Virus record (IMG/VR): IMGVR_UViG_2932987669_000001
Span: 20,545 to 84,544 of that record
Reading direction: 5' to 3' (one strand)
From: a virus
Length of the DNA stretch: 64,000 nt
This document shows positions 1-64,000 of the stretch, one piece after another; the stretch's first letter is position 1, and each line of letters starts with the position of its first letter. The notes below the pieces were generated by a model that searched no databases, had not been told where the DNA came from, and worked only from the letters and a program-made list of their open reading frames with translations. The position numbers and the translations under genes are program-made.

Positions 1-6
1 CGAGCC

Positions 7-909
7 TTATAGGTTTTCGATGGCCTCGGCTAAGTCGTCATCCACCACGTGCGCGTAAATCGCGGTCGACGTGATGTTCGTGTGGCCCAACGCCCTCTGA
101 ACCAACTTGAGGTTGCCTCCTTGCTGGAGCAGGTGGGTCGCGAAGGTGTGCCGCAACTTGTGCGGGCTGATCCGCTTGGTGATGCCCGCCGCCTTGACCC
201 AGTGCTTGACGCGGGTCTCCACTTGCCGGTGGGAAATCCGTTTCAGGCGGTTCGAGAGAAACAGAGCAGGCTCGCCGTCCACCTTCGGGCGGTACCGCGA
301 AAGGTACGTTTTGAGCAGTGTGCGCAAACTCGACTTGATGAACTTGACGTGTTCCTTGCCGCCCTTGGCCCGGATGCGGAATTTCTTGTCGTCCAAATCG
401 ACGTCGTCCACATTCAGGCCGATCAACTCGCTGACTCGCATGCCGGTGCGCAGCAAGATCTCGATCATGACGCGATCCCGAATCGAGATCTTGGTCGCCC
501 TGCTCCGCAGGGTTTTCAGCAGGCGCTTTTTCTCCTGCAAGTTCAGGAACACCGGCAGCTTCCGTTCCGGGTGCCGGACGCGGATCGTCTTGGCCGGGTT
601 GTCGTCTCGGACTTTGGCGGCCATGGCCCAGGAGAAAAAGGCCAGGGCCGAGGATTTGATCCGCTTGATGGTCGCGGGAGCCCTTGGCTGGCCGTCCAAT
701 CGGTTTTGGATCTTGGGTGACGCCAACGCGGCCACCAGGTCCTCGCGTGTGACGGTTTCCAGTGTGGTGTCGGGTTCGGTGATCTGGATCGCTTCCGTGA
801 GCAGCGCCAGGTCATCGGTGTACGCGGTGATCGTTTTGGCGGCCCGCCCGTCGGTCTTCAACCAGTTGGTGAAGGCTTCGAGCGTGCCGTCCAGGTTTCG
901 CTTCGCCAC
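7..909 (-). CDS. Tyrosine recombinase, XerC/XerD-like integrase
   Basis: Catalytic residues in order: RTGMRVSEL (R), AKGGK (K), HKLRH (HxxR), LGH, AIYAH (Y); N-terminal SAM-like core-binding domain. Confidence 0.93.
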   Translation of the reverse strand: MAKRNLDGTLEAFTNWLKTDGRAAKTITAYTDDLALLTEAIQITEPDTTLETVTREDLVAALASPKIQNRLDGQPRAPATIKRIKSSALAFFSWAMAAKVRDDNPAKTIRVRHPERKLPVFLNLQEKKRLLKTLRSRATKISIRDRVMIEILLRTGMRVSELIGLNVDDVDLDDKKFRIRAKGGKEHVKFIKSSLRTLLKTYLSRYRPKVDGEPALFLSNRLKRISHRQVETRVKHWVKAAGITKRISPHKLRHTFATHLLQQGGNLKLVQRALGHTNITSTAIYAHVVDDDLAEAIENL

Positions 910-910
910 C

Positions 911-1651
911 TTACTTGGTCGGCTTGGCGGTTTTGGTTTCGGTCGCCTGGGATTTTTTGGCCTGGGCCTTGACGGCTTTTTCGGGTTCGGTGGCCTTCTT
1001 GGCGGCCTCTTTGGCCTTGGTCTTTTCTTCCTTGGCCTGGGCCTTTGCGGCTTCGGCTTCTTTGCGGGCCAGCTCGGCCTTGGCCTTGCGCTCCTCGGCG
1101 GCCTTCTCCTTTTCAGCGGCCGACCGGCTCCCCATCGGCAGGTTTTTGGGGATCGGCGCCTTCTCGATGCGGCCAGTCGCTTCCAGCCATTCGAGGTACA
1201 TCTTAAAGAGCCGCAGGGTCTTTTTGATGGTCGGCTTGGCGCAGGGTTTGCCGTCTTGGGTCATGTCTTTGCGCAGGCAGTGGGGCGATTTGGCGAAGGC
1301 GGTCACGCGTTCCTCGGTAATCTCGGTGACCGGCGTGTCGCCGCCGTAAAAGGCGATGACGCGGGCGAAGTCGCGGTCGTAGGAGAGCAGCGTCGCTTCG
1401 CCGCATTGCCGCTCCTTGCGCAGGTAGTCGCGGCTGAAAGGGACCCAACACTTGAGCAGCGTGTTATCCGGCGTCGGGTTTCCTTTGGTCGGCTCGGCCG
1501 CTTTTTCCGGCTTGGGGCTGGCCGTTTGTTTTGCCTTGGTCTGTGCTGCCTTCACGGGCTTGGTTTTGGGGGGTTGGGTCTTGGCCTGGTTGGTGGCGGG
1601 ATTGGTTTTGGATTGAATGGTGGCGGCATTGGTCTTGGCTTGGGTCGTCAT
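911..1651 (-). CDS. Stand-alone integrase SAM-like (core-binding) domain with Lys/Ala-rich tails
   Basis: Central TLLSYDRDF...VTEITEERVTAF...PTIKKTLRLFKMYLEWL resembles integrase N-terminal domains; no catalytic domain; AGGAG RBS upstream; stop codon 1 nt from the recombinase start. Confidence 0.7.
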   Translation of the reverse strand: MTTQAKTNAATIQSKTNPATNQAKTQPPKTKPVKAAQTKAKQTASPKPEKAAEPTKGNPTPDNTLLKCWVPFSRDYLRKERQCGEATLLSYDRDFARVIAFYGGDTPVTEITEERVTAFAKSPHCLRKDMTQDGKPCAKPTIKKTLRLFKMYLEWLEATGRIEKAPIPKNLPMGSRSAAEKEKAAEERKAKAELARKEAEAAKAQAKEEKTKAKEAAKKATEPEKAVKAQAKKSQATETKTAKPTK

Positions 1652-1857
1652 GGGAAATCTCCTGTTGGTTAATTGGTTAACTTGTCTGTTTGCAATCGCT
1701 TATCGCGTTTGCCTGCACATGTAACCTCGGCTTGCCGAAAGAGCCAAGTCCAATCTGCAAGGAGAGCGAAGATTTTTTTGCGGGCTCGGGAGACGGGCTT
1801 GTTTGGTACTTAAACACATTGATTTGATTGACTTAAAGCGGGACGTATGGAGCGAAA

Positions 1858-3384
1858 ATGACCCAGCCGAAGAACCAAGATCGCATCATGGCGGAAACGC
1901 TCCGCAACCCGGCCAAGTGGGGCGAGGCTTACCTCCGAAATCGGGATGGTAGTCCACGAGAGTACTGGCCTCATCAAGTGGAGGACCTTGAGTGTGAGGC
2001 GCCAACCATCGTCCACCTGGACGGGCGGGCGGCAGGAAAAACGCTGTCGCTTTCAACCGACGCCCTTCATTTCGCGTTCACGCGCCGAGGCGGAAAGGGG
2101 CTTCTCGCCGCGCCGCATCAGGGCCAACTCGATACGCTGATTGAAGAAATCGAGTTCCAGCTCGAATCGAATCCCGAACTAATGGCCAGCATCGCGACCA
2201 CCAGGGCAGGCAAGCCCAAGATCGTCCGCAAGCCGTATTTCCGGCTTGAGTTTTCCAACGGGTCGATCTTGTACTTCCGGCCCGCTGGCGCACACGGTGA
2301 GAGCTTCCGCAGTCTTCACGTCCAGCGGATCTGGGTTGACGAGGCCGCCTGGCTGTCCGAGCGGGCCTGGAAAGCCCTGCGCCGGTGTCTCGTGTCCGGC
2401 GGTCAGCTTCGCGTATACAGCACACCCAACGGCCTGCGAAACACGACCTACTATCGGCTGACCATGTCGCCGAACGTCACGCTCTTCCGTTGGCCGAGCT
2501 GGCTCAACCCGAATTGGACCAAGGAGATGGAAGCGGAGCTTCTTGAGTTCTACGGCGGCCGGGACTCGTCCGGCTGGGCCCACGAAGTCGCGGGCGAACA
2601 TGGGCGGCCGACTTACGGCGCCTTCAACGCGGAGCACCTCAACCTTGCGTTTAAGGAATTACTTGAGTACCAGAAGATCATCATCACCGGGAACGAACTC
2701 AAGGACTGCGAAACCGAAGAAGAAGCGGCCAGCCGCCTGGAAATGTTTTTGAACCTGACGCCGAAGTCCGGCGTGTTCTGGCTCGGTGGCGACCTTGGCT
2801 ACACTAACGACCCGACCGAACTGGTCGTGTTCCGCGAAGACCCGGTCGGTAACCACCCGGTGCTCAAGTTGGTTCTCCGCGTCCACATGGAGCGGGTGGC
2901 CTACCCCAACATCGCCCAGACCATCGCGCTGCTGGACCACTATTTCGGATTCGTCGGCCTCGGCGTCGACTACGGCGGCAACGGGATGGCAACGGTTCAG
3001 GAGCTGCTGACCCTGGACAAATACAAGCCGCTCGACTTGGAAGGGCGCCTCGAAGGCTTTCACTTCGGCGGGATGACGACCCTCGCGGTCCAGGGCGGTC
3101 GGGAGATCCGTAAGCGGACGAAGGAGCTGATGACGTCGCTGATCAGTGGGGCCTTGCAGCGGCGGCAACTGATTTTCCCATCCGATGATAGCGACATCGA
3201 AGACGAATTCTCGACCCACACCTACTCGCTCCGCGACGGCAAGATCATCTACAGCAAAGGCAACGACCACATCGTCGACGCCGTGCGCTGCGCGATGCTG
3301 GCCAGGGAACGCGGCAACCTTGAGGAAGTTCACGAGGAAACCGTCTCGATCCGGCCGGTTTACACGGATCCGGTTTTTGTGTGA
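1858..3384 (+). CDS. terL: Terminase large subunit
   Basis: Walker A GRAAGKT, Walker B IWVDEAA, motif YSTPNG, C-terminal RNase H-like nuclease GGDLG...DHIVDA. Confidence 0.9.
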   Translation: MTQPKNQDRIMAETLRNPAKWGEAYLRNRDGSPREYWPHQVEDLECEAPTIVHLDGRAAGKTLSLSTDALHFAFTRRGGKGLLAAPHQGQLDTLIEEIEFQLESNPELMASIATTRAGKPKIVRKPYFRLEFSNGSILYFRPAGAHGESFRSLHVQRIWVDEAAWLSERAWKALRRCLVSGGQLRVYSTPNGLRNTTYYRLTMSPNVTLFRWPSWLNPNWTKEMEAELLEFYGGRDSSGWAHEVAGEHGRPTYGAFNAEHLNLAFKELLEYQKIIITGNELKDCETEEEAASRLEMFLNLTPKSGVFWLGGDLGYTNDPTELVVFREDPVGNHPVLKLVLRVHMERVAYPNIAQTIALLDHYFGFVGLGVDYGGNGMATVQELLTLDKYKPLDLEGRLEGFHFGGMTTLAVQGGREIRKRTKELMTSLISGALQRRQLIFPSDDSDIEDEFSTHTYSLRDGKIIYSKGNDHIVDAVRCAMLARERGNLEEVHEETVSIRPVYTDPVFV

Positions 3385-3525
3385 GAGCAAGATCGGGAAA
3401 TGGCATTCGTAATCACCCAGCGAAAAGTCTCAAACATCTGGTTTTAATACAAAAAATCGCTTCACTTCGTGCCGAAGTCGAGCCAACATGTCGCTGGCTC
3501 GGCAGAGCCTTTTCTAAATCCATGA

Positions 3526-3978
3526 TTGAGAAGGGAGGCCTCCGTGCCTCATGTTTCCCCACAGATTGAACCGACAACGTCCAGCCCCGCCTGTGAATTG
3601 CGCCGGGTCTCTGAAAGCTGGCAGCACCCCACGGACGCCGCAGGCAGTCTCCAACCGCTCTGGCCCCACTGGATGTTCGAAGAAGACGACTATGACCATT
3701 ACGTGAGGCTCGACTTGCGCGTCCTTTCCGGTCAGTACCTGACACTGGAGGAGGCGTCGAAGGCGTGCGCGCATGAGGCCCCGGAACCTGACCGGTACAT
3801 GCCAGCGTTCGAAGCGCCGACCCATGTCCAGGCATATGAAAACGAAACGGGCGGGACGCCGATCAGCCCGGTGTTCCGAACCGACGAAGAGCTTGTCGAC
3901 TACCTGGCTGAGCACGGCACGTTGAATGGTCAACCAGCTTCACCAGACGAGTGGCGCGCCGTTCTGGACCTGACTTAG
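3526..3978 (+). CDS. Hypothetical protein (acidic, 150 aa)
   Basis: GGGAGG RBS before GTG; plausible composition; no recognisable family. Confidence 0.55.
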   Translation: MRREASVPHVSPQIEPTTSSPACELRRVSESWQHPTDAAGSLQPLWPHWMFEEDDYDHYVRLDLRVLSGQYLTLEEASKACAHEAPEPDRYMPAFEAPTHVQAYENETGGTPISPVFRTDEELVDYLAEHGTLNGQPASPDEWRAVLDLT

Positions 3979-4230
3979 CCGACAAATCGAAACGGATGTT
4001 TCGTGTCCCTCCGGCGGAGGGCCGAAACGGGTCGGTTTGCGCGCGGGTTTTTGCCCGGATTTTGGGTGCTCGGCTCAGGCTGGAAGTCAAGTCAAAAAGG
4101 CCAAAGGAAAACGTCTAACTTTCTGAAAAATATACACTTAAGAGCTTGCGTTCTGATCGAATCAGAGCGAAACTACAGGGGTAGGGCGGGGCGGCTAACC
4201 CGCTCAAAAAGAAGAACTTAGGAGTTAATC

Positions 4231-4584
4231 ATGACAACACGAAGCATCATTTCCGCAAAGTTTGGCGATCAAATTGTCAGCACTTACCTTCACAACGGCG
4301 GCGAGGAGCAGGTCAACAACCTTCTGCTTGACTTTTACCAAACCGAAGACGAGGTCAAAGAGTTACTTGGCGAAGGCGACCTGAGCAGTTTGGCCGAAAC
4401 GCCGGAAGCTTGCGACGCTTACCACAAACGCGGTGAGGCTTGGGAAAACATCAAGCCCGTGATCACCAAACACCTCAACGGCCTCCGCCCAAAATTAGAC
4501 CGGGGTTTGGGAAGCCACTTTCACTTTGATGGGGCCGCCTGGACGTACAACGGGAGGCCGTTAAAGCGGACTTACGGCGGCTAA
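4231..4584 (+). CDS. Small phage hypothetical protein
   Basis: AGGAG RBS; N-terminus MTTRSII...YLHNGG resembles common small phage proteins; followed by a terminator. Confidence 0.7.
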   Translation: MTTRSIISAKFGDQIVSTYLHNGGEEQVNNLLLDFYQTEDEVKELLGEGDLSSLAETPEACDAYHKRGEAWENIKPVITKHLNGLRPKLDRGLGSHFHFDGAAWTYNGRPLKRTYGG

Positions 4585-4595
4585 AGCGGCCAACC

Positions 4596-4621
4596 GGCCC
4601 TCGGGAAACCGGGGGCCTTTT
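4596..4621 (+). terminator. Rho-independent terminator
   Basis: GGCCCTCGG-GAAA-CCGGGGGCC stem (one G.U) followed by TTTT, right after the 4584 stop. Confidence 0.75.
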
Positions 4622-4749
4622 CCGCCTCGCGACGCCGTTTAAAGGCAAACGGCCAAAGGATTGCGAAGGCGACGCCGGGAGACCTGCGGGCCAAAAGCGA
4701 GTCAACGCGCTTTGGTCATGACAGGGGCGGATCTCACTTCTCCCGGAGA

Positions 4750-4787
4750 GAAAAGGGGCTCCGGCCAGTTTGGCTGGGCCCCTTTTC
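4750..4787. terminator. Bidirectional terminator-like hairpin
   Basis: AAAAGGGGC...CCGGCCA-GTT-TGGCTGG...GCCCCTTTT with A-tract and T-tract flanks. Confidence 0.65.
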
Positions 4788-4937
4788 TGCTTGACAAACC
4801 GACCTCAGCACACAATCCATAACCACTTCTTTTTATTGAGTTTAATGCCAGAATCAACTTGATACCCCAAACCACCTGAGCGAACATGGGACCACCTTGA
4901 AGGGACACGCTCAAGGCGCACAAATTAAATAACTTAG

Positions 4938-5855
4938 GTGGTCAACATGGACATGCGGGAATTCAAGTTTGGGATCGAAATCGAATGCTTTGGCCGGATG
5001 CGCTCGGAAGTCGCCAAGCGCATCCAAACGGTGGTCGGCGGCACCGCCCGACCAATCGGCGGATGGTACGACGAAACCAGCTCCTGGGTGGTCGATGACC
5101 GCCAACGCCGCACCTGGAAGATTGTCAATGACAGCTCGATCAACGCGACCCACGGTCAGAAAATCGAAATTGTGAGTCCGATTTTGACCTACACGGATAT
5201 TCCCCAGCTTCAAGAGGTCGTTCGGGCGGTTCGCCGACTGGGCTGCAAGGTCAACGACACGACCGGGATTCACATCCACGTCGACAAAACCATTTTCACC
5301 GCCAAGACCCTGACCAACTTTGTGAAGATTTTCTACAAGCAGGAAGCCCTGCTTTTCGAGGCGCTCCAAGTCCAACCACAACGTGAGCTGAACTACTGCA
5401 AATCCACAACGGATTACCTGATCGACAGGCTCAACCAGGTCAAGCCGAAAACCCTTCAAGAACTAAGTGACATCTGGTACGAACAGTACCCCAACCAACG
5501 CAGGAACACTAAATACCACAGCAGCCGCTACAGAGCCCTAAACGTGCATGCCGCCCTCACCGGCCCTACAATCGAATGCCGGATTTTCAATAGCACGCTT
5601 CACGCGGGAAAAGTTAAGGCTTACGTCCAGCTCGTTTTGGCCATGGCCGCAAAGGCCGCGAATAGCCGATCGGCTCGAGCCGACCAACGGCCCTTTAACC
5701 CCGAAAGCGCGAAATTCGACTTCCGGTGCTTTTTGCTGAACTTGGGCCTGATTGGCGAAGAGTTCGCGACCGCGCGCCTCCACCTTTTGAAACACCTGCC
5801 TGGCGATGCGGCCTTCAAAAAGGGCCGGAAATCGCGACCGGCGAGGGCGGCCTAG
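4938..5855 (+). CDS. Putative amidoligase enzyme (COOH-NH2 ligase-type, phage-associated)
   Basis: FGIEIEC, DSS, EIVSPIL, GIHIHV, RYRALN, TIECRIFNSTL motifs typical of this family. Confidence 0.85.
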   Translation: MVNMDMREFKFGIEIECFGRMRSEVAKRIQTVVGGTARPIGGWYDETSSWVVDDRQRRTWKIVNDSSINATHGQKIEIVSPILTYTDIPQLQEVVRAVRRLGCKVNDTTGIHIHVDKTIFTAKTLTNFVKIFYKQEALLFEALQVQPQRELNYCKSTTDYLIDRLNQVKPKTLQELSDIWYEQYPNQRRNTKYHSSRYRALNVHAALTGPTIECRIFNSTLHAGKVKAYVQLVLAMAAKAANSRSARADQRPFNPESAKFDFRCFLLNLGLIGEEFATARLHLLKHLPGDAAFKKGRKSRPARAA

Positions 5856-5858
5856 ATC

Positions 5859-5905
5859 CTTTGTCACCCCTGATTGATCCATCAAGCCAATCAGGGACGA
5901 CAAAG
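5859..5905. terminator. Hairpin between convergent amidoligase and Roco genes
   Basis: CTTTGTC/GACAAAG outer and CCTGATTG/CAATCAGG inner inverted repeats. Confidence 0.55.
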
Positions 5906-5948
5906 AACCTAGATCGGCTTTGTTGGGTTCAGAGCTCGGATTTGAAGG

Positions 5949-8900
5949 TTATTTTTTGCGATTGAATACTTTCTCAACAAGTTTAAGCAAGTCCACTTGA
6001 AAAAGGCCGGGGATGCCGACCCTGGAGGACAGCAAGTCCTTAACCTTGTCCCACTCGTTGCCGCCATAGTCCTTGTGGTGTTTGAGTTCCAAAACGGTGT
6101 CGCGGATTTCGTCCACTGTTTGGACCAGGTCACCACCGTCGATACCTTCGAGGATCTTCCGCAACGGCACGAATTCCTCCGATCGATCACAAGGGAACGC
6201 ACCGTCCGGTTTTTTGAGGTAAAAGCTCAAGGCTTTGTGGTATTTGAAAAAGTGTGGCTGAGCCTCTTCATGGCAATCCCTACACGGGCAACCGATGCTT
6301 TCAGTCACTGCAAGATTGGGGAAATCGCCGTGGATTGCGGTCAGTTCCTCCCGCAGCACCGCCAGGAAATCGCGTTTTTGCCTGCCCTCGATCCAAATAT
6401 CGATACGGTGTCTGTTGCGATCGGCGCGAATAAGGGCGCGAGCGCCGCTAGTTGTGGCACGCAGCACCATGCCGTACCTCCAGCGCAAGGAGTCCTCGAT
6501 GGTGCGGTATGACCTCACCATCAGGCGGGGCAAGACGGTGGGTGGCAGAAACTCCGGGTACTGGCACCGGAATTTTGTTGCGCCGCGAAAATCGAAACGG
6601 AACTCGGGCTCGTCCTTGGGAAGTAAATTTGGAATTAGGATCTTGGTGTTATTGGAATCCAGTGGGAAGCACAATTCGAACCGACGCATCAACTCGATGA
6701 GGTATCCGTGTTTTTCGCGCGGGTAGGTGAACTGCGGGGCGCTGGAGGCTTTTTGGTCAGCGTGGACCGGTGTTTCGAGCAGGTTGGTTAGGGTCGACCG
6801 GTCGGTTGGTACAATGCCGTGTGCTTTAATCACCCTCGGGTGGTTGAGGATGCGATAAACCCCGTTGGTCACCCACTCGGGATTGAGCACGTGGGTGTCA
6901 TCCAAATGGAGATCCTCGAAGTGAATGGCGATGCCCAGGTCGTTGAAAAAGCGGACAAGGGCTTCCTGCTGGCCGGTATGGTCAACTTTGGCCTTGTGGC
7001 ATAGATGGGAGAATTCGTCGCGAGTGAGAAAAGGTTTTTCGGTTGTTTCCAGTTCCGCTTTGACTTCCAGCCAGGCTTCTGGCCACTGGGTGCGAATCAT
7101 GGGCACTGCCAGCAATTCCTTGCGGAGCGCCGCACAGAATTCGGCGATACCCTCCGCCCCTTGTTTGCAGGAAGTGCGAATGAAGCCGCGAATATTGGGG
7201 AACATTTCTCGGAGCCTCTTAGTTTCGAACTGGTAGTTTGGATGGAGGTCAGATTTATTGAGAACCACCAATACTGGCGCGTCGGGGGCATAGGTGCTTG
7301 CGTGGCCGAGCCAATAACTGGGGTCTTCGTCCTGGCGGCCATCGAGGACCACAACGAAGAGGCTGCGACGCGAAAGGAAGAACCTATGGGTGGCGTGCAT
7401 GATCTCCTGGCCGCCAAAATCCCACAACCGGACTTGAAGTTGGTGGTCGGGGGTGGGGACGAAATAATCGCGGATATTAATGCCGTGGGTTTGGTCTTCA
7501 TGGGGATCGAAGGGCTCACCCAGCAGTTGTTTGACCAGAGAGGTTTTTCCTGCCTGGCCATGGCCGAGAAGGACCAGTTTGACTTCTGCCAAGGCTCGGG
7601 TTGGTCCAGATTGGTCGAAATAGGCCGTCACCGCATCGTGCCCAGCTTCGAATAATTCAAGTGGCGGCGAAACCAACGGATTGCCTTCAATTCCTAACTT
7701 CCAAAGTGAAGGTATTTTAAAAAGGACTGAAGGTAAGGTATCGATGTGGTTTTCAGATAGCCACAAAGTGTGGAGTTTTCTGAGATTAGCGAGCTCGGGT
7801 ATTAGGGCCGTCAGTTGGTTGTTTCTAAGATTGAGGTCGGTGAGGTTGGTGAGGGAAGCAAGCGCCGGGGGAAAGGTCGTCAATTGATGAAGCTCAAGTT
7901 GAGATCGTCAAGGTTAGTGAGGGAAGAAAGTTCGGGAGGTATTGCCGTCAGTAGGTTGCTGCCCAGATCGAGGGAGGAAAGGTTGGTGAGGGAAGAAAGC
8001 TCGGGAGGAAGTGTGCTCAGTCGGTTACCACTCAGGTCGAGGTGAGAAAGGTTGGTGAGGGTGGTGAGTTCGGGTGGCAGGGCCGTCATTTGGTTGCCGC
8101 TCAAATCGAGGTGAGACAGGTTAGCAAGGGAAGCGAACTCGAATGGCAGGGCTGTTATTTGATTGTCCCCCAGAAAGAGGCGGGTAAGGTTGGTGAGAGA
8201 ACCAACCTCGGGTGGCAGGGTTGTCAGTTGGTTTCCGCCCAGGTTGAGGTCGGTAAGGTTGGTGAGGGAAGCGAGCTCTGGTGGTAGGGCTGTAAGTTGG
8301 TTGCCCCTCAGGCTGAGGCCGGAAAGGTTGGTGAGGGAAGTGAGTTCGGGTGACAAAGCTGTAAGTTGGTTGCCCCTCAAAAAGAGTTGGGAAAGATGGG
8401 TGAGGGAAGCGAACTTGGGTGGCAGGGCCGTCAGTTGGTTGTCGTTCAGATCAAGAAAGGTAAGGCTCGTGAGGGAAGCGAACTCGTATGGCAAGGTCGT
8501 CAGCTGGCTGCCGCTTAGATATAGGACGGAAAGCTTGGCGAGGGAAGCGAACTCGGGTGGCAGGGCCGTCAGTTGGATATTCCTAAGATCGAGGTGGGTA
8601 AGGTTGGTGAGGGAAGTGAGTACGGGTGGCAGGGCCGTCAGTTGGTTGCCGCTCAGATATAGGACGGAAAGGTTGGTGAGGGCAGTGAGCTCGGGTGGCA
8701 GGGTCGTCAGCCGGTTGTCCCTAAGATCGAGGTGAGAGAGGTTAGAGAGGGAAGCGAGCACGGGTGGTAGGGTCGCCAGTTGGTTGCGGCTCAGATAGAG
8801 GCGAGAAAGGTTGGTGAGGGAAGCGAGCTCTGGCGGCAGAGTCGACAGTTGGTTGTCGTCCAGATCGAGGCGGGTAAGGTTGGTGAGTGAAGCAAGCTCT

Positions 8901-8998
8901 GGGGGGATGCGCCACAGGTCCATATGAGATAAATCTAGCTCAGCTTGCCCAGTTCGGTTTGCCTCGGAAATTTTCTGCTGAGCTCTCTCATAACTCAT
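5949..8998 (-). pseudogene. LRR-Roc-COR (Roco) GTPase gene split by a 1-nt deletion near 7888 (ORFs 7880-8998 and 5949-7883); possibly a sequencing error
   Basis: ATG 8998 with AAGAGGAG RBS; 18 LRRs; Roc motifs GHGQAGKT, DFGGQ, NKSD; COR region. Junction reads agc ttc atc aat tga; adding one A gives S-F-N-Q-L-T-T-F-P-P, the LRR consensus, and a ~1016 aa protein. Confidence 0.85.
7677..8917 (-). repeat. Tandem 69-bp (23-aa) leucine-rich repeat array, 18 units
   Basis: Units LTxLPPELxSLTNLxxLxLxxNQ; also visible at DNA level (recurring aggttggtgagggaag and ggcagggccgtcagttgg on + strand). Confidence 0.9.
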
Positions 8999-9465
8999 AA
9001 CGACTCCTCTTTTACCACAGCTCTGCTCACCCCGCGTGCTCAGCTCACATCCCCAGATGCTTGCTGACGAGCAGGCGGGAAATCCAATGAGCCATTTTCT
9101 TATGGCGAAATTAGCCAACCGTAGGGGACACGCTTAATGAGGATGCCTCGCTGGTTGCGGCTCGTTCCTCACATTCTTTTGGAATCCTTTCACGTTCACC
9201 CGAGTCTCGCGGTGAGTCTCTTGGTTGGCTACCGGTTTGGTTTTTCCGTGAGTGTTTTGGGTTTGAGCCAAGGCTGACTGCAAGTCTGGGTACGACCAAA
9301 CCTCCTTAAGCCACGGCTCTCCGATCACATAAGCTCAATACAGGTGCTGGTGTTTTGAATTTGGGGTGAGTTGATTCCTTAATTAGAGATAGAAAAACCA
9401 AATAGCGCAAAATCCCTCAACCTGACAATGTCGAACCAGGTCATTGCACGCCATCCCTAATTTGG

Positions 9466-9507
9466 ATGACTCGCCCTCCCATTGGTTTCTGTAATTAGTC
9501 CCTAACC
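9466..9507 (+). promoter_or_regulatory. Bipartite late-promoter-like motif, copy 1 (before portal)
   Basis: GACTCG-N15-CTGTAATTAGTCCCTAACC; same spacing as the other four copies. Confidence 0.65.
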
Positions 9508-9525
9508 AGACATCAGGAGGAATTT

Positions 9526-11025
9526 TTGCAGCAGACCGAGTCATCCCCACAATATATCCTCACAACAACTGGAATCCCGACCCAGCCACTGGCCACGGCG
9601 GCGGCGTTAGACGCGTCCGCTTTCGCTGCGGTCACTGCCGACGATGGGATCCCTACAACGTGGGAGGACCGGGCCAAACAGGCGTGGACCTACTACCTGG
9701 AAGAGCCGATCGTCAAAAACGCGATCAACTCGTGGCGGACCTTCGCGGTCGGTGAGGAAATCAAAATCACGTCCGAGGACGACAACCTAAAGGCCGAGGC
9801 CACCGATATGGCCCGGCGGCTGAACCTTTCCAGTTGGATCAAGGACATGGTGCTTCAGATGCTGGTCAAGGGCGACGCGGTCGGGTTCAAAAAAGCCGGG
9901 CAAGGCGACGTATTGGAAGAACTAGTCTCGGTCAATCCGGTTTCGGTCAAGGTGAAGTACGTCCAAGGCCAGCTCGTCGAAGCCAAGCAGCACTCCGAAA
10001 ATCCCGGAACCGCCGACGTGCTGGACTTGCCCGTCGACCAGGTGCTGCACCTGAAATGGGACGCGCCGGGATTCAGTCCACGCGGCAATTCCATGGTGCT
10101 GCCCGCCTTCCAGAGCATCGAGCTATTGTGGGACTACCGCAAAGCCGAGCGGGCCATCGCCAAGCGCTGGGCCACGCCGTTTCGCCTGCTCAAGGTCGGC
10201 GGCTCGTTCGGGCCCAAGCTCGTCATGCCCGATCAGAAAATGCTCGAAACGGTGCGGGACATGGTGAACCGGATGGATATGAAATCCGGCCTGGTCGTTC
10301 CATTCTACGTGAATGTGGAGACGCACGGCACCGAAGGCAGCGTGCTCAACGCGGAAGAGAAGGTTCGCGAAGTCAAAGAGGACATCATGATCGCGTTGGG
10401 CCTGAGCAAGAGCCTCGTCTCAGGCGACGGGCCGAACTTCGCCACGGCTTCGGTCAGCTTGCAAAAAATGCTGATCATGATCCGCGAAATCAAGCACGCG
10501 GCGCTGCGAATGCTCCACTGGGTTTTTGACGACTGGCTACAGGCGCGGGGCCAAAAACGTGGTGCGATCCAGTTTCTGTTCAACGACCTGGACCCGAGCG
10601 ACGCGGTCGATTTCAAGCGCCTGCTGTTGGAGCTTTACGATCGAAACCTGATCAGCCGGGCAAGCCTGCAAACCAAGATGGACCTGGATCCCGACTTCGA
10701 GAAGGCCAACCAAGAAGCCGAGCAGGTGCGGGTTTCCATCGCAGACGACCGGCAGGTGGGCAACATCCTCGGCATGGTGGCCGCAGGCATCATGGGGCCC
10801 GAAACGGCGCAGGAGCTGCTCGGCCTTGATCCAGGGAAAAATCCGACGGGGATCAGCCGCGCTGAATCCGATTGGGGCGGGCTGAATGCTGCCGGGAGGC
10901 ATCACGACGAATTATGTGATGCCTGTGGTCATTTCGATGCAGACGAAAGCCGGTGCCGTGTCCACCAGAGCGACCGGACCTTTGATGAATTCGCCTGCCG
11001 CTTTTTCGAACGGTGTGTGGTCTAA
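9526..11025 (+). CDS. Portal protein with Cys/His-rich C-terminal extension
   Basis: AGGAGG RBS and TTG start; ~500 aa; position before head genes; portal-like YYxEEPIVKNAIN, PRGxSxV...A and G-L-S...G-xGPNFAT segments. Confidence 0.8.
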   Translation: MQQTESSPQYILTTTGIPTQPLATAAALDASAFAAVTADDGIPTTWEDRAKQAWTYYLEEPIVKNAINSWRTFAVGEEIKITSEDDNLKAEATDMARRLNLSSWIKDMVLQMLVKGDAVGFKKAGQGDVLEELVSVNPVSVKVKYVQGQLVEAKQHSENPGTADVLDLPVDQVLHLKWDAPGFSPRGNSMVLPAFQSIELLWDYRKAERAIAKRWATPFRLLKVGGSFGPKLVMPDQKMLETVRDMVNRMDMKSGLVVPFYVNVETHGTEGSVLNAEEKVREVKEDIMIALGLSKSLVSGDGPNFATASVSLQKMLIMIREIKHAALRMLHWVFDDWLQARGQKRGAIQFLFNDLDPSDAVDFKRLLLELYDRNLISRASLQTKMDLDPDFEKANQEAEQVRVSIADDRQVGNILGMVAAGIMGPETAQELLGLDPGKNPTGISRAESDWGGLNAAGRHHDELCDACGHFDADESRCRVHQSDRTFDEFACRFFERCVV

Positions 11026-11035
11026 GGTGGCAACC

Positions 11036-12532
11036 ATGCAGACACACGCCACGCAGGCCGAAAGTATTCTGGCCAAGCGCATCCGCCTGGCCACCGAGCG
11101 AAGCACACAGACTCGAAACCGATATACGGAGCAGGCCATTCGCGAATTGACCGAGGTGCTGGACCAGGCCGAGCAAAACGTCAAAAAGGCGATTACCCGG
11201 TATGCGAGCCTGGGTTCCCTGCCGGACAACAAACTCAAGGCCCGCGACGGTCTGGAACGATTGCAGGCCGATATCCAGGAAACCATGCGCGAGCTGAAGA
11301 AGGCGCAAACCTTGCGGTTCCGACGTTCGGTCAAGGACGCTTTCAAGCTCGGGATTCAGGGCGGCGTTGACGAGCTGGTCGAAGCGCGCTGGCCGGGCTG
11401 GTCGCTTGATGCGGAAGGAGTCCAATCACTGGCCAGGGACGCCTTCACCCTGATCGACCGTGATGCCTTAGACTTCATGGTCAATTACAGCCTGGTACTC
11501 GCCGGTGACGTCCAGCGAGAGCTGTCGGGCGGGATCAAGCGCACCATCCTGAGCGGGATCACCACCGGCAAGGGACCAAACGACATCGTCCGAGATCTCG
11601 GTCGGGTTGTCCAAGATCCCGAATCGTTTCGACATGCGGGCAGCCGGGTCTTTTCAAAAGCCCAGTACCGAATGGAAGTGATCGCGCGGACGGAAGTGCT
11701 GCGTGCCCACAACCAAGGCCGAATGAAATTCCACCGCGAGGTGGGTGTCCAGCGCCTCGAATGGCTGACCATGGCAGACGAACGGACCTGTCCGGTTTGC
11801 GGCCCACTGGACGGGAAGGTGTTCCCGATCGACAGGTTCCCGCAGATCCCACGACATCCACAGTGCCGCTGCGGCAGTATTGTGGCCCTCCCGATCGAAC
11901 TGCTTGCGCCACAACAGATCCGAGACCAGGCCAGATCTAAAACCCGCCGAAAACGGGAAGCCAAGCTGGCGTTCGAGGCCGGTGGAAAGGCCGACCTGGC
12001 CAGCCTGACGTATCGCCAACTCGCCGATCTGAGCCAGGAGCACGGCGTGTCGCGGTCGCGAACCAAACGGGAGCTGGTCAGACTGCTCGATCAGGCCGAA
12101 CCGGGCATTGATCACGGTGAACTCAGCGGGGCAGCCTTGAGGGCCAAGCTGGCCCAGCACGGGATCGGACGGAAGCGATCCAAAACCGAGTTGGCGAATC
12201 TGCTCGCCAGAAAGCAGGCCGCGTTGCTGGAAGCCCGAAAGGAAGTCGAGACGATCCGCGCGAATCCGAAATCCAAGCTGTGGGAACTCACCGTGAACGA
12301 GCTCCAGGGTCTCGCCAAAAAACGCGGCATCTCGACCTACCTGTCGCGGGCCGAAGTGATCGAACTCCTCGACGAGCGGGACCCAGGACGTAACCATGTG
12401 GCCCTGACCGGCAAGGAGCTGGCCGAAGCGAAGAAACGCTTTCAACTGGGTCGCCACAAGACCAAATCATTATTGATCCGGGCCTTGGAAAAGCAGGCAG
12501 GCTTGCAGCTCGCGGAGGACCTTTTGGCCTAA
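11036..12532 (+). CDS. Minor head protein (Mu gpF / SPP1 gp7-like) with four C-terminal HEH/Rho-N-like repeats
   Basis: ARTE...AHNQG...WLTMADERTCPVC...HPQCRC signature; ATG 11036 after the portal stop with AAGGTGG RBS. Confidence 0.85.
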   Translation: MQTHATQAESILAKRIRLATERSTQTRNRYTEQAIRELTEVLDQAEQNVKKAITRYASLGSLPDNKLKARDGLERLQADIQETMRELKKAQTLRFRRSVKDAFKLGIQGGVDELVEARWPGWSLDAEGVQSLARDAFTLIDRDALDFMVNYSLVLAGDVQRELSGGIKRTILSGITTGKGPNDIVRDLGRVVQDPESFRHAGSRVFSKAQYRMEVIARTEVLRAHNQGRMKFHREVGVQRLEWLTMADERTCPVCGPLDGKVFPIDRFPQIPRHPQCRCGSIVALPIELLAPQQIRDQARSKTRRKREAKLAFEAGGKADLASLTYRQLADLSQEHGVSRSRTKRELVRLLDQAEPGIDHGELSGAALRAKLAQHGIGRKRSKTELANLLARKQAALLEARKEVETIRANPKSKLWELTVNELQGLAKKRGISTYLSRAEVIELLDERDPGRNHVALTGKELAEAKKRFQLGRHKTKSLLIRALEKQAGLQLAEDLLA

Positions 12533-12552
12533 ACGATCCTTTTTTCGAAAAT

Positions 12553-12594
12553 GTGGTCCGGTTTGCCTCACGGATCTGTAGTTAGTCCTCAACC
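12553..12594 (+). promoter_or_regulatory. Bipartite late-promoter-like motif, copy 2 (before MTase-protease-scaffold)
   Basis: GGTCCG-N15-CTGTAGTTAGTCCTCAACC. Confidence 0.75.
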
Positions 12595-12628
12595 CGACAT
12601 GGGCAGCACACCAACCAGGGGACGAACT

Positions 12629-14992
12629 GTGGAACTCATGCAAACGGACCTGGATCGCATCCAGTTCCTTCTCGAAACGGAGGCGGGCCTTACCCTCGGC
12701 GAGGACCTTCGCACCGAAGGCAAAGCCGAAGAGGGCGAGCGTCCCGCCTACAAAACCAGTTACTTGGGAAGCAAACAGAAACTCGTCGACTGGATCTGGA
12801 AGCACACACCGGACGGCGTCAAAATCGTCTTCGATGCGTTTGCCGGGTCCGCCGCTGTCGGCTACATGTACAAGACCAAGGGCCTGCAGGTCATCGCCAG
12901 CGATCGTCTGCGGATCAGCTATCACATGGCCCGCGCGATCATCGAGAACCAGAAAACGCGCCTCTCGGATGAAGACGTGGCCATGCTGCTGGCGGCCAAC
13001 GCGGACGCCGGAACCTTCGTTCGTAATCACTTCAAAGGGATGTACTTCAACAAGGGCGTCCACGAGCGCATCGACACGATCCGATCCAACATCGACAAGC
13101 TAAAGGGCTACAAAAAGGATCTGGCCCTCTTCGCGTTGGTCCGAACCTGCATGCTGGGCACCGACCACGGGCACTTCGGCAGTCGGACGCCGGACTCGCG
13201 TCTGGTGCTCAATGCGAAGGCGTTCGACGAAGGCTTCCAGCGGTTCGTGAAACGGATCAACCAGTTGGTCTTCGACAACGGTCAAGACAACAGGGTGATC
13301 CAGGGCGACATCGAGTCCGTGTTGCCGCAGGTCAAGGCGGACCTGGTCTATTTCGACCCGCCCTATGCGACCGAGTTCAGTGCGGCCAATTACACGGCCG
13401 TGTACCACTTTGTCGAAGGCTTGATGACCTATTGGAAAGGGATGGCGCTTCGCGATACGGCCCTAAAAACCTTCGAGACCGACCACAAGGCGATCAGCCC
13501 GAAAACAGCTCCGGCATTCTTCGAGAAGTTCCTGGGCGCGGCCCAGCACATTCCCATCTGGTTGATCAGCTACCGCGATAAGGCGTTCCCCAACGAGTCG
13601 CAAATGCGCGGCATTTTCGCCAAGCTGGGTCGCACGTCCACCATGCGGTCGAAGGATCACAAGTACAACCTCTTCAACAAGCGGGCCTCCGATGCGAACC
13701 AACCGAAGGAACGGCTGTTCCTGGCGACCCGAGACTCGGCCAAGTCGAAAGCCGACGTCGAAATCATCCAACTCGACGGGAACGGGCACGAGGAGGAACC
13801 GCAGACTGCCGCATGCCACACGGAATTCCCGGTTGAGATCGAGCTAATTCCCAACGCGCCGCTCAAAACCTCGGCGGAACAGCAGTCCCCTCTCGGTGAC
13901 CCTCAGTTCCGGTGTGTCTTGTGCCGGGTTGGAACAAACAAGAACGGCGACCACTTCAGCCACGCGGAACTGTCGACCCGCTACACCACGGCCATCAACA
14001 AGAAGGTCGACCTGAAACACAGCCAGGAATTCGACGACATCGTCGGCGGCATCATCGGTTCGGACTTCGTGGAAGACGACCAAGGCGCCCGTGTGGAAGT
14101 CGTCGGCGAGCTCTACCTGGCCGAGAGCGCCCACGCCGCGCTGGCCTACAAGCTGATGAAGCGCGGCATCGTCCGCCAGGTGTCGATGGAGTGCGACTAC
14201 GCCGAGGGAGAGTGCTCGGTCTGTCACAAGCGGTTCGGCTCCAAGGCCAACTATTGCATTCACTTGGCCAAGTTCAAGGGCGCGCAGTTTCAGGGTCAGC
14301 CGGTTTACGAAATTCTACACGGCGTCACCTTCACTGGCCTCGGCCTGCTCGACCGGAAGGGCGCCGACGAAAACGCCAAGATCACCCAGGTCGGGTCCGA
14401 ACAATCGGGATTCGATCGCCAACCCTCCCAAGGAGAAGACATGGAAGACAAAGCGAAGGACCATGCCGAAGCCGCCAAAGACCCCGGAGACGGCGGTGGT
14501 GGGGGCACCGGTCAACCTGAATCCTTGGAGCAGCAGAACCGAGCGCTCCAGGAAGAGAACAAGAAACTCAAACAGCAGGTTCAGGAACTTACCAAGCGGA
14601 TTGAAGAGCTCGAAGCCGAGCAAAAGGCGGCGGCCAATCGGGTCCGCGCCGAGAAGCTGCTGGCGCAATACGCGAAGAAAGGTGTGTCCTTTTCCACCGA
14701 CGAAGCGCGCAAAAAGGAGCTCGATCGGCTGGCGGGCCTCTCGGATGAAGCCTTCGCCGCGACCGAGGCCGCTTTGGCAGTTCTCCCGGAACCGTCGGTG
14801 CCCAAAGCAGAAAAGGAGCCCGAAAAGGCCAAGACGGAAGCGCCGAAAGCGGCAGCCAACCTGAGTACCGAAGCCCAGGTGCGACCGCACGACGTGGACG
14901 ACACACCTGCATCCCTCGAAGACGAACTCACCCAAGGCTTCATGGCCGCGTACCGAGAACGGCTCGGCTTTACCGCCAGCGGTTCCTCTTAA
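12629..14992 (+). CDS. Fusion: D12-class DNA adenine methyltransferase + prohead protease-like domain + coiled-coil scaffold
   Basis: MTase: YLGSKQKL, FDAFAGS (12830), DPPY (13355), KERLF. Protease-like: GTNKNGD...VDLKH...VSMEC...CSVC...GVTFTGLGLL (~13890-14395). Charged coiled-coil C-terminus. Single uninterrupted ORF; GTG 12629 with GGGGA RBS (ATG 12638 alternative). Confidence 0.85.
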   Translation: MELMQTDLDRIQFLLETEAGLTLGEDLRTEGKAEEGERPAYKTSYLGSKQKLVDWIWKHTPDGVKIVFDAFAGSAAVGYMYKTKGLQVIASDRLRISYHMARAIIENQKTRLSDEDVAMLLAANADAGTFVRNHFKGMYFNKGVHERIDTIRSNIDKLKGYKKDLALFALVRTCMLGTDHGHFGSRTPDSRLVLNAKAFDEGFQRFVKRINQLVFDNGQDNRVIQGDIESVLPQVKADLVYFDPPYATEFSAANYTAVYHFVEGLMTYWKGMALRDTALKTFETDHKAISPKTAPAFFEKFLGAAQHIPIWLISYRDKAFPNESQMRGIFAKLGRTSTMRSKDHKYNLFNKRASDANQPKERLFLATRDSAKSKADVEIIQLDGNGHEEEPQTAACHTEFPVEIELIPNAPLKTSAEQQSPLGDPQFRCVLCRVGTNKNGDHFSHAELSTRYTTAINKKVDLKHSQEFDDIVGGIIGSDFVEDDQGARVEVVGELYLAESAHAALAYKLMKRGIVRQVSMECDYAEGECSVCHKRFGSKANYCIHLAKFKGAQFQGQPVYEILHGVTFTGLGLLDRKGADENAKITQVGSEQSGFDRQPSQGEDMEDKAKDHAEAAKDPGDGGGGGTGQPESLEQQNRALQEENKKLKQQVQELTKRIEELEAEQKAAANRVRAEKLLAQYAKKGVSFSTDEARKKELDRLAGLSDEAFAATEAALAVLPEPSVPKAEKEPEKAKTEAPKAAANLSTEAQVRPHDVDDTPASLEDELTQGFMAAYRERLGFTASGSS
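14441..14992 (+). CDS. Nested in-frame scaffold protein (internal start)
   Basis: AAGGAG 5 nt before in-frame ATG 14441, exactly at the protease/coiled-coil boundary. Confidence 0.6.
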   Translation: MEDKAKDHAEAAKDPGDGGGGGTGQPESLEQQNRALQEENKKLKQQVQELTKRIEELEAEQKAAANRVRAEKLLAQYAKKGVSFSTDEARKKELDRLAGLSDEAFAATEAALAVLPEPSVPKAEKEPEKAKTEAPKAAANLSTEAQVRPHDVDDTPASLEDELTQGFMAAYRERLGFTASGSS

Positions 14993-15005
14993 AGGAGATT
15001 TGTGC

Positions 15006-15368
15006 ATGCCATTTATCTACACGAGCCACCAGAGCCTGTCCTACGGCGACGGCTACCTGCAGGCCGAAGGGCAGACCGGCCAGGTGGTGCGCCTGGTCGG
15101 GAATGATCTGTTCGCGGTCAACACCGACCCCACCGAGAAATCGTTCGGCATCCTCATCCGAGACTACAAAGCAGGCGACATGCCGGGCATTTACTGCAAC
15201 GGCGGGGTGCTGACCACGGATGTGTACGAGGGCTCCCCTGCGGCGGGCGACGAGCTCAAGGTATCCAGCCAAGGGTACCTGACGCCAGGGCCGCAAGCGG
15301 GCGAACAGGTGATCGGCCAGGTCATTTCGGCCGATGGCGGCATTCTTAAATTCAAGCTGCTGGTATAG
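15006..15368 (+). CDS. Head decoration / capsid cement protein
   Basis: ~120 aa beta-rich, Gly-rich protein between scaffold and capsid; AAGGAG RBS. Confidence 0.65.
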   Translation: MPFIYTSHQSLSYGDGYLQAEGQTGQVVRLVGNDLFAVNTDPTEKSFGILIRDYKAGDMPGIYCNGGVLTTDVYEGSPAAGDELKVSSQGYLTPGPQAGEQVIGQVISADGGILKFKLLV

Positions 15369-15378
15369 GGAGGATTCT

Positions 15379-16245
15379 TTGATTGGAACACAGGGGTTGG
15401 CCGCAGGCTCCCAGAACTTCATGGCCGCCATGGCCGCGTTGATGCGACAGGCACTGGAATCACCGGAAGGGATGCGCGCTTTGGCGGCGGCGATTGCCAA
15501 GCCCATCGAAACCGAGATCAAGCGCAAGGAGATCAGCTCGCTGTTGCTGACCCGGCACGATCTGCCGAAAGGCGAACGTCCGGTTTACCAAAAGAAGCCC
15601 AAGGTTCGCGCGTTCTGGATCAGTAAGGACGGTGAGGCACAGATGCAGGAGGTCGGTCGGGACGAGATCGAGTTCCCGACGCATCGAATCCACGCCAACC
15701 CGATGGTGGATATCTCCGTGTTGAAGCACGGGAACATCGGGTCCTTGATGGACCTCCAAACGGCTACAGCCGAGCAGATCCGTCGCGAGATCGACAAGCG
15801 GACCATCGACGTGATTTCGAGGGCCGTTCCGGCAGAGAACACTGTCACGGTTGCGGGGAGCACCTTGACTGAGGCTGCGCTGAACGAGGCGATGAGCATC
15901 ATCGAGGATCTGGAATTGACGGTGAAGTTCATCCTCCTGCGCGGTCGTCGTTTCAACGACCTTCGCGGTTGGAACCTGGACCCCGAAACCAAGCTGGAGC
16001 TGCGTCAGAAGGGCATCATCAAGAACTACGGGACAGCGTCGATTCTTACGACGTCCGCAGCCCCGATGGACGAGATCATCCTGATCCCGGATCAGGAGGT
16101 CGGCAAAATGCCCGTGCGCGAGAAGTTGATGGTCGACTCCATCGAGCAGAAGGGCCGCTTCAAGACCGGCTGGCTGGTGTGGCAGGAGCTGGGCCAGGGG
16201 ATCACCCGGCCCGACCTGCTGGCCAAGATCAGACTGCAAGGATGA
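15379..16245 (+). CDS. Major capsid protein (HK97-like fold expected)
   Basis: TTG start with GGGAGG RBS; ~290 aa; canonical position after scaffold and decoration genes. Confidence 0.75.
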   Translation: MIGTQGLAAGSQNFMAAMAALMRQALESPEGMRALAAAIAKPIETEIKRKEISSLLLTRHDLPKGERPVYQKKPKVRAFWISKDGEAQMQEVGRDEIEFPTHRIHANPMVDISVLKHGNIGSLMDLQTATAEQIRREIDKRTIDVISRAVPAENTVTVAGSTLTEAALNEAMSIIEDLELTVKFILLRGRRFNDLRGWNLDPETKLELRQKGIIKNYGTASILTTSAAPMDEIILIPDQEVGKMPVREKLMVDSIEQKGRFKTGWLVWQELGQGITRPDLLAKIRLQG

Positions 16246-16256
16246 GGAGGTGTGCC

Positions 16257-16550
16257 TTGAAAACGTTCAAAAGCACGTGCTCGGGCATCTTGATCGTGCC
16301 GGAAGCGAACTTGCGCCTGTCGCCTGGTGAATCGTTCATCTGCGATCAGGTCTCCAAAGAGGTTGCGGCGGCCGTCGCCAAAGGGCTCCTGGTCGCGGTA
16401 GAGCCGAACGCTGGGCAAGCCGATCCCGAAACGGAACCTCGCCCAGCCAAGGAGATCCGCGAATTGGAGCCCGGCTTGAATGCGCCACGCCCGCGGGGCC
16501 GACCCCGGAAAGTGAGAACTCCCGAGGAGCAGTCGGGTGCCGCTGACTGA
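16257..16550 (+). CDS. Small hypothetical head-completion-region protein
   Basis: GAGGAGG RBS, TTG start; basic tail PRPRGRPRK. Confidence 0.6.
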   Translation: MKTFKSTCSGILIVPEANLRLSPGESFICDQVSKEVAAAVAKGLLVAVEPNAGQADPETEPRPAKEIRELEPGLNAPRPRGRPRKVRTPEEQSGAAD

Positions 16551-16995
16551 CCTGATCAGCACCCTTAGCCTGGACCTTGGGGACCCAGACGGGCACCTGT
16601 TCACGGAGGAATCCCTGAGCAGGTGCCTGCTCAAAGGCTTGTTCCCACTAAGCCGCGACCTCGCCGTGACCTATCGAGTGGTGGACGATGAGATCCAACC
16701 CGAGCTGGGCGGCGAGGCTCGTGAGCTGTTGCTGCTGCTCGGCCAGATCCATGCGTGCCAATTGATGCGGGCATCAACCGCCAACGGCTTCTCGTTCTCG
16801 TCGGGCGACAAGCGGGTGGACAAAAGCAAGCAACCGGAGCACTGGGCCAAGTTGGAAGCGGATCTCAAGCAGCAATACAAACAGCGATTCGCGGTCCTTC
16901 AATCGGACGGCGGGTCGGCGTCAACGGATGACGAGGTGCTGTTGACGCCAGGTTTGGTCCGACCCGTGGTGTACGAGCAAGGGAGCGAGGTGTGA
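16537..16995 (+). CDS. Putative head-tail adaptor
   Basis: Position after capsid; helical ~150 aa; ends with FSFSSGDKRVDKS-like segment. Confidence 0.6.
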   Translation: MPLTDLISTLSLDLGDPDGHLFTEESLSRCLLKGLFPLSRDLAVTYRVVDDEIQPELGGEARELLLLLGQIHACQLMRASTANGFSFSSGDKRVDKSKQPEHWAKLEADLKQQYKQRFAVLQSDGGSASTDDEVLLTPGLVRPVVYEQGSEV

Positions 16996-17345
16996 CGGTG
17001 TTGACCGAGGTGGAAAAGGCGAGCGTCGCGCGCGATGTCCGGGATCTGATCGAGGGGTCCGGGCAAAGGGCGACGCTGCTGCGCGTCACTGGGGCCAAGC
17101 TATATGGCTCGGACGACCAGGCCACCGAGCCGATCGGGGAGATCCCAATCGAGCTGGTCGAAACGCCTTCGGTTAACCTGTCGGACAACGTGGACGCGAC
17201 GGGGCATGTCCTGCCGGAAGCGGACGTCCGTCCCACGGATCGCATCCGTCTGGCCGGCGCCACCTATCGGGTTCAAACCGTGAAACCTCAGAATCTGTTC
17301 GGCGTGATCACCCACCAGGTGGTCACGTTGATCCATTTACGGTAA
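16992..17345 (+). CDS. Putative head closure (stopper) protein
   Basis: ~117 aa beta-rich, DRIRLAGATYRVQTV; overlaps the previous stop. Confidence 0.6.
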   Translation: MTVLTEVEKASVARDVRDLIEGSGQRATLLRVTGAKLYGSDDQATEPIGEIPIELVETPSVNLSDNVDATGHVLPEADVRPTDRIRLAGATYRVQTVKPQNLFGVITHQVVTLIHLR

Positions 17346-17358
17346 GAGGGGAACGAGG

Positions 17359-17850
17359 ATGGCTGTTAAGCGAACGGGTGATTGGCAGAAGGCCCGCGAG
17401 ATGTTGAGCGACCGCCGGTTGCAGCGCGTTTCTGAAGCGCTGCAGCAGGCCACGCACAAAGCCTCACTGTTGCTGGTGCGGGAAATCAAGCGCGGGATTG
17501 TCGCCCAGGCTCCAGGCGGGAAAGCCTTCGAACCTTTGGCCGAGAGCACCATTAAACGAAAAGGGTCTAGCAAAGCGTTGATCGATACGCCCTTCCTGAT
17601 TCACCAGATCACCCAACGAATCATGAGAGACAAGGCTTTCGTGGGCTTGCTGCGAGGCACCGACCACCCTAATGGCGAAGACCTGGCCAATATCGGCGCC
17701 GTGATGGAATTCGGGGCGACCATCAATCACCCCAATGGAGCCACGATCATCATTCCACCAAGACCGTTCCTGCATCCGGTGATGGAGAAGTATCGGGATG
17801 ACATCAGATTTTTTTATTCCTGCGCTTTACAGAGGATCCTGGGTTATTGA
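17359..17850 (+). CDS. Neck / virion morphogenesis protein
   Basis: PLAESTIKRKGSSKALIDT, MEFGATI, IIIPPRPFL motifs of Mu gpG/HK97 gp10-like proteins. Confidence 0.75.
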   Translation: MAVKRTGDWQKAREMLSDRRLQRVSEALQQATHKASLLLVREIKRGIVAQAPGGKAFEPLAESTIKRKGSSKALIDTPFLIHQITQRIMRDKAFVGLLRGTDHPNGEDLANIGAVMEFGATINHPNGATIIIPPRPFLHPVMEKYRDDIRFFYSCALQRILGY

Positions 17851-17871
17851 CGATCACGAGGTGGCAGGAGC

Positions 17872-17900
17872 TTGACTCTTACGATTGTAGGATCTAGAAT
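17872..17900 (+). promoter_or_regulatory. Sigma70-type promoter of the PadR cargo operon
   Basis: TTGACT-N17-TAGAAT; near-palindrome TACGATTGTA in the spacer (possible operator). Confidence 0.7.
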
Positions 17901-17936
17901 GGGTATGCTTGAGTCGTACAAAAGCAGGAGTGACAA

Positions 17937-18230
17937 ATGCTACCAGACTTATCAAACAAGGAACACTTAATATTGGGCCTCCTGGTTACTCACGGACAGC
18001 TATATGGCTTAGAGCTGGTCAAAAAATCTGAGGGGCAATTAAAACGGGGCACAGTTTATACAACTTTAAGCCGGATGATTGATAAAGGGTATTTGAATTT
18101 TTCTGTCGAAGAAAATGCTACTCATTCCGGTCTCCCCCGGCGAAAATATTCTCTAACAGGACATGGTCGCAAAGTGTTTGAGGAGTTCAATGTATATGCT
18201 GCAAGCTTTGTAAAGGGGTTTGCCATATGA
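17937..18230 (+). CDS. PadR family transcriptional regulator
   Basis: LYGLEL...GTVYTTLSRMIDKGYL...RRKYSLTGHG winged-helix signature; AGGAG RBS. Confidence 0.9.
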   Translation: MLPDLSNKEHLILGLLVTHGQLYGLELVKKSEGQLKRGTVYTTLSRMIDKGYLNFSVEENATHSGLPRRKYSLTGHGRKVFEEFNVYAASFVKGFAI

Positions 18231-19168
18231 AAAACTCGGTTATTATTCCAGTTTGGAAAGTAAAACTTGCAATAATCGGTTTTGGCTTGTCCTTTTTTTG
18301 CCCCCTTGTAGCGATTAGTATAGCCTTAATGATGTCTCCTGATAAAATATTCTCACAGATCGACAAAGAACAAATGCTTGAAAGCGTCAACATTGCATTT
18401 GATTCCACGAGGAATACAGAGTCTTTTGCGAATATTTCATCTGAAGCTTTAGATATAGAATTCCATGGAGTGTTAAGCCATGGGAGCAAACAAGAAAAAA
18501 TTCTAAAGTTGAAAGACGAAATGAATTGTTTTATTCAAGATGCTTTCGAGAGTGAAACCTTAAATGAAACCATATTCTCGATTCACCAGTACGGGTATGG
18601 TTCATTTGAAAAAATGTTGAACCCCATGCTTGAAAATTCACCTGCTTATAATAACGGAAGGAGGGTGAATCAAGACGCATTGGAAATATTTAGAGATAGC
18701 TCGATTGCTTTGAGTTTAATCTCAAAAAATACTTTATCCCTGCTTCAGAATAATCAGAAAAAAGCCAACTATTTGGGGATGAAATTAGTCGCCTCTCAAT
18801 ATGCTACCTATGTTTTGACTGGCCTTGGTTTTTTGGGGTTGTTACTTACCTTACCCTTCTTTTTTGTTAACATCGAGACAAAGAACGAAAAAACCTTGTT
18901 GATAAAAGCTCCCGGGTGGCGCCTTTCGCTCTTCTCTAGATTGGTTTTTGGACAAAAAGCCTACAGTGCAGAATTCTTAGAGCTTCAATCGAATTTAGAT
19001 GATGAATATTTTGAGGCGTATTCCGATGGTAGGATTAAGGAAGCAAGCTGGATTCATCTCAGATATATAGTTATATTCTGGACTCTCTTTTTGAAAAAAG
19101 TGCTCAGAGGCCCCTTCTACCTTTTCAAAGAGTTAGTGTCAATCCAAAACAAAATCGACAAACTTTAA
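18227..19168 (+). CDS. Membrane protein coupled to PadR
   Basis: ATGA overlap; TM segments near N-terminus and ~aa 190-215; C-terminal PGWRL...DDEYFEA...GRIKEASWI resembles PadR-neighbour permease-prefix domains; AT-rich. Confidence 0.7.
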   Translation: MKNSVIIPVWKVKLAIIGFGLSFFCPLVAISIALMMSPDKIFSQIDKEQMLESVNIAFDSTRNTESFANISSEALDIEFHGVLSHGSKQEKILKLKDEMNCFIQDAFESETLNETIFSIHQYGYGSFEKMLNPMLENSPAYNNGRRVNQDALEIFRDSSIALSLISKNTLSLLQNNQKKANYLGMKLVASQYATYVLTGLGFLGLLLTLPFFFVNIETKNEKTLLIKAPGWRLSLFSRLVFGQKAYSAEFLELQSNLDDEYFEAYSDGRIKEASWIHLRYIVIFWTLFLKKVLRGPFYLFKELVSIQNKIDKL

Positions 19169-19195
19169 GCTCTTTATGGCCTTCTGACAGGAGTT

Positions 19196-19702
19196 TTGAT
19201 TTATGGAAACACTATGAGTTCATCGCATGGACTATACATCTTCACCGTCTTTAATTGTTTTTCCAGGCAGGGGCAGGTCTCGACTCTGTTTGATGAAGAC
19301 TGTGTAAGAAGAAACTTACTAATTTGGAGTCTTCAAGGCCCGGCCCTACAGGAAACCATAGAGATGGGACCAAAAAATCAAACTTGTGAGCAAACCAGTC
19401 AGGTGACTTTGTGCAAAATAGCGTTGCACCTACAAGGCTTCCAGTTGTACTTTCTCACTGCCCAGTACAAAACACTGATCCGCTCAGCAATGCCACTGGC
19501 CAAACAGAGAAACGACCGGTCTACCTACAAAATCACCGGCATCGAGATCAAAGGGGCCATCCCGACGATCAAAGCGGAGCGGTTCTCCACGCTGAGATGC
19601 TACACCGACTCGGGATTCTTCATCCGGGTGCGCCTCGGTGAAAATGGCAAGTACATGATTATTGAAGAATACACGGAGACCCAGCCCCATTCCGATTGCT
19701 GA
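19196..19702 (+). CDS. Hypothetical protein (start uncertain)
   Basis: ORF only; the 3' part has more coding-like codon use. Confidence 0.35.
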   Translation: MIYGNTMSSSHGLYIFTVFNCFSRQGQVSTLFDEDCVRRNLLIWSLQGPALQETIEMGPKNQTCEQTSQVTLCKIALHLQGFQLYFLTAQYKTLIRSAMPLAKQRNDRSTYKITGIEIKGAIPTIKAERFSTLRCYTDSGFFIRVRLGENGKYMIIEEYTETQPHSDC

Positions 19703-19841
19703 GTTACAGAAAGAGAAATAAGGCGATTTCCGTGAGAATCTACTAGTTGTTATCGGTGGAAAATATCGTCGCAAAAAAATGGGGCACTTTTAGTCTCGGG
19801 GAAAGGGAGCGAGCTTGCCATTTGAAATGGGGAGGGGCAAG

Positions 19842-22800
19842 ATGGATTTAGCGTGGAAGGATAAAGGATATCTACTACTTCAGTTTAAAATGCGGTGTTA
19901 TAAGCAAAATGCTATTGAATTTCAAAGTTTTTTTGAAGAGGTAATGGAGGAGGTATATGATGACTTTCGGAAGATAAGGCCTCATGGAAACCTTGGAGAT
20001 GGTGGGAATGATGGATATCGACCTAGCGTAGGCGAATACTATCAGGTTTACTCTCCTCGTCAGCCACAGTTTAAAGACACCGATGCTGCCAAAAAGTTTA
20101 AAGACAATTTTAAAACTCTGAAAGCAACCTGGGGTGAATTTGACAATGTAAAAACGTATTATCTTGTATTTAACGATAAATATCATGGGTCTTCACTTCC
20201 CCTGGAAAAGGCACGCATAGAACTAAAAAGAGAAAATCCAGATGTTTTATTTGATATAGTTCTTGCTAGAGATTTTGAAAGGCTGTTTTTAAAGTTAGGT
20301 CAAGAGTCTTTGCTTCGACTTGATTTTGATATTGACAGTAGAAGAGCAGTGGAGATCGTTACAAATATTTTTGATCAGGTCAAAGATTTATTGAAAAAAG
20401 GGCAAGGTGAAAGCGCCTATGGCTTGTTGCAAGCAAATGAAATTGGGTTACATATACTGAATGATGATCATTTGTTGCATCAGCAAAGGGTTCTGGAATG
20501 TAGGTGTTTAATTTCCTTAGAACGAATCCCAGAAGTAAAAGAAAAATGCCAGCACCTACTGCTTGGAAAACCAGAAGATATAGATTTCCTTTGCATCCTC
20601 ATGGATCTAAGTTTGAGCTGCCGAGACTTTGCTGGATTTGAAGAAAAATTAAACCAAGCCAAACATATCGACCAGGGCAGCATAAGAGCTTATTGCCTCG
20701 AGCTTGAGTGTATTATGTTGTCTAATGGTGAGGTGACGGATGAAAACCTGAACTACTTGTACAAAAGAGCCGATTACTCACCGCCGTTTGTAAGTGTGAC
20801 ATTATCCTATGCTTGTGATTATTTGGGAAGGTTTGAAGAGGCAGATAAATGGATGAGGTTTGTAGAAAACAATGACCAAGACGATCTGGCTGCTCACTTG
20901 GGGGCGTTGTGTATTTTGCATTCTAGGGGGAATCGAGCCCAGGATCCTCAGAAGAGAGCAGAGATTAATAAAGAGCTACAGGAAAAATCTAAACTTGTTT
21001 ATGATCACTTTAGTCAATTTGGCCCTCTCTCTCCGAGGGACAGGGTTCTTTTGCAATACTTATCAATTCAGAATGACTTAGAGACAAGGGACTATGAGCA
21101 AATTATTAATAAGTCTTCTCATGCGATTTCACTCGTTATGAAATGCTATTTTGATTACCAGATAGCAATTATTCTGACTAAAAATTTGCAAGTAGCTGAG
21201 TTGTCAAAAAAGATACTAAGCGAGCTATTGGCTTTTCTTGAGGCATCTTCGTTTTCTCCGCCATTGTTTCTGCAAAAACAATTGTTATTACTGTTTTTGT
21301 CTTCGAATATTTCCATGAGCGAAATCAAAGAATACTTCATAAATACTCAGCAAAGGCAGTTACTATCTCTCCTGGAGAATATTGAGGAGAAACGCTTTGA
21401 GGGGGCCCTGGAAGAGCTCCGAAACGATTTAGATTTCGCTTACCATCTGGCGCTGGGCGTTAAACGGTTTCCTGAGTTTCGTAGATATTTGTATTCAAAA
21501 CTTCCTGACTTGCCTGATCATCCAAAGGGTGCTATTTCCCTCATTTTGTCTGTGGACGAGGGTTGTTATGAAGAGACGTTAAAGTTTCTGCAAAATATCT
21601 GTTTAGATACCCTGAGCTACTACCATAAAAACTATTTGCTCAAGGCTGTGAGAGACAAGAAGGCGTGGGATATTGAGATTTTCTTACTGGAGAAACTTCT
21701 AGGGGAAGAATGGGACTCTGAAAAGCTATGGTCAATTAAATACAGGTTAATCTATCTGTATTATTCATCGCAACAATACCTTAAAGTCATCCTCTTAGGA
21801 GAAGAGCTTCTTCTGGCTTGTCTAGAGGAAAACGTTCTTACCAAAGAGGAGGTTAGGCGTGTGCTTTGGGCAACTCTTCAATCATGCCTGTGCCAAGGGA
21901 AAGTGGAGTCTCGTTTTTTTGACAGAGCCCTAGATCTGCTCGAGCGCTTTTCTGGCTATGACTCAAGTTTTGATTTTCTCTTGAACACCAAAGCTATTGC
22001 AGAAATAAAAAGTAATAACCCAAAAGCAGCAACTGAAACCATACTCAAGGCGATAAAGGAAAAAGGCCTCCTCTCCCTTGAGGATTGTAATAGCGTATTC
22101 CAGGTAGTCGTATTTGAATTAGGAGAATCTGAGTGTCTTTCAAATAGCTCGCTTGAAGTGGTTACTCCTGACTCGTTTGTAAAATTTAAAGACAGTGACA
22201 AGTGGTATGTGATGAGCGAATCTTCTCTGCTTGAAGCTGTTCCGGTCCCTAAGAAATCTTCAAGGTACAAGGTTTACTTAGGACAAAGACCCAATGTTCC
22301 ATTCATATTTTCGAGAAAGTTCTCCTCTGAAACACTAGAAATAGAACGGATTTTTTGCTTTAAGAACTATGCGTTTTGGTATGTTTTCCAAAAGATTGGT
22401 CATGCAATAAATCAAGATTTGATTCCAGGGGTTGTCTCAATTCCTGTTAAAAAAGATAGCAAAGGATTTGACTTTGGGAATCTAATTTCCGTACTGAAAG
22501 AAGAAAGGAATCATGGTGCAGAGTATTTTCACCAATATTGTAACAACAATTGGCCTTTTGCTGCATTAGCAACACATGAAGGAGGAATCCTTTCTGCAGT
22601 TCAGAGAATAGCGAGCGAAGGAAGAGGTAGCATACGTTTTAGAGCAGGCGGTATTCAAGAGTATCAAAATCAACTTTGCACAGCGAGAAAGTTAATTGAG
22701 GAAAAGCGCTCCTTTTTCCTTGATGGAACATCGGCATTTTTTCTGGTGATTTCAGGTCTATTGGATAAGGTGTGCGATTCTTTCCCTGGTATGAGAGTTC

Positions 22801-23687
22801 CGCAATCCGTTGTCAATTTATTAGCTCAAATTGTCGATCGATACGAGGATAGAGCCAATTCTAGAGGTTTTCTTGGTCTTCGAAATGATCAGCTTTTGTT
22901 GACAGTTATTAGCTCCGAAGATAGAAGAGCTAACAAGGATCAGATCACTAAGGCTATCCAGAAAATCCAGAGCACTCACGAGAGGGTCGTTTTCATTTCC
23001 GATGCTAATAGGTCGGATTTTTTTTCAGAAAAAGAAATACTTCCAGAGTTTGCAGATGCAACAATTTTGGCCCAAAAAGAAGGATGCTGCATTCTAACCG
23101 ATGATTTTTATTACCTTCACCTTAATCACATGGAAACAGGCAAACCCATTCCCGATTACACCTCTTCTCTTGGGCTTATTACCGAAATGCTCACTGCAGG
23201 TTTAATATCCTTTGAACAGTATCTTGATTTTTTTCAGTTATTGTCTCGATTTCGTTTTGCCCCTCTACCTCTTGGTGAATCAGAAATTAAAAGGGCAATA
23301 TTTGGAATGAGACGAATTGTCGAGTTAAATTTTGACAATATTAGTAAATTGAACCTACCTTATATTTTATCCTCTGCGAATGGAGCCATTAGAAAGAAGG
23401 TGGGAGTTCTTTTTGCTGATTTTTTTCGAGAGCTTCTCTTTGATCATTCGATTTCTTCGGGAATTATTGGCAAATTATTTGCTGAAATCCTAAAAAATCT
23501 TCCAGAGGAAATGGATTCCACTCAAATTGGACAAGAAATTCTCGCCTATTGTGTAATTGCAAGCCAGAAAGGGAAATCTGCAGTACTGTACTGGCCCAGT
23601 GATCAAGTGGTTGAACAAAAATTATTTTCGCTTTTTGAAGTTTTAACATTGTGTGATTTTAGAAGAAAGGCTGGATATTCGATATAG
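19842..23687 (+). CDS. Large AT-rich protein: N-terminal PD-(D/E)xK-like nuclease, TPR-like helical region, C-terminal PIN domain (probable defence protein)
   Basis: N-term FQSFFEEVM...IRPHGNLGDGGNDGY...YYQVYSP; long helical repeats; PIN-like FFLDGTS...VPQSVV...DATILA...ILTDDF; ATG 19842 with GGAGGG RBS. Confidence 0.7.
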   Translation: MDLAWKDKGYLLLQFKMRCYKQNAIEFQSFFEEVMEEVYDDFRKIRPHGNLGDGGNDGYRPSVGEYYQVYSPRQPQFKDTDAAKKFKDNFKTLKATWGEFDNVKTYYLVFNDKYHGSSLPLEKARIELKRENPDVLFDIVLARDFERLFLKLGQESLLRLDFDIDSRRAVEIVTNIFDQVKDLLKKGQGESAYGLLQANEIGLHILNDDHLLHQQRVLECRCLISLERIPEVKEKCQHLLLGKPEDIDFLCILMDLSLSCRDFAGFEEKLNQAKHIDQGSIRAYCLELECIMLSNGEVTDENLNYLYKRADYSPPFVSVTLSYACDYLGRFEEADKWMRFVENNDQDDLAAHLGALCILHSRGNRAQDPQKRAEINKELQEKSKLVYDHFSQFGPLSPRDRVLLQYLSIQNDLETRDYEQIINKSSHAISLVMKCYFDYQIAIILTKNLQVAELSKKILSELLAFLEASSFSPPLFLQKQLLLLFLSSNISMSEIKEYFINTQQRQLLSLLENIEEKRFEGALEELRNDLDFAYHLALGVKRFPEFRRYLYSKLPDLPDHPKGAISLILSVDEGCYEETLKFLQNICLDTLSYYHKNYLLKAVRDKKAWDIEIFLLEKLLGEEWDSEKLWSIKYRLIYLYYSSQQYLKVILLGEELLLACLEENVLTKEEVRRVLWATLQSCLCQGKVESRFFDRALDLLERFSGYDSSFDFLLNTKAIAEIKSNNPKAATETILKAIKEKGLLSLEDCNSVFQVVVFELGESECLSNSSLEVVTPDSFVKFKDSDKWYVMSESSLLEAVPVPKKSSRYKVYLGQRPNVPFIFSRKFSSETLEIERIFCFKNYAFWYVFQKIGHAINQDLIPGVVSIPVKKDSKGFDFGNLISVLKEERNHGAEYFHQYCNNNWPFAALATHEGGILSAVQRIASEGRGSIRFRAGGIQEYQNQLCTARKLIEEKRSFFLDGTSAFFLVISGLLDKVCDSFPGMRVPQSVVNLLAQIVDRYEDRANSRGFLGLRNDQLLLTVISSEDRRANKDQITKAIQKIQSTHERVVFISDANRSDFFSEKEILPEFADATILAQKEGCCILTDDFYYLHLNHMETGKPIPDYTSSLGLITEMLTAGLISFEQYLDFFQLLSRFRFAPLPLGESEIKRAIFGMRRIVELNFDNISKLNLPYILSSANGAIRKKVGVLFADFFRELLFDHSISSGIIGKLFAEILKNLPEEMDSTQIGQEILAYCVIASQKGKSAVLYWPSDQVVEQKLFSLFEVLTLCDFRRKAGYSI

Positions 23688-23910
23688 ATTAATGCTGTAT
23701 CAGTGCGTCGTTCTTGATATGTTTTTTTTGCCCCCCTCCTTGTTTTCTAAAGTCTGAGCCCACATAAATCTTACCCCATGGTGAAGTGGCTCTCATGGTC
23801 TCCGCGGCGGGTGCGATATTAGGATGGGGGCTCTTTTACCGATTGCGCGCTATTAGGGTTTGCATTGAGTGCATGAGCTTGAAAAATAATTTTCGATAAA
23901 TCCATCAAAA

Positions 23911-23952
23911 TCGACCCGTTTTCCTTCGGCTTTCTGTAGTTAGTCCTCAACC
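23911..23952 (+). promoter_or_regulatory. Bipartite late-promoter-like motif, copy 3 (before tail operon)
   Basis: GACCCG-N15-CTGTAGTTAGTCCTCAACC. Confidence 0.75.
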
Positions 23953-23972
23953 CACCGAGGTTGGAGGACGCC

Positions 23973-24539
23973 GTGGAAACCCTACGCGACATCGTCGAAG
24001 CCCTGATCCGCCTGTTCCAGCGAGAGGTCCATGAACGGGCCGTGCTGGTGCCTCTCGACGACGTCCACGAAATCAAAAGCCCGCCGAGCCTGATCCTTCA
24101 GGGCCCGGCCTTGGCCGAGAACCGGTGCCGTCGGGTCCAAGCCTTCGAAGTCTGCAAGGATCTCGACCGGCTGACCTATGAGCGCTGGCCCGCGCCGAGG
24201 CTCTACCACCTGGACTTCGATATCGTCGCGACCACGGCCAACGATGCCCAGTTGCTGGATCTCCAGGCGAAGATCACGCGCTTCTATCTCGACCACCCGG
24301 TCCTCGCCATCGAGGATCGCGGCGCGTTGAACCTGACCGAGCTGGTGCCAATGGGAAGTCTGCGGCGGGTCAACCTCTCCAATCTCAAGCAAAGTGCCGG
24401 TCGCCTTCGCATCGAGGATTGCCCGATCTACGGGAACGCCGTCGAGGAAGGACGACTGATCGTCGACCGCCACTTCGAATTCCGGGGTGGCCTGGTCGAA
24501 GACCGTCGGTTCACATCTCAACCTGAGGAGTCGCCTTGA
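23973..24539 (+). CDS. Putative tail terminator (Pvc16/Afp16-like position)
   Basis: GTG with GGAGG RBS; precedes sheath; PRLYHLDFDIVATT...LL resembles tail-terminator proteins. Confidence 0.5.
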   Translation: METLRDIVEALIRLFQREVHERAVLVPLDDVHEIKSPPSLILQGPALAENRCRRVQAFEVCKDLDRLTYERWPAPRLYHLDFDIVATTANDAQLLDLQAKITRFYLDHPVLAIEDRGALNLTELVPMGSLRRVNLSNLKQSAGRLRIEDCPIYGNAVEEGRLIVDRHFEFRGGLVEDRRFTSQPEESP

Positions 24540-24766
24540 TAGCCATCAAAAACCTGTTGTTTCAACCGCTTGCGATCCCGCTGACTGGAGGTCAGAGCCT
24601 TCATCTTCAACCAAGAGAGACACAGGAAGTTCCCGATAACCAGATCTCACATGATCTCCTGGCAGCCGAAAAGCGTGGCCTGATCCACATGGAAACCAAG
24701 GCCGGAACCCAGTCTGCCAATTCGAAACCCAAACCCACCAGAAGAAAAAGGAAGCCCCGCGCATGA
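24536..24766 (+). CDS. Small hypothetical tail-region protein
   Basis: Overlapping start/stop with both neighbours; basic C-terminus. Confidence 0.65.
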   Translation: MIAIKNLLFQPLAIPLTGGQSLHLQPRETQEVPDNQISHDLLAAEKRGLIHMETKAGTQSANSKPKPTRRKRKPRA

Positions 24767-26628
24767 CGACCTATCTTTCGCCCGGCATTTACACGAAGGA
24801 AACGGATTTTTCCTTCTACGTCAAACAGATCTCCACATCCAGCGCGGCCATGGTCGGTGTCGCCGAACGCGTGCCCATCAATTCTCCCTCACTGGTAACG
24901 AGCTGGGAGCAGTTCGCCAACCGCTACGGCGGCTACATCCAGGCCGGATACCTTGCCTACGCGGCCAGGGCCTTTTTCGATAATGGCGGAAGAACCTTGT
25001 ACGTCAACCGCGTGGCGCACCTAACCGATCCCATGGATCGACAATCGCTCACCGCGGTCTCGGCATCCCACACGCTGCTGGACCGGCGCGGTGTGACCGC
25101 CTCGCTCGAAACCGGCCAGGCCGGGACCGACCGCATCACCTGGCAAGCCCGGGAAGCCGGTACTTCGGGCAACGTCCTTTCGGTGGTGCTTGACGCAAGC
25201 GGGATCGACACACCGCTTTCCGTCGAAGTCGCCGGCAACGTGATTCGTGTCCACTTGGCAACCGATTCGGCAGGGACCGCCACCAGCACGGCCAATGAGA
25301 TTGTGGCGGCCATCGATACGGACAGCGAGGCCTCGGCTCTGGTCACCCTTCGATCCGAGGACACGGGTTTTGTCACGCCTGTGACAGAAACCCCGCTGGC
25401 CGGCGGAACAAACGGCCAAGCCACCTTGGAAGTTACCGCCATCAATGAAGGGACATGGGGTAATGACCTGACCGTCTACACTGTAGACAGCACGCGACAG
25501 CCTACGGACCGATTCAACCTCATCGTCCGCTATCAGAACCGCATCGTCGAAGTTCACCGCGACCTGAGCATGGACGAATCCTCCCGCGACCATGTCGAAG
25601 CGGTTGTGAACGAGGCTTCGGAGTTCATCCGGGTCCGGGATCTGGGCAATGGATCCGGCTATCCCGACGACCGGCCCGGTATCGGTGAATTCGTACTGTC
25701 CGGTGGTGATGACGGCCTGGCCGGTCTGAATGACCAAGACTTCATCGGTGATGCGGCAGCCCACTCCGGCATTCGCGCCTTTGACGAAATCGATGCGCTC
25801 AATCTGGTGGCGGTGCCCGGCGTGACCACGGCGCCCGTCATTCAAGCCGGCATCACCTACGCCGAGAACCGCAAAGACCTGTTGTTCATCGCCGACGCAC
25901 CGCTGCACCTGGAACCTCTGGAAGTGATCCAGTGGCGGAAAGGTCAAGGCGGCTACACGCACACAGCGTTCAATTCGACCTATGGGGCCGTCTACTATCC
26001 CTGGCTGCAAATCAGCGATCCGCTGACCAGCAAAAAGAAGTTGATTCCTCCGAGCGGCGCGGTTTGCGGCTGCATTGCCCGCAGCGATCAGAAAACCAAT
26101 GTCTGGTCGGCGCCCGCTGGCACGGAGCGCGGTCGGATTTTCAACGTGCTGAATGTCGGCTATCGCGTTTCGCGCGGCGACATGGACGCACTTTACCCGG
26201 AAGGGATCAATTCGATTGTGGCCAACCCGGACACGGGCGTCGTGATTTGGGGCCAAAGGACCTTGACTCTCCAACCTTCGGCCCTGGATCGGATCAATGT
26301 GCGTCGCCTCATGATGTACATGGAAGAGGCCATCGGCGAGAGTTCGCGGTTTGTCATCTTCGAACCGAATCATCCGCAGACCTGGCGGGCTTTGCTTCGC
26401 CTGTTAAATCCGTTTCTTTTGGACATCCAACAGAACGGCGGCCTGTATGAGTTTCGCGTCCAGTGCGACGAGGAGACCAACACGCCGGCCGTCATTGACC
26501 GGAACGAGATGCGAGCCCGCGTCTTCGTCAAGCCCACCAAAACCGCTGAATTCGTGGAGTTGAATTTCGTGTTGATCACAACCGGCGCCAGCTTCGACGA
26601 AATCTTCGCTGAGACCAACAGGAGGTAA
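24763..26628 (+). CDS. Contractile tail sheath protein
   Basis: YLSPGIY..E N-terminus, YYPW, PPSG...G..AR, WGQRTL, INVRRL, FEPN, KPTKTAEFV. Confidence 0.95.
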   Translation: MTTYLSPGIYTKETDFSFYVKQISTSSAAMVGVAERVPINSPSLVTSWEQFANRYGGYIQAGYLAYAARAFFDNGGRTLYVNRVAHLTDPMDRQSLTAVSASHTLLDRRGVTASLETGQAGTDRITWQAREAGTSGNVLSVVLDASGIDTPLSVEVAGNVIRVHLATDSAGTATSTANEIVAAIDTDSEASALVTLRSEDTGFVTPVTETPLAGGTNGQATLEVTAINEGTWGNDLTVYTVDSTRQPTDRFNLIVRYQNRIVEVHRDLSMDESSRDHVEAVVNEASEFIRVRDLGNGSGYPDDRPGIGEFVLSGGDDGLAGLNDQDFIGDAAAHSGIRAFDEIDALNLVAVPGVTTAPVIQAGITYAENRKDLLFIADAPLHLEPLEVIQWRKGQGGYTHTAFNSTYGAVYYPWLQISDPLTSKKKLIPPSGAVCGCIARSDQKTNVWSAPAGTERGRIFNVLNVGYRVSRGDMDALYPEGINSIVANPDTGVVIWGQRTLTLQPSALDRINVRRLMMYMEEAIGESSRFVIFEPNHPQTWRALLRLLNPFLLDIQQNGGLYEFRVQCDEETNTPAVIDRNEMRARVFVKPTKTAEFVELNFVLITTGASFDEIFAETNRR

Positions 26629-26632
26629 CCCT

Positions 26633-27097
26633 ATGGAACACGCGGGAACCATGCCCAAGTCCTTGTACCAGAATTGGCAGTTCGCCATCGAAATCAACGG
26701 GTTCGACGTGGCCCTGTTCAAGAAGGCGAGCTTGCCCAAGACCGAGTTCGACGAGACCACCTTCTCGCCTGGCGGGTCCATGTTCGACCAAAAGGTCGCG
26801 GGCCGCGCCAAGTTCGAGGACGTCAACCTCGAAAAAGGGATCTTCCAAGACGGCAGCGACGAGGCCGCGCGCGACTGGGTCAAGAAGATCGTCGACGTCA
26901 ATGCCGGTGTCAGCAAACTGCCAAGCGACTACATGCGCGACGTGGATCTGGTCCAGTACGATCGAACCGGCTCAGAAACCCGGCGCTGGACATTGCACGG
27001 TGCTTGGATCAAGTCCCTTGAATACGACGAGCTGGACGGCTCCAGCTCGGAAAACACCCTCGAAAAGCTGGTCATCACCTACCAATACTGGACCTAA
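26633..27097 (+). CDS. Tail tube protein, T4 gp19 / eCIS Afp1-like
   Basis: FAIEING...F...K..GRAKFEDVNLEKG...W...RDVDLVQYD...RRWTLHGAW...ELDG...E.L...Y. Confidence 0.92.
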   Translation: MEHAGTMPKSLYQNWQFAIEINGFDVALFKKASLPKTEFDETTFSPGGSMFDQKVAGRAKFEDVNLEKGIFQDGSDEAARDWVKKIVDVNAGVSKLPSDYMRDVDLVQYDRTGSETRRWTLHGAWIKSLEYDELDGSSSENTLEKLVITYQYWT

Positions 27098-27108
27098 AGG
27101 AGATTTGG

Positions 27109-27786
27109 TTGTTTACCTTTGAATTGCCCTGCGGCCTGGAGGCCGAAATCCGGGAAATGACCGGCGCCGAAGAGGAAATTCTCACCAACCAGCGCCTGAT
27201 CCGCAACGGCTCGGCGATCAATCAAGTGTTGAAGAACTGCCTTGTGCGCCTTGGGGACAACGACTCCCCGACGATGAACGACGTGCTTGACCTGCTGTCG
27301 GGTGATCGGTTGGCCCTGCTGGTCGAGCTTCGTCGTGTGTCTCTTGGCAGCGAAGTGGAACTCGAGCTGGTGTGTACCAACCCGACCTGTCGGGAGGCCA
27401 ACCCTTTCACCGTGGATCTCGGCGCGCTTGAAACCAAGCCCTATGGTGACGCCCGCGAGTTCGAGTTCACCTTGCCGTCATCAAATCGAACAGTGAGGTT
27501 CCGGTACTTGGACGGCCACATGGAAAAGCGGTTGGCGACCTTGAAAGAGCCATCGATCGCGTCCGCCATGACGATGCGCATCATCGACATCGACGGGAAG
27601 CCGCCGTCCAAAAGGGTCATGCAGGACATGAGCCTTCGCGATCGCCAAGCCCTTCGCGCTGAAATGGACCGTGTCAACGCCGGGATCGACACCGCGATCA
27701 CTGTGGATTGCGAGGCCTGCGGCGAGCGGTTGCGCACTCGGCTCGAAGCGGAACCGGGTTTTTTGTTTCCCGGAGCCGCCTTGTAA
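27109..27786 (+). CDS. Tail assembly chaperone (T4 gp26-like, Zn-binding Cys pairs)
   Basis: REMTGAEEEILTN, DRLALLVELRRVSLG, CTNPTC and CEAC; between tube and tape measure. Confidence 0.75.
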   Translation: MFTFELPCGLEAEIREMTGAEEEILTNQRLIRNGSAINQVLKNCLVRLGDNDSPTMNDVLDLLSGDRLALLVELRRVSLGSEVELELVCTNPTCREANPFTVDLGALETKPYGDAREFEFTLPSSNRTVRFRYLDGHMEKRLATLKEPSIASAMTMRIIDIDGKPPSKRVMQDMSLRDRQALRAEMDRVNAGIDTAITVDCEACGERLRTRLEAEPGFLFPGAAL

Positions 27787-27935
27787 ACGACGCATTCTTC
27801 CTCGCATACGGGGGGCTCCATTGGGGCTTCCACGACATTCGCCATCTTCCGATTCGGCGGCGACAGGAGTTCGTGGAAGCCCTTGAACGGCAACTGGAAT
27901 TCGAGCGGCGGGAAGCCGAAAAAGCGAGGCGATGA
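27759..27935 (+). CDS. -1 frame extension of the tail chaperone (G-T / E' type)
   Basis: Slippery G GGT TTT TTG (six T, 27759-27764) at the end of the chaperone; -1 frame FFVSRSRLVNDAFFLAYGGLHWGFHDIRHLP...RQEF resembles gpE'-type chaperone tails; no own RBS or start. Confidence 0.75.
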   Translation, partial: FFVSRSRLVNDAFFLAYGGLHWGFHDIRHLPIRRRQEFVEALERQLEFERREAEKARR

Positions 27936-30900
27936 TGGATCTCGGGCTTGGCATTGTGGTGTCCCTGAAAGACATGTTGTCCCGGAACTCCGGCAAAGTT
28001 GAGCATGCCATGGAGAAGTTGGACGGGACCGTGGCGCGCACAAGCGAGAGAATGACGCGGAACCTGGAGCGCATCCAAAAGGGCACGATGATGGCTGGCG
28101 CGGGGCTCGCCTTGTTGGCGACACCCATCGCTTTGCTTTCGGCGACCGCTGAAACCCATAGGGCGCTCGGGGAGCTGGCCTCCCTGGGCGTCAAAGACTT
28201 GCGGGCCTTGGAGAATGCCGCCGAGTCGTTCACCAACGCTTGGGCGGGGACCACTAAGGCGCAGTTCATCACGAGCGCGTACGACGTGCGCAGCGCACTG
28301 GCGAATCTCTCCGATGAGGCGGTCGGCACCTTCACCGCGATGGCCGCCCTTGCGGCGAAGGCAACGAAGGCCACAACCGACGAAATGGTGGGGACCTTCA
28401 CGACGTCCTATGGGATCTTCAAGCCGCTGATGAAGGACATGTCCGACATGGAATGGGCCCGGACCTTCGCCGGCGGCATGGCCCAAACCGTGGCCAGCTT
28501 CAAAACGAACGGCAAGCAAATGGCCGACGCAATCAAGAATATCGGCGCGGTCGCGGCCAGTGCCAACGTGCCCATGGAAGAGCAATTGGCGATTCTTGGC
28601 CAGTTACAGACGACGATGCCTGGCTCTGAAGCGGGTACGCTCTACAAGGCTTTCATCATGAAGGCCGCCGAAGCGGGTGATAAGCTGGGCGTCTCCATGG
28701 TCGGGGCCGACGGGAGGCTCAAGGGCATCATTCCCATGTTGGAAGTGCTCCGCAAGGAATTCCCCGACTTCAGCCAGGCGGCCACACAGGTCGAGATCAA
28801 GAAGGCGTTCGGATCCGACGAAGCCGTGAAGTTCTTGCTCCAAATGAGTCAGGGGCTGGACGGTCTGAAAACCAACATCCAGAGCGTCCGCCAGGCGATG
28901 GAGACTGGCACCGTGGTCACCGAAAAGATGGCTCGGGCGATGAACCAGGACATCGGGGCCAGTTTCGAGGTGATCCGCCAACAGATTGCCAACCTCATGG
29001 AGATTCTCGGGCGGACCCTGCTCCCCATCGTCACCCCTGTCTTGAAGGCGGTGTCCAGCATCATCATGGGGCTTCAATCGATGGCGAAGGCGGTGCCTGG
29101 ATTGACCGGTGGCGTCCTTGCCCTGATTACCGCGCTTGGGGCGTTCCTGGTTGTAGTCGGTGGCATCGTGGCATCGATCGGCGCGGTGGGCCTGGCGATG
29201 CCCGCCATCAAAGCAGGAATCGCCGGGTTTGGTGCCGCCTTGGCCGGGGCCGGGTCGGCCATCGCTTCGGCATTCTTGCCGGTGACGGCAACGATTGCTG
29301 GTGTTGTGGCGGCCATCTATTTATTGAAAAAGGCATGGGACACCAACTTCGGCGGCATTCGCGAAATGGTCGAAGGTGCTTTTGCGCGGGTTCGACTCGC
29401 CTTTCGGGGCATCCGAACGTTGATTCGATCCCTGCGGGGCAGCGCGGGCGAAATGTCCGCCGAACTCGCCCAGAAGCTGAAAGCGTCCGGACTCATGGGC
29501 TTCGTAGTAGGCGTCTTCAAGATCTATTACCGGGTCCGCCAGTTCTTTGCAGGATTCCATGCAGCCATTACCCACGCCTTTTCGAGAGCGGGCGCGATCC
29601 TGGGCCCGGCCGTTAAAGCGCTGGTTACCGCCTTTGTGGATCTCTACAAGGCCGGGTGGTCGATCTTGGAGGTGATTGGCATCGTTTCGAGTTCGGCCAA
29701 CGGGAAGGCTTTCTATGGCCTCGGTGAAGGGCTCGGTATGGTCCTAGGCCTGCTGGTCCAAGTCGGTGCCTTTCTTCTGAAGGTGATCATTTACCCCATT
29801 GCCTTCTTGATCAAGCTGGTCGGCTACGTGGTCAAGGCCTTTGTGTGGCTCGGCAAATCCATCGTCAAGGGCATGGTCGCGGGGGTGAAGGCGATCTACA
29901 CCTACTTCCTGCCATTGCGCCTGGTCGTCCAGGCGTTTCGAATGCTGGGCCGCATGGGCCTGGCCATGTGGGACATGCTCACAGGTGGCACGTCGGTACT
30001 CGGCTTCTGGAAAGCGATTGGTAAGGCCATCTGGGACTTTCTCGGGACCCCGTTTCGCTGGGTTGCCGATGCTGCACGGGGTTTATGGCGGGCTTTGAGA
30101 AACAGCTTCGCCAACACGGTCCAAATGTGGGAAGGACTGGGGGAAACCATTTGGAACGGCTTGAAGAACACACCCTTGATTCGCGTGTTCTCCCAGTTGC
30201 TGGACTTGTCCAAGGTCCTGCAGGAAAAGAAGCGGGCCTTTTTCAACGCCGGGAAGGAATGGATTCTGTCCTTGGCCAAAGGGATCTGGTCAGCGATGAC
30301 CGCTCCCATTCAGCAGGTGAAAAAGGGTTTGGCCAAGTTGCGCAGCATGCTGTCGTGGTTTGGAAAAGAGAAGGCGTCCGAACCGAAGGTGGGCATCGAA
30401 CAGGCTCAGGCGGCATCCCATCAGAAGACACCTGAAATCGTCGGTGTGGACTCGCCGGCAACATCTATGATTTGGCCACAACGTTTCCTGGAAAAAATCT
30501 GGACATCTGGGGAGAGAATGGTGGCCAAAGCGAAAGCCGGGATGGCGTCTACTCTGACCCCAAGCGCGCAGCGGGCCATTGAAACGGCGCGCGCCCTTCG
30601 CGATCAATTGCAATCGGGATTCGGTGCAGTCACCCAACGCTTTCGGACGGTTCTCCAGGAGGCCCGCAAACCGTTCACGCTCCGGCTGCGAGACACCTTC
30701 ATTGAGACGTTTGGTAGGGCTTGGGAAGCCATGGTCGGCCTCCTGGTGAAGCGGCTCAAAGCAGCGCTCCAGTTTTCGGCCCAAAAGGCTGGAGGAGCTT
30801 ACCAATACGGGATCAGGCCAGTCGCGGTCGGCGCGATGGCCCTTTCGCCAATCCTGGCAGGCCCCTTACCGGCGGCAGCCGTCGGAGTGGGTGGGTTCCC

Positions 30901-31990
30901 GGTTCAGCAGATTCAACAAAATGAACCCGTGCGGGTTCAGGTCCAGGGGGCGTCGTGGCGTGCGGCCAAACCCCAAACGATGATCGCACATCAGAGACTG
31001 GCTCCAATGACCGGAACGACCGCCACTTACCGCTCGAGCCAACCGGCCCCCACCATCGATCAACCCGTCCTACAGATGGACTCGGGGCGCGACAGGCATC
31101 GCGTGTATGCTCGTCCTGGTGTTTTCGAAAAGGGCCAAACGGTTGTGGGCACAAGCCAGGCCATGGCCTCGATTCAGAAAACGGGTCCCAGCTCTGCGTC
31201 ACCAGCCTTCCAGGGCGCGATCGCTCACGATGGGCAAGTGGTTTCTCGACCAGAGCCAGGTCTGATCGTTCATCAGCGGATACTGGACAATCAGCAGAAT
31301 ACGTGGCGGTACGTGCCTCGCGCGATTGTCCCCGCGATTTCCGACCCAAACCAAAGCTATCGACAAACCGACACAACGTCAGTTGGCGTTCGTGTTGCGG
31401 TCCCAGCTACAAATGTCGGCACCGCCTCTCTTGGCGTGCCCCACCAAGAATTGACTGGAATGGATGCCCCGCACCAGCCAATCCGATTGGTCGTGGGTCT
31501 GAACGCTTCCGCGAGCGAGCAATCCTTGGCAGCTAACCAAACCCGAACCGCGAATCGAATCGCCGTCACGAGAATAGGGCTTTCACCGACACAGGAAGCC
31601 TATCGCGGCGTGGCGTGGGTTGCCCACCAAGTCGTTTCCTCGGTTGAGCACCTGTATCACGCAGTCCAAATGGTTGACCCCATCATGGCTGCTTTTGAAG
31701 AAGTGCCTGGATTCCAGCGGACGATCGACGCGGCTATTCCAGTGGATCGGCAGCGGCTCTTGTTTCAATCGCGACAAGGAGCGAGACCAAACCAAGACCA
31801 AGTCGCCGAGGCGAGCATCATCGCCCAAACGATCAGGCCCTTCATGGATCAGCTTGCGCAAAAGAACGAGGAATTGGCCGCTCGGCCGATCGACATCATC
31901 GTGAAAACAGAATTGGACGGTCGCGAAATCGCCGAGGCGGTCTATCGCGACATACGGGACCAAAAAATCAAGAATTACGAGACGTTTTGA
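27932..31990 (+). CDS. Tape measure protein (TP901-type core)
   Basis: 1352 aa, Ala/Gly-rich helical; core AMAQTVASFKTNG...GSEAGT; hydrophobic stretches; directly after the chaperone. Confidence 0.92.
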   Translation: MMDLGLGIVVSLKDMLSRNSGKVEHAMEKLDGTVARTSERMTRNLERIQKGTMMAGAGLALLATPIALLSATAETHRALGELASLGVKDLRALENAAESFTNAWAGTTKAQFITSAYDVRSALANLSDEAVGTFTAMAALAAKATKATTDEMVGTFTTSYGIFKPLMKDMSDMEWARTFAGGMAQTVASFKTNGKQMADAIKNIGAVAASANVPMEEQLAILGQLQTTMPGSEAGTLYKAFIMKAAEAGDKLGVSMVGADGRLKGIIPMLEVLRKEFPDFSQAATQVEIKKAFGSDEAVKFLLQMSQGLDGLKTNIQSVRQAMETGTVVTEKMARAMNQDIGASFEVIRQQIANLMEILGRTLLPIVTPVLKAVSSIIMGLQSMAKAVPGLTGGVLALITALGAFLVVVGGIVASIGAVGLAMPAIKAGIAGFGAALAGAGSAIASAFLPVTATIAGVVAAIYLLKKAWDTNFGGIREMVEGAFARVRLAFRGIRTLIRSLRGSAGEMSAELAQKLKASGLMGFVVGVFKIYYRVRQFFAGFHAAITHAFSRAGAILGPAVKALVTAFVDLYKAGWSILEVIGIVSSSANGKAFYGLGEGLGMVLGLLVQVGAFLLKVIIYPIAFLIKLVGYVVKAFVWLGKSIVKGMVAGVKAIYTYFLPLRLVVQAFRMLGRMGLAMWDMLTGGTSVLGFWKAIGKAIWDFLGTPFRWVADAARGLWRALRNSFANTVQMWEGLGETIWNGLKNTPLIRVFSQLLDLSKVLQEKKRAFFNAGKEWILSLAKGIWSAMTAPIQQVKKGLAKLRSMLSWFGKEKASEPKVGIEQAQAASHQKTPEIVGVDSPATSMIWPQRFLEKIWTSGERMVAKAKAGMASTLTPSAQRAIETARALRDQLQSGFGAVTQRFRTVLQEARKPFTLRLRDTFIETFGRAWEAMVGLLVKRLKAALQFSAQKAGGAYQYGIRPVAVGAMALSPILAGPLPAAAVGVGGFPVQQIQQNEPVRVQVQGASWRAAKPQTMIAHQRLAPMTGTTATYRSSQPAPTIDQPVLQMDSGRDRHRVYARPGVFEKGQTVVGTSQAMASIQKTGPSSASPAFQGAIAHDGQVVSRPEPGLIVHQRILDNQQNTWRYVPRAIVPAISDPNQSYRQTDTTSVGVRVAVPATNVGTASLGVPHQELTGMDAPHQPIRLVVGLNASASEQSLAANQTRTANRIAVTRIGLSPTQEAYRGVAWVAHQVVSSVEHLYHAVQMVDPIMAAFEEVPGFQRTIDAAIPVDRQRLLFQSRQGARPNQDQVAEASIIAQTIRPFMDQLAQKNEELAARPIDIIVKTELDGREIAEAVYRDIRDQKIKNYETF

Positions 31991-32460
31991 TGACTTGGGA
32001 CACGAAAGAACAGCAAGCATTTTTGGTGGATATTGATACGAGCGAGCGGCTAGCGTTTCAGTTCAATCCGAACGAGATTGTCGATGAAAAGAGCACGGCC
32101 TACGCGACCATTCGGATACCGGGGATGTCGCACCCACGGTATCAGTTTGTGGCAGGTGAAGCGCGCCGTATCTCGGTGAAAATTCAGCTCTTCAAGGGCC
32201 CGGTGCGACAGCAGGTGGCCTGGCTGCAATCGCTTTGCTATCCAGAGCACGCGGGAACGATGCTCAAGAACGCGCCACATCGCGTGATGCTGGTGTACGG
32301 CCAGCTGTATCCGGGCCTGGTTTGCATCGTGAAGCAGGTCAAGGCCCGGTTTTTTGAATTGTTCGATCGAGAAAGCCTGCTGCCGCAGCGAGCCGAAGTG
32401 GACCTGACCTTGGAGGAATACATAGAGCGATCAGTCGAGGTAATGGAGGTGCGCTTGTGA
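31987..32460 (+). CDS. CIS tube-initiator/baseplate protein (Afp7/Pvc7-like N-terminal part)
   Basis: FQFNPNEI...K...Y...PG...P..QF..G..R, C.VKQV..RF..FDRESLLPQRAEVDLTLEEY. Confidence 0.8.
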   Translation: MMTWDTKEQQAFLVDIDTSERLAFQFNPNEIVDEKSTAYATIRIPGMSHPRYQFVAGEARRISVKIQLFKGPVRQQVAWLQSLCYPEHAGTMLKNAPHRVMLVYGQLYPGLVCIVKQVKARFFELFDRESLLPQRAEVDLTLEEYIERSVEVMEVRL

Positions 32461-32744
32461 TTGGGAAAAGCTCGCGGTATCAGATGTCTATTCTGCATCG
32501 ATTGAAGGATGGGGACATTTTTGGGCTCCGTTCGCTGATTGATATTCCCCCGAGTGCGGATGATCGTTTTCATACGGTGGTGGAGGGTGATCGGATCGAT
32601 GCGTTGGCACACCTTTACTTAGGAGATGCAAACCTATGGTGGGTAATTTGTGACTCCAATGACATTTTCTTTCCGCTGAAGTTAGAAACTGGATCCACAT
32701 TACGAGTTCTCGCTACTCAGCGTGTCTGGGATTTTCTTGAGTAA
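32457..32744 (+). CDS. LysM / tail X-like baseplate protein
   Basis: HTVVEGDRIDALAHLYLGDANLWWVICDSNDI...L..G..LRV. Confidence 0.85.
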   Translation: MIGKSSRYQMSILHRLKDGDIFGLRSLIDIPPSADDRFHTVVEGDRIDALAHLYLGDANLWWVICDSNDIFFPLKLETGSTLRVLATQRVWDFLE

Positions 32745-33106
32745 AAGCACTGGGACCAACGTTTCTGTCCGTTCTTGAATGCCCCGATTACCAACGGCCG
32801 CCTTTCTCCTCTGCAGGTTCAAAAGCTCATGGTATAGGCCATATGGATCTTATTTCCTCGCTGAAAGATTCGGTAGAAGACCTTGCTAACGCTCTGTTTT
32901 GCTCGCCAGGATTACCTGTTTTTGTCTTTGGGGGTCTGTGTGTTGCTGATCACAGACTTGCTCTCGGTTGTTCGGCTCTCTGACGGTTGCGAATATGGAC
33001 CTGGAGCAACAACTGCCGTTCGTTTCCATTCTGGCCAGTTGTTCACTTTATCGCCAGAACGCTTGAGATTTTTGAAAAAAGTACCGCTTTTCGCCATCAT
33101 ATCTCC

Positions 33107-34609
33107 TCATTTCTTCAAAAGCTTCTCAAGGCGGTTCAGTGCAACCCCCTCCCGATCTAAATACGAAATAGGCAGTAATTGCAACCTCAATTTCGCCCCT
33201 GGTCGTTTCCAGTTGACCGCCAGGCCATTCTTAGAGTTTTTTCGCTTGAGTTCGTATCCAATTCCAAGATTTAAAGAAAACAAATTGAAATAACTCCGTG
33301 GCCCAACTCCAATAAAAGGCTCGAACAATACTTTATTAAGGGTGTTTTCGACGGAGATTGAATCTTTGTGAAAATCCAAGGCTTTGCTTTTGGGATAAGG
33401 TTCTATAAAAACGACGCGGCGAACTCCGGAGGAAATGATGTGTTTTGCACAATTATGACACGGGAAAGTAGTGCAGAAAATTTCTGCATCCTGAGTGCTA
33501 ATTCCCATCCGGCTGCAGGTTAGTAATGCTTCCATTTCGGCATGAACAACTCGGCCATATTCAGTTATATCCATAACGGAACTTTGCTTTAGTGCTTTTT
33601 TTATCTTTTTTCGCGATTTTTTAGGAGCATCATTGACGATTTTATCAATAATCTTTCTCTTCTCTGTGGTATTTGTGTCATACCCAAGGCGGTAGTCTCT
33701 ACCGCCTTCAGAGTCGCAAAAAATTCGCTCTTGCTCGTTGTAAGATGGCCAATAGAGACCTCCATCAGCCTTTGGCACATCATTTGCTCCTGTTGCTATT
33801 ATGTTCGTTCCTTTGGTTAGAACTGCCCCCACCTGCCTCGACAAGTCGGCTGAGCGTAATGCCGAAGAAAAGGCCAAAAACATGGAGTACTCATCAAATG
33901 TTGGTGTCACAAATGGATTTCCAAAAATCAGATCGAGTATCCGGGATATTTGTGCCTCTAAATAATTTAAATTGGAGTTAAAAGAAATAAAAAAATCTGA
34001 GAGATGAAATGCAGCTCTAACCTGTTGACCATGTTTTTTTGACTCAGCTTCGTCGCGACGGATCAATTTTTCAGCCTGGTCTTCATGCATCCCTTTGCGA
34101 ATCAGGCGTTGAATACGGTCTGTTTCGCAAGAATATACCCCAAAAATAAATACGCCAGGGTGGTAAATATTTCTAAGTCGCTCTATTTCATAATGGTGTT
34201 TGAGAGAGTTTATTATTGTCGCAGTTCGTTTTTTGGGAGTGACTCCGTTGTCATCTTCCGAGGATTCTCGAGTATCGTAGATTCGTGCCGCTGCAGCTAG
34301 TGCTAAAATCGAGTTGTCGCCAGATTTTTCTCTTAATTTATTCCCTTCATTCATTAACGCATTGGCTCGCTCGAAGGCCCCATCTGGAATCTTTGCGTCA
34401 GTCAAAGTCTCTATAATTTGATTTGAGACTTTGATCGTCTCAACTTGATACTGAAACACTTTCAAAAAACCTTTTATTAAATCACAGACTAAATCCAGAG
34501 GAGTACCAATCGCGCCAACGAGCCCAATTATCAACTCAGAATCAGAATACTGAGGTTCTTTCTTTGATTTTTTTGATGTACTTCTACCGCCATTTTGGTT
34601 TTTGCTCAT
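33107..34609 (-). CDS. Anti-phage dCTP deaminase (AvcD/Dcd-type: P-loop kinase-like domain + deoxycytidylate deaminase)
   Basis: IIGLVGAIGT N-terminus, TPTFDEY.MF.A...ALRSADLSRQVGA, zinc-site HAE and PCHNC; AT-rich and opposite to the phage genes. Confidence 0.92.
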   Translation of the reverse strand: MSKNQNGGRSTSKKSKKEPQYSDSELIIGLVGAIGTPLDLVCDLIKGFLKVFQYQVETIKVSNQIIETLTDAKIPDGAFERANALMNEGNKLREKSGDNSILALAAAARIYDTRESSEDDNGVTPKKRTATIINSLKHHYEIERLRNIYHPGVFIFGVYSCETDRIQRLIRKGMHEDQAEKLIRRDEAESKKHGQQVRAAFHLSDFFISFNSNLNYLEAQISRILDLIFGNPFVTPTFDEYSMFLAFSSALRSADLSRQVGAVLTKGTNIIATGANDVPKADGGLYWPSYNEQERIFCDSEGGRDYRLGYDTNTTEKRKIIDKIVNDAPKKSRKKIKKALKQSSVMDITEYGRVVHAEMEALLTCSRMGISTQDAEIFCTTFPCHNCAKHIISSGVRRVVFIEPYPKSKALDFHKDSISVENTLNKVLFEPFIGVGPRSYFNLFSLNLGIGYELKRKNSKNGLAVNWKRPGAKLRLQLLPISYLDREGVALNRLEKLLKK

Positions 34610-34667
34610 TAATTACCTGCAAAAAGGTGAAGAAATTCAGATTTTTTATCACTTTGAAGTCTTAGTT

Positions 34668-34697
34668 AGAATACACGTTACTTTGCCCAAATGTCAA
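34668..34697 (-). promoter_or_regulatory. Sigma70-type promoter of the dCTP deaminase
   Basis: Minus strand TTGACA-N18-TATTCT, ~60 nt upstream of ATG 34609. Confidence 0.65.
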
Positions 34698-34850
34698 TCA
34701 CAACAACAATTCAGCCCGCACGCAATTGAGCTGTTCATATGAATTTCATCGAAACCGAAAGCCGGGATATAGGTCTTGTGAAAAGGCTTCCGTGTTTTCC
34801 GCAAAGAACTAGATGTCTCTGTGCGCACTTGTCTGGGATCGTGGATTCTT

Positions 34851-34892
34851 GTGAGCCGAAAACCATTTTCTTCCTGTAGTTAGTCCCCAACA
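34851..34892 (+). promoter_or_regulatory. Bipartite late-promoter-like motif, copy 4 (before baseplate hub)
   Basis: GAGCCG-N15-CTGTAGTTAGTCCCCAACA. Confidence 0.72.
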
Positions 34893-34918
34893 CGCCATTT
34901 CGGCCAGAGTTGGGGACC

Positions 34919-36202
34919 ATGACCATCGATCCGTTCAAACCGACCTTCCTCATCCAAATCGAGGGCGAGACCCTTGCCGAGGACATTACCCAGGAGATCA
35001 CGTCTTTTACCTTCGAGGACAACGAGAAGGGACTGGACGTACTCACCCTGACGGTGACGAATCGGAACCATCAGTTCGTCGACCACCCGTTATTCCAGGA
35101 AGGCAACGAGATCGTGGCCCGCTGGGGCTACGTCGACAACCTGTCACCGCGCAAAAAGGCGGTGATCAAGGATGTCGATTATGAGTTCCCCGAAAACGGC
35201 GATCCGCGAATCCGCCTGAAAGCCTTCGACAAAGGGTTCAAGCTTTCTGGCAAAGAGAACCAGAAGGTGTGGCAAAAGCCCGCGCCGGGGATCTTGTATT
35301 CGGAGATCGCGGAGCACATTGCGAGGGCCAATGGCTTATCACCGGTTATCGAGCCGACCCTGACGCCGCACCTTCGCGTGGTGCAAAGCAACCAGTCTGA
35401 CGCCCACTTCCTTCAAGAGCTGGCCAAAAAGGCCAGGGCCCAAGATGGTGATGGTGCGGCCGGCTATGTCTTCTTCATTCAAGATGACACGCTCCACTTC
35501 CACCCGCGCCGACTGGAGCAGGCTCCCGCCATGGTTCTGGAGTACTTCACCAGCCGCCAGGGCTTGCTCCGATCCGTCCGGGTGGATGCTCGATCCCAGG
35601 GCGCAAAGGGTGCGGGCACCGAGACCACTACGATCGGGCTCGATCCCAGGAAGAAAGAACCGGTCGTTTACAAGGCCAATAACGACACCACGCCGGAACG
35701 CACATCCCTCGGCAAGCGAACCTATCTCGTCGACGCCAACACCGGCGAGGGCGGGTTCAAAGAGCAGGAGACCGGACACGTGGTGCCGACCTTCGAATCT
35801 GCCGAAGCGCTTCATGAAAAACCGACCCACGAGCCTTCCCAGGACGCGGCCGAGAGCCAGTTCAAGGAAACCGAACTTCGCCAAGTCGAGGCCACGGCCC
35901 AAACCATTGGGATTCCGCAACTGACCGCCAAGGCCAATGTCGAACTTCGTGGCCTCGGCCAAAAGCTGAGCGGAATCTATTACGTGACCTCGATCCGCCA
36001 CCAAATCGGAGAAAGCGGGTACACCTGCGACCTCCGACTTCGCAGGAATGCGCTGGGCGCCGGTGCCGGGGACAAGTCTGAAAAATCCAAGGGTATCCCC
36101 AACGAGCAGGCCGGCCCGGCAACGCCCCAGGAGAAACCGCCAGCCATGGTGACGGTGGACGCGGACACCGGCGACATCATCGAGGATCCGAGGGAGGGGT
36201 GA
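34919..36202 (+). CDS. Baseplate hub, late control D / VgrG gp27-like
   Basis: DNEKGLDVLTLT, F..G..I...WGY, SEIAE.IA...GL, QSNQSDAHFL..LA, G.YYVTSIRH. Start may be TTG 34910. Confidence 0.85.
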   Translation: MTIDPFKPTFLIQIEGETLAEDITQEITSFTFEDNEKGLDVLTLTVTNRNHQFVDHPLFQEGNEIVARWGYVDNLSPRKKAVIKDVDYEFPENGDPRIRLKAFDKGFKLSGKENQKVWQKPAPGILYSEIAEHIARANGLSPVIEPTLTPHLRVVQSNQSDAHFLQELAKKARAQDGDGAAGYVFFIQDDTLHFHPRRLEQAPAMVLEYFTSRQGLLRSVRVDARSQGAKGAGTETTTIGLDPRKKEPVVYKANNDTTPERTSLGKRTYLVDANTGEGGFKEQETGHVVPTFESAEALHEKPTHEPSQDAAESQFKETELRQVEATAQTIGIPQLTAKANVELRGLGQKLSGIYYVTSIRHQIGESGYTCDLRLRRNALGAGAGDKSEKSKGIPNEQAGPATPQEKPPAMVTVDADTGDIIEDPREG

Positions 36203-36684
36203 TGATCGCGCCTTTCTTTTTCCTTATTGCAACGGCCGTCAGCAGAGTTTGGCCGTCCCCTGGACCTGGCGATCGTGCCCATGTCACATGGCTGACAGCC
36301 GACTTGGAACCATCCCGGTTCGCCTGCCGTCATTGCGGCGACGTGGTGATCGATCGCCGACTTCTGGACGCCCTTTTAGCGCTCCAAGGGAAGGTAGGCC
36401 GCCCCTTGGTGATTCTCAGCGGGTATCGCTGCCCGCCGCACAACCGGGACATCGGCGGGGAGCTGAGAAGCTACCACACCAAGGGTCAAGCGGCCGACAT
36501 TCGCGCACCCGGCGTTCCGATCATGGCCCTATTCCAGGCCGCATTGGAGATCCCCGCCTTTCGCGGCGGCGGGATCGGCCTTTACCTCAATCGCAAGTTC
36601 CTCCACCTAGACATTCGCCCGCAGCGCTTTCGGTGGATTGTCCCACCACGGAACGCGCTGCCCAACAAAACCCATAGCCATTAG
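36199..36684 (+). CDS. Peptidase M15A (D-Ala-D-Ala carboxypeptidase family), putative endolysin
   Basis: FAC..CG, SGYRCPPHN..IGG...SYH..G.AADI, GIGLY...FLHLDIR; hydrophobic N-terminus. Confidence 0.88.
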   Translation: MMIAPFFFLIATAVSRVWPSPGPGDRAHVTWLTADLEPSRFACRHCGDVVIDRRLLDALLALQGKVGRPLVILSGYRCPPHNRDIGGELRSYHTKGQAADIRAPGVPIMALFQAALEIPAFRGGGIGLYLNRKFLHLDIRPQRFRWIVPPRNALPNKTHSH

Positions 36685-36692
36685 GAGAGTTC

Positions 36693-37007
36693 ATGAACGT
36701 TCTCGATTTCCTCCAGGAGTATCAGGCCGCCCTGATTTCTTTGGCCGTTGCCGTGATCGGCGCGGTGAAACTGACCTCATGGGGCCGGGCCAGGGCCGAA
36801 GTCCTCGACACCCTCGTGACCATCATCGAATCGTTGGGCCTGAAAGAGGCCAAGGCCGTCATGGCCGTCCAGGAGCGCCGCCTGTCTCAAGGTGCTCAAG
36901 ATGCACTTGCCCACGCCGTGAGCAAGGCGGATCCCAAGAAAAAGCCCAAACCACTGGGGCAGCGCCTCCTTGGTGAAGCGCTGCGGGGCATCATCCCCAA
37001 ACGGTAA
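36693..37007 (+). CDS. Small membrane protein, holin candidate
   Basis: N-terminal TM (AALISLAVAVIGAV), basic C-terminus, follows the M15 peptidase; AGGAG RBS. Confidence 0.5.
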   Translation: MNVLDFLQEYQAALISLAVAVIGAVKLTSWGRARAEVLDTLVTIIESLGLKEAKAVMAVQERRLSQGAQDALAHAVSKADPKKKPKPLGQRLLGEALRGIIPKR

Positions 37008-37056
37008 CCCACTCAGCGCGGTCTTTCGGGGCCGCGCCATTTTCGAGGTTTCTTGA

Positions 37057-38040
37057 ATGATTGCGACGGAAGACAAGCAACATGTCGAACGCTACCGAGA
37101 CCGATGGTTCGGCAAGTACCGAGCGATCGCTCGCGACAACAACGATCCCGAACGGCTCGGCCGCTTGCGGTTGGAAATACCCGCGGTGCTCGGGACCGGC
37201 CGAGAGAATTGGAGCGACTGGGCCTCACCCTGCTTCGCTTATGGCGGGCTTGACGATGTCGGTACGTTCCTAGTGCCCGAGGAAGGGGCGAGCGTCTGGG
37301 CCGAATTCGAGGGCGGGCAGGTCCAATACCCGATATGGACGGGCGTCTGGTTGGCGAAGAGCAACCCCGGCGAACAGCCCGAGGAAGCTACACGGCTCTG
37401 CAGCCATCCGACTTGCTTCGACTGCGAGGACAAGTTGGAGCATGCCCCGCATCCGTTCGACGGGCCGGAGCACCGGAAGTACCACGGGCACCCGCCCTAT
37501 TACTGCCCGCGCCGGAAGGTGCTCATCAAAACCGAAACCGGCCACACCATCGTGATGGATGACCGCGACCAGGAAGAGTTCCTGAAAATCATCGATCGCG
37601 CGGGTCAGATGCTCCACATGGCGTCACCCGTGAAGCGGACTGTTCAAACGGGAAACGCTCGACCGCGCCAAACGAGGGAAGCGGAACGTGGAGACCAGCT
37701 CGACCTTCGATCAGACATCCACGACCAGACTGCCAGAATTCAGATCACCGACTTGTCGGGCCAGCACCTGCTATTGGAAGCCCGCCAAGACAAGGAGAAG
37801 ATCCACCTCGAATCGCGCGACCGGGAGCGGACGAGGTGGCAGAAGGTTCTGCTGGACACCACGTCCGGCAAGGAGAAGGTCCATATCTGGGGGCTCAACG
37901 GAGCGCAGGAGGTGCTCATCGACTCGACTGCGGGCCGGGAGAAGATCCAGCTTCGCGACAAGGCCGGTTCCACCGTGATCATGGACGGCGTCACCGGGAA
38001 CATCGTGGTTCGTGCCACAAAGAAAGTTCTGATCGGGTAG
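37057..38040 (+). CDS. Baseplate spike, gp5/VgrG OB-fold + beta-helix (baseplate assembly V)
   Basis: GKYRA...DPERLGRL...P..G..VWAEFEGG...PIWTG; C-terminal repeats of I...D..G. Confidence 0.9.
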   Translation: MIATEDKQHVERYRDRWFGKYRAIARDNNDPERLGRLRLEIPAVLGTGRENWSDWASPCFAYGGLDDVGTFLVPEEGASVWAEFEGGQVQYPIWTGVWLAKSNPGEQPEEATRLCSHPTCFDCEDKLEHAPHPFDGPEHRKYHGHPPYYCPRRKVLIKTETGHTIVMDDRDQEEFLKIIDRAGQMLHMASPVKRTVQTGNARPRQTREAERGDQLDLRSDIHDQTARIQITDLSGQHLLLEARQDKEKIHLESRDRERTRWQKVLLDTTSGKEKVHIWGLNGAQEVLIDSTAGREKIQLRDKAGSTVIMDGVTGNIVVRATKKVLIG

Positions 38041-38051
38041 GAAGGCTATCG

Positions 38052-38813
38052 ATGCAACCAAAAGTGTCGGTCGTCATGACCGTCTTCAACCGCCAGGACT
38101 ACCTCGGCCAGGCCGTGCAGAGCGTTTTGGCTCAGACCTTCCCCGATTTCGAGCTGATCATCGTGGACGACGGCTCCACCGACGCGTCGCCGCTGATCGC
38201 CCAGCGATTCGCCCTTCGGGATTCTCGCATTCAGTTCGAGGCCCGGCCTCATCGCGGTCGCATCCCTGCTTTGGCTGATGCCATGGAGCTGGCTACGGGT
38301 GATTATGTCGGCTGGGTCGACAGCGACGATCTCTTGGAGCCCGAAGCCCTGGCCGAAACGGTGCGATTCCTCGAGCGGCACCATCATGTGGGCCTCGTGT
38401 ACACCGACTACCTCGACATCGACGATGAGGGCCACGTCCTCGGCATCGGCAGTCGGTGCCGCGTGCCTTTTTCCCACCACGGTTTGCTGCGGACCTTCAT
38501 GACCTTTCATTTCAGGCTCTTTCGGCGATCGCTGTTCGACCAGATCGGCGGTCTGACCGACGCCGTGCCCATGGCCGAGGATTACGACTTCTGCTTGCGG
38601 GCCTCGGAAGTCGCTCGATTCGGCCGGATCCGAAAACCGCTTTACCGGTACCGGAAACATGCGAATCGGGTGACGGATACCCATCGCCTCGCCCAAATCC
38701 ACGGTGCCAAAGAAGCGATCCGGCGTGCGCTGGCGCGTCGCGGCCTCGACGCTCAATGGAACCTTCACCTGGAACTCAGAGGCCAATTCGAATTGAGGAG
38801 GAAATCGAGTTGA
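38052..38813 (+). CDS. Glycosyltransferase family 2
   Basis: VSVVMTVFN...AVQSVLAQT..DFELIIVDDGSTD, WVDSDD (DxD), AEDYDF. Confidence 0.92.
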   Translation: MQPKVSVVMTVFNRQDYLGQAVQSVLAQTFPDFELIIVDDGSTDASPLIAQRFALRDSRIQFEARPHRGRIPALADAMELATGDYVGWVDSDDLLEPEALAETVRFLERHHHVGLVYTDYLDIDDEGHVLGIGSRCRVPFSHHGLLRTFMTFHFRLFRRSLFDQIGGLTDAVPMAEDYDFCLRASEVARFGRIRKPLYRYRKHANRVTDTHRLAQIHGAKEAIRRALARRGLDAQWNLHLELRGQFELRRKSS

Positions 38814-39175
38814 CACACCCCACTTCTCCACCATCGGAAGCCTTTTTCTCTCGTGTCTTTGGCGAGTGGCGTGCCGAGTTTCGCGCCATACTCGAAGGCC
38901 ACAAACAGGACATCCAGGCCCGCCTAGAAAAAATCGAGCTCAGCCTGGAAAAGAAGAGCGACAAGGAACACGTCACCCTGCTCGTTACGGGCCTCCAAGA
39001 GGACCTGCGGCGGCACGCTCAGGACATCAATCACATTCAAAACGAGCTCACCCAGAAGTTGAACACCGAAGCGTTGTGGAAACTCATCGGCTTGGTGTTG
39101 ACGGTGGGCAGCGCGTTCGGGGGACTGATCGGCTTCGTGGTCAGCATGCTCCTGCGGAGTCGCGGTCATGGGTAA
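38810..39175 (+). CDS. Coiled-coil protein with C-terminal TM helix (holin/XhlA-like candidate)
   Basis: GAGGAGG RBS and TTG 38810; C-terminal LIGLVLTVGSAFGGLIGFVVSMLL. Confidence 0.65.
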   Translation: MTHPTSPPSEAFFSRVFGEWRAEFRAILEGHKQDIQARLEKIELSLEKKSDKEHVTLLVTGLQEDLRRHAQDINHIQNELTQKLNTEALWKLIGLVLTVGSAFGGLIGFVVSMLLRSRGHG

Positions 39176-39431
39176 ACCCGTGGCCCGGCTGGGCGACACC
39201 ACCAATCACGGAGGCGCCATTGTCACGGGATCGACCGGCACCATCGTCAACGGAAAACCGGTGGCCCGGATGGGTGATCTGCACGCATGCCCTCGAAAGG
39301 GTCATGGCCTCACCCGAATCGTTTCGGGCAGTTCGATGACCCTGACGGAAGGAAAACCAACCGCTCGCATGGGCGACACCACGGGATGCGGTGCAGTTAT
39401 CGTGACCGCCAGCCCCGACACCACGGGATAA
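39168..39431 (+). CDS. PAAR spike-tip protein
   Basis: PVARLGD, PVARMGD, PTARMGD repeats with His/Cys metal ligands. Confidence 0.95.
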   Translation: MGKPVARLGDTTNHGGAIVTGSTGTIVNGKPVARMGDLHACPRKGHGLTRIVSGSSMTLTEGKPTARMGDTTGCGAVIVTASPDTTG

Positions 39432-39443
39432 GGGAGATGCTAA

Positions 39444-39770
39444 ATGCCAGAAAACAACGTACCTCGTTATTGGGACATCGAGCCCAAACACATCCGACAG
39501 TCGTTCCACGCCGAGGGCGTGTGCGTGCCGATCACGGTGCGCGGCGCGCCGAGAGGTTCCCTCGTGGTCCAAAGCCTGGATAGCAGCGTCGCCACGGTGG
39601 AGGGCGGTTGGATTCGCTTGGGCCAACAAGTGGGTGCCACCATGATTCTGGTTTCCGATTCGGCGGCGGGCGACAGCATGCGTTACATCCAAGTCGAAGT
39701 GTTTGATCCGGGTTCGGGTGGCACCGATCCTTACGGCGGGGGCGATATCCCGCCGGATTGGGGGATTTGA
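39444..39770 (+). CDS. Hypothetical beta-rich (Ig-like) protein
   Basis: S.DSSVATV...G.I.....VGATMILVSD resembles Ig-like modules; in operon. Confidence 0.55.
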   Translation: MPENNVPRYWDIEPKHIRQSFHAEGVCVPITVRGAPRGSLVVQSLDSSVATVEGGWIRLGQQVGATMILVSDSAAGDSMRYIQVEVFDPGSGGTDPYGGGDIPPDWGI

Positions 39771-39771
39771 G

Positions 39772-40572
39772 ATGGGATCTGCCACGTTTTCACCCGGCTC
39801 GGGCGCAATCTACGACATAACCACGACCTCACCCGTGGCCCATGTGCTACACCTGAGCCACGCGGCCTCAGAAGCCATGCGCCAGGAAGCCGAATCTGCC
39901 CTCGAAGCCCACCAGCAGGCGGCGGCCGAGTACAGCCAGCAACTGGACCAACCGGACTTTCACCCGTTCGTGTCATTGCCCGCAGGCACCCTGCAGCGTG
40001 ATTTGTCGAACGGCCAGCGGCTCTTCGTCCTGCCGGACGGCACCTTTTTGGGAACGACCGACCAGGAACACTTCGTGTTCGTGGACTCCGCCGGCGTTCC
40101 GTACCAGATACCGGAGCACGACGGCAAGGTCACCCTTCCCGATAGCCGCGTCTTCGAATTGGTCCCCGAAGCGCGGGCAACGCATGCGACAGATTGGATC
40201 CAAGGCCTGCCGGCAGGTGTTCATCCGGTCCAAGTTGCCGACGGGCGGTTCCGTATCGTTTTCGCTACGGGTCTTCGGCTGGATGTCTCCATCCCGGATC
40301 GTCGGGTTGTCCTTCTCAATCCGACGGCAACCGTGATCGAGTTGGGTAAGAAGATCCAGGCCATTGGCGAGGAAATCCAAGTCAACCTGGTGGACAACGG
40401 CGGGCGTGGGTTCTCGGCCCTGGAATCCCAGCATCGTGGATTCATCGATCAGTCCGGCGACATCCTGTTGAGCTTGGTCAGCGGCGAAGACTTAGCGATC
40501 ACCTTCCCGACACAAGACCAAAACGGAGAGGAGAATCCTCATCGCTACTACCAATGTGGGGGCCCGGTATGA
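39772..40572 (+). CDS. Hypothetical baseplate-region protein
   Basis: ATG 1 nt after the previous stop; phage-like codon use; LPDG repeats. Confidence 0.6.
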   Translation: MGSATFSPGSGAIYDITTTSPVAHVLHLSHAASEAMRQEAESALEAHQQAAAEYSQQLDQPDFHPFVSLPAGTLQRDLSNGQRLFVLPDGTFLGTTDQEHFVFVDSAGVPYQIPEHDGKVTLPDSRVFELVPEARATHATDWIQGLPAGVHPVQVADGRFRIVFATGLRLDVSIPDRRVVLLNPTATVIELGKKIQAIGEEIQVNLVDNGGRGFSALESQHRGFIDQSGDILLSLVSGEDLAITFPTQDQNGEENPHRYYQCGGPV

Positions 40573-41003
40573 CGTCGTTCGATTTCCTCGGCAAGGGCAT
40601 CAAGTTCCCATTCCGTTTCGATCGGAAAACCGGTGGCGTGGCCACATCGGAGGTCACCTCTCAAGACCATGCCCGCATCCGTGAGAGCATCGTCCAGATC
40701 CTGGGCACCCGAGTTGGCGAACGGTTCATGCGGCCCGACTTCGGCTCGCGTTTGCACGAGCTGGTTTTTGAGCCCAATGATTCGGTGCTCAAGGGTTTGA
40801 TCCGCCACTATGTAATAGATGCAATTCGAAAGTGGGAAAAGCGTGTGGTGATCACCGAAGTGACGTTTGAAGACGGACCCGAACAGGTGGACGCCAATGT
40901 CTTACAAGTACGCATCCACTATCGGCTGATCCAGTCCCCCGTGACGGGGAACTTGGTTTTTCCGTTCCATCGTGAAGGTCGAACCGAACAGCCGAACGGC
41001 TAA
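40569..41003 (+). CDS. Baseplate wedge GPW/gp25 family
   Basis: LGKGIKFPF, IRESIVQILGTRVGERFMRPDFGSRL..L.FEPND, WEKRV. Confidence 0.95.
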   Translation: MTSFDFLGKGIKFPFRFDRKTGGVATSEVTSQDHARIRESIVQILGTRVGERFMRPDFGSRLHELVFEPNDSVLKGLIRHYVIDAIRKWEKRVVITEVTFEDGPEQVDANVLQVRIHYRLIQSPVTGNLVFPFHREGRTEQPNG

Positions 41004-41042
41004 TGAAGGCCTCCCAGCCAGACGTGACCTTTTCAAATTTTT

Positions 41043-41084
41043 GTGGCCCGGCTTCCCTCCCAAATCTGTAGTTAGTCCCCAACC
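41043..41084 (+). promoter_or_regulatory. Bipartite late-promoter-like motif, copy 5 (before baseplate J)
   Basis: GGCCCG-N15-CTGTAGTTAGTCCCCAACC. Confidence 0.75.
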
Positions 41085-41125
41085 GAGCAAAGAACTCGGG
41101 GTCGAACTCAAGGAGGGAAGCCGCC

Positions 41126-42529
41126 ATGGCCGGAATCCTCAACCACACCAATCGCGACTACGAGTCCATGCGCCGGGAGCTGCTCGACCGCGTCCCGCAG
41201 CTCACCGAGCGCTGGACCGATTTCAACCCTTCCGATCTCGGCGTCGTCCTGCTCGAACTGTTCGCTGGCGTTGGCGACATGTTGGCTTATTACATCGATG
41301 CCCAGATTTCAGAAGCGTTTCTGCCGACGGCGCGGCAACGACAGGCGATTATCAACCTGTGCAAGCTCATCAGTTACCGTCTCGATGCGCCGGTCGCGGC
41401 CTCGACTGAGCTAACCTTCCTGCTCGGGGACCCGCTCGATTTCGACGTGGTCATTCCCAAAGGGGTCCGGTGCCGGGCTTACGTGGACCAGGAACAGATT
41501 CCCTTCGAAACCGTCGAGGCCACGACCATTTTCCGGGGGCAAACCCAGACGACCGTCGCCGCGCGGCAAGGCTGGCGGGAGTTGGTGTCCTTTGTCGGGA
41601 CTGGTCTGCCGTGGCAGGAATACCGCCTGTCGGCCCGAGACGTCGCACAAGACACCATCGCTGTCACCATCAACGGCGAAGTCTGGACAGAGGTGCTTCA
41701 CTTCCAGGAGTCTGGCCGGGAGGATCGCCACTTTCGTACCGAAACGGACGCACTAGACACGACCAAGGTCGTCTTCGGCGACGGGATTCGTGGTGCGGCG
41801 CCTCCGGCTGGAACGGCCATCGGCATCGACTACCTGCGAACCCTGGGTGCGGCCGGGAACCTGGGTCGCAATCTGATCACCCAGTTGCAGGACACCATTC
41901 GGGCCAACGGCTCCTCGATCGGTGTATCCGTGGTCAACCACCAACCCGCCACAGGAGGGGCCAACCGTGAGACGCTGGAGTCGGCGAAGAAGCAAGCGCC
42001 TGCCGAGCTTCGAACGCTTTGGAAGGCCGTCACCAAGGAGGATTTCCAAGCGTTGGCCGAGGGCTTCCCTGGCGTGGCGAAGGCCCAGATTCTGGATGTG
42101 AACGACTGCGGCCATCACCACTACTTCACCGTGAACCTGGCAGTAGCCCCGAATGGTGGCGGTGCGCCATCGCAACTCTTGATGGACGATCTCGCTGCCT
42201 TCCTCGAATCTCGCAAATTGATCACGACCGAGATCACGCTGTACGAGCCGTTCTACCGGCCGGTGAATATTGATGCCGAAGTGATCCCCTTGGCAGGCCA
42301 GGACCCGGACCTGGTCAAGCTGCGGGTCGAAGAGGCCCTGGCCGACTTTTTCCGGTTTGAGCGGGTCGGCTTCGGCCAGGACATTCACGTGTCCGACATC
42401 GTTGCGCTGATCGACAACCTGCGAGGTGTCAGCCATGTCCATCTGTTTTCACCGAGCGCGGACGTGGACATCCGAAACGGGCAGATCCCCGTGTTGGGTG
42501 AAGTCCAAATCACCATGGCAGGTGCTTGA
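41126..42529 (+). CDS. Baseplate J / gp6-like protein
   Basis: RDYESMRRELL, WTDFNPSDLGVVLLELFA, FGDGIRG..P, GAAGN, GGANRE, AVTKEDF. Confidence 0.93.
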   Translation: MAGILNHTNRDYESMRRELLDRVPQLTERWTDFNPSDLGVVLLELFAGVGDMLAYYIDAQISEAFLPTARQRQAIINLCKLISYRLDAPVAASTELTFLLGDPLDFDVVIPKGVRCRAYVDQEQIPFETVEATTIFRGQTQTTVAARQGWRELVSFVGTGLPWQEYRLSARDVAQDTIAVTINGEVWTEVLHFQESGREDRHFRTETDALDTTKVVFGDGIRGAAPPAGTAIGIDYLRTLGAAGNLGRNLITQLQDTIRANGSSIGVSVVNHQPATGGANRETLESAKKQAPAELRTLWKAVTKEDFQALAEGFPGVAKAQILDVNDCGHHHYFTVNLAVAPNGGGAPSQLLMDDLAAFLESRKLITTEITLYEPFYRPVNIDAEVIPLAGQDPDLVKLRVEEALADFFRFERVGFGQDIHVSDIVALIDNLRGVSHVHLFSPSADVDIRNGQIPVLGEVQITMAGA

Positions 42530-44115
42530 TGTCCTATTTCGAGGCAAAGCTCTGGGAACTCCTGCCGGACATCTACCGGCTCAATGACCCACATGGCGAC
42601 CTGGCCGCGCTTCTGAAAAACGTCGGGATCACGCTCGACGAATTGAAGGAGCTGATCGATCAGCTACCGGCAAAGTTTGATCTGGACAAAACGCCCGCTT
42701 CGTACGTGCCGCTGCTTGGCGAGCTGGTCGGCCATCGTTTCGCCGCGACCCAGGATGTCGAGGCCCAACGTCGCGATATCCGAGAGGCCGTCGAATTCTA
42801 TCGACGCAAGGGCACCGTCCCCGCCATTCATCGGGCTTTGGACCAAATTGGGTGGCAAGGGCGGATCCGAGAGACTTTCCGGGATGCAGCACGACTAAAT
42901 CGGCGAGCCTCGATCAACCAGTCTCGGCTACCAGGCCGTATTTACAGCCTCGGTGTTTACCGCGTTGAAAGCGACAACCAGGTTCAAGGCCTCCGCGATG
43001 CCTTGGCCCCGCACCATCCCGCCGGAACCGCGACGTACTATCTGCAATGGTTGAGCACCTTGCTTTCCGCCGAACATCATTTCGAAGCATTCCTCAAACG
43101 GTTCATTCAAGGCGTTGCCTTCGTCGACCTGGACGAGACCTTCATCGTGAACCGCAACCCGCTCAATAGCGACCGGCACCTCACCCGCCAAAAGACGATC
43201 TGGGAACTGGTCCAGGTGACCAATAGCACGACGCTTCACCAGGGAATCGAAACCGGTGCCGTGTGTCGGAACCACTGGCATGCGCGCGGCACGCGATTTC
43301 GAACCAACCTGTCCGTGCTGAACCAAGGCCGCAAACTGCCCAACCTCTGGTTGAGCGAACGTCGCTCTGCGAGCTGCTGCCCGGTCGTCACCGAGGAAAC
43401 GCGGCTCACCAACGACAAGCCCTCAATGCGCTTGGCCGGTCAAGCCTTGAACCAGGCTCGGCTTAACTGGATTCCTGCGCGGTGCGAGGTACGGTTCCAG
43501 CAAAAGGATCTGCTCTCAACGGCTAACCATCCAGAGCGTTCCAGCCAGGACGAATCGAAAAGTTTGTCCCTGGTGAGCCAGGCCCTGCCGTCGCGGAGCT
43601 TCCGAACCGGGCACCATGCGCTGTCGGGGAATACCAAGCTACAGGGCGAGACCAGTCGCCAATCCGTCCTCATGTCGGTTCTGGCCGAGGCGACTTGGGC
43701 CGAGATCCAATCCGCTGGCGACCTGGTTCACCGCTGGCAGAAGCGGAGACCCGGTTTCGGCTTGAATGGGCGGACCTTGAACCAGGCACCCCTGACCAAC
43801 GGGACGCTCACCGAGGATCGAGCCACGTTTTCCATCCGCGTCGACACCGGAGCCCCGCGAAAGCGTTTGGTCCAGCCGGTTGCACTAAACCGAGGGCGGC
43901 TGAATCGGTCAGGGCTCCGCCTTTCGCGCCAGCGAACCCTGCCGCTGCGTTTGGGGAGCATGGCCTTGAATCAAGCCGGATTCCAAATGACGGAACCAGC
44001 CATCGAGTGGCAGTTCCGGCAACGCGATGTCACCACCCAGGATACGGCAACCATTGATTCGGCAACCAACACCTTCACGGCCACCATCTGGCCCGAACCG
44101 AGGAGCGACACATGA
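42526..44115 (+). CDS. Baseplate wedge / tail protein I-like, with repeated LNxxxLN motifs
   Basis: LLPDIYR..D, LP.LGELVG, QRRDIREAVEFYRRKGT..AI; follows baseplate J. Confidence 0.8.
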   Translation: MMSYFEAKLWELLPDIYRLNDPHGDLAALLKNVGITLDELKELIDQLPAKFDLDKTPASYVPLLGELVGHRFAATQDVEAQRRDIREAVEFYRRKGTVPAIHRALDQIGWQGRIRETFRDAARLNRRASINQSRLPGRIYSLGVYRVESDNQVQGLRDALAPHHPAGTATYYLQWLSTLLSAEHHFEAFLKRFIQGVAFVDLDETFIVNRNPLNSDRHLTRQKTIWELVQVTNSTTLHQGIETGAVCRNHWHARGTRFRTNLSVLNQGRKLPNLWLSERRSASCCPVVTEETRLTNDKPSMRLAGQALNQARLNWIPARCEVRFQQKDLLSTANHPERSSQDESKSLSLVSQALPSRSFRTGHHALSGNTKLQGETSRQSVLMSVLAEATWAEIQSAGDLVHRWQKRRPGFGLNGRTLNQAPLTNGTLTEDRATFSIRVDTGAPRKRLVQPVALNRGRLNRSGLRLSRQRTLPLRLGSMALNQAGFQMTEPAIEWQFRQRDVTTQDTATIDSATNTFTATIWPEPRSDT

Positions 44116-44705
44116 CTCTACATATATATATGGACGCAGCACTGACCGATCCCCTGTCGGAAGGCGACCTGTCCAACCCCGACCAGGACGTGTTCAACGG
44201 GACCGACGGCGATTCGAAGGATCGCCAGTTGTTCTTGGCGAACGAGTGGGCCACATTGGCTCAAGCGCTGTCTATCGATGACGTGGTTCTAGAGCTGACC
44301 GCGCCTGGCTTCGCGAGCACGGAACTGATCGTCATCGGCGCCGAACAACTCCGCATCGTGAACGGGGGCGGCACCTCCTCGCTCACCATCGAACGCGGCT
44401 ACGGCGGCACTCAGCCAGCCGAGCATCAGGCGGGCGCCCTCGCCTATTCCGCCTATGACTACAGCCAGATTCAGGTGCAGGTCACCGACACGGCCGAAAC
44501 CGATGAATCGTCATGGGTCCGCCTGGCCGCTTCCCAAGAGCACCTCGACAGCGCCGACCCTGGTGCCAGTGTCGATTTGGGGCCCAAAAACTATTCCGCC
44601 TCGCTGTCCTTTTGGCGGCGCATCACCGTTCCTGCCGGGACACCTGTGCAGAACAAGACAGATCTCAAACTGCGCGTCACCGCCATGGAAAGTCCGATTC
44701 TCTAA
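44112..44705 (+). CDS. Hypothetical tail structural protein
   Basis: AGGAG RBS; contains E.L......G...LT.IERGY.GT..A.H..GA motif seen in virion proteins. Confidence 0.65.
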   Translation: MTLHIYMDAALTDPLSEGDLSNPDQDVFNGTDGDSKDRQLFLANEWATLAQALSIDDVVLELTAPGFASTELIVIGAEQLRIVNGGGTSSLTIERGYGGTQPAEHQAGALAYSAYDYSQIQVQVTDTAETDESSWVRLAASQEHLDSADPGASVDLGPKNYSASLSFWRRITVPAGTPVQNKTDLKLRVTAMESPIL

Positions 44706-44743
44706 TCCTTCAAACCAGTCAGAGCCAAGAGGAGTCACATACC

Positions 44744-45727
44744 ATGGCCTACCACAGCACAGCGGGCACCGCGCAAAACTCACGGGACCTAATGACCATC
44801 CTGCGTCAATACCTGACCGATACCGTGGGGTGGACCCTCCACGACAGCCAGAATGATGCCTCGCCCTACTTCGTCGTGACCGCCACCGGCGAAAGTGGAA
44901 AGGAAGACATTTACCTCTATGTGTCCGATGACAACAACGCCAATCGATTGGGCGTGCGCGCCTATCACTATTGGAACCAGGCGAGCCATCAGGGGACCAA
45001 GCCAGCCTACAACAGCAGCTACACCTACATTCGCACTTCGGACGGGACACCGTTCCTCTACTGGATCTTCGCCGACCTGGACCACTGGTTCCTCGTCACC
45101 AAGCTGGGCGCCACCTACTACGGCCAATACTCCGGCCTGATCTCCCGGTTCTGGTCGGGCGAGGTTGCGGTGGCCCAGTCGACCTTGGATACAGGCACCG
45201 AGGTGGTGGCCCAAGTGGATGACGCCAACCATTTCGAAATCGGGAAGCCCTACCTCATCCGAGACAACGTCGACATCGAACGCGTCGAGGTTACCGCGAT
45301 CGACACGGCCAGCACGCCCCACACCGTGACCCTGGCCAATGTATCCAGATCGTTTGTGGTCGGGTCCAAAATCGGAGAAGATCCGGCGCCCTTGATCGTG
45401 GGGAGCAACGACTCCCCGAGCCGGTTTTATGCGACGAACCGGTTCGACGGTTACAGCGGCAACAGCAGCCATCAGGGTGAATGTAAGGCGGCCGATGGTG
45501 GCCTTGCCGGGTCGAGCAATCACGACAAGCGCTACGGCCTGACGGTCATGTACCCCTGGCTGACGGCCCACACCAGCCAAGGCTACAACGAGCTTCGCGG
45601 CCAGTTAATCGAGGTCTATTCCGTTGGGTCGACCAACTTGGACTCTGAGGACGTGATCCAGCAGGGGACCGAGACCTTCCGCGTGTTCAACCTCAGCAGC
45701 GCCGGTTTCTGCGCGGTTCGGGAGTAG
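44744..45727 (+). CDS. Putative tail fibre-associated virion protein
   Basis: GAGGAG RBS; aromatic, beta-rich ~327 aa. Confidence 0.65.
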   Translation: MAYHSTAGTAQNSRDLMTILRQYLTDTVGWTLHDSQNDASPYFVVTATGESGKEDIYLYVSDDNNANRLGVRAYHYWNQASHQGTKPAYNSSYTYIRTSDGTPFLYWIFADLDHWFLVTKLGATYYGQYSGLISRFWSGEVAVAQSTLDTGTEVVAQVDDANHFEIGKPYLIRDNVDIERVEVTAIDTASTPHTVTLANVSRSFVVGSKIGEDPAPLIVGSNDSPSRFYATNRFDGYSGNSSHQGECKAADGGLAGSSNHDKRYGLTVMYPWLTAHTSQGYNELRGQLIEVYSVGSTNLDSEDVIQQGTETFRVFNLSSAGFCAVRE

Positions 45728-45731
45728 CCAT

Positions 45732-45857
45732 ATGCCCACCAAGCAAGGGGTCACTCTTCCTATCCGCACAGAAACGGGACAGCGGATTCCCGCGTTCAGA
45801 GCGCCGCGTCCGGTCCAACAGGGGCGTCCGCTCGACGGGAGGCTGAACCGTGCCTGA
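45732..45857 (+). CDS. Small 41-aa ORF
   Basis: GGAG upstream; fills the gap between neighbours and overlaps the next start. Confidence 0.4.
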   Translation: MPTKQGVTLPIRTETGQRIPAFRAPRPVQQGRPLDGRLNRA

Positions 45858-46452
45858 GTCACCAGGCGTGCGGTTTCTTCCCGTGCTGCGCTCTGGGAAG
45901 CGATCGCCGCGGTTTCGATTGAACCGGCCGATTGCGCCGGCATCCACTTTCGAGATGCTGGGCCAATCACAGGAGGTTCCTGAACCCGAACGCCAAATCA
46001 GCATCGATTCGGATCTTCAGTTGTCGGTGTCTCGACCTGTCGCGGTGGCGCCGGATCTCGTTTTGACCATTTTGCGGCCAACCGTATTGCAAGTCGACCT
46101 TCGTGCGGTTGTGTCGGGGCTCCAGTCGACAGCAATCGATACCAGCTTGGCGGTTTATGGTGTGACGCAGGTGGTGGGCGATCTGGTCTGTCGGGTCCAG
46201 CAAGGGATGGTGCCCTTCGTGGCTGACATCCTCGTCGACGTCCGGCTTCCCGAGTCTCGGTTTTCCGATCTCCACTTGGTCATTGGCGCGCGTAGGCGCT
46301 GGGCCTTGGACAGCCAACAATTCGTGACTGGAAGGCTGGTACTTGAAGCCGACACCACCTGCGAAATCGGGACTTTCAGAACCATCCGAATCGATACCCA
46401 TCAAACCGTATACCGCGTGGTCCTCCATGAGGAACACGAGATCCAAACCTGA
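45850..46452 (+). CDS. Hypothetical protein with D-x-x-L-x-V repeats
   Basis: GGGAGG RBS; repeated beta-strand pattern. Confidence 0.6.
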   Translation: MPESPGVRFLPVLRSGKRSPRFRLNRPIAPASTFEMLGQSQEVPEPERQISIDSDLQLSVSRPVAVAPDLVLTILRPTVLQVDLRAVVSGLQSTAIDTSLAVYGVTQVVGDLVCRVQQGMVPFVADILVDVRLPESRFSDLHLVIGARRRWALDSQQFVTGRLVLEADTTCEIGTFRTIRIDTHQTVYRVVLHEEHEIQT

Positions 46453-46463
46453 AAGGAGCCTTT

Positions 46464-46997
46464 GTGCCACTTGGACTCATCACCCGTGCGGGCCGGATCC
46501 TGACTGCCCGCCTTCTTTTGGGCGATCCCATCGATGGATTGACCCACTGCGCCATCGGCGACGGTGACGCCACGTTCACCGATCCACTCAATCCGCCGGC
46601 GCCGGAGATCGACCAAACCAGCCTGCGACATGAGCGGGCGCGGAAACGCTACTACAAACGGACCTTTCTCAAGGAAGACCCGGAAGGTGTGTTGCGCGTC
46701 AATGGGATCCGGTACCTCGAAACCACCGAGCAAACCCAGACCATCGGTGTGTTTTTCCGCTTCGAAGAGCACGAAGCCAACGGCATCACCATCCGTGAGT
46801 ACGGCTTCTTCGGCGGGGCGGTGACCTATGCCGACGGGCACCAGGATGCCTTGGCGCTTGATGGCGTCCATCACCCCGACACCAATCCAACCGGCCAGGT
46901 TCAAAACCCTGGCTATTTGTATGAGTTGAAACACATCCCCGATTTCACCAAGACGTCCGACACGCGCGTGGAGCTGGTCGGCGTCATCAAAGTTTGA
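46464..46997 (+). CDS. Tail-collar/fibre attachment-like protein
   Basis: AAGGAG RBS; GLIT..GR...A.LL, AIGDG, F...EANGITIRE.G.FGG. Confidence 0.7.
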   Translation: MPLGLITRAGRILTARLLLGDPIDGLTHCAIGDGDATFTDPLNPPAPEIDQTSLRHERARKRYYKRTFLKEDPEGVLRVNGIRYLETTEQTQTIGVFFRFEEHEANGITIREYGFFGGAVTYADGHQDALALDGVHHPDTNPTGQVQNPGYLYELKHIPDFTKTSDTRVELVGVIKV

Positions 46998-47008
46998 TGG
47001 AGTAGTGC

Positions 47009-50000
47009 ATGTCGATTTCCAGACAGACGTTTGATCCCGAGAAGAATTACAAGGCGGTTCGATTCCATCAGGATCGCGATCTTTTGGATTCGGAGTTGAA
47101 CGAACTCCAGTCCTTGGCCAGCCATGAGCAACGCAAACTCGCGGACGCTATCTTTGCCGAAGGCGCGATTATTTCCGGCCTGACGGTTACCAAGGCGAGC
47201 CATGTTCTGACGCTGGCGCCTGGTGTGGTTTACCTGCAAGGGCGCATCGAGGCCGTGCCTGGCGCGGCGCTCACCTTCGATCCCGCCAAAGACACGGGCG
47301 TCGATTATGTGTGGGTTGAGCTTCTGAAGTACGAATATGGGTTCAACCAGGATTCGACCTTGATCAACCCGGCAACCGGAGAACCTACCGCGGAGCGTGA
47401 GAAATGGGTTTTGCGATTGTCCGAAAGGAACACGTCCGGAGATTCGCTTCCGACCCATGCGACCGGCCGCCATATCTTGCCCGTTTACAAGTTCGACCGA
47501 GCCGATGGTTCGGTGACGCTGGTCGTGAAGCACAAGAACCAACTTGTTCTGGAAGACCTTGTCGGAACGCTACCCGGTGACCGAATTCGCGTTTCCTCGA
47601 TCACGGAATCGCAACTGTCCTTCAAGGCCGCCGAGGGGATGAATTCGTTGCTGGACAACATGGCCGAACGGACCCATGACCAAGCGGGAAGCTATCTGGT
47701 TTCCGGGTTCGATGCCCAAGTGGGTGAGGCCGACAGCGATCATGTTACCGTGATGACGAATGCTGGACGCGCCTATATCCGCGGCTTTCGCCTCCAAAGG
47801 GACCTTCCGAGCCATACCCTCGTTCCGGTTTCGAAGGCGGATAAGCGTGTGCGCGGTGAGCAAAAGACCTACAACGGCACAACCCGCCGATATCCACTCA
47901 ACAGCGTGCCCCTGAAATCAACCGTTCAGGTGGAGGCGATTGTCGAGACGACTCAAAACGTCACGAGGGGCAGTGTCGCCGGCGGAGAGGACCTTCTTTC
48001 GCCGAACCCCGTGGTGACTGTTCTCGAGGTGAGTCAAGGTGCGACCGTATTCCAGCCCGGAACGGATTGGAACCAGTCGGGGAACTTCGTCGATTGGACA
48101 GGAAACGGGAGCGAACCCGGCATCGGGACAACTTACACCGTTCGTTGGACATATACGCGTCAAATGGAACGCGACGTCGACTATACCGATGGTGGATGGT
48201 TTGGGCGGGCTGACTATCCCGGCGCGGGCCTTTACCACTATCTCGTGACGGTTCGCGACTCCCAGGGGGAATCTGGTTTCGTCGCCGCCAATGTGGTCAC
48301 GCGAACCGCTCCGGTTGGCGGGATCAATGCGCTGTCATGGCTGCCCGTCAACGGTGCCACCGGATACCGAATTTATCGCGGATCAGGTGCAATAGAAGCA
48401 GATCAGTTCGGACTGTTGGTCGAACTTCCGCCAGGTGTGACGCGGTTTGAAGACGATGGCGTTGAAGACACTTCGAGCCAGGTTCCGCTAAGCGTTCCTA
48501 CCTCGCCCGCGATCATGTCGCGAGTACAACTCCAGAGTGGGAATACGGACGTGATCAACTTCGGCCGCGCTGATCGTGGGCAGAAACCCGTTCATGGTTC
48601 CAATTGCAGCGTGGACTACGATTACTTCCAAGGAAGGATCGACGTCCTTTATGCGACCGCGTCGGCGATCAAACGCTTGGAAGGTCCGCCCTCCGACGAT
48701 CCAAAAATGCCGGTTTTGCCGGACGGTGCGTTAGGGCTCACCGCGATTCATTGCCCACCAGACAGCGCGGCAATGACTGCGAGAAACTTTGGCTTGCGAC
48801 GGATCACCATGGACCAGATTCACGACCTGATTCGGGATGTCGAACAGCTCAAATACAACGACGCAAAAAACCAAATGAACGCAGATCTTTCGCATCGTGA
48901 TGAGGGCCAGAAAAAGGGAATCTACGCCGACGATTTCTCAAACGAGTCTCAAAGCGATGTGTATCATCCCGAATGGTCGGCCCGAGTGGATACGGTCGGC
49001 CGAGTGGTCGCGCCACCGCGAACAACGGTGTCCCACGCGCTTCAAGTTGACACCGTTCGTTCTACCGTTGAGCTTCACGGGTCGCTCGCCTTGCTTCCTG
49101 GTGAGGAAACGGTTCTTGTGGAACAGGCGGATTGGAGCGAGTCCAGGAACATCAACCCCTTCGCTGCATATGAAGCACCTTCACCTATTTTTTCGGTTAC
49201 CCCGAGTGTGGGTCGTCGCGGTTCGACCTTGGTGACTGTTACTGCCAGCTTTTTTCCGCCAAATGTTTCGGCCTCCGTGCGGTGTTCGGGAATTGTGGTG
49301 GCGGATGGGGTGATGACGGACGCAGTGGGACGGATGACCGCGAGCTTTATCATTCCTGTTGATGCCCCGACAGGGAATCGGCGGGTATCTGTGTCTGACG
49401 GGACAAGGGGCGCAAGTGCGCCTTTGGAAATCAACGGTCCGACCGATATCGCGCGAATCGACCGTGTGGTCATCGATCCCGAGTTCCAAGAAACTCGCAT
49501 CGTCCGGCGCTCTGTTCGGGACCGTGTCTGGACAACCCGCTTTCAACCCTCAAAGCAGGACCCATTGGCGCAGACCTTCAGTGTTTCGCAAAACCGAGTC
49601 ATCACTGCCGTCGGCGTTTGGTTTGCCGCGAAGGATCCGACCATTCCGGTCACTGTTCAAGTTCGAGGGGTCACCACCGGTCTTCCGAACGACCAAATCC
49701 TCGCAGAGAAAGTGGTTGCTCCCTCCGAGATCACTACAGGAACCGAGACCAAGGTGACTTTCGACGACCCGGTCTATGCCGAAGCGAACACGTCCTATGC
49801 AGTGGTGCTTCTGACCCACAGCAGCAGCTACCAAGTGCAGGTGGCGACGTTGGGCCAAATGTCTCAATTGGGCGACCGCGGGATCATCACCAGCCAGGCA
49901 TATCCGGCCGGCGTATTGTTGGAGTCGAGCAATGCCGAATCCTGGGTTCCCTTGAACGCATCGGATCTTCGCTGCTCGATCTACGGGCAAGCGTTCGAGC

Positions 50001-50587
50001 CAAACGGTGAAATCTGGTTCCATCCAATCACAGGTGTGAGCTTGAGCAATTTGAACCTCGATGAGTTCAGTCACATTCCCGAGGGGACATCCATCGCTTG
50101 GGAATACTCGCTCGATGGTGGAACCACTTGGGATGCGTTGGTGCCTGCCGAGGAAGAGCGATTGCCGAACCTGGCCACACAAATCCTTGTTCGCGCGAAG
50201 CTGACTCGGGCTGCGGCGTTGGTCGGCGAAAGCCCCGCTTTGGTTTTCGGCGATGTGGCTCTGGTGGGCTACCTCAATGAGGGTTCGGGAACTTATGTGA
50301 CTCGGGAGAACACCGTGACGCAAGGGATAGAGGCATCAAAGGTGTATGCCGAAATGAACATCCCAAGCGGAACCACGATCATCTGGTTCTCAAGTAACGA
50401 CGGCGGCGGGTCTTGGGAGGAGATGACCTTAGAGGAGACTCGGCAGGTCACCCACCAATGGACCGAATACACCTACTCCGTCACGTTCGCCGATCCGTCA
50501 GGCCGGGAAATCCGGTACAAGGCGGAAATGGTTGGTACGGCTTTGACCGGTCCTAGAATTCATCGAATTGGGGCGACGTTGAGCTGA
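47009..50587 (+). CDS. Large tail fibre/baseplate protein, DUF4815-like
   Basis: FDPEKNYKAVRF..DR.L..SELNELQ N-terminus, G.AYI.G, TMDQI..L...VE.L.Y, GIYADDFS, PLAQTF. Confidence 0.8.
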   Translation: MSISRQTFDPEKNYKAVRFHQDRDLLDSELNELQSLASHEQRKLADAIFAEGAIISGLTVTKASHVLTLAPGVVYLQGRIEAVPGAALTFDPAKDTGVDYVWVELLKYEYGFNQDSTLINPATGEPTAEREKWVLRLSERNTSGDSLPTHATGRHILPVYKFDRADGSVTLVVKHKNQLVLEDLVGTLPGDRIRVSSITESQLSFKAAEGMNSLLDNMAERTHDQAGSYLVSGFDAQVGEADSDHVTVMTNAGRAYIRGFRLQRDLPSHTLVPVSKADKRVRGEQKTYNGTTRRYPLNSVPLKSTVQVEAIVETTQNVTRGSVAGGEDLLSPNPVVTVLEVSQGATVFQPGTDWNQSGNFVDWTGNGSEPGIGTTYTVRWTYTRQMERDVDYTDGGWFGRADYPGAGLYHYLVTVRDSQGESGFVAANVVTRTAPVGGINALSWLPVNGATGYRIYRGSGAIEADQFGLLVELPPGVTRFEDDGVEDTSSQVPLSVPTSPAIMSRVQLQSGNTDVINFGRADRGQKPVHGSNCSVDYDYFQGRIDVLYATASAIKRLEGPPSDDPKMPVLPDGALGLTAIHCPPDSAAMTARNFGLRRITMDQIHDLIRDVEQLKYNDAKNQMNADLSHRDEGQKKGIYADDFSNESQSDVYHPEWSARVDTVGRVVAPPRTTVSHALQVDTVRSTVELHGSLALLPGEETVLVEQADWSESRNINPFAAYEAPSPIFSVTPSVGRRGSTLVTVTASFFPPNVSASVRCSGIVVADGVMTDAVGRMTASFIIPVDAPTGNRRVSVSDGTRGASAPLEINGPTDIARIDRVVIDPEFQETRIVRRSVRDRVWTTRFQPSKQDPLAQTFSVSQNRVITAVGVWFAAKDPTIPVTVQVRGVTTGLPNDQILAEKVVAPSEITTGTETKVTFDDPVYAEANTSYAVVLLTHSSSYQVQVATLGQMSQLGDRGIITSQAYPAGVLLESSNAESWVPLNASDLRCSIYGQAFEPNGEIWFHPITGVSLSNLNLDEFSHIPEGTSIAWEYSLDGGTTWDALVPAEEERLPNLATQILVRAKLTRAAALVGESPALVFGDVALVGYLNEGSGTYVTRENTVTQGIEASKVYAEMNIPSGTTIIWFSSNDGGGSWEEMTLEETRQVTHQWTEYTYSVTFADPSGREIRYKAEMVGTALTGPRIHRIGATLS

Positions 50588-51039
50588 AGGAGAAAGTATG
50601 GAAATCTAGAAATGGGGGTGCCTAAAGACCGCATTAAAAGGCTTAGATGACCCGAGTTGCCTGGAATAGCGGCTCGGGTCTTGCCTTTCGTCGCTCGAAT
50701 GGGTCCGTTTATCGAAAAGAATAAATGATTGGGTCAGCACTCATGATGGCGCCAAGGCGCCGCCATTTGGTTTTTTGAGTATTTGAGGAAATTTGCCAAA
50801 TTGCCTCCAAACTCTGCGCATGTGAGTTCGAGTGGGTTGCGGTGCCTACTTCGGCTGCGAACAAAAGACTGTACCTGAAAAAGCCGGACGGCTATACTCG
50901 TGCGTAAAATTTCTCTGACCGGCCGCACGATTTCAGGGCTCTCTTATTTGGGTACAAGTGCCATTAACAGCCTGGTCAGCCTGTACTTGTAGATCACACT
51001 GCTCTACTTGAATTAATCTGTAGAAACGGAACATGACTC

Positions 51040-51399
51040 ATGGCAACACACAATCGTTACTCAGTCTTGTTTGAAAGTATTCCCTCCGATGAATTGGTTT
51101 CACCCACCGATGTGGTCCATCGCGCAAAGAGAGCCGGGGTTTGGGAACCATACTGTTTGGCGGTGGGCTACGACCCAAATAAGGACGAGGAAAAACTCGT
51201 CAGAACGTTAAGAAAGCGCATGAAAAAATCTGTGTTTGAAGGAAAAGTTGTCAAATATCAATCCCCCTATACTGGTCAAATGACAACTGGAGCCCTGGCA
51301 AGTGTGTGGAAATACGATCTTGGTCTGATTGACGAAATCCCTTCCGAGTCAAAGGATTTCTCAGAGCTAAACCAAGAATTCAAAGCTCTCCGAGGTTAA
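51040..51399 (+). CDS. Hypothetical protein (119 aa)
   Basis: First ORF of a tightly packed three-gene block with lower GC. Confidence 0.65.
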   Translation: MATHNRYSVLFESIPSDELVSPTDVVHRAKRAGVWEPYCLAVGYDPNKDEEKLVRTLRKRMKKSVFEGKVVKYQSPYTGQMTTGALASVWKYDLGLIDEIPSESKDFSELNQEFKALRG

Positions 51400-51403
51400 A
51401 GAA

Positions 51404-52573
51404 GTGTCACAAAAAATCGACCAACTGAAGAATTTTAAAAATAAAGACTCTCAGCAGGTTGCGGAGTTTTTGCGTGAGGGGCTGCTTCGCATTGAGAAAG
51501 GGATGAATCCACTTTTGGAAAGCCCTCCATATCTAATTGTTCAAGCGCCAAAAAAGGGTAGGCGCCTGCAAATCCACGATATTACGGACCCAGATTATGC
51601 CGAAGCAGCGCCCATGCCAGAAGAAACCGCATTCTGGAAACGAAAACACGATGAAGCTCGGGAGGAGCTGTTTAAAATCCAAGTAAAAGCTGAGCGAGAA
51701 AACAGAAGTGGTTTTTCTCGAAAAATAGCAATAGCATTAGTTGCTATTTTTTTCATCACTACAGCAGGGACAGCCGAATTTATTCGACGTGGTGTTTTCG
51801 ATGTTCGAAAAAACAAAGGGACAAAGGCCGCACTCAGCCTGGCTGAATCTAACAAATCGCCTTCACCCAGGCAGGAGTACGAGCAAGCTTTTCTACTTTT
51901 CTTTGATAACCGCCGAAATGAAGCGAAATCCCTTGCGTGGCACGCTCTAAAAACAGGCAATCCAGAGGTTCGGGCTTTATGTTACCACTTGTTAGGCATG
52001 ATTTTTTGGGACGAGGGCAATCGAGAACTGGGTCACAAGTATTTTTACAGTGCACTTGATTATGACGGTCTGACGGATTTGCAGCGGGCCGGGATTCTGA
52101 TTAGTTTGGGCAGGCGACTTCGCGATCAAGATCTTTTAGCAGAAGCTGTATCCATGATAGATGAGGAAAACCCAGGCTACTGGAAGATTCAGGCTGGCCA
52201 TGCGCGTGCTCAGGTCGACCTTTCCACAGATGCAGAGACAGGTTATCAGTGGGCTTTACTGGGTGCCGAAGCATGTCGAAAAACCGGCGACAAGCGCAAG
52301 CTCGCCTGGTTTTTAAAGGATATTTCCACATGGGAAGCAATTCTTTCCATAGCTCCATCCTTCTCTAGTATGGAAGCTCAGCAAATTGCGGTGGAAATGC
52401 AGGATAGCCGCCTTTGGCATTTTACCTTGATTCCCGAAGCTCTCATCGCGAAGCAAAATGGGGACGATATTCGGTATAGTTGGATCATCGGGACCTTGGA
52501 TGCCTACCTCGCTCGGCATCCAAACTCGATGTTACAAGCGAACACCGAATATGTAAAAGAATGGAGTCCCTGA
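51404..52573 (+). CDS. Single-pass membrane protein with TPR-like C-terminal region
   Basis: TM IAIALVAIFFITTAGTAEFI; helical repeats such as ALCYHLLGMIFWDEGNRELGHKYF. Confidence 0.7.
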   Translation: MSQKIDQLKNFKNKDSQQVAEFLREGLLRIEKGMNPLLESPPYLIVQAPKKGRRLQIHDITDPDYAEAAPMPEETAFWKRKHDEAREELFKIQVKAERENRSGFSRKIAIALVAIFFITTAGTAEFIRRGVFDVRKNKGTKAALSLAESNKSPSPRQEYEQAFLLFFDNRRNEAKSLAWHALKTGNPEVRALCYHLLGMIFWDEGNRELGHKYFYSALDYDGLTDLQRAGILISLGRRLRDQDLLAEAVSMIDEENPGYWKIQAGHARAQVDLSTDAETGYQWALLGAEACRKTGDKRKLAWFLKDISTWEAILSIAPSFSSMEAQQIAVEMQDSRLWHFTLIPEALIAKQNGDDIRYSWIIGTLDAYLARHPNSMLQANTEYVKEWSP

Positions 52574-52574
52574 A

Positions 52575-52844
52575 ATGTCAAACACTTTCCCTGTGGGAGA
52601 CCCGGGTGCCGATGACCCACCAAGATTAAGGATTACTCCTCCAGAGGGGCAGCAACTACAACTGAAAGCCGAAGGTAGAACTTCTCCAATTAGTGCCGTG
52701 GGTTCTGAGATTCCCAAACTTGATGAAATTGAACTTTCTCCTCAAGCACTTCAAGCGGCTGAGACTCAGGATGATTTTCCGAAAGCAGATACTTCACCAC
52801 AACCAGAGGAAGGCCGGCTGGCAGGAATTGATTTGATTGTCTGA
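52575..52844 (+). CDS. Small acidic Pro-rich protein
   Basis: Starts 1 nt after the previous stop, GGAG upstream, followed by a terminator. Confidence 0.55.
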   Translation: MSNTFPVGDPGADDPPRLRITPPEGQQLQLKAEGRTSPISAVGSEIPKLDEIELSPQALQAAETQDDFPKADTSPQPEEGRLAGIDLIV

Positions 52845-52869
52845 TTTTTTTCAAGCCTCGCGCTTCTCC

Positions 52870-52909
52870 AAGCCTCCGCCAGACTCGCTTCTGTTGGAGG
52901 CTTTTTACT
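52870..52909 (+). terminator. Rho-independent terminator
   Basis: AAGCCTCC...GGAGGCTT stem followed by TTTACTTTT. Confidence 0.75.
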
Positions 52910-53017
52910 TTTCAAGTCGCCTTGGGAACCGTGACAAATATCACACAACATGCAGCACAGGGTTACTTTTTAAACATCTGGCATAAAACGGCTTGATCCT
53001 CAAAAGGAGCCTGATTC

Positions 53018-53192
53018 TAGGGTTTTGGGGTCACCTTTTTACCCTATAGCCAGCTTGGTTTTTTGCCGGTAAAACTATCGCTCATCCGGTATGGACGTCA
53101 TTTTCCCAGGGCCTTCTCTGGGGCTCATACCGGTGTTCGCTTGGGTTCTCGTCGGTGCTCTCAGTGACCGGCGGGAACCTACCCCCTAAAAC
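53018..53192 (+). ncRNA. Candidate structured RNA (four consecutive hairpins)
   Basis: TAGGGT/ACCCTA; GTTTT/AAAAC; CCGGTATG/CATACCGG enclosing CCCAG/CTGGG; 13-bp GGTTCTCGTCGGT/ACCGGCGGGAACC with two G.U pairs. Confidence 0.4.
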
Positions 53193-53426
53193 GATCCGGT
53201 CCTATGGGCGTGTCGATCCTTTTCGGTTCGCCTCCTGGTGCCGTCGGTTTTAGGGCCTGTTCTTTTTGCTCACGACAGACGAATGATTCGCTGTTCTTCC
53301 GACCCGAGGCTTCGAGCGTTCACTCTCTCGGGATCAAGGGACCTGAACTGTTGCTGTCGTGGCCCTTCCGTTGCTCCCACTCATAGGGGGAACTTGCGCT
53401 TTCCGCAGAAATCGAAAAGAGGTTGA

Positions 53427-54308
53427 ATGACAAAGGGAGGATTCCATTGGAGTCGAACCTTTCGCCGCATGATGAAGGTGATCACCTGGCTGGTGAGATG
53501 GCCCAATCGAGTACTACAGCACAACGCAAGTCTGCGTTCGTTGTCCGCCTTCGGGGCCACCCATATCGGCCGAGTTCGAGCGGTGAACGAGGATTGCTTT
53601 TGGATGGACCCCGACCTGGGCACTTTTGCTGTCAGTGATGGCCTTGGCGGCGAGAACGCGGGCGATGTGGCCAGTAAGCTAGCGATCCGCCAGTTCCAGC
53701 GAAGCATGGCGGACGCCAGGTCGAACGACCGTTGGGTTTGGCCGATCCACTGGCCTAAAGCCGATTTTGACCAGGCGCCGAGCTTGTGCTCTGGGATCTT
53801 GTTTTGCGCGATCCAAGATTCCCACAAGGCGTTGCTGAAGGCTGTCGAATCCAACCCCGCCTGGTCAGGCATGGGCGCGACGCTCATCGGCGCTATCGTC
53901 GCTGATGGAATCCTTCACGTCAGCCACGTGGGCGATTCGAGGGCCTATCTGTGGCGGGATGGGGACCTTCGGCAATTGACCAGGGACCACACCTTGACCC
54001 AGGTCCTGCTCGATTCAGGAAAGCTTACGCCGCAACAAGCCCAGGACCATTTCGGGCAGAACCAGCTTTGTTTCTGTCTGGGCTCAGAGAAGGTGGCCAT
54101 CGAAGAGGTCGAGGAAAAGATCCAGCCCGGTGACCGTGTGCTGCTTTGTTCCGACGGCGTTCATCGCATGATCCAGCATGACCGACTATCGGAGATCTTG
54201 GGCGAACCCGGTGTTTCACCCGTCCGGGTCGTCAGGAATTTGATCGAAGTCGCCAATGACCTCGGCGGCAAAGACAACATCACGGCCGTGGTGGTGTTTC
54301 TGCCTTGA
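53427..54308 (+). CDS. PP2C-family Ser/Thr protein phosphatase (Stp1/PrpC-like)
   Basis: THIGRVR..NED, AVSDGLGG..AG..AS, GMGATL, HVGDSRAY, LLCSDG, GGKDNITAVV. True start may be downstream. Confidence 0.92.
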   Translation: MTKGGFHWSRTFRRMMKVITWLVRWPNRVLQHNASLRSLSAFGATHIGRVRAVNEDCFWMDPDLGTFAVSDGLGGENAGDVASKLAIRQFQRSMADARSNDRWVWPIHWPKADFDQAPSLCSGILFCAIQDSHKALLKAVESNPAWSGMGATLIGAIVADGILHVSHVGDSRAYLWRDGDLRQLTRDHTLTQVLLDSGKLTPQQAQDHFGQNQLCFCLGSEKVAIEEVEEKIQPGDRVLLCSDGVHRMIQHDRLSEILGEPGVSPVRVVRNLIEVANDLGGKDNITAVVVFLP

Positions 54309-54497
54309 CCGCCCACTTCAATCCAAACGTTGGGTATGCGCCTTTCTGGGCCATCCCGCCTAATCCATCCGCGTCGGCCTGATTGAGGCGATTCATCCAG
54401 GGGCTTACGCAAAACGAGAACCCTTGCCTGGAACGAAACCACCCAAACCTGACCAGGCATCCAGCAGACAAATGTAGACATGGAAATGGAAAGATTT

Positions 54498-54537
54498 GCC
54501 GGGGATGTGCGGGTTCCTGTCATGCCCGGCCTTTTTT
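54498..54537 (+). terminator. Rho-independent terminator
   Basis: GCCGGGGATG...CATGCCCGGC stem followed by CTTTTTT. Confidence 0.6.
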
Positions 54538-54937
54538 CCGCAAAGTGGAACGTCTCTGAATGCCAGTGCCGTTCCGCGATTCGAGAGAGATCCTGGTCTT
54601 GTAGAGGTGACAGGGGCTGTCCTTTTGACTTGATATCATGGCCCTAGCCCACACCTGGCGTTTTTCAGATGGTTCCACTTCCTTTTTCGAACCATAGCTG
54701 GTTTCTCCTTTTCGACCTTTCGCCCTCAACTTGAATGTTTCCAGGCTATCCGCACGATCAGAACCCCAGCCTGAGAGAAGAAAACCAAACCCATTTCATA
54801 CCAAGGCGATCCGCGCTCCGATGTGCGGCCTGGCCGTGGCCTGCCTTGGCGATAGCCCCTATCCGAGCGGTGCACCCATTCAGCATCGCCCATTGACCAT
54901 TTTTTTGGACCCGTCCATCGAGTCCCAGGAGTCTTTG

Positions 54938-57900
54938 ATGTTGTTCCCATCCCAATTCCCGCGCCCTATCCGAACGAGCCTTTTATTTTTCCTTCTGGTC
55001 CTGCCGCTCTTCGCCTCCGAGACTGAACAGCAAGAGAACGCCGTTTCACGCAATCCAGCCCTAACAGAACCGCAGAACGGTGTCGTGGCACTCTCTTCAG
55101 ATGCCAACTACCTGGGCGCAGATACGACCGCCCCTCATACGACCGTCAACGAGTTCACCGGCAAGCTCAACATCGCCCTCGACCCGATCGGGGTACCCGG
55201 CATGTTCCTGCAGCCCCTTTACAAGTCTCCGCAGGAAAAATATTGCGACGACGAGAGCGGGTTCCGACTCTGCCCGATGAACGAGGCACCCGCCGGCCAG
55301 GGGCTAGGTTACGGTTGGAGCTTCAACTTCGGCTACATCTTGGCCCGCAACGCGATCTTTGGGCACGGCACCACGCCGTCCTCGTCCGACTGGGAACGCG
55401 TGCGGTTCGTCGATACGGCGGGCAACGTCAGCGTGTTCGGCCGAGATGGCGTCTTTCAGGCCGACGCCTCAAATGGTGGCGCCAGTGATGCCTGCCTACC
55501 CGATGGTTGTGCGCCGGTCCATGCCGACATCCACTTCATCGATGATCAGTTGCGCCGGATCACTCGGGCACGCACCTTGGACGGAACCTCCCTAGAAGGC
55601 TTTTCCCAAAACAGCTATTTCCTAATGGACCCCAATGGCCAGCGCACTGAGTACCAGGCGGTTCGTCGCGTCACGGATTGGAACAATGCGACGGCCGTGC
55701 GCTTCTACCCGGTCGAAATCCGGCTCCCAAACCAACGCACTCTTTCGATCTCCTACGTCGGAGGCAGTGATCCCGACGGCACCTTGCCGGACTCGGCGCT
55801 CATCGATCGGGTAGCCGATTCCTTTGGGCGAGCCTTGCAGTTCCATTACGAAGGTGACAGGTTGAAGCGGGTCACTCTGGAATCCGACCAAGGCTCTCAA
55901 TTGTTGCGCACCTTCGAATACCAGACCGTCCAGGCCGCAGGCCAGGCGTTCACGGTGCTCCACAAGGTGATCACACCGCTGGGGCACGAAACGGTGTTCA
56001 CCACCGAAGATATCGGCGAGCGGGTACCCTATGTCACCGCCATGACCCTACCGACAGGGGGGACCGTTCGGTATCAGTACGCATCACAGTTGTTCCAATA
56101 TGTCGAGGTGGATACCAGCGACTGCCGCGCTCCGCGAGATGATGGTTGTGAAGTACTTACCACCCGATCTCGTCGGTACGTGCGCCTCCGCGAACTTTCC
56201 TATGCCGGTGGCCGGTACCGTTTTGACTACCGGCAATGGACCTCGGATGAGGAACGCGGCACCTCCTGGGATGAGGGGCGGATCGATGTCACCGTGACCG
56301 AACTCAATGGCGGGGTGGCCTATGAGCGGGTGACCAGCTACGTCAACACGCCCATCCACCACACCTTGTTCCAAACATGGGACCAAAGCCACGTCGTTGG
56401 CCGCCCCAGGACCCGAACCGTTACCTATCGGGATTCCAGCTACGAAGAGACCTGGACCTATACACCACCGCTCACGATCGGCGGCCATGCCGGTGGCGAT
56501 CAGGTACAAGTGCATGCGCTCCGCCGTCACAGCCAGCGCGAGGAGCAAGTCTGGCTCGATACCGATTACCACTACTCATGGTTCGATGAAGGGGGCCTCG
56601 ACGGCCAGCATTTCGATGTCCACTTCATGCAACCGACCGCGGTCATCCGCCAGGCCCGCAATGGTTCCCACGTATTGCGCAAATCCTTTGACTACGAGCA
56701 TCGGGCCGTCAGAGCGTTTGGCGAACACGACCACACCTTTGATGACCCTTATGCCCTGAATCTCACCAGCGAGGTTTTGGAGACCTTCCAACGCGGCGCG
56801 ATCATGGAAACCACCGGACGCACGACCTACAAGTACGAGAACGCGATCTTCCCCTTTGCAACGGAAATCCGCCGTTGGCGCAATGGGGACGAGTGCGAGC
56901 GCGACACCTTCGCCTACTACCAAACCGGCCCTTTTCGCGGCCTGCTCCTGCAGCAAACCCATGGCGACAGCACCGTGGTCACCAGCTATCACGACTACCG
57001 GTTCGGTGTGGCCCAACGGATGGATCATCCCGAGGGCGTCGACACCACGCGCACGATCAACCCTGGCGGCTCGGTGGCCACGGAGACCGTTGATGGCGTG
57101 ACCCGCAGCTACGCCTACGATCTGGATGGCCGTCTCACGCGAACCGAGCAACCGGATACCGCCGACCTCATCACCGAGTACTCCCAGCCGAGAGCCACCC
57201 ATCCTTACGTGACCCGTTTCTATCGACTCGATGCCCTGCAACGTAATACCGCCGAGATGGCGCTTCCGATTGTCACCCGAACCAAGAGTGGCAACACGAT
57301 TCCGGTGATGTTCCGGCAATTCGACACCTGGGGCCGGGAGACCCGCGAAACCATCCGCACGATCGATTGGAAACCTTGGAACCGCGACACGACCTACACC
57401 GCATTGGGCTTGATCGAGCGCAAGACCAACGGTCTCGGTGGGGATTGGTCTTACGAGTACGATGTCTTCGGACGTCCCACCCGGATTTACCACACCTGGC
57501 GCCAGGCTTCTCGAATCCTTCAGGACACGTCCTTCGCGTATGCCCGAACGGCGGATGGTGGGTCGGTGATCTCCCAAAGCACGACGGCCTACGGCATAGA
57601 CCGAGCCTTGCGACGCACGAAGGAAACGGATTTCCTCGGCCGCACGACCATGGCGAGCACCAATGGGCAGGGCACCTTCTTCCAGTATTTCCCACACACG
57701 AAGGGCTTGGAAATCAAGGTCCGACCCTTTGGCAATGCATCGCTGGAACGCACCACCGTCAGCACCTGGCTGGGACAACGGTTGACCGAAACCCATCCCG
57801 AGAGCGCCGAGCCGACCCACTACGCGTACAACAGCCGTGGACTATTGGAGAACCGGTATCAAGGTGCTGCCGCGAACCCCACGACGGTCACTCGATTCGT

Positions 57901-60226
57901 TTATGACGGTCTTGGCCGTGTCCGGGAAACCTGGAATCGACAAGCCAACGAAGCCAATGAATCGCTCGTGACGACCTTTTCTTACGACGTCAACAACCGC
58001 ATGTCCGAGGCGGTTCAGTACACCGATGGCGGCTTGCCGGTGACCTATACCTACAAGGATTTCGATGACGCCAACCGCCTGACGGGGATGAGGATCACCC
58101 TGCCTCAATTGGACGGGACCAGCCTTGAAGGTGTTGGGGCTCCCTTCGAGGTGATGCCCGGTGAACGTTCCTATGAGTTGGCCATCGCCTACGATGAAAT
58201 CGGCCGCGAGCGTTGGTTCCAGCATCCCGAGGGCGCCTATGAATCCTATGGCTACCACTACTACGGACAGCCGGAAAGCGTCTACTATGGGTTCGGCCCG
58301 AACCATCCCGAGGGGCCCGTCTTCGAGCACCTGATCGAACAAGCCCAATACAACCCGTACAGCGGACAACTGGTGGGCGCGGTTTGGGACCAAGGCGGCT
58401 GTGATTCCGAGGCATGTGGGCCCGCGCTTCAACGCATGACAGAGCCCGTGTCTGAGGCAGAGCAACGCAGGCCCGAATTGGACGAAACCCTGGTGCTCGA
58501 CGTGGCCGCGCTTTCTGAGGTGGCCGAACGCGGTCAAGAATCGGGGATGGGGGTTCTCAACACCTGGTGGCCGGATTCGATGGGACGAGCGGTTACGGTT
58601 CAGCTCTTCCCGCATGGCGGTGATCCCGAGTACCTGTATCGGCGGCTCCTCACGACCTACAACGAGTGGGGATTCATCGAATCGTTCTCTCGCGATGACC
58701 GCCTGTTTCCCAGCCGAACGGAGATCCGGCACGCCTACACGGATCGCGGGCAGTTGCATTCGTTTTCCGTGGACAACGAGGCCATCACTTATGGCTACGA
58801 CCAGGTCGGCAACCTGACCAGCCGCTCGGGGATGAGTTTCCACACGGGGACGTCCACGCTCGCGGTGGCCTCGCATTCAGCGAGCTTCGGTCAGGGCAAC
58901 CGATTCCATCGGGACGGTGGTTACACCTACGACGTTCAAGGCCGGTTGACCCAGACTCCGAACCATTCAGTGCGCTACAACCGCGCTGGCCAAATCTCCC
59001 AAGTCCTGAGCGACCGACGGGTCGATGGCGAACACCGCTCCGGTTCAGGGGATCGGCTTTTCCTTTACGACGCCTTCGGTCAACGCGTCGCTGCCGTGCG
59101 GGAGAACACGCAGACCGTAACTTACTCCATCCGCCACGCCGACGGCCGGATCATCACCGAGGAAGACTTCGCCACAGGCGCGGGCAACCAACTGAAGCAA
59201 CGGCGGCAGTACGTCACCCTCCAGGGCAAGGCCATCTATGTCGAAAAGGAGGATTTCCAAAACGGCAAGCCCATCCATGTGGAGAAGACCCACTATTTCC
59301 GCGATCGTCTCGGAAACCCGGTAGTGACCTGGAACGGTGAAACCAACGAAGTCATTACGGCGGCCTATGAACCCTACGGCCAACCACTGATCGAAGCGGC
59401 ACGCCACAAGGGGGCTCACGGCTTCACCGGGCACGATGAAGATCCCAACGGGCTGATCTACATGGGTGCGCGTTTCTACGATCCTGTAGCCGGATGTTTC
59501 ATGCAACCGGATCGTGCCCGCGACTTCAACCCGTATTTGCCCAACAGCTACAACCTCTATACCTATACTCATCAAAACCCAGTCAGCGGCACCGACCCGA
59601 ATGGGAATGCGGTAGAAACCGCCTGGGATGTCCTCAACATAGGGATCGGTGTCGCCTCTTTCGCCTACAACGTGCGCGAGGGCAACTGGCTCGATGCGGC
59701 CATAGATGCAGGCGGCGTGGTCGTCGATGGTCTGGCCGCTGCGGTTCCTGTTGTACCTGGCGGAGCCGGAACGGCCTTGAAAGTTCTGCGCAACGGTGAA
59801 AAAATCGTCGACACTGGAACTGATCTTGTCCGAGCTGCTGACAAAGCGAATGATGCGAAGAAAGCCGCCAATGCGGCTGATGACGCTGGGGATGCGGGAA
59901 AAGCTCTTGATAAAGCTGATAGCGCGGCTGACACTGCGAAAGGGGGAACCTACGTGTTGAAGGATCCCGAGACCGGACAAGTCATGAGAACTGGCCGGAG
60001 CAAGAATCTCAATCGTCGAAGGGGTGAGCACAGACGCCATCCCGACACAAAGGACCTGCAGTTTAAGGTCGACAAAAGAACTGATAGCTACCCTGAGCAA
60101 CGAGGAAGAGAACAAGTGATTCACGAAAAGTACAACCCGCCAATGAATAAGCAGAACCCAATTAGCGAGCGTAATTCCAGAAGACAGGAATACCTTGATG
60201 CGGCACGACAAATGGAGCAGCGATAA
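54938..60226 (+). CDS. rhs: Rhs/YD-repeat polymorphic toxin with N-terminal signal peptide and C-terminal GIY-YIG-like nuclease
   Basis: ATG 54938 with AGGAG; hydrophobic LLFFLLVLPLFA; YD repeats; core FTGHDED...YMGARFYDP..G.F...D and NPVSGTDPNG; tip GGTYVLKD...RTGRSKNLNRR..EH...EQ...N. Confidence 0.9.
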   Translation: MLFPSQFPRPIRTSLLFFLLVLPLFASETEQQENAVSRNPALTEPQNGVVALSSDANYLGADTTAPHTTVNEFTGKLNIALDPIGVPGMFLQPLYKSPQEKYCDDESGFRLCPMNEAPAGQGLGYGWSFNFGYILARNAIFGHGTTPSSSDWERVRFVDTAGNVSVFGRDGVFQADASNGGASDACLPDGCAPVHADIHFIDDQLRRITRARTLDGTSLEGFSQNSYFLMDPNGQRTEYQAVRRVTDWNNATAVRFYPVEIRLPNQRTLSISYVGGSDPDGTLPDSALIDRVADSFGRALQFHYEGDRLKRVTLESDQGSQLLRTFEYQTVQAAGQAFTVLHKVITPLGHETVFTTEDIGERVPYVTAMTLPTGGTVRYQYASQLFQYVEVDTSDCRAPRDDGCEVLTTRSRRYVRLRELSYAGGRYRFDYRQWTSDEERGTSWDEGRIDVTVTELNGGVAYERVTSYVNTPIHHTLFQTWDQSHVVGRPRTRTVTYRDSSYEETWTYTPPLTIGGHAGGDQVQVHALRRHSQREEQVWLDTDYHYSWFDEGGLDGQHFDVHFMQPTAVIRQARNGSHVLRKSFDYEHRAVRAFGEHDHTFDDPYALNLTSEVLETFQRGAIMETTGRTTYKYENAIFPFATEIRRWRNGDECERDTFAYYQTGPFRGLLLQQTHGDSTVVTSYHDYRFGVAQRMDHPEGVDTTRTINPGGSVATETVDGVTRSYAYDLDGRLTRTEQPDTADLITEYSQPRATHPYVTRFYRLDALQRNTAEMALPIVTRTKSGNTIPVMFRQFDTWGRETRETIRTIDWKPWNRDTTYTALGLIERKTNGLGGDWSYEYDVFGRPTRIYHTWRQASRILQDTSFAYARTADGGSVISQSTTAYGIDRALRRTKETDFLGRTTMASTNGQGTFFQYFPHTKGLEIKVRPFGNASLERTTVSTWLGQRLTETHPESAEPTHYAYNSRGLLENRYQGAAANPTTVTRFVYDGLGRVRETWNRQANEANESLVTTFSYDVNNRMSEAVQYTDGGLPVTYTYKDFDDANRLTGMRITLPQLDGTSLEGVGAPFEVMPGERSYELAIAYDEIGRERWFQHPEGAYESYGYHYYGQPESVYYGFGPNHPEGPVFEHLIEQAQYNPYSGQLVGAVWDQGGCDSEACGPALQRMTEPVSEAEQRRPELDETLVLDVAALSEVAERGQESGMGVLNTWWPDSMGRAVTVQLFPHGGDPEYLYRRLLTTYNEWGFIESFSRDDRLFPSRTEIRHAYTDRGQLHSFSVDNEAITYGYDQVGNLTSRSGMSFHTGTSTLAVASHSASFGQGNRFHRDGGYTYDVQGRLTQTPNHSVRYNRAGQISQVLSDRRVDGEHRSGSGDRLFLYDAFGQRVAAVRENTQTVTYSIRHADGRIITEEDFATGAGNQLKQRRQYVTLQGKAIYVEKEDFQNGKPIHVEKTHYFRDRLGNPVVTWNGETNEVITAAYEPYGQPLIEAARHKGAHGFTGHDEDPNGLIYMGARFYDPVAGCFMQPDRARDFNPYLPNSYNLYTYTHQNPVSGTDPNGNAVETAWDVLNIGIGVASFAYNVREGNWLDAAIDAGGVVVDGLAAAVPVVPGGAGTALKVLRNGEKIVDTGTDLVRAADKANDAKKAANAADDAGDAGKALDKADSAADTAKGGTYVLKDPETGQVMRTGRSKNLNRRRGEHRRHPDTKDLQFKVDKRTDSYPEQRGREQVIHEKYNPPMNKQNPISERNSRRQEYLDAARQMEQR

Positions 60227-60699
60227 TGCCAAGACGAAAGCTTCCCTATAAGGAAGGCGATTTTTTTGCCTTGCCCTTACGGACCTCGGGTTTCGGTGTA
60301 GGCATTGCCACCAGAATCAATGGAAAGGGCGGTATTATCGGCTACTTCCTGCCCGAAAAATACCCTGAAGTCCCCTCTCTTGATGAAGTTCAAGAAAAAC
60401 AATCAGGTGATACCTTTTTTATTGGTCATTTTGGAGATCTTGGTTTTTTTGATGGAGGGTGGAAGGTGATTGGTTCTTCTCCGTCTTGGGATCGCAAGAA
60501 GTGGCCCCTCCCATCATTTGTTCGAACCGACCTGATTTCAGGTAAGCATTACCGAATATCCTACCTGGAAAAGGATTTAGATACCGAAATTGAGTGCGTC
60601 CTAATTGGAGATGAAGAAGCTTCTCTACTTCCAGAGGATGGGGTATTCGGATACGGTGCGTTAGAAATCCGACTCACAAAGCTCCTAAATTCAAACTGA
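60226..60699 (+). CDS. Immunity protein, Imm26-like
   Basis: Overlaps the Rhs stop; YKEGDFFALPL..G.FG.G, FGDLG..DG.WKVIG, G..GYGALE..L. Confidence 0.8.
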   Translation: MPRRKLPYKEGDFFALPLRTSGFGVGIATRINGKGGIIGYFLPEKYPEVPSLDEVQEKQSGDTFFIGHFGDLGFFDGGWKVIGSSPSWDRKKWPLPSFVRTDLISGKHYRISYLEKDLDTEIECVLIGDEEASLLPEDGVFGYGALEIRLTKLLNSN

Positions 60700-61095
60700 T
60701 TCCAAAAATATGAGCGTCTAAAACAAGGGCGGCAAGGTATATGGCACGCAAAGGCGCCTGACTTTGCTGCCTTTTTTGTTCCAGAATGGCAAGTTTGGGA
60801 TCACATGCCGGCTGGGTGAAGGAAAAATGGAAAAGCCCTGGGTTGATGGCGTATTCGTGTCTGAGGTAGGACAGCTTTTTTATCTATTAAAGGGACACAA
60901 GCCCAGTTTGAATCTCAAAAAATGCGTCCCAAACTCCCGGCCTTAAATTTGATTCAACTCCAAAATCTGAGGAAAAGGCCCTGTACTTTAGTTGAGTATG
61001 TTGGGATCGGTATGGGGGGTGCTTGGCATGGATCATTCTTGTCGGGACTAATGATTCCATCCTGGATGCCCTTCTGGTGTGCTTTACCTAGTCAG

Positions 61096-63249
61096 TTAAT
61101 TTTCAGGATTTTCTTTGGAGATTGTATTTTTATCTGGGATGGATCTTGCGATCCGAATACCAGCATCGCGGTGATGCATCGGGCGCTCAGAAAATGGTTT
61201 TTCTGATAAATATATAGGGAGGGTGTCTCGGTGAGGAATAAGGTTCTGTGAGGATGCATTTTGCAAATTTTCTATACTTGGAATAGGTATATATGTTTCA
61301 CCATCCTTGCTTTTTTGCATTGCACTATTCCATATCCATTCAGGGAAGTTGTCGGTTATTCCGTAGAGCCCCAACTCTCTTAGGGTTAATGCTCTAATTG
61401 AAGTAACTACTGGAGGTGAGCTAGTGTTAAAAAATGATTTTAGTTGGATCTTTTCATTGCGATTGTCCTGAAATAGTGCTGGGTGAAAAATTTGCGCTGC
61501 ATATCTCCACTCATGATCACTTAGCAAGCGAAAGCCTGTTGAATCTTTAAGAAAGATGATCTTGTTTTTTTTGAATTCATACGCTTTCTCTAGATTGTTC
61601 ATTTCAGATAACCTATTACAAAAAAGCAATGACTCTCGCCAGGTTGTGCTGAAATTTGGGGAATCATTCTGGGCAAATGTTGAGCTCTTGGAAAATCGGT
61701 TTTTCTTACCTGTTTCGATGTAGTAACTTTTCATGGCAGATTGAAAAAGCTCTTTTGTTATTCTTGTTTCTGAAACCAAAAAGGGGTTGATTTTTTTAGG
61801 CTGACGCTCTAGAGGCGAGTGGAGATAAGATGGGTTATGTTCTGTTTCTGGGGGAAGAATAACTCCGCCTTCTACTCGAATCATTTTAGGATTAAAGCGC
61901 ATCACTTGGTCTCTGATTGCTGAATGTTGGTGTTTTATACTTTCGCTGTTTGTTTTTATGTCCTTCTTTGATGGTTCTTTTTCAAGATCAGCTGATCTTG
62001 CTTCTGTTTCAATAGATGACCCGCTTATGGGCTTGGTGACTCCAAGAACGTTATATACAAAAGGGGGAAAAGGGAGGATTATTTCACGATGCCCCCATGT
62101 GAACATTCCCTTTGATAATACCGTTAGTATTATCAATGCAATGACGGTTTTCTCTAGGTGTGAGACAAAGTTCTTGTGGATATTTAAAAGTTTTCTGTAA
62201 TCTTTTTCTTTCTTGTGCACGGGCAGGTGGCTATTCAAGTGTCTCAATTGATGAACGTTGATCCAAATATATAATCCTAAACAATGGTATACAATATAAA
62301 CTACCGTAGCGAGGCTGAATTTCAGAGATAAAAAATCAATCTTTAAGCCTAGCATAAATGGCGCCAGTGTAAATATTGCCATCCAGAGTACTTTTGCTCC
62401 AAAAAAGCCTGTGTACCTTTCTTCAATTATATTTTTAAGGTTGAATATTGTGTTTTCCTTATTTTGCGTATCTGATTCAAGCTTGCTGGGAAGGGGAACA
62501 GGGAGACTTTCTGCAAGAGCTTCCAGCGTTTGAATTGAGTCCTTTTCTAGTAAGGGAACCTCTCGCATTACTCCAAAAAAGCCTTCATATGTTCCCTCGG
62601 AGTTAATCATCGGAGATATTGAAATATCAACAAGAATTTCCGTTCTATTAATTGTTCGCCTGCTTGACCGAAAACGGACTGGTTTTTTTGATAACATTAC
62701 GTGATTCAATATTTTGTCCAGATGTTCATGGTATCTGTCTGGCACTAAAAAACTATTAACTGATTTGCCGACTACAGCAGCAGACTCAAATCCAAATAGT
62801 TTCTCAGCACCTTGATTCCAAAATAAAACAGTGCCGTCTATATCCAAAACACCAATAGCATCAATGCTTTGAGCAGCAAACCGAGTAAAGTATAATGCTT
62901 CAACTCTATTCTCAAGCCTTTCAAGTGTTTTGTAAAATGTTCTTACAAACATTACTGCCCCTGCTAGAAGCAAAAGTTTTACCAGAGAAACATAAAAGCC
63001 GTTATAAAAGTCGAAATCAAGAGTGAGAAATTCAACCCTGCGAGAGTTTGCGAGAGCCCAGTAGATAGAGTCGAGGAGTATTGCGATTGATAAAAAGATA
63101 AACCCCCAGTACACAGGGCCAAGAGACTTATTATTATTTATTAACGGCCTTGCCTTAAAATGAGAAGCAGTAACTGCAGGTACAACTATCCAGAGAATAA
63201 CTAACAACCAAAAAACGGTGATCATTAAAATGTTGGCTGCTTCATCCAT
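61096..63249 (-). CDS. AT-rich membrane protein: TM helices + PAS + TM helices + degenerate FGE-sulfatase (SUMF1-like) domain
   Basis: PAS: DAIGVLDIDGTVLFWNQGAEKLFG...VGK...VDISISP; FGE-like: PFLVSETRIT, TW.E...FCN.LS, GFRL....EW.YAA, GLY....N..EW.W, GIRIAR. Confidence 0.75.
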   Translation of the reverse strand: MDEAANILMITVFWLLVILWIVVPAVTASHFKARPLINNNKSLGPVYWGFIFLSIAILLDSIYWALANSRRVEFLTLDFDFYNGFYVSLVKLLLLAGAVMFVRTFYKTLERLENRVEALYFTRFAAQSIDAIGVLDIDGTVLFWNQGAEKLFGFESAAVVGKSVNSFLVPDRYHEHLDKILNHVMLSKKPVRFRSSRRTINRTEILVDISISPMINSEGTYEGFFGVMREVPLLEKDSIQTLEALAESLPVPLPSKLESDTQNKENTIFNLKNIIEERYTGFFGAKVLWMAIFTLAPFMLGLKIDFLSLKFSLATVVYIVYHCLGLYIWINVHQLRHLNSHLPVHKKEKDYRKLLNIHKNFVSHLEKTVIALIILTVLSKGMFTWGHREIILPFPPFVYNVLGVTKPISGSSIETEARSADLEKEPSKKDIKTNSESIKHQHSAIRDQVMRFNPKMIRVEGGVILPPETEHNPSYLHSPLERQPKKINPFLVSETRITKELFQSAMKSYYIETGKKNRFSKSSTFAQNDSPNFSTTWRESLLFCNRLSEMNNLEKAYEFKKNKIIFLKDSTGFRLLSDHEWRYAAQIFHPALFQDNRNEKIQLKSFFNTSSPPVVTSIRALTLRELGLYGITDNFPEWIWNSAMQKSKDGETYIPIPSIENLQNASSQNLIPHRDTLPIYLSEKPFSERPMHHRDAGIRIARSIPDKNTISKENPEN

Positions 63250-63758
63250 GATCGCTCTCCTGGTGATTTTCGATTGTTTTGGCTAGTTGTGTCTTTTTTT
63301 TAATTTACCCCTTTGTAAGAAAAATGCCACTGAAAATTTGCTAGGGATTGTAGAGTTTGTCGACGACCTCTGTGTGTTGTTAGGCGATATGAGAAATAGA
63401 CCCAATAGCAGCACGAAAAGCTGACTCCTCCTTGATGAGAAGAAGGGGAAAGGCTGCGAAGGAAAGGCCAAACTCGATGGATTACTTTGATTTGGAGAGA
63501 AAAGTCATGATCGATTCCGGTGATGCTAGGGTAATGCTCAAATTTCATCACAAAACTGGGGCGTGATGCGGATCGCTGAGGAACTCGGTATCTGTAAGCA
63601 CATGGCCAAACTGTAGGTCCAGCAAGGTGAATGGCAGCCGTACCAAAGTAAGTGTGTTGACGCTATCGGCAACGAACCCACCTTTGACCCGGGGAACGAG
63701 ACCCGGGCGATGCGCACGTGTCGGGTGCTGAGTTGATGCGAAGTCGGGCTCTGGGCAT

Positions 63759-63786
63759 AAAAAAAGACCCCCAATGGTGGGGGCCT
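63759..63786 (-). terminator. Rho-independent terminator
   Basis: Minus strand AGGCCCCCA-CCAT-TGGGGGTCT followed by a T-tract. Confidence 0.7.
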
Positions 63787-63813
63787 GTGTTTCTCATCGT
63801 GTTGTCGTGAGGA

Positions 63814-63975
63814 TTATTCGGTGAATTGAGTTGGGTCTTCGGGGAGGTTCATCAGTTCCATCAACGGCTCCTCGTACAACGCCCAGATCAAACGGTGGAT
63901 TTCCTACAACTGTTCGAGGAGGTTCCAGATGATCCAAATCGGTTCAGAGGGTCTCGGCTTGGAACGATCAGTCAT
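63814..63975 (-). pseudogene. Small ORF with internal amber stop
   Basis: GGGAGG RBS, ATG 63975, MTDRSKPRPSEPIWIIWNLLEQL*EIHRLIWALYEEPLMELMNLPEDPTQFTE; TAG at 63904-63906; terminator downstream. Confidence 0.4.
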
Positions 63976-64000
63976 GAGCGCCTCCCGCTTCCGCCGCCTC

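What the first reader, a model, noticed from the sequence alone, without database searches (positions are those of the whole stretch)
9466..41084. Five copies of a fixed-spacing bipartite motif mark the structural operons: candidate new late promoter
Seen: CTGTARTTAGTCCYYAAC starts at 9489, 12576, 23934, 34874 and 41066. All five have GRNYCG ending exactly 15 nt upstream, plus a conserved C six nt after it. Each is intergenic, on the + strand, 17-45 nt before portal, MTase-protease, tail, hub or baseplate J genes. Cargo genes instead use TTGACx-N17/18-TAxxxT promoters. Known: phages switch on late genes through dedicated sigma factors or activators. Inference: this is the element's late promoter; its reader is not in the window.
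Basis: partly seen in the sequence, partly recalled or inferred. Interest (0 to 1): 0.8.

Follow-up and report, generated by a model that had tools for sequence, protein, structure and literature searches.

The report
Promoters for a prophage's own sigma factor
The five repeated motifs are real. They are most likely promoters read by a sigma factor that this prophage encodes just outside the window, and they head nearly all phage gene modules, not only the late ones. This is a known kind of phage regulation in an undescribed, widespread prophage family.

Summary
Five exact copies of CTGTARTTAGTCCYYAAC lie on the + strand, each with GRNYCG ending 15 nt upstream and a C at spacer position 6.

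- **Extent:** The window holds only part of the set. A weight-matrix scan of the whole 11.8-Mb genome finds 12 sites (44-56 bits; next best 19.7). All lie within 59 kb of one myovirus prophage.
- **Not late-specific:** The seven extra sites lie upstream of the window. They precede the integrase operon, a sigma-factor gene, the replication module (three in tandem), an unknown minus-strand gene and the packaging genes.
- **Candidate reader:** It is a 192-aa divergent ECF-type sigma factor about 13.4 kb upstream of the window. Support comes from a TIGR02937 match, a PHROG sigma match, Sigma70_r2 hits in 35 of 42 homologues, and a predicted fold whose top PDB matches are ECF sigmas.
- **Relatives:** Related prophages keep the same sigma gene in the same place. 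They carry their own bipartite boxes at orthologous positions, and the box sequence changes as the sigma diverges.

No transcript data could be found, so transcription starts are untested. The kind is known (phiEco32 gp36, phage 7-11 gp47, PBSX Xpf). The consensus and the family appear undescribed in the literature searched. An earlier report of this scan (e1-4690173) described what reads like the same system on other DNA.

The parts
9467..9506 (+). Site before portal. Upstream box TGACTCG (9467-9473), 15-nt spacer, downstream box CTGTAATTAGTCCCTAAC (9489-9506).
   Evidence: PWM score 47.6 bits. Portal ORF 9526-11025. The site follows divergent minus-strand LRR/Roc-COR cargo at 5949-9118.
12554..12593 (+). 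Site before the Dam-methylase fusion gene. TGGTCCG-N15-CTGTAGTTAGTCCTCAAC.
   Evidence: PWM score 51.4 bits. MethyltransfD12 protein. An orthologous box lies before the MTase gene of the relative at L162:3029.
23912..23951 (+). Site before the tail module. CGACCCG-N15-CTGTAGTTAGTCCTCAAC. It lies directly after the low-GC cargo block.
   Evidence: PWM score 52.8 bits. Sheath 24763-26628, tube and T4_baseplate genes follow. Orthologous boxes lie about 850 nt before the sheath gene in relatives.
23959..23969 (+). Shine-Dalgarno-containing segment GGTTGGAGGAC, which can pair with the 3' half of the 23934 box.
   Evidence: stem of 10 pairs with one bulge, -21.2 kcal/mol, z -1.6..
34852..34891 (+). 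Site before the hub or tail-protein gene. TGAGCCG-N15-CTGTAGTTAGTCCCCAAC. It lies directly after the antisense deaminase cargo.
   Evidence: PWM score 49.8 bits. PHROG 52 tail protein. Orthologous box in the relative at L161:8193.
34909..34917 (+). GTTGGGGAC, a perfect 9-bp complement of the 3' half of the 34874 box. It covers the ribosome-binding site of the ATG at 34919.
   Evidence: -20 kcal/mol, z -2.6, 2 of 200 shuffles as good; 0 of 300 shuffles reach 9 bp.
41044..41083 (+). Site before baseplate J. TGGCCCG-N15-CTGTAGTTAGTCCCCAAC.
   Evidence: PWM score 52.7 bits. Baseplate_J ORF 41126-42529. Orthologous box in the relative at L161:14622.
17937..23687 (+). Low-GC (about 40%) cargo block including a TPR-GreAB-C-PIN protein. 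It is inserted just upstream of the tail-module site. It is not part of the sigma regulon and has a sigma70-like promoter at 17872.
   Evidence: The block is absent at the same place in the cargo-free relative (L162:9386-9447).
33107..34609 (-). Antisense deaminase cargo gene with a sigma70-like promoter at 34697. It is inserted just upstream of the hub site.

Best explanation
The motif is the core promoter used by a sigma factor that the prophage itself encodes.

**Reader.** The sigma is 192 aa, ECF/group-IV type, with sigma-2 and sigma-4 domains joined by a disordered linker. Its gene is at genome 5619642-5620220 (L010:5642-6220), about 13.4 kb upstream of the window.

**Mechanism (inferred).** The sigma would bind host core RNA polymerase. 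Sigma-4 would read the upstream box (TGAYCCG, extended to about TGAnnCGnTTnnC). Sigma-2 would read the start of the downstream box ((T)CTGTAG).

**Scope.** Twelve such promoters head essentially every phage module:
- the DUF2924/serine-recombinase operon
- the sigma gene itself (positive autoregulation)
- recombination and replication (three tandem copies)
- an unknown minus-strand gene
- packaging
- portal and head
- the MTase fusion and major head protein
- tail
- hub
- baseplate

They are therefore the phage's general lytic promoters, not a late class.

**Transcription start and leader (inferred, weaker).** Transcription probably starts in or just after the 3' half of the box (...TTAGTCCYCAAC). 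The C-rich GUCCYC would then lie at the mRNA 5' end. There it tends to pair with the purine-rich ribosome-binding region downstream.

**Cargo.** Cargo genes sit just upstream of three sites because operon boundaries tolerate insertions. They use host-type promoters.

**What is shown and what is inferred.** Shown: the sites, their confinement to the prophage, their geometry, the sigma-like protein, and conservation of both in relatives. Inferred: that this sigma reads these sites, the start site, and the role of the hairpin.
For: 1. **Specificity.** A PWM built from the sites and scanned over both strands of the 11.79-Mb genome gives 12 sites at 44-56 bits (leave-one-out 31-50). The next best position scores 19.7. 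All 12 lie in genome 5615737-5674911.
2. **Geometry.** Two boxes have an invariant 15-nt spacer, and 11 of 12 sites have C at spacer position 6. All sites are intergenic and co-oriented with the next gene, including one minus-strand site before a minus-strand gene. TGACCC-N16-CTGTA matches the layout of ECF promoters such as B. subtilis SigW, TGAAAC-N16-CGTA (own knowledge).
3. **Reader.** L010:5642-6220 matches TIGR02937 sigma70-ECF at E 1.6e-9 over profile positions 16-162 of 165. It matches PHROG 1740 'RNA polymerase sigma factor' at E 2.8e-8. Of 42 homologues, 35 hit Sigma70_r2. The AF2 model (pLDDT 87) shows two helical domains and a disordered linker. The top Foldseek PDB hits are all sigma factors, with ECF sigmas SigL, SigH, RpoE and AlgU first.
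4. **Autoregulatory layout.** One site lies 326 nt upstream of the sigma start, and three lie directly downstream of the gene.
5. **Distant relatives.** Prophages with 61-68% identical sheath proteins carry CGAC-N16-CGGTAAGTA. In five records searched there are 6-8 copies each, all on the gene strand, with 0 in reversed-pattern controls. All five records give an ECF-model match, over the family cut-off in four. A representative of these sigmas is 28% identical to ours and lies in the same synteny, followed by a site and then the PD-(D/E)XK nuclease gene.
6. **Closer relatives.** A 65-kb contig whose sigma is 41% identical has CTGTAWTTAGYCC or CGGTAWTTAG boxes at orthologous places. These are before integrase, sigma, replication, portal, MTase, tail, hub and baseplate J. 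It has no cargo. A contig whose sigma is 37% identical has TGACCCG-N15-CGGTAGTCAGTAC.
7. **Recognition helix.** The sigma-4 recognition helix is similar within our subgroup (ST.(K/T)RYK) and different in the CGGTAAGTA group (TTLYDRLSK), in step with the different upstream boxes.
8. **Precedent.** Phage 7-11 gp47 reads bipartite GTAAtg-N16-aCTA promoters (PMC8948821). PBSX Xpf is a group IV sigma (PMC10141391).
Against: - There is no transcript evidence. No RNA run was listed for this DNA, so no start site is mapped and sigma dependence is untested.
- The sigma scores below curated cut-offs on its own: TIGR02937 37.6 vs 42.9 bits, and Sigma70_r4_2 19.6 vs 25.7.
- The boxes lack the usual ECF hallmarks (AAC in the -35, CGT in the -10).
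- The downstream box is conserved over 18 nt, far more than a -10 element needs. Something else may also read it.
- In the closest relative the upstream box is weak (about TGRYC) while the downstream box is strong.
- No anti-sigma factor or repressor was identified, so how the lysogen keeps an autoregulated sigma silent is unexplained.
- If the GUCC of the box is really in the RNA, the distance from CTGTAG to the start would be short for a sigma-type -10 element.
Confidence: 0.75

Rival explanations
1. The boxes are binding sites for another phage DNA-binding protein rather than for the sigma. One form is an activator working with a host sigma, as with P2 Ogr or Mu C at late promoters. Another is an immunity repressor bound at many co-oriented intergenic 'stoperator' sites, as in mycobacteriophage L5 and other cluster A phages.
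For: The sites are asymmetric, co-oriented with transcription, intergenic and confined to the phage. This also describes stoperators (own knowledge). The 18-nt conservation of the downstream box is longer than a -10 element needs. Several small ORFs of unknown function lie near the integrase and sigma genes.
Against: The invariant 15-nt spacing of two boxes fits -35/-10 geometry. Only 19-45 nt separate the box from the start codon at the window's sites, which leaves no room for a separate promoter downstream. No sigma70-like -10 (TANNNT with T at position 6) lies inside the box. A sigma gene is conserved in synteny in all relatives, and the box sequences diverge along with it. No repressor or activator family was detected.
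Confidence: 0.12
2. The element works mainly at the RNA level. The conserved downstream box would be a 5'-leader module, either a processing site or an anti-Shine-Dalgarno hairpin that gates translation of each operon's first gene. Transcription would come from elsewhere.
For: In about 8 of 12 sites GUCCYC pairs with a downstream GRGGAC that often covers the ribosome-binding site. Summed pairing exceeds all 300 shuffles, 63 against a mean of 52 and a maximum of 61. The 34874 site has a perfect 9-bp stem (z -2.6). Comparable stems occur in the relative, for example at L154:7558.
Against: Swapping downstream regions between sites gives about the same total pairing (mean 60.6, P 0.27). The pairing is therefore generic C-rich with purine-rich complementarity, not site-specific covariation. 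Four to five sites form no such stem. An RNA-only element does not explain the upstream box at fixed spacing. Sites that follow divergent or antisense genes (9489, 34874) need a promoter of their own.
Confidence: 0.05
3. The box is the promoter of an unrecognised phage-encoded RNA polymerase. This could be single-subunit or non-canonical, with the roughly 20-nt contiguous conservation typical of T7-like promoters.
For: The downstream box plus the T-rich end of the spacer gives about 20 conserved contiguous nt. Several large phage proteins have no family assignment: window:107-1672 (521 aa), L010:18908-19903 (331 aa), and the C-terminal 700 aa of the 1124-aa primase.
Against: No RNA-polymerase family was detected in any module. 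The separate upstream box at fixed distance is a sigma feature. In the CGGTAAGTA group the upstream CCGACA box is as conserved as the downstream one. A sigma gene is conserved throughout the family.
Confidence: 0.04
4. The motif is a recombination or insertion signal that marks module boundaries, and cargo cassettes are captured next to it.
For: Three of the five window copies lie immediately downstream of foreign low-GC or antisense cargo.
Against: The cargo-free relative has the boxes at the same orthologous places. The boxes therefore predate the cargo. Most of the 12 sites have no cargo beside them. No recombinase is associated with the cargo blocks.
Confidence: 0.03

Closest known systems
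Salmonella phage 7-11 sigma factor gp47 and its eight late promoters GTAAtg-N16-aCTA; E. coli phage phiEco32 gp36 with tAATGTAtA (PMC8948821)
   Same: A phage-encoded, highly divergent sigma70-family protein with sigma-2 and, in 7-11, sigma-4. It redirects host core polymerase to a handful of near-identical phage promoters. In 7-11 these are bipartite with fixed spacing. Related phages keep the promoter positions while the consensus changes with sigma divergence.
   Different: Those are virulent podoviruses whose early genes use host sigma70, and the phage sigma serves middle or late genes only. Here the phage is a temperate myovirus with a serine integrase. The sites also precede integrase, sigma and replication genes. 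The consensus is unrelated. Homology between our sigma and gp47 or gp36 was not tested.
Bacillus subtilis PBSX Xpf (positive control factor, a group IV sigma with sigma-2 and sigma-4; PMC10141391 citing McDonnell et al. 1994)
   Same: A prophage-encoded group IV sigma factor in a contractile-tail element, needed to switch on the element's morphogenesis genes after induction.
   Different: As far as I know, Xpf drives a single late operon promoter and is itself controlled by the Xre repressor (own knowledge). Here 12 dispersed promoters cover all modules, including the sigma gene itself, and no repressor was identified.
Cellular autoregulated ECF sigma factors and their promoters (E. coli sigma-E GGAACTT-N16-TCAAA; B. 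subtilis sigma-W TGAAAC-N16-CGTA; own knowledge)
   Same: Two-domain sigma, a bipartite promoter with about 16-nt spacing, and a copy of the promoter upstream of the sigma gene.
   Different: No adjacent anti-sigma gene was recognised. The boxes lack the AAC and CGT hallmarks. The regulon is a virus genome rather than a stress response. The downstream box is conserved over 18 nt.
Stoperators of cluster A mycobacteriophages (L5 gp71 repressor sites; own knowledge)
   Same: Many asymmetric, co-oriented intergenic sites spread through a temperate phage genome.
   Different: Stoperators are single 13-14-bp boxes that block elongation. Here there are two boxes in promoter geometry, always at operon heads, together with a conserved sigma gene.

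Membership tests
ECF / group IV sigma70-family sigma factor (the candidate reader, L010:5642-6220) | Sigma-2 domain (Sigma70_r2) | tested here: met
   The TIGR02937 alignment spans profile positions 16-162 of 165, E 1.6e-9. Of 42 homologues, 35 hit PF04542. The DLEQEL..L motif is conserved. The protein alone is below the curated cut-off (37.6 vs 42.9 bits).
ECF / group IV sigma70-family sigma factor (the candidate reader, L010:5642-6220) | Sigma-4 helix-turn-helix domain, with no sigma-1.1 or sigma-3 | tested here: met
   Sigma70_r4_2 E 7e-4 to 1e-3 and Sigma70_ECF E 4.5e-3. The 192-aa AF2 model has two helical domains joined by a disordered 40-aa linker. Top Foldseek hits are ECF sigmas SigL, SigH, RpoE and AlgU.
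ECF / group IV sigma70-family sigma factor (the candidate reader, L010:5642-6220) | Binds core RNA polymerase and directs initiation | not testable with these tools
   Needs in vitro transcription or pull-down.
ECF / group IV sigma70-family sigma factor (the candidate reader, L010:5642-6220) | Co-encoded anti-sigma factor | tested here: inconclusive
   Neighbouring small ORFs (L010:4157-4567, 4861-5268, 5329-5469, 6469-6849) gave no anti-sigma family hit. One hit a PHROG annotated 'recombinase'. Absence of a hit does not show absence.
ECF-type bipartite promoter | Two conserved boxes at fixed spacing of about 16-17 nt, upstream of and co-oriented with the target genes | tested here: met
   TGAYCCG-N15-CTGTAGTTAG in 12 of 12 sites with no length variation.
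ECF-type bipartite promoter | Copy upstream of the sigma gene (autoregulation) | tested here: met
   The site at L010:5316 lies 326 nt before the sigma start at 5642. The same holds in the relative, L154:6522 before the sigma gene at 7008.
ECF-type bipartite promoter | Typical AAC in the -35 and CGT in the -10 | tested here: not met
   The consensus is TGAYCCG and CTGTAG. The geometry is ECF-like but the sequence is not.
ECF-type bipartite promoter | Transcription start about 6-9 nt downstream of the -10 box | not testable with these tools
   No RNA runs were listed.
Phage late promoter (temporal class restricted to morphogenesis and lysis genes) | Found only before late or structural genes | tested here: not met
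   Seven of 12 sites precede the integrase operon, the sigma gene, the PD-(D/E)XK / AAA_24 / DUF669 / ERCC4 / RecD2 / primase module, an unknown gene and the packaging genes.
Stoperator-type repressor sites (cluster A mycobacteriophages) | Single asymmetric 13-14-bp box bound by the immunity repressor | tested here: not met
   The element is bipartite with a conserved upstream box at fixed distance. No repressor family was found.

The most novel reading that the evidence does not exclude
A large family of temperate contractile-tail phages is found as prophages in Desulfobacterota, Gammaproteobacteria, Holophagae, Hydrogenedentota, Phycisphaerae, Verrucomicrobiota and others. In this reading the family runs its whole programme from one private, self-activating ECF sigma factor and 6-12 cognate promoters. 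That programme covers integration or excision, replication and morphogenesis. The sigma circuit, rather than a CI-type repressor acting on host-type promoters, would be the lysis-lysogeny switch. Such host-independent promoter specificity would help explain why the family crosses phylum boundaries.
Probability: 0.3. Interest if true: 0.7.

Novelty: new member of a known kind. Interest (0 to 1): 0.5.

Why it matters
**Annotation.** The result gives a concrete, testable map of this prophage's transcription units: 12 promoters and one candidate sigma. It also corrects the 'late' label.

**A compact orthogonal pair.** If confirmed, it defines a promoter and sigma pair with no off-target sites in an 11.8-Mb genome. 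Naturally diverged variants exist in relatives (TGACCCG-N15-CTGTAGTTAG, TGACCCG-N15-CGGTAGTCAG, CCGACA-N15-CGGTAAGTAA). Together these form a ready series for studying how sigma factors and promoters co-evolve, and for building orthogonal expression parts.

**Phage biology.** The system raises the question of how a temperate phage keeps a self-activating sigma silent in the lysogen. It may also bear on whether carrying its own promoter specificity helps a phage family spread across very different hosts.

**Cargo.** Defence-type cargo (a PIN-TPR system, a deaminase, a Roc-COR protein) is inserted at operon boundaries just upstream of these promoters and uses host-type promoters. This fits lysogen-expressed morons.

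Tried and rejected
- **Nucleotide search of GenBank phages.** A distant-mode search with the sheath-tube region gave no match. A protein search gave only matches of 29% identity or less to T4-like and other myoviruses, so there is no characterised close relative.
- **Word-index homologue search with the sigma.** It found only the protein itself. The viral-contig scan with the sigma found nothing. The exhaustive HMMER search was needed.
- **Exact box in 400 genomes of the same phylum.** Only single chance hits were found, at the same level as the reversed-pattern control. No close relative of this prophage lies in those genomes.
- **Our box in about 1 Mb of related viral loci.** No bipartite copies were found. 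De novo k-mer counting then revealed the relatives' own box.
- **RNA-seq evidence.** No RNA run was listed in either of two searches. The only holder was a coral-reef metagenome with an 11% word share.
- **Site-specific covariation of the hairpins.** It is not supported. Pairing beats shuffles but not swapped partners. The 'hairpins hide the RBS' idea is kept only as a weak secondary feature.
- **Repressor or anti-sigma near the sigma gene.** None was recognisable.
- **First pattern for the relatives' sites.** It used the wrong spacing and found nothing. It was corrected.
- **Logan and ENA records.** The genome search could not reach them. The 65-kb relative was instead walked with five encoding-contig look-ups.
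- **Complex prediction.** It was not used, because no protein-protein claim is made.


Full report
**1. The observation.**

The pattern CTGTARTTAGTCCYYAAC was searched with up to three mismatches allowed. It occurs exactly five times in the window, at 9489, 12576, 23934, 34874 and 41066. All five are exact and on the + strand, against 0.10 expected. In fixed register each copy has GRNYCG ending 15 nt upstream and a C at spacer position 6. The copies are intergenic. They lie 19-45 nt before the likely starts of five genes:
- portal
- a Dam-methylase fusion protein
- the first gene of the tail module (sheath, tube and tape measure follow)
- a hub or tail protein
- baseplate J

**2. The window shows only part of the set.**

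The window is positions 5633846-5697845 of a single-contig genome of 11.79 Mb and 60% GC. Searching the whole genome found seven more copies of the same bipartite element, all just upstream of the window:

| Genome position | Strand |
|---|---|
| 5615737 | + |
| 5619316 | + |
| 5620240 | + |
| 5620335 | + |
| 5620450 | + |
| 5631080 | - |
| 5632476 | + |

A weight matrix built from the 12 sites was scanned over both strands of the genome. The 12 sites score 44-56 bits (31-50 leaving each out in turn). The next best position anywhere scores 19.7 bits. The element is therefore private to a 59-kb stretch of one prophage. The consensus is TGAYCCG-N15-CTGTAGTTAGTCCYCAAC, with a T-rich spacer start and C at spacer position 6 in 11 of 12 sites.

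**3. What the extra sites precede.**

The upstream region (L010 = genome 5614001-5634000) encodes, in order:
- DUF2924 plus a large serine recombinase
- a small sigma-like protein
- a PD-(D/E)XK nuclease, AAA_24, DUF669, ERCC4, a RecD2-type helicase and a primase
- an unknown minus-strand gene
- unknown genes leading into the terminase at window 1858-3384

The seven extra sites precede five of these units:
- the recombinase operon
- the sigma-like gene
- the replication module (three tandem copies)
- the minus-strand gene (this site is itself on the minus strand)
- the packaging genes

The element therefore heads essentially all modules. It is not a late-specific signal.

**4. The candidate reader.**

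L010:5642-6220 encodes a 192-aa protein. The evidence that it is a sigma factor is as follows:
- It matches the TIGR02937 sigma70-ECF model across both domains, at E 1.6e-9. The score is 37.6 bits, just under the 42.9-bit cut-off.
- It matches PHROG 1740 'RNA polymerase sigma factor' at E 2.8e-8.
- An exhaustive HMMER search found 780 relatives. Of 42 aligned, 35 hit Pfam Sigma70_r2.
- An AlphaFold model (pLDDT 87) shows two helical domains joined by a disordered linker.
- Its top 50 PDB matches are practically all sigma factors, led by the ECF sigmas SigL, SigH, RpoE and AlgU. Global TM-scores are low (about 0.3), as expected for two domains on a flexible linker.

One site lies 326 nt upstream of this gene, and three lie directly behind it. 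This is the usual autoregulated ECF layout.

**5. Comparative evidence.**

*Distant relatives.* Prophages and viral contigs whose sheath protein is 61-68% identical to ours are common. They occur in very different phyla. Isolate genomes among them include Desulfosarcina, Desulfobulbus, Desulfofustis and Ectothiorhodospira. There are also many metagenome-assembled genomes of other phyla, for which binning errors cannot be excluded.
- None carries our box.
- Most carry their own, CCGACA-N15-CGGTAAGTAA.
- Five records searched have 6-8 copies each, all on the gene strand, with zero in reversed-pattern controls.
- One copy lies about 850 nt before the sheath gene, where ours lies.
- All five records give an ECF-model match, over the family cut-off in four.
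- A representative of these sigmas is 28% identical to ours.
- That gene lies directly upstream of a site and the PD-(D/E)XK nuclease gene, as in our prophage.

*Closer relatives.* Closer sigma relatives give intermediate boxes.
- A 65-kb metagenomic contig has a sigma 41% identical to ours. It was walked in full.
  - It has CTGTAWTTAGYCC or CGGTAWTTAG boxes before integrase, sigma, the replication module, portal, MTase, tail, hub and baseplate J. These are the orthologous places.
  - Its GC content is 47%.
  - It has no cargo.
- Another contig has a sigma 37% identical to ours. It has TGACCCG-N15-CGGTAGTCAGTAC, again with extra box-like copies behind the sigma gene.
- The sigma-4 recognition helix is similar within this subgroup and different in the CGGTAAGTA group.

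Site positions are conserved, while box sequence diverges in step with the sigma. This is what a cognate sigma and promoter pair predicts.

**6. Mechanism, and what remains inferred.**

TGACCC-N16-CTGTA has the geometry of ECF promoters. For comparison, from my own knowledge, sigma-W reads TGAAAC-N16-CGTA and sigma-E or AlgU reads GAACTT-N16/17-TCTGA. I infer that sigma-4 reads the upstream box and sigma-2 reads (T)CTGTAG. I also infer that transcription starts in or just after TTAGTCC.

No RNA data could be found. Start sites and sigma dependence are therefore untested.

The 18-nt conservation of the downstream box is more than a -10 element needs. Its C-rich 3' half (GUCCYC) pairs with a downstream GRGGAC, often the ribosome-binding site, in about 8 of 12 sites. 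Total pairing exceeds all 300 shuffles. It does not exceed swapped site and partner combinations (P 0.27). It is therefore a generic anti-Shine-Dalgarno-like tendency rather than proven covariation. Only the 34874 stem (9 bp, z -2.6) is individually significant. I treat a 5'-leader role as a secondary, weaker reading.

**7. Cargo.**

Three window sites directly follow foreign blocks:
- minus-strand LRR/Roc-COR genes at 5949-9118
- a 40%-GC block with a TPR-GreAB-C-PIN protein, ending at 23687
- an antisense deaminase at 33107-34609

The cargo-free relative has the sites at the same places. The sites are therefore ancestral, and the cargo was inserted at operon boundaries. Only three TTGACN-N16-18-TANNNT matches exist in the window. 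Two of them precede cargo genes.

**8. Rivals.**

| Rival | Estimated probability |
|---|---|
| Another DNA-binding protein (activator, or stoperator-type repressor) | about 0.12 |
| A mainly RNA-level element | 0.05 |
| An unrecognised phage RNA polymerase | 0.04 |
| A recombination signal | 0.03 |

All of these explain the fixed two-box geometry and the conserved, co-diverging sigma gene less well than the sigma reading does.

**9. Comparison with what is known.**

Phage-encoded sigma factors with private promoters are established:
- Phage 7-11 gp47 reads eight bipartite GTAAtg-N16-aCTA late promoters. phiEco32 gp36 reads tAATGTAtA. Related phages keep the promoter positions while the consensus changes (PMC8948821).
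- PBSX Xpf is a prophage-encoded group IV sigma (PMC10141391).

This is therefore a new member of a known kind. The differences are:
- a temperate myovirus with a serine integrase
- sites before integration, regulatory and replication genes as well as structural ones
- a new consensus
- a large, cross-phylum family that I could not find described in four literature searches

An earlier report of this scan (e1-4690173) reached what reads like the same conclusion for a phage on other DNA. I reached the reading independently before seeing that note. I did not check that it concerns the same family.

**10. Verdict.**

- Confidence that these are promoters of the prophage's own ECF-type sigma is about 0.75.
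- Interest is 0.5.

Noticed in passing
L113-L144 (genome-contig loci), L025-L099 (viral-contig loci): Prophages with 61-68% identical sheath proteins and nearly superimposable gene layout occur in genomes labelled Desulfobacterota, Gammaproteobacteria (Ectothiorhodospira), Holophagae, Hydrogenedentota, Phycisphaerae, Verrucomicrobiota, Nitrospira and Thermoleophilia. This is an unusually wide host spread for one phage family. Several are isolate genomes. Many are MAGs, where binning errors are possible.
   Followed up: partly
L010:5611-5644 (genome 5619611-5619644): A terminator-like hairpin (10 pairs) followed by a T-run ends on the TTG start codon of the sigma gene. It lies between the upstream site and small ORF and the sigma coding region. 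It could attenuate sigma expression in the lysogen.
   Followed up: no
L010:5316-5469: The site upstream of the sigma gene deviates in its 3' half (GTGCATGAAC). It contains an ATG at 5329 that opens a 46-codon ORF. If transcription starts within the box, this would be a leaderless or near-leaderless small ORF.
   Followed up: no
L010:6240, 6335, 6450 (genome 5620240-5620467): Three tandem sites within 230 nt lie between the sigma gene and the replication module. The distant relative L156 also shows extra box-like copies at this place.
   Followed up: partly
L010:16962-17035 (minus strand): A 24-codon upstream ORF follows the minus-strand site. Its TGA overlaps the ATG of the 276-aa unknown gene (ATGA), which suggests translational coupling.
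   Followed up: no
window 17872-17900 (+) and 34668-34697 (-): The only intergenic sigma70-like TTGACN-N16-18-TANNNT matches in the window sit in front of low-GC cargo: the block starting at 17937, and the antisense deaminase at 33107-34609. This fits lysogen-expressed morons.
   Followed up: partly
window 19815-23687; 5949-9118 (-); 4938-5855: Cargo includes a 1290-aa protein with the PIN domain of the TPR-GreAB-C-PIN system, LRR plus Roc-COR GTPase genes, and an amidoligase. These are probably defence or accessory genes carried by the prophage.
   Followed up: no
G401-G405 (e.g. G404:C1:40760-40876): Relatives encode a second small ORF (93-97 aa) that matches only the sigma-4 part of the ECF model (E about 1e-3). 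It may be another small helix-turn-helix regulator in the family. No counterpart was sought in this prophage.
   Followed up: no

What the first reader, a model, noticed from the sequence alone, without database searches (positions are those of the whole stretch)
12585..41123. The motif copies are wired to hairpins that hide the next ribosome-binding site
Seen: copy 4 GTCCCCAAC (34883-91) pairs perfectly with GTTGGGGAC (34909-17) just before the start. Copy 3 GTCCTCAACC (23943-52) pairs with GGTTGGAGGAC (23959-69, one bulge) over the GGAGG. Copy 2 GTCCTC pairs with GGGGAC (one G.U). In copy 5 the spacer CGGCTTCCCTCC (41049-60) is a perfect 12-nt complement of GGAGGGAAGCCG (41112-23). Copy 1 is weak. 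Known: T4 late genes e, soc and 49 are silenced on long early transcripts by RBS-masking hairpins whose 5' arm is missing from late transcripts. Inference: read-through RNA, for example from the PadR operon promoter, is translationally locked while late transcripts are not.
Basis: partly seen in the sequence, partly recalled or inferred. Interest (0 to 1): 0.75.

Follow-up and report, generated by a model that had tools for sequence, protein, structure and literature searches.

The report
Phage promoters nested in ribosome-site-masking hairpins
In this prophage, the DNA of most phage-specific promoters also encodes an RNA segment that pairs with the next gene's ribosome-binding site, so probably only messages started at that promoter are translated; this is a known T4/IS10 trick, here used genome-wide and conserved in a widespread phage family.

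Summary
Copy 1 is not weak: its -35 box pairs 10/10 with codons 4-7, and its spacer CCUCC pairs with the GGAGG.

The motif is half of a bipartite box, GTGACCCG-N15-CTGTAGTTAGT. The genome holds ten copies, all in this prophage, which also encodes an ECF-like sigma factor. The boxes precede the sigma and replication genes too, so they are phage promoters rather than late-only promoters.

Opening the ribosome site costs far more on read-through RNA than on RNA started at the predicted start. The difference is 9-15 kcal/mol for copies 1, 4 and 5, beyond all control genes. It is marginal for copy 3 and absent for copy 2.

Related phages across many phyla use a different box (CGACA-N13-CCGGTAAGTA) at the same gene positions. 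There CTTCCGG pairs with unusual CCGGAG ribosome sites (9/14 box genes against 2/89 others), with compensatory changes between lineages.

No start site is mapped, so the mechanism stays inferred (about 0.6). This scan noted similar promoter-embedded anti-SD arms before in T4-like phages. I class it as a new variant of a known kind.

The parts
9464..9546 (+). Copy 1, before the portal gene (TTG 9526). -35 box 9466-9473, 15-nt spacer, box 9489-9506. Hairpin arms 9464-9473/9537-9546 (10/10) and CCUCC 9475-9479 / GGAGG 9516-9520.
   Evidence: z -3.72; ddG 9.4, above all 204 null values.
12553..12650 (+). Copy 2, before the MTase-protease-scaffold gene (GTG 12629). -35 box 12553-12560, box 12576-12593. 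Arms GTCCTC 12585-12590 / GGGGAC 12618-12623 and 12555-12563/12642-12650 (8/9).
   Evidence: z -0.42, not significant; ddG 1.9-3.1, within the null range.
23911..23975 (+). Copy 3, before a 188-aa tail-module gene (GTG 23973). -35 box 23911-23918, box 23934-23951. Arms 23943-23952/23959-23969 cover the GGAGG.
   Evidence: z -2.25; cost to open 18.1 long, 12.0 short. In one search, 6% of null values reach its ddG.
34851..34921 (+). Copy 4, before the VgrG-related tail protein (ATG 34919). -35 box 34851-34858, box 34874-34891. Arms 34883-34891/34909-34917 (9/9) end 1 nt before the ATG.
   Evidence: z -3.52; ddG 9.9-13.4, above all null values. Homologous leaders.
41043..41128 (+). Copy 5, before baseplate J (ATG 41126). 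-35 box 41043-41050, box 41066-41083. The 5' arm 41049-41060 (end of the -35 box plus spacer) pairs 12/12 with 41112-41123, which holds the GGAGGG.
   Evidence: long -44 kcal/mol, z -3.86; without the arm z 0.02; ddG 12.7-14.6. J homologues.
17872..23687 (+). Low-GC cargo operon on the + strand: sigma70-like promoter 17872-17900, PadR about 17970-18185, two ORFs, then PIN-TPR-GreABC 19815-23687. It is a possible source of read-through into copy 3.

Best explanation
The bipartite boxes are most likely promoters read by RNA polymerase carrying the prophage's own ECF-like sigma factor.

At most of them the promoter DNA (-35 box, spacer, -10-like box or the bases just after it) is complementary to the translation initiation region of the first downstream gene. 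RNA that enters from upstream carries both arms and folds into a hairpin that buries the Shine-Dalgarno sequence, the start codon or both. Such RNA could come from an upstream phage operon, a cargo operon such as PadR, or host transcription. RNA that starts at the box, predicted at the conserved CA of ..CCYC/AAC, lacks the 5' arm and leaves the site open.

Translation of each operon head is thus licensed by where the message starts.

Shown: the complementarity, its excess over control genes, and its conservation and co-variation in relatives.

Inferred: that the boxes are promoters, where transcription starts, that read-through RNA exists, and that masking lowers translation.
For: 1. Promoter-like anatomy.
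- The genome holds ten boxes, all in this prophage and co-oriented with the genes. Each has an upstream GTGAC(C/G)CG exactly 15 nt away.
- An ECF-type sigma gene sits between two boxes (TIGR02937 E 2.7e-9; phrog_1740 E 5e-8).
- That gene has a homologue at the same place in relative G404, and G402 holds a sigma hit.

2. Own phage, cost to open the ribosome site.
- Controls: 9.2 +/- 3.7 kcal/mol, maximum 18.6, n=68.
- Read-through form: 18.1 (copy 3), 20.1 (copy 4), 24.3 (copy 5), 17.0 (minus-strand copy).
- Form started at the predicted start: 12.0, 10.2, 11.6 and 6.5 respectively.
- The long-minus-short difference for copies 4 and 5 exceeds all 408 null values. With a 30S-footprint window, copy 1 also exceeds all 204 null values and L008 exceeds all but 0.5%.

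3. Relatives with the box CGACA-N13-YCGGTAWRTA.
- They carry 5-8 boxes per genome at the same gene positions.
- CCGGAG, which pairs with the promoter's CTTCCGG, precedes 9/14 box genes against 2/89 other genes (Fisher p 4e-8).
- Mean cost to open: long 14.1, controls 8.9 (p 1.6e-5), short 7.4.

4. Co-variation.
- At the copy-4 homologue the outer stem is TT/AG, TT/AA or GCG/CGC in different lineages.
- At J, a box variant TCGG is matched by CCGA.
- 84.6% of cells are paired against 25-54% when the partners are slid.
- J homologues with a box upstream are masked (13.2), while homologues without one are not (7.0; p 0.002).

5. Read-through is plausible. No terminator-like site lies between the upstream genes and the boxes of copies 2, 3 and 5.

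6. Precedent. T4 genes e, soc, 49 and I-TevI work this way (PMC3014915).
Against: - No transcription start site, no RNA data and no reporter exist for this phage or its relatives.
- In copies 3 and 4 the 5' arm lies after the -10-like element. With a start 4 nt further upstream most of the arm stays in the RNA and the site remains fairly closed (15.4 and 16.0).
- Copy 2 folds no better than shuffles. The two replication and terminase-side copies (L001, L002) show no clear pairing.
- Pyrimidine-rich promoter DNA pairs with purine-rich SD sequences to some degree by composition alone.
- All promoters seem to share one sigma, so the early-versus-late logic of T4 does not obviously apply.
- The relatives are not phylogenetically independent, and gene starts in the control sets were called heuristically.
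- No close relative with the same box was found, so the window's own stems have no direct co-variation test.
Confidence: 0.6

Rival explanations
1. Transcription starts upstream of the arm in the window's box, for example at ..TTAG/TCC. The conserved UCCYCAAC is then the 5' end of every phage message. The copy 3 and 4 hairpins would be 5'-terminal stem-loops that stabilise the mRNA, or translational operators that a phage factor or temperature must open, as Com does for Mu mom.
For: - GTCCYCAAC is conserved in 9 of 10 copies, including copies with no partner downstream. This fits a transcribed or recognised element.
- An ECF-like -10 at CTGTA with a short discriminator would put the start near there.
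- With that start, copies 3 and 4 stay largely masked.
Against: - It cannot explain copies 1 and 5, or nearly all relatives. There the arm lies in the -35 box, the spacer, or just 5' of the -10, and so cannot be in promoter-initiated RNA.
- An essential tail gene locked on its own message would need an unknown activator.
- The invariant C-A at ..C/AAC, 7 nt after TAGTTA, is a typical start context.
Confidence: 0.15
2. The long hairpins in read-through RNA are processing or stability signals, such as RNase III sites like those that follow T7 promoters. They would cut polycistronic RNA into units rather than silence translation.
For: - In relatives the read-through fold is a 20-30 bp interrupted helix with an asymmetric internal loop (UAAGUAA), resembling T7 RNase III sites (own knowledge of the T7 R sites).
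- No terminators separate the operons.
Against: - The 3' arm is always the SD or start region, and the RBS sequence itself has been reshaped to CCGGAG to fit the promoter. That points to translation rather than cleavage.
- The stems in the window are short (9-12 bp), below the usual RNase III substrate length.
Confidence: 0.12
3. Compositional by-product or DNA-level feature. C/T-rich promoter DNA happens to pair with G/A-rich ribosome sites, or the inverted repeats serve protein binding or cruciform formation at the promoter.
For: - The motif contains CCUC-like runs, as the 16S anti-SD does, so 5-6 bp with any SD is expected.
- Copy 2 and L008 are no better than shuffles.
Against: - Control genes of the same phages do not show it.
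- The stems extend beyond the SD core: GTTG..GAC, a 12/12 stem, and a 10/10 stem into codons.
- G.U pairs are tolerated and arm distances vary from 5 to 63 nt. This fits RNA, not a dimeric protein site.
- Lineage-specific compensatory changes are present.
Confidence: 0.08

Closest known systems
T4 genes e (lysozyme), soc, 49 and I-TevI: late promoter nested in a hairpin that sequesters the SD or AUG on early read-through transcripts (review PMC3014915, section 29)
   Same: - The 5' strand of the inhibitory helix is encoded by promoter DNA.
- Transcripts started at that promoter are predicted to lack it.
- The 3' strand is the SD or start codon.
   Different: - Here it is not a few genes but most operon heads of a temperate myovirus-like prophage.
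- The promoters are a phage-specific bipartite box, probably read by a phage ECF-like sigma, not the T4 gp55 TATAAATA.
- No early/late class difference is evident.
- In relatives the consensus promoter element itself (CTTCCGG) is the anti-RBS arm, and the RBS has co-adapted to CCGGAG.
- Nothing has been tested experimentally.
IS10/Tn10 (and IS50) protection from external promoters: fold-back of read-through RNA hides the transposase ribosome site (Davis, Simons and Kleckner 1985, cited in PMC13181058; details from own knowledge)
   Same: A mobile element insulates its own gene from outside transcription by pairing sequence upstream of its own start site with the RBS. That logic fits a prophage whose lytic genes must stay silent beside expressed cargo genes.
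   Different: IS10 has one gene per element. Here the device is repeated at up to ten promoters, and it may also act on read-through between the phage's own operons.
PeSL (promoter-early stem-loop) cassettes of T4-type phages (Arbiol et al. 2010, PMC2839356)
   Same: Both are repeated intergenic promoter cassettes with an associated stem-loop. In both, cargo genes sit next to the cassettes.
   Different: The PeSL stem-loop is a G/C-tract terminator beside a sigma70 promoter. Here the hairpin encloses the promoter, ends in the ribosome site and has no U tract.
ECF sigma factor promoters (e.g. B. subtilis sigW TGAAAC-N16-CGTA; own knowledge)
   Same: - Strictly spaced bipartite box.
- A small sigma of regions 2 and 4 encoded nearby, with a box in front of its own gene.
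   Different: - The box sequences (GTGACCCG-N15-CTGTAGTTAGT; CGACA-N13-CCGGTAAGTA) match no ECF consensus I know.
- The sigma scores below NCBIfam's curated cut-off.
- Recognition has not been tested.

Membership tests
Promoter-nested RBS-masking hairpin (T4 e/soc/49/I-TevI type) | The SD and/or start codon is sequestered in a helix on the long transcript. | tested here: met
   - Cost to open on the read-through form: 18-24 kcal/mol for copies 3-5, against 9.2 +/- 3.7 for 68 control genes.
- Copy 1 meets it with the footprint window.
- Copy 2 does not.
Promoter-nested RBS-masking hairpin (T4 e/soc/49/I-TevI type) | The 5' arm lies upstream of the start site of the nested promoter, so the short transcript lacks it. 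| tested here: inconclusive
   - Geometry fits. The arms lie in the -35 box or spacer (copies 1, 5 and the relatives) or within 9 nt after TAGTTA (copies 2-4).
- The start site is only predicted, and no RNA data were usable.
Promoter-nested RBS-masking hairpin (T4 e/soc/49/I-TevI type) | Transcripts from upstream actually read through the promoter. | tested here: inconclusive
   No terminator-like site lies between the upstream + strand genes and the boxes of copies 2, 3 and 5. No transcript data exist.
Promoter-nested RBS-masking hairpin (T4 e/soc/49/I-TevI type) | Translation is lower from long RNA than from short RNA. | not testable with these tools
   This needs reporters or toeprinting.
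Promoter-nested RBS-masking hairpin (T4 e/soc/49/I-TevI type) | The pairing is conserved by compensatory change in relatives. | tested here: met
   - Met for positional homologues with another box type.
- It could not be tested for the window's own stems, because no relative with the same box was found.
ECF-sigma-dependent promoter set | A bipartite motif with fixed spacing, confined to the element that encodes the sigma. | tested here: met
   - Ten of ten copies have a 15-nt spacing, and all lie within G000:C1:5615737-5674928.
- Elsewhere, 400 genomes of the phylum gave only singleton hits at the level of the reversed-pattern control.
ECF-sigma-dependent promoter set | A cognate sigma-70 family protein with regions 2 and 4. 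| tested here: inconclusive
   - TIGR02937 gives E 2.7e-9 at 36.9 bits, below the 42.9 cut-off.
- phrog_1740 gives E 5e-8.
- The match covers residues 57-218.
PeSL cassette | The stem-loop is a transcription terminator adjacent to the promoter. | tested here: not met
   The hairpins enclose the box, end at the start codon and have no U tract (description).
Known Rfam cis-regulatory RNA | A match to a curated covariance model. | tested here: not met
   The window gave zero matches at gathering thresholds.

The most novel reading that the evidence does not exclude
A cosmopolitan family of temperate myoviruses runs its whole lytic programme under a two-key lock. A phage sigma chooses the start site, and that start site decides whether the message can be translated, because every promoter encodes the anti-RBS arm of its own operon head. 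In relatives the consensus promoter word CTTCCGG and the RBS word CCGGAG have co-evolved. This would keep lytic genes untranslated on host, cargo or antisense-driven read-through RNA in lysogens. It would also explain why cargo islands can be inserted just upstream of the boxes without leak.
Probability: 0.4. Interest if true: 0.7.

Novelty: new variant of a known kind. Interest (0 to 1): 0.6.

Why it matters
If confirmed, a device known from four T4 genes and a few insertion sequences would become a genome-wide design rule in an unrelated, very widespread prophage family.

- Promoters would double as translational insulators.
- This would give a simple sequence signature for predicting phage transcription units and start sites: a promoter word complementary to the next RBS.
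- It would offer a natural part for synthetic biology that ties translation to promoter identity.
- It would suggest how prophages tolerate expressed cargo genes wedged between structural operons.

It is directly testable with 5' end mapping and reporter fusions.

Tried and rejected
- RNA evidence, own window: no RNA holder was listed for window 34700-36700.
- RNA evidence, relatives: runs holding a related class-A phage are kept only as Logan contigs. Laid on L149, the contigs break at 1494/1499/1535, the edges of the repeated box. Their loose ends match another promoter copy, so this is assembly branching and not a transcript end. No start site could be read.
- Direct co-variation of the window's own stems. 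Scans for the own-type box found only unrelated single hits in genome contigs, viral contigs and metagenome contigs, none with the upstream half. The 400 genomes of the phylum gave singletons at control level. The copy-3 gene found only one distant homologue, which has no box.
- RNAalifold on a plain MAFFT alignment of the leaders gave a meaningless consensus, because the apical hairpin is misaligned. I counted a hand-written structure instead.
- RNAduplex of promoter versus RBS segments allowed large loops and overlapping segments and was noisy. I replaced it with opening-energy calculations.
- Rfam gave no family in the window.
- PeSL-type terminator reading: rejected, no U tracts.
- The label 'late promoter': rejected, because boxes also precede the sigma and replication genes.
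- Literature searches for a prior description of this phage family's promoters found none.
Full report
**What is there**

The window holds most of a myovirus-like prophage. Its genes include:
- terminase (1858) and portal (9526);
- a MuF-like protein (10886);
- a DNA methylase fused to a head-maturation region (12629);
- sheath (24763), tube (26633) and tape measure (27932);
- a VgrG-related tail protein (34919);
- baseplate gp25, J and I homologues (40554-44115);
- a DUF4815 fibre (47009).

Low-GC cargo islands interrupt the prophage:
- a split LRR-Roc-COR gene on the minus strand (5949-9118);
- a + strand PadR to PIN-TPR-GreABC operon (about 17970-23687);
- a minus-strand deaminase (33107-34609).

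**The motif**

The motif CTGTARTTAGTCCYYAAC occurs five times in the window, against 0.01 expected. In the 11.8-Mb genome it occurs only in a 60-kb stretch around the window:
- eight copies on the + strand;
- a ninth on the minus strand;
- a tenth, which keeps only CTGTAGTTAGT, in front of a sigma-like gene.

Every copy has GTGAC(C/G)CG-like bases exactly 15 nt upstream.

The upstream part of the prophage encodes a serine recombinase, a 229-aa protein and a replication module. The 229-aa protein matches ECF-type sigma factors over regions 2 to 4:
- TIGR02937: E 2.7e-9, below the curated cut-off;
- phrog_1740: E 5e-8.

Boxes precede the sigma gene, the replication genes, a minus-strand gene, the terminase block and the five structural blocks. 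I therefore read them as the phage's own promoters, probably sigma-dependent, and not as late-only promoters.

**Check of the observation**

| Copy | Folding z-score of promoter-to-start segment (shuffles folding as well) |
|---|---|
| 5 | -4.05 (0/200) |
| 1 | -3.72 (0/200) |
| 4 | -3.52 (0/200) |
| 3 | -2.25 (5/200) |
| 2 | -0.42 (67/200) |

Its -35 box (9464-9473) pairs 10/10 with codons 4-7 (9537-9546), and the spacer CCUCC pairs with the GGAGG.

So the 5' arm is not always the motif's 3' half. It can be any part of the promoter:
- the -35 box (copies 1 and 2);
- the spacer (copies 1 and 5, and the sigma copy);
- the bases after the -10-like element (copies 2-4, L008 and the minus-strand copy).

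Where the variable bases of GTCYYC pair with an SD, three of five copies match perfectly: GTCTCC/GGAGAC, GTCCTC/GAGGAC and GTCCCC/GGGGAC.

**Long versus short 5' ends**

I computed the free energy needed to make the ribosome site single-stranded in two RNAs. One starts 75 nt upstream of the box (read-through). The other starts at the predicted start, the invariant C/A of ..CCYC/AAC, 7 nt after TAGTTA.

For the site -16..+3, 68 control genes of the same phage cost 9.2 +/- 3.7 kcal/mol, with a maximum of 18.6.

| Copy | Read-through form | Short form |
|---|---|---|
| 3 | 18.1 | 12.0 |
| 4 | 20.1 | 10.2 |
| 5 | 24.3 | 11.6 |
| minus-strand copy | 17.0 | 6.5 |
| 1, 2 and L008 | about 10.3 | little change |

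How the long-minus-short difference compares with null values from non-box genes cut at the same distances:
- Copies 4 and 5 exceed all 408 null values.
- For copy 3, 6% of null values reach it.
- With a 30S-footprint window (-18..+19), copies 1, 4 and 5 exceed all 204 null values, L008 exceeds all but 0.5%, and copies 2 and 3 do not stand out.

If transcription started 4 nt further upstream, copies 3 and 4 would stay fairly closed, at 15.4 and 16.0. The result for those two copies therefore depends on the start site.

**Relatives**

The tail protein after copy 4 has about 70% identical homologues in more than 100 prophages and viral contigs from many phyla.

Almost all carry, just before the homologous start codon, another bipartite box: CGACA-N13-YCGGTAWRTA. 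Their leader has the CCGG immediately 5' of the -10-like TAAGTA, plus flanking bases, paired with a CCGG next to the GGAG and the ATG. Different lineages use different flanks:
- CTTCCGG/CCGGAG;
- CTTCCGGT/ACCGGAAG;
- GCGCGCCGGT/ACCGGCGC;
- CCGG..CCUCCG/CGGAGG..CCGG.

This gives T-A versus G-C and T.G versus C-G exchanges at the first two flanking pairs. In a 30-sequence alignment of one subfamily, a hand-written structure has 84.6% of cells paired, against 25-54% for slid partners, and one pair alternates GC, UG and CG.

Five larger relatives each carry several such boxes on the gene strand. In the three that I examined in full they stand at the same gene positions as in the window: portal, methylase-scaffold, tail, VgrG-like and J.

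In two of them the RBS after a box reads CCGGAG in 9 of 14 cases, against 2 of 89 other genes (Fisher p 4e-8). The ribosome site has been shaped to fit the promoter word.

Across three relatives the mean cost to open the site is:
- 14.1 for read-through RNA, against 8.9 for controls (p 1.6e-5);
- 7.4 for RNA from the predicted start (paired test, p 1.5e-4).

At the J gene:
- homologues with a box upstream are masked (13.2 long, 8.4 short, n=16);
- homologues without a box are not (7.0, n=10, p 0.002);
- one lineage has the box variant TCGG matched by CCGA in the 3' arm.

These relatives are not independent samples, and gene starts were called by a simple rule. Even so, the pattern is consistent at two gene positions and across at least five distinct arm solutions.

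**Mechanism**

Each promoter is nested in a hairpin whose 3' arm is the translation initiation region. Read-through RNA is locked, and promoter-initiated RNA is open.

In relatives this holds whatever the exact start, because the arm lies 5' of or inside the -10-like element. In the window it holds for copies 1 and 5 on the same ground. For copies 3 and 4 it holds only if the start is at or near the AAC.

Likely sources of read-through:
- upstream phage operons, since no terminator-like sites precede copies 2, 3 and 5;
- for copy 3, the PadR cargo operon with its sigma70-like promoter.

Because one sigma seems to serve all boxes, the purpose is probably not early/late timing as in T4. More likely it is insulation. 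Lytic genes would be translated only from sigma-started messages, which protects the lysogen from leak driven by cargo or host transcription, as IS10 protects itself from external promoters. This rationale is inference.

**Rivals**

1. The start lies upstream of the arm, and the hairpins are 5' stabilisers or operators. This cannot explain copies 1 and 5 or the relatives.
2. The hairpins are RNase III or processing sites. This is possible for the long interrupted helices of the relatives, but it does not explain the reshaped RBS.
3. The pairing is a by-product of composition or a DNA-level feature. The controls, the G.U pairs, the variable arm distances and the compensatory changes all speak against it.

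**Comparison with the known**

The mechanism is that of T4 genes e, soc, 49 and I-TevI (PMC3014915) and of IS10 fold-back protection (Davis et al. 1985, cited in PMC13181058).

It is not a PeSL cassette (PMC2839356): there is no terminator stem-loop. No Rfam family matches.

Notes of this scan report similar promoter-embedded anti-SD arms at early promoters of T4-like phages. I did not test those.

What is new here:
- the setting, a temperate prophage family with its own ECF-like sigma, found across many phyla;
- the extent, most operon heads;
- the co-adaptation of the consensus promoter word and the RBS word.

**Limits**

- There is no expression or start-site data.
- No close relative with the window's own box type was found.
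- The sigma assignment is below curated thresholds.
- All energies are predictions.

Noticed in passing
G000:C1:5619531-5620220 (L133:2531-3220), about 14 kb upstream of the window: A phage-encoded ECF-like sigma factor gene lies between two box copies (L133:2316 and L133:3240). A homologue sits at the same position in viral contig G404, and G402 holds a phrog_1740 hit.
   Followed up: partly
window 34919-36202 and loci L015-L131: The VgrG-related tail protein is about 70% identical in more than 100 prophages or viral contigs assigned to very different phyla (Desulfobacterota, Planctomycetota, Acidobacteriota, Chloroflexota, Nitrospirota, Gammaproteobacteria and others). Either this is an unusually cosmopolitan phage family or MAG binning scatters one phage over many bins.
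   Followed up: no
L166, L167, L169, L170, L172-L174, L176, L177 (Solirubrobacterales and other actinobacterial MAGs): The 18-nt motif CTGTAGTTAGTCYYCAAC also sits inside a roughly 60-nt element conserved in at least nine actinobacterial MAGs (..GATAAGTCATAA..CTGTAGTTAGTCCTCAAC.AGGATAGCGC). These copies lack the GTGACCCG half. It is unrelated to this phage and I could not identify it.
   Followed up: no
window 5949-9118, 17970-23687, 33107-34609: Three low-GC cargo islands (a split LRR-Roc-COR gene, the PadR to PIN-TPR-GreABC operon, and a kinase-like plus deaminase gene) each end within a few hundred bases upstream of a box copy (copies 1, 3, 4). Repeated promoter cassettes may serve as insertion or recombination points, as proposed for PeSLs in T4-type phages.
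   Followed up: no
L149:1494-1535 in runs X1, X6, X10, X14: Logan contigs of four runs break exactly at the edges of the promoter box, and their loose ends carry the flanks of another promoter copy of the same phage. This is most simply assembly branching at a repeat. Real recombinants between promoter copies cannot be excluded.
   Followed up: partly
G000:C1:5631063-5631080 (L133:14063-14080, minus strand): This is the only minus-strand box. It heads a 276-aa gene of no known family. Its GTCTCC pairs perfectly with the GGAGAC of that gene's ribosome site, and the cost to open the site falls from 17.0 (long) to 6.5 (short).
   Followed up: partly
window 9526 and L132:15796: Two box-proximal genes (portal and the first small ORF of the prophage) start with TTGCAG, which is complementary to the box's own CTGTAR. 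In both minimum-energy folds the box pairs with the start codon.
   Followed up: no

What the first reader, a model, noticed from the sequence alone, without database searches (positions are those of the whole stretch)
12629..14992. DNA adenine methyltransferase fused in frame to the prohead protease and scaffold: a capsid-loaded methylase?
Seen: one uninterrupted ORF holds an intact-looking D12-type m6A MTase (FDAFAGS, DPPY), a low-complexity linker, a prohead-protease-like domain and a coiled-coil scaffold. It sits between MuF and the capsid genes, directly behind late-motif copy 2. Known: protease/scaffold proteins assemble inside procapsids and self-process; phage P1 packages DarB, a protein with a methyltransferase domain, to protect injected DNA from restriction. 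Inference: the fusion forces the MTase into every prohead, where it could be cut free to methylate DNA during packaging or be ejected into the next host as anti-restriction. I know of no described case of this polyprotein, but could not search. Best candidate for a new system in this window.
Basis: partly seen in the sequence, partly recalled or inferred. Interest (0 to 1): 0.9.

Follow-up and report, generated by a model that had tools for sequence, protein, structure and literature searches.

The report
Methylase fused to capsid protease-scaffold
A prophage's head-building gene joins a DNA adenine methyltransferase to the capsid-maturation protease and scaffold, and also makes free scaffold from a hidden internal start. 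The methyltransferase is therefore probably carried into every new capsid; this design is common in prophages of many phyla, but I found no paper that describes it.

Summary
One uninterrupted late gene (GTG 12629 to stop 14992, 787 aa) encodes three parts.

- **Methyltransferase:** an intact Dam/D12-class m6A DNA methyltransferase with both catalytic motifs.
- **Protease:** a prohead serine protease. Its fold matches T4 gp21 (Z 11.6) and the herpesvirus assemblins. His490 and Ser545 are near-invariant, and it carries a conserved zinc-finger insert.
- **Scaffold:** an acidic coiled coil with a conserved C-terminal tail.

New here: an in-frame Shine-Dalgarno plus ATG at 14441 gives a nested 183-aa scaffold-only product. 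The same column is a start codon with AGGAG upstream in 64 of 64 related loci. No conserved start precedes the protease, so the protease is made only with the methyltransferase attached.

The fusion is not an artefact. It is one open frame in 62 of 64 viral contigs. It occurs in prophages of at least 15 phyla, including cultured Oleidesulfovibrio alaskensis G20 and Desulfarculus baarsii, always annotated only as "DNA methylase". A second prophage in the same genome has the same protease-scaffold without the methyltransferase.

Capsid loading is a strong inference. What happens to the enzyme afterwards (ejected against restriction, active at packaging, or lost) is untested. I found no published description. 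Earlier agents of this scan reached the same reading on other genomes.

The parts
12574..12595 (+). Late-operon motif, copy 2 (promoter- or activator-site-like word), 34 nt before the gene start
   Evidence: The same word occurs with 0-2 mismatches on the + strand near 9487, 23931, 34872 and 41064, each upstream of a gene.
12617..12622 (+). Shine-Dalgarno (AGGGGA) for the full-length product
   Evidence: It lies 6 nt before GTG 12629.
12629..14992 (+). Full-length CDS, 787 aa: methyltransferase, protease and scaffold
   Evidence: Open frame. End-to-end match to phrog_27806, E 1e-262. Homologue N-termini align here.
12761..13729 (+). Dam/D12-class N6-adenine DNA methyltransferase domain (residues 71-393 counted from 12551)
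   Evidence: Pfam PF02086, 80.3 bits. AF2 model pLDDT 87; best PDB matches are Mcbe1, E. coli Dam, DpnM and T4 Dam.
12833..12850 (+). SAM-binding motif I (D95-x-F-x-G-S100)
   Evidence: D, F and G are invariant in 58 aligned domains. The motif is present in nearly every domain of 119 homologues.
13355..13366 (+). Catalytic motif IV, DPPY (residues 269-272)
   Evidence: Invariant. DPPY in 236 of 236 domains of 119 homologues.
13736..13894 (+). Acidic, length-variable linker (residues 396-448). It contains the conserved junction motif C-H-T-x-[FI]-P-V-E at 13814-13837.
   Evidence: Gap-rich and poorly conserved except for the motif. pI 4.4. The motif is also present in the methyltransferase-less paralogue.
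13895..14395 (+). Prohead serine protease domain (residues 449-615). His490 is at 14018-14020 and Ser545 at 14183-14185.
   Evidence: AF2 pLDDT 88.7. T4 gp21 (5jbl) Z 11.6, rmsd 2.9 over 130 aa; herpesvirus proteases Z 7-11. Foldseek top hits are all assemblins. BFVD hits are phage G gp19 and many 'prohead protease' entries. His and Ser are at least 90% conserved in 112 sequences.
14213..14263 (+). Zinc-finger-like insert in the protease (C555, C558, C569, H571)
   Evidence: All four ligands are at least 90% conserved in 112 sequences. The profile hits C2H2 zinc fingers in the PDB.
14430..14435 (+). Internal Shine-Dalgarno (AAGGAG)
   Evidence: It lies 5 nt before ATG 14441. AGGAG[AG] sits 7 nt before the homologous start in 63 other loci.
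14441..14992 (+). Nested, co-terminal scaffold-only CDS (183 aa, from Met631)
   Evidence: The column is ATG (58), GTG (4) or TTG (2) in 64 of 64 loci. It is the only internal SD-plus-start shared by 12 lineage representatives. It is also present in the methyltransferase-less paralogue.
14507..14653 (+). Coiled-coil segment of the scaffold
   Evidence: Weak matches to coiled-coil families (DivIC, HALZ, bZIP) at residues 653-701. The heptad-like segment is conserved.
14879..14968 (+). Conserved C-terminal tail (residues 777-806), the presumed capsid-protein docking element
   Evidence: It is the best-conserved stretch of the scaffold across 120 homologues. The docking role is an inference.
9526..11025 (+). 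Portal protein (context)
   Evidence: phrog_2739, E 1.5e-46.
10886..12532 (+). MuF-like minor head protein (context)
   Evidence: Pfam Phage_Mu_F, E 1.2e-14.
15000..15368 (+). Small beta-rich head protein, decoration-like (context)
   Evidence: Weak phrog_673 hit. Syntenic 120-133-aa gene in L003 and L004.
15379..16245 (+). Major capsid protein, about 288 aa from TTG 15379, too short to carry a delta domain (context)
   Evidence: phrog_2522, E 5.6e-79. Homologue found downstream in 121 loci, typically 287 aa.

Best explanation
Gene 12629-14992 is the head-maturation gene of a temperate myovirus-like prophage, and it makes two co-terminal proteins.

- The long product (787 aa) is a Dam-class DNA adenine methyltransferase, an acidic linker, a T4-gp21/HK97-type prohead serine protease with a zinc-finger insert, and a coiled-coil scaffold.
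- The short product (183 aa, from the internal SD and ATG at 14441) is the scaffold alone and is probably made in excess.

Both share the C-terminal scaffold and tail, so they co-assemble with the short major capsid protein, which has no delta domain. Every protease molecule that enters a procapsid therefore brings a methyltransferase with it.

After shell completion the protease activates and digests the scaffold. It is inferred to cut the linker at or near the conserved C-H-T-x-[FI]-P-V-E segment just before the protease core, by analogy with gp21's self-cleaved N-terminal peptide. That cut would free a folded 42-kDa methyltransferase inside the head.

The most likely purpose is to carry the enzyme with the genome, so that phage DNA is adenine-methylated at packaging or on entry into the next host, before restriction. 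This would be a covalent alternative to T4 capsid-targeting peptides and to P1 DarB.

Shown: the architecture, the folds, motif conservation, the nested start signal, synteny and distribution. Inferred: encapsidation, the cleavage site, retention in virions and anti-restriction.
For: - Single open frame with domains as stated.
- Protease fold: Z 11.6 to T4 gp21 and Z 7-11 to herpesvirus assemblins. Foldseek top 20 are all assemblins. BFVD hits are prohead proteases. His490, Ser545 and the Cys3His site are near-invariant in 112 sequences.
- Methyltransferase: Dam-like fold. DPPY in 236 of 236 domains and motif I in nearly every domain of 119 homologues at about 45% identity.
- Nested start: SD plus ATG/GTG/TTG in 64 of 64 loci. 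It is the only conserved internal start in 12 lineages that are 53-56% identical to the window.
- No conserved start before the protease.
- A methyltransferase-less paralogue sits in the same gene position in the same genome: MuF, then a 416-aa protease-scaffold, a 133-aa protein and the capsid protein.
- Full synteny in Desulfosarcina alkanivorans: terminase, portal, MuF, fusion, 120-aa gene, 287-aa capsid protein, sheath.
- Capsid protein homologue downstream in 121 loci.
- Fused in 62 of 64 viral contigs and present in at least 15 phyla.
- Precedents: T4 internal proteins and Alt are targeted to the core and trimmed by gp21, and gp21 self-cleaves an N-terminal peptide that blocks its active site (PMC9958956). 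P1 DarB is packaged through a 30-residue signal at about 40 copies per virion (PMC9024508). Polyvalent proteins ending in assemblin-like peptidases have been noted (PMC5512222).
Against: - No protein-level data: no virion proteome, methylome or expression data for any member. No sequencing run could be listed.
- The cleavage site is a guess. The junction motif could be a structural part of the protease.
- A 42-kDa cargo per protease (about 100 kDa in the two-methylase forms) crowds the procapsid. The enzyme could simply be degraded.
- SAM supply inside a filled capsid is unclear.
- The basic pI of this copy (9.2) is not a family trait (median 6.8).
- Close homologues of the methyltransferase also occur unfused (L133, L140, L145) or in another phage's structural module without a protease (L068). 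Fusion is therefore not obligatory for its function.
- Binding of the scaffold tail to the capsid protein could not be tested.
Confidence: 0.6

Rival explanations
1. Cytoplasmic late methylase. The methyltransferase acts on replicating phage DNA in the cytoplasm before packaging, like ordinary phage orphan Dam enzymes. The fusion only gives late timing and high dosage. Any enzyme dragged into proheads is degraded or inert.
For: The gene has its own late-motif copy. Many phages carry unpackaged orphan methylases (general knowledge). Close homologues of this methyltransferase also exist unfused. Unassembled fusion protein would be free in the cytoplasm and could be active.
Against: An adjacent gene would give co-expression. 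Yet the covalent link is kept in at least 12 lineages at about 45-56% identity and in at least 15 phyla, with no conserved separate start for the protease. The long product is expected to be the minor one, which fits poorly with a dosage argument.
Confidence: 0.25
2. Non-catalytic role. The methyltransferase fold serves as a DNA-binding or regulatory module inside the head, for example to organise or anchor DNA or to hold the protease inactive, and not as an enzyme.
For: Its position directly before the protease resembles a pro-domain. T4 gp21 is kept inactive by its own N-terminal segment (PMC9958956).
Against: DPPY is kept in 236 of 236 domains and the SAM motif is essentially invariant. The methyltransferase-less paralogue and many stand-alone proteases work without it.
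Confidence: 0.07
3. Artefact or pseudo-fusion. Two genes were joined by an assembly or frameshift error, or the middle domain is not a protease.
For: Pfam Peptidase_S78 is only a sub-threshold hit (E 0.063, 13.9 bits against 21).
Against: The same frame is open in 62 of 64 independent viral contigs and in many isolate genomes. The fold match to gp21 and the assemblins is clear and the catalytic His and Ser are conserved.
Confidence: 0.02

Closest known systems
Nested protease/scaffold genes: lambda C/Nu3, Mu I/Z, herpesvirus UL26/UL26.5 (from my own knowledge; not retrievable in the library)
   Same: The protease is N-terminal to a scaffold in one frame. An internal in-frame start gives a co-terminal scaffold-only protein. 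The shared C-terminus takes the protease into the procapsid. The gene sits between portal/MuF and the capsid protein.
   Different: Here a complete DNA methyltransferase (two in the long forms) is attached in front of the protease. The protease also carries a conserved Cys3His insert.
T4 prohead core: gp21 protease with the capsid-targeted internal proteins IPI-III and Alt (PMC9958956)
   Same: The protease fold matches (Z 11.6). Enzymes and anti-restriction proteins are built into the scaffolding core, trimmed by the protease, kept in the head and injected.
   Different: T4 cargo are separate polypeptides with a short N-terminal targeting peptide. Here the cargo is covalently fused to the protease-scaffold itself. 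Retention and injection are unproven.
Phage P1 DarB (PMC9024508; PMC5512222)
   Same: A methyltransferase-containing protein is packaged in the head to protect incoming DNA from restriction.
   Different: DarB is a 250-kDa EcoKI/TaqI-like methylase with an SF2 helicase. It is targeted by a 30-residue N-terminal signal and helper Dar proteins. The window protein is Dam/D12-class, has no helicase and is fused to the protease-scaffold.
Polyvalent proteins with a C-terminal assemblin-like peptidase (Iyer, Burroughs, Anand, de Souza, Aravind 2017, PMC5512222)
   Same: Effector domains sit in one polypeptide with an assemblin-like peptidase at the C-terminal side, are encoded among virion genes, and are predicted to be processed at assembly.
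   Different: The paper calls this peptidase class 'rather limited in distribution'. Its text does not describe a Dam-type methylase, a trailing scaffold or a nested start. The methylases it discusses are DarB-like.
Encapsulin cargo loading (from my own knowledge)
   Same: An HK97-fold shell is filled with an enzyme through a C-terminal docking peptide on the cargo.
   Different: Encapsulins have no protease, DNA or maturation. Here the docking element is a viral scaffold that is later digested.

Membership tests
Dam/D12-class (alpha) N6-adenine DNA methyltransferase (Pfam PF02086) | Sequence match above the curated threshold | tested here: met
   80.3 bits against a cut-off of 22, residues 71-286.
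Dam/D12-class (alpha) N6-adenine DNA methyltransferase (Pfam PF02086) | SAM-binding motif I, then a target-recognition region, then catalytic DPPY (alpha order) | tested here: met
   D-x-F-x-G-S at 95-100 and DPPY at 269-272. Both are invariant in 58 aligned domains, and DPPY is present in 236 of 236 domains.
Dam/D12-class (alpha) N6-adenine DNA methyltransferase (Pfam PF02086) | Dam-like three-dimensional fold | tested here: met
   AF2 pLDDT 87. Best PDB matches are Mcbe1, E. coli Dam, DpnM and T4 Dam, E 1.5e-6 to 6e-5, TM about 0.5-0.6 on the target.
Dam/D12-class (alpha) N6-adenine DNA methyltransferase (Pfam PF02086) | m6A activity and recognition sequence | not testable with these tools
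   Needs an enzyme assay or a methylome.
Prohead (capsid maturation) serine protease of the HK97 / T4 gp21 / herpesvirus assemblin fold | Assemblin-like fold | tested here: met
   5jbl (T4 gp21) Z 11.6, rmsd 2.9, 130 aa; 1vzv Z 11.2. Foldseek PDB top hits are all assemblins, probability 0.99-1.0. BFVD E down to 9e-18.
Prohead (capsid maturation) serine protease of the HK97 / T4 gp21 / herpesvirus assemblin fold | Conserved catalytic His and Ser | tested here: inconclusive
   His490 and Ser545 are at least 90% conserved in 112 sequences. Residue-by-residue superposition on gp21's catalytic pair could not be made, because no coordinates were available.
Prohead (capsid maturation) serine protease of the HK97 / T4 gp21 / herpesvirus assemblin fold | Gene position between portal/MuF and the major capsid protein | tested here: met
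Pfam Peptidase_S78 (sequence family) | Match above the gathering threshold | tested here: not met
   13.9 bits against 21, E 0.063. Distant relatives score 17-18.6 bits. This is a distinct subfamily recognisable only by fold or profile.
Nested protease/scaffold gene (lambda C/Nu3 type) | In-frame internal start with a ribosome-binding site at the scaffold boundary, co-terminal with the long product | tested here: met
   AAGGAG, 5 nt, then ATG 14441. A start codon plus AGGAG in 64 of 64 loci; the only conserved internal site.
Nested protease/scaffold gene (lambda C/Nu3 type) | Two proteins actually made; the short one in excess | not testable with these tools
   Needs proteomics or ribosome profiling. 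No runs were listed.
P1 DarB-like methylase-helicase | EcoKI/TaqI-like methylase fused to an SF2 helicase | tested here: not met
   The methylase is D12 class and no helicase domain is present. DarB features as described in PMC5512222.
T4-type capsid-targeting-sequence cargo | Separate protein with a short N-terminal targeting peptide removed by the protease | tested here: not met
   The cargo is covalently upstream of the protease. The N-terminal 40 residues are a low-confidence helix, not shown to be a signal.
Polyvalent protein (Iyer et al. 2017) | Several effector domains in one virion-module polypeptide with a processing peptidase | tested here: inconclusive
   One effector here and two in the long forms, plus an assemblin-like peptidase. 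The peptidase is followed by a scaffold rather than being C-terminal as the paper describes.

The most novel reading that the evidence does not exclude
The N-terminus of this prohead protease is a dedicated enzyme-loading site. A lineage of temperate myoviruses that crosses phyla uses it to ship one or two Dam-type methyltransferases inside the capsid. The two-domain form resembles M.FokI, which suggests both strands of an asymmetric site are modified. The genome would then be modified during packaging or at entry, independently of the host it was made in. This could explain why proteins more than 90% identical occur in Geobacter, Desulforhopalus, Desulfatiglans and a Chromatiaceae genome. Activating self-cleavage of the protease would double as the release step for the cargo.
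Probability: 0.25. Interest if true: 0.85.

Novelty: new variant of a known kind. Interest (0 to 1): 0.66.

Why it matters
Packaged anti-restriction enzymes are known from a few model phages (P1 Dar, T4 internal proteins), where separate proteins rely on targeting peptides. Here the cargo is hard-wired to the one enzyme that must be inside every procapsid.

The design is conserved across at least 15 bacterial phyla and hundreds of prophages, yet databases list it only as "DNA adenine methylase". If the methyltransferase is indeed encapsidated, three things follow:

- It would be a simple and widespread route by which temperate phages escape restriction when they change hosts.
- It would be a natural template for loading enzymes into HK97-fold shells.
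- Many "orphan methylases" in genome annotations would need re-reading as virion components.

The idea is directly testable, because cultured lysogens exist: O. alaskensis G20, D. baarsii DSM 2075, Geobacter anodireducens and Desulfosarcina alkanivorans PL12.

Tried and rejected
- **PDB by sequence.** The C-terminal half and a 112-sequence profile found only C2H2 zinc fingers, which match the insert. The methyltransferase had no PDB sequence hit. Structure searches were needed for both.
- **Second internal start at the methyltransferase/protease junction**, as suggested by earlier notes on other genomes. Only one lineage (L005 group) has an ATG with a distant SD there. The window has no start codon in that region, and the site is not conserved.
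- **Other cargo domains in front of this protease.** Of the 24 N-terminal extensions compared, two are truncated methyltransferases, one keeps only a short methyltransferase remnant, and many of the rest carry copies of one unknown ~85-aa domain, not other enzymes. More distant proteases in BFVD are fused to Dps/ferritin; I did not follow this up.
- **Basic charge of the cargo** as a sign of co-packaging with DNA. It holds for this copy (pI 9.2) but not for the family.
- **Sequencing runs** to check reads or expression: none was listed.
- **Literature.** Nine full-text searches and accession look-ups found no description of this fusion. No methylome entry for the named hosts appears in the supplements of Blow et al. 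2016.
- **Phage-record search.** tblastn found only partial hits, to methylases or to phage G gp19, and no full-length relative among 50,697 deposited phages.
Full report
**1. The observation**

The + strand is open from 12551 to 14992 (813 codons). Residue numbers below count from 12551 (protein P0001).

Homologues begin exactly there: MELFATD aligns with VELMQTD, and tblastn matches in 77 viral loci start at residue 27. The ATG at 12551 has no ribosome-binding site. I therefore take the gene as 12629-14992, 787 aa.

A roughly 20-nt word at 12574-12595 recurs on the + strand near 9487, 23931, 34872 and 41064, each just upstream of a gene.

Neighbours are the portal (9526-11025), MuF (10886-12532), a small decoration-like protein (15000-15368), the major capsid protein (phrog_2522, E 6e-79) and a neck protein. 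Further on lie the tail sheath and tape measure. The window sits at 5.63-5.70 Mb of an 11.8-Mb single-contig genome, so this is a prophage.

**2. The three domains**

*Methyltransferase.*
- Pfam MethyltransfD12 scores 80.3 bits against a cut-off of 22.
- An AlphaFold model built on 58 aligned domains has pLDDT 87. Its best PDB matches are Mcbe1, E. coli Dam, DpnM and T4 Dam.
- Motif I (D95-x-F-x-G-S) and DPPY (269-272) are invariant in that alignment.
- Among 119 full-length homologues at about 45% identity, every methyltransferase domain keeps DPPY (236 of 236), and 113 proteins keep both motifs twice. That is the signature of an active enzyme.

*Protease.*
- Pfam gives only a sub-threshold Peptidase_S78 hit (E 0.063).
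- An exhaustive profile-free search with residues 425-640 found 541 relatives.
- An alignment of 112 of them shows near-invariant His490, Ser545 and Asp606, plus a Cys555/Cys558/Cys569/His571 site.
- The model (pLDDT 88.7, core above 96) matches T4 gp21 (5jbl, Z 11.6, rmsd 2.9 over 130 aa) and herpesvirus proteases (Z 11.2, 8.3, 7.3). These stand clearly above the next rows.
- Foldseek's top PDB hits are all assemblins.
- In BFVD it matches Bacillus phage G gp19 (E 9e-18) and dozens of annotated prohead proteases. Phage G gp19 lies downstream of that phage's portal.

*Scaffold.* Residues 631-813 are acidic (pI 5.0). They contain a coiled-coil-like stretch (weak DivIC, HALZ and bZIP hits at 653-701) and end in the best-conserved tail of the region (777-806). 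The capsid protein is only about 288 aa (typically 287 aa in 121 related loci). That leaves no room for a delta domain, so a separate scaffold is expected (inference).

**3. A nested scaffold gene**

AAGGAG lies at 14430-14435, 5 nt before the in-frame ATG at 14441 (Met631).

In 64 related loci with DNA, the homologous column is always a start codon (ATG 58, GTG 4, TTG 2) with AGGAG[AG] 7 nt upstream. Many of those loci are near-identical to one another. I therefore reduced them to 12 lineage representatives that are 53-56% identical to the window. Each 800-1300-codon frame has only one or two SD-plus-start sites in total, and the only shared one is this column.

The residue changes only between Met, Val and Leu, encoded by ATG, GTG and TTG. 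That is what a start codon does. The methyltransferase-less paralogue has the same signal (AGGAGA, then TTG).

By contrast, no conserved start precedes the protease. One lineage has an ATG with a distant SD there, and the window has no candidate at all.

The gene therefore most likely gives a long methyltransferase-protease-scaffold product and a short scaffold. This is the arrangement known from lambda C/Nu3, Mu I/Z and herpesvirus UL26/UL26.5 (my own knowledge).

**4. The module with and without the methyltransferase**

The same genome holds a second head module at 9.60 Mb. It runs MuF (476 aa), a 416-aa protease-scaffold that is 43% identical to residues 408-811, a 133-aa protein, and a 287-aa capsid protein. 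It has no methyltransferase.

Many database relatives of the protease are likewise stand-alone (for example 411-aa proteins 58-65% identical in the protease domain). The methyltransferase is thus an accessory N-terminal addition to a self-sufficient protease-scaffold.

Most homologues (about 1,280 aa) carry two tandem methyltransferase domains, separated by a small unknown domain. One of these proteins is annotated as FokI methylase. The window's single domain is the orthologue of the first one: 50-67% identity, against 33-41% to the second.

**5. Distribution**

- phrog_27806 matches end to end (E 1e-262).
- 491 proteins were found in the 5.8-billion-protein set.
- 77 IMG/VR loci were found, of which 62 of 64 full-length matches are a single open frame.
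- 76 loci were found in species-representative genomes. They span Desulfobacterota, Armatimonadota, Acidobacteriota, Verrucomicrobiota, Hydrogenedentota, Planctomycetota, Chloroflexota, Nitrospirota, Gamma- and Alphaproteobacteria, Ignavibacteriales, Zixibacteria, Omnitrophota, Spirochaetota and Bacteroidales.
- Cultured carriers include Oleidesulfovibrio alaskensis G20 (ABB38701.1), Desulfarculus baarsii DSM 2075 (ADK85181.1), Geobacter anodireducens, Desulfobulbus rhabdoformis, Pseudodesulfovibrio profundus and Desulfosarcina alkanivorans. All are annotated only as adenine methyltransferase.
- In D. alkanivorans the whole head-tail module is syntenic with the window.
- Three of ten genomes of the host's own family have matches.
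- A few homologous methyltransferases are not fused: L133, L140 and L145. L068 sits between head and tail genes of a different phage.

**6. Mechanism**

*Shown:* the architecture, the folds, motif conservation, the nested start signal and the synteny.

*Inferred:*
- The shared C-terminus takes both products into the procapsid.
- Because the protease has no start of its own, the methyltransferase goes in with it.
- On activation the protease digests the scaffold.
- It probably cuts the acidic linker near the conserved C-H-T-x-[FI]-P-V-E segment, about 20 residues before the protease core. This segment is also present in the methyltransferase-less paralogue. T4 gp21 is activated by self-cleaving an N-terminal peptide that blocks its active site (PMC9958956), so one cut could both activate the protease and release the cargo.
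- A folded 42-kDa domain is unlikely to leave through shell pores. It would stay like the T4 internal proteins or Alt (same review), or like P1 DarB (about 40 copies per virion, packaged through a 30-residue signal; PMC9024508).

Whether it methylates DNA at packaging, is ejected to act in the next cell, or is simply destroyed cannot be decided here.

My odds:
- Encapsidation in procapsids: about 0.75.
- Retention with a protective function: about 0.4.
- Purely cytoplasmic late methylation, with the fusion incidental: about 0.25.

**7. What is known**

The closest published statement I found is Iyer et al. 2017 (PMC5512222). [quoted passage not shown] The methylases it discusses are DarB-like EcoKI/TaqI-type enzymes coupled to helicases.

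Nine full-text searches and accession look-ups found no description of a Dam-type methyltransferase fused to a protease-scaffold.

This scan has met the same architecture on several other genomes, and earlier follow-up agents reached the same reading. I consulted those notes after my own analysis of the nested start.

**8. Verdict**

This is a new variant of known kinds: a nested protease-scaffold gene and capsid-packaged anti-restriction cargo. It is widespread but apparently undescribed. The key functional claim is untested, and it is readily testable in cultured lysogens.

Noticed in passing
window 9487-9506, 12574-12595, 23931-23953, 34872-34892, 41064-41084 (+ strand): A roughly 20-nt word (core TCTGTAGTTAGTCCTCAAC) occurs five times, always on the + strand and 30-60 nt before a gene start (portal, fusion gene, pre-sheath gene, baseplate block, 41126 gene). 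It looks like a late promoter or activator site that divides the structural genes into operons.
   Followed up: partly
G000:C1:9603196-9607428 (locus L003): A second, related head module in the same chromosome has the protease-scaffold (416 aa, 43% identical) without any methyltransferase. It keeps the same internal SD-plus-TTG scaffold start. This is a natural with/without pair in one host.
   Followed up: yes
window 14213-14263: The prohead protease carries a Cys-x2-Cys...Cys-x-His zinc-finger-like insert that is near-invariant in 112 relatives, including stand-alone proteases. I know of no such insert in T4 gp21 or the HK97 protease. Its role is unknown.
   Followed up: partly
L004 around 9190-9500 (P0019 residues about 395-500); also P0138, P0141, P0142, P0150, P0162: An ~85-aa domain with no Pfam match (consensus roughly W-E-E-T-x-N-E-I-R-Y-R-V-R-D-P ... 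W-T-x-x-K-A-x-x-W) sits between the two methyltransferases of the long forms. It also occurs in one or two copies at the N-terminus of methyltransferase-less proteases of this family. Function unknown. The window's protein lacks it.
   Followed up: partly
proteins P0293-P0301 (cluster 3): Fusion proteins at least 90% identical occur in Geobacter anodireducens, Desulforhopalus sp., Desulfatiglans anilini and a Chromatiaceae genome. This suggests very recent spread of the phage across classes and phyla, or a very broad host range.
   Followed up: no
L068:5752-7668: In a different uncultured phage, a methyltransferase 58% identical to the window's lies between an SU10-type capsid gene and tail genes. 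It has about 80 extra N-terminal and about 185 extra C-terminal residues and no protease. It may be another way of attaching the same enzyme to a virion.
   Followed up: partly
window 17900-24000, 32000-35000, 50000-52000, 60000-64000: Islands of about 40-47% GC interrupt the roughly 60% GC structural operons. They carry defence-like cargo: a PIN-TPR-GreAB-C protein (19815-23687) and a deaminase on the opposite strand (33107-34609). Upstream, not in these islands, are a Roc-COR/LRR pair (5949-9118, minus strand) and an amidoligase (4938-5855).
   Followed up: no
BFVD entries A0A6J5N5R9 and A0A6J5RFH1: More distant prohead proteases of uncultured phages are fused to Dps/ferritin domains. This hints that enzyme or protein cargo fused to prohead proteases is more general than this family.
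   Followed up: no
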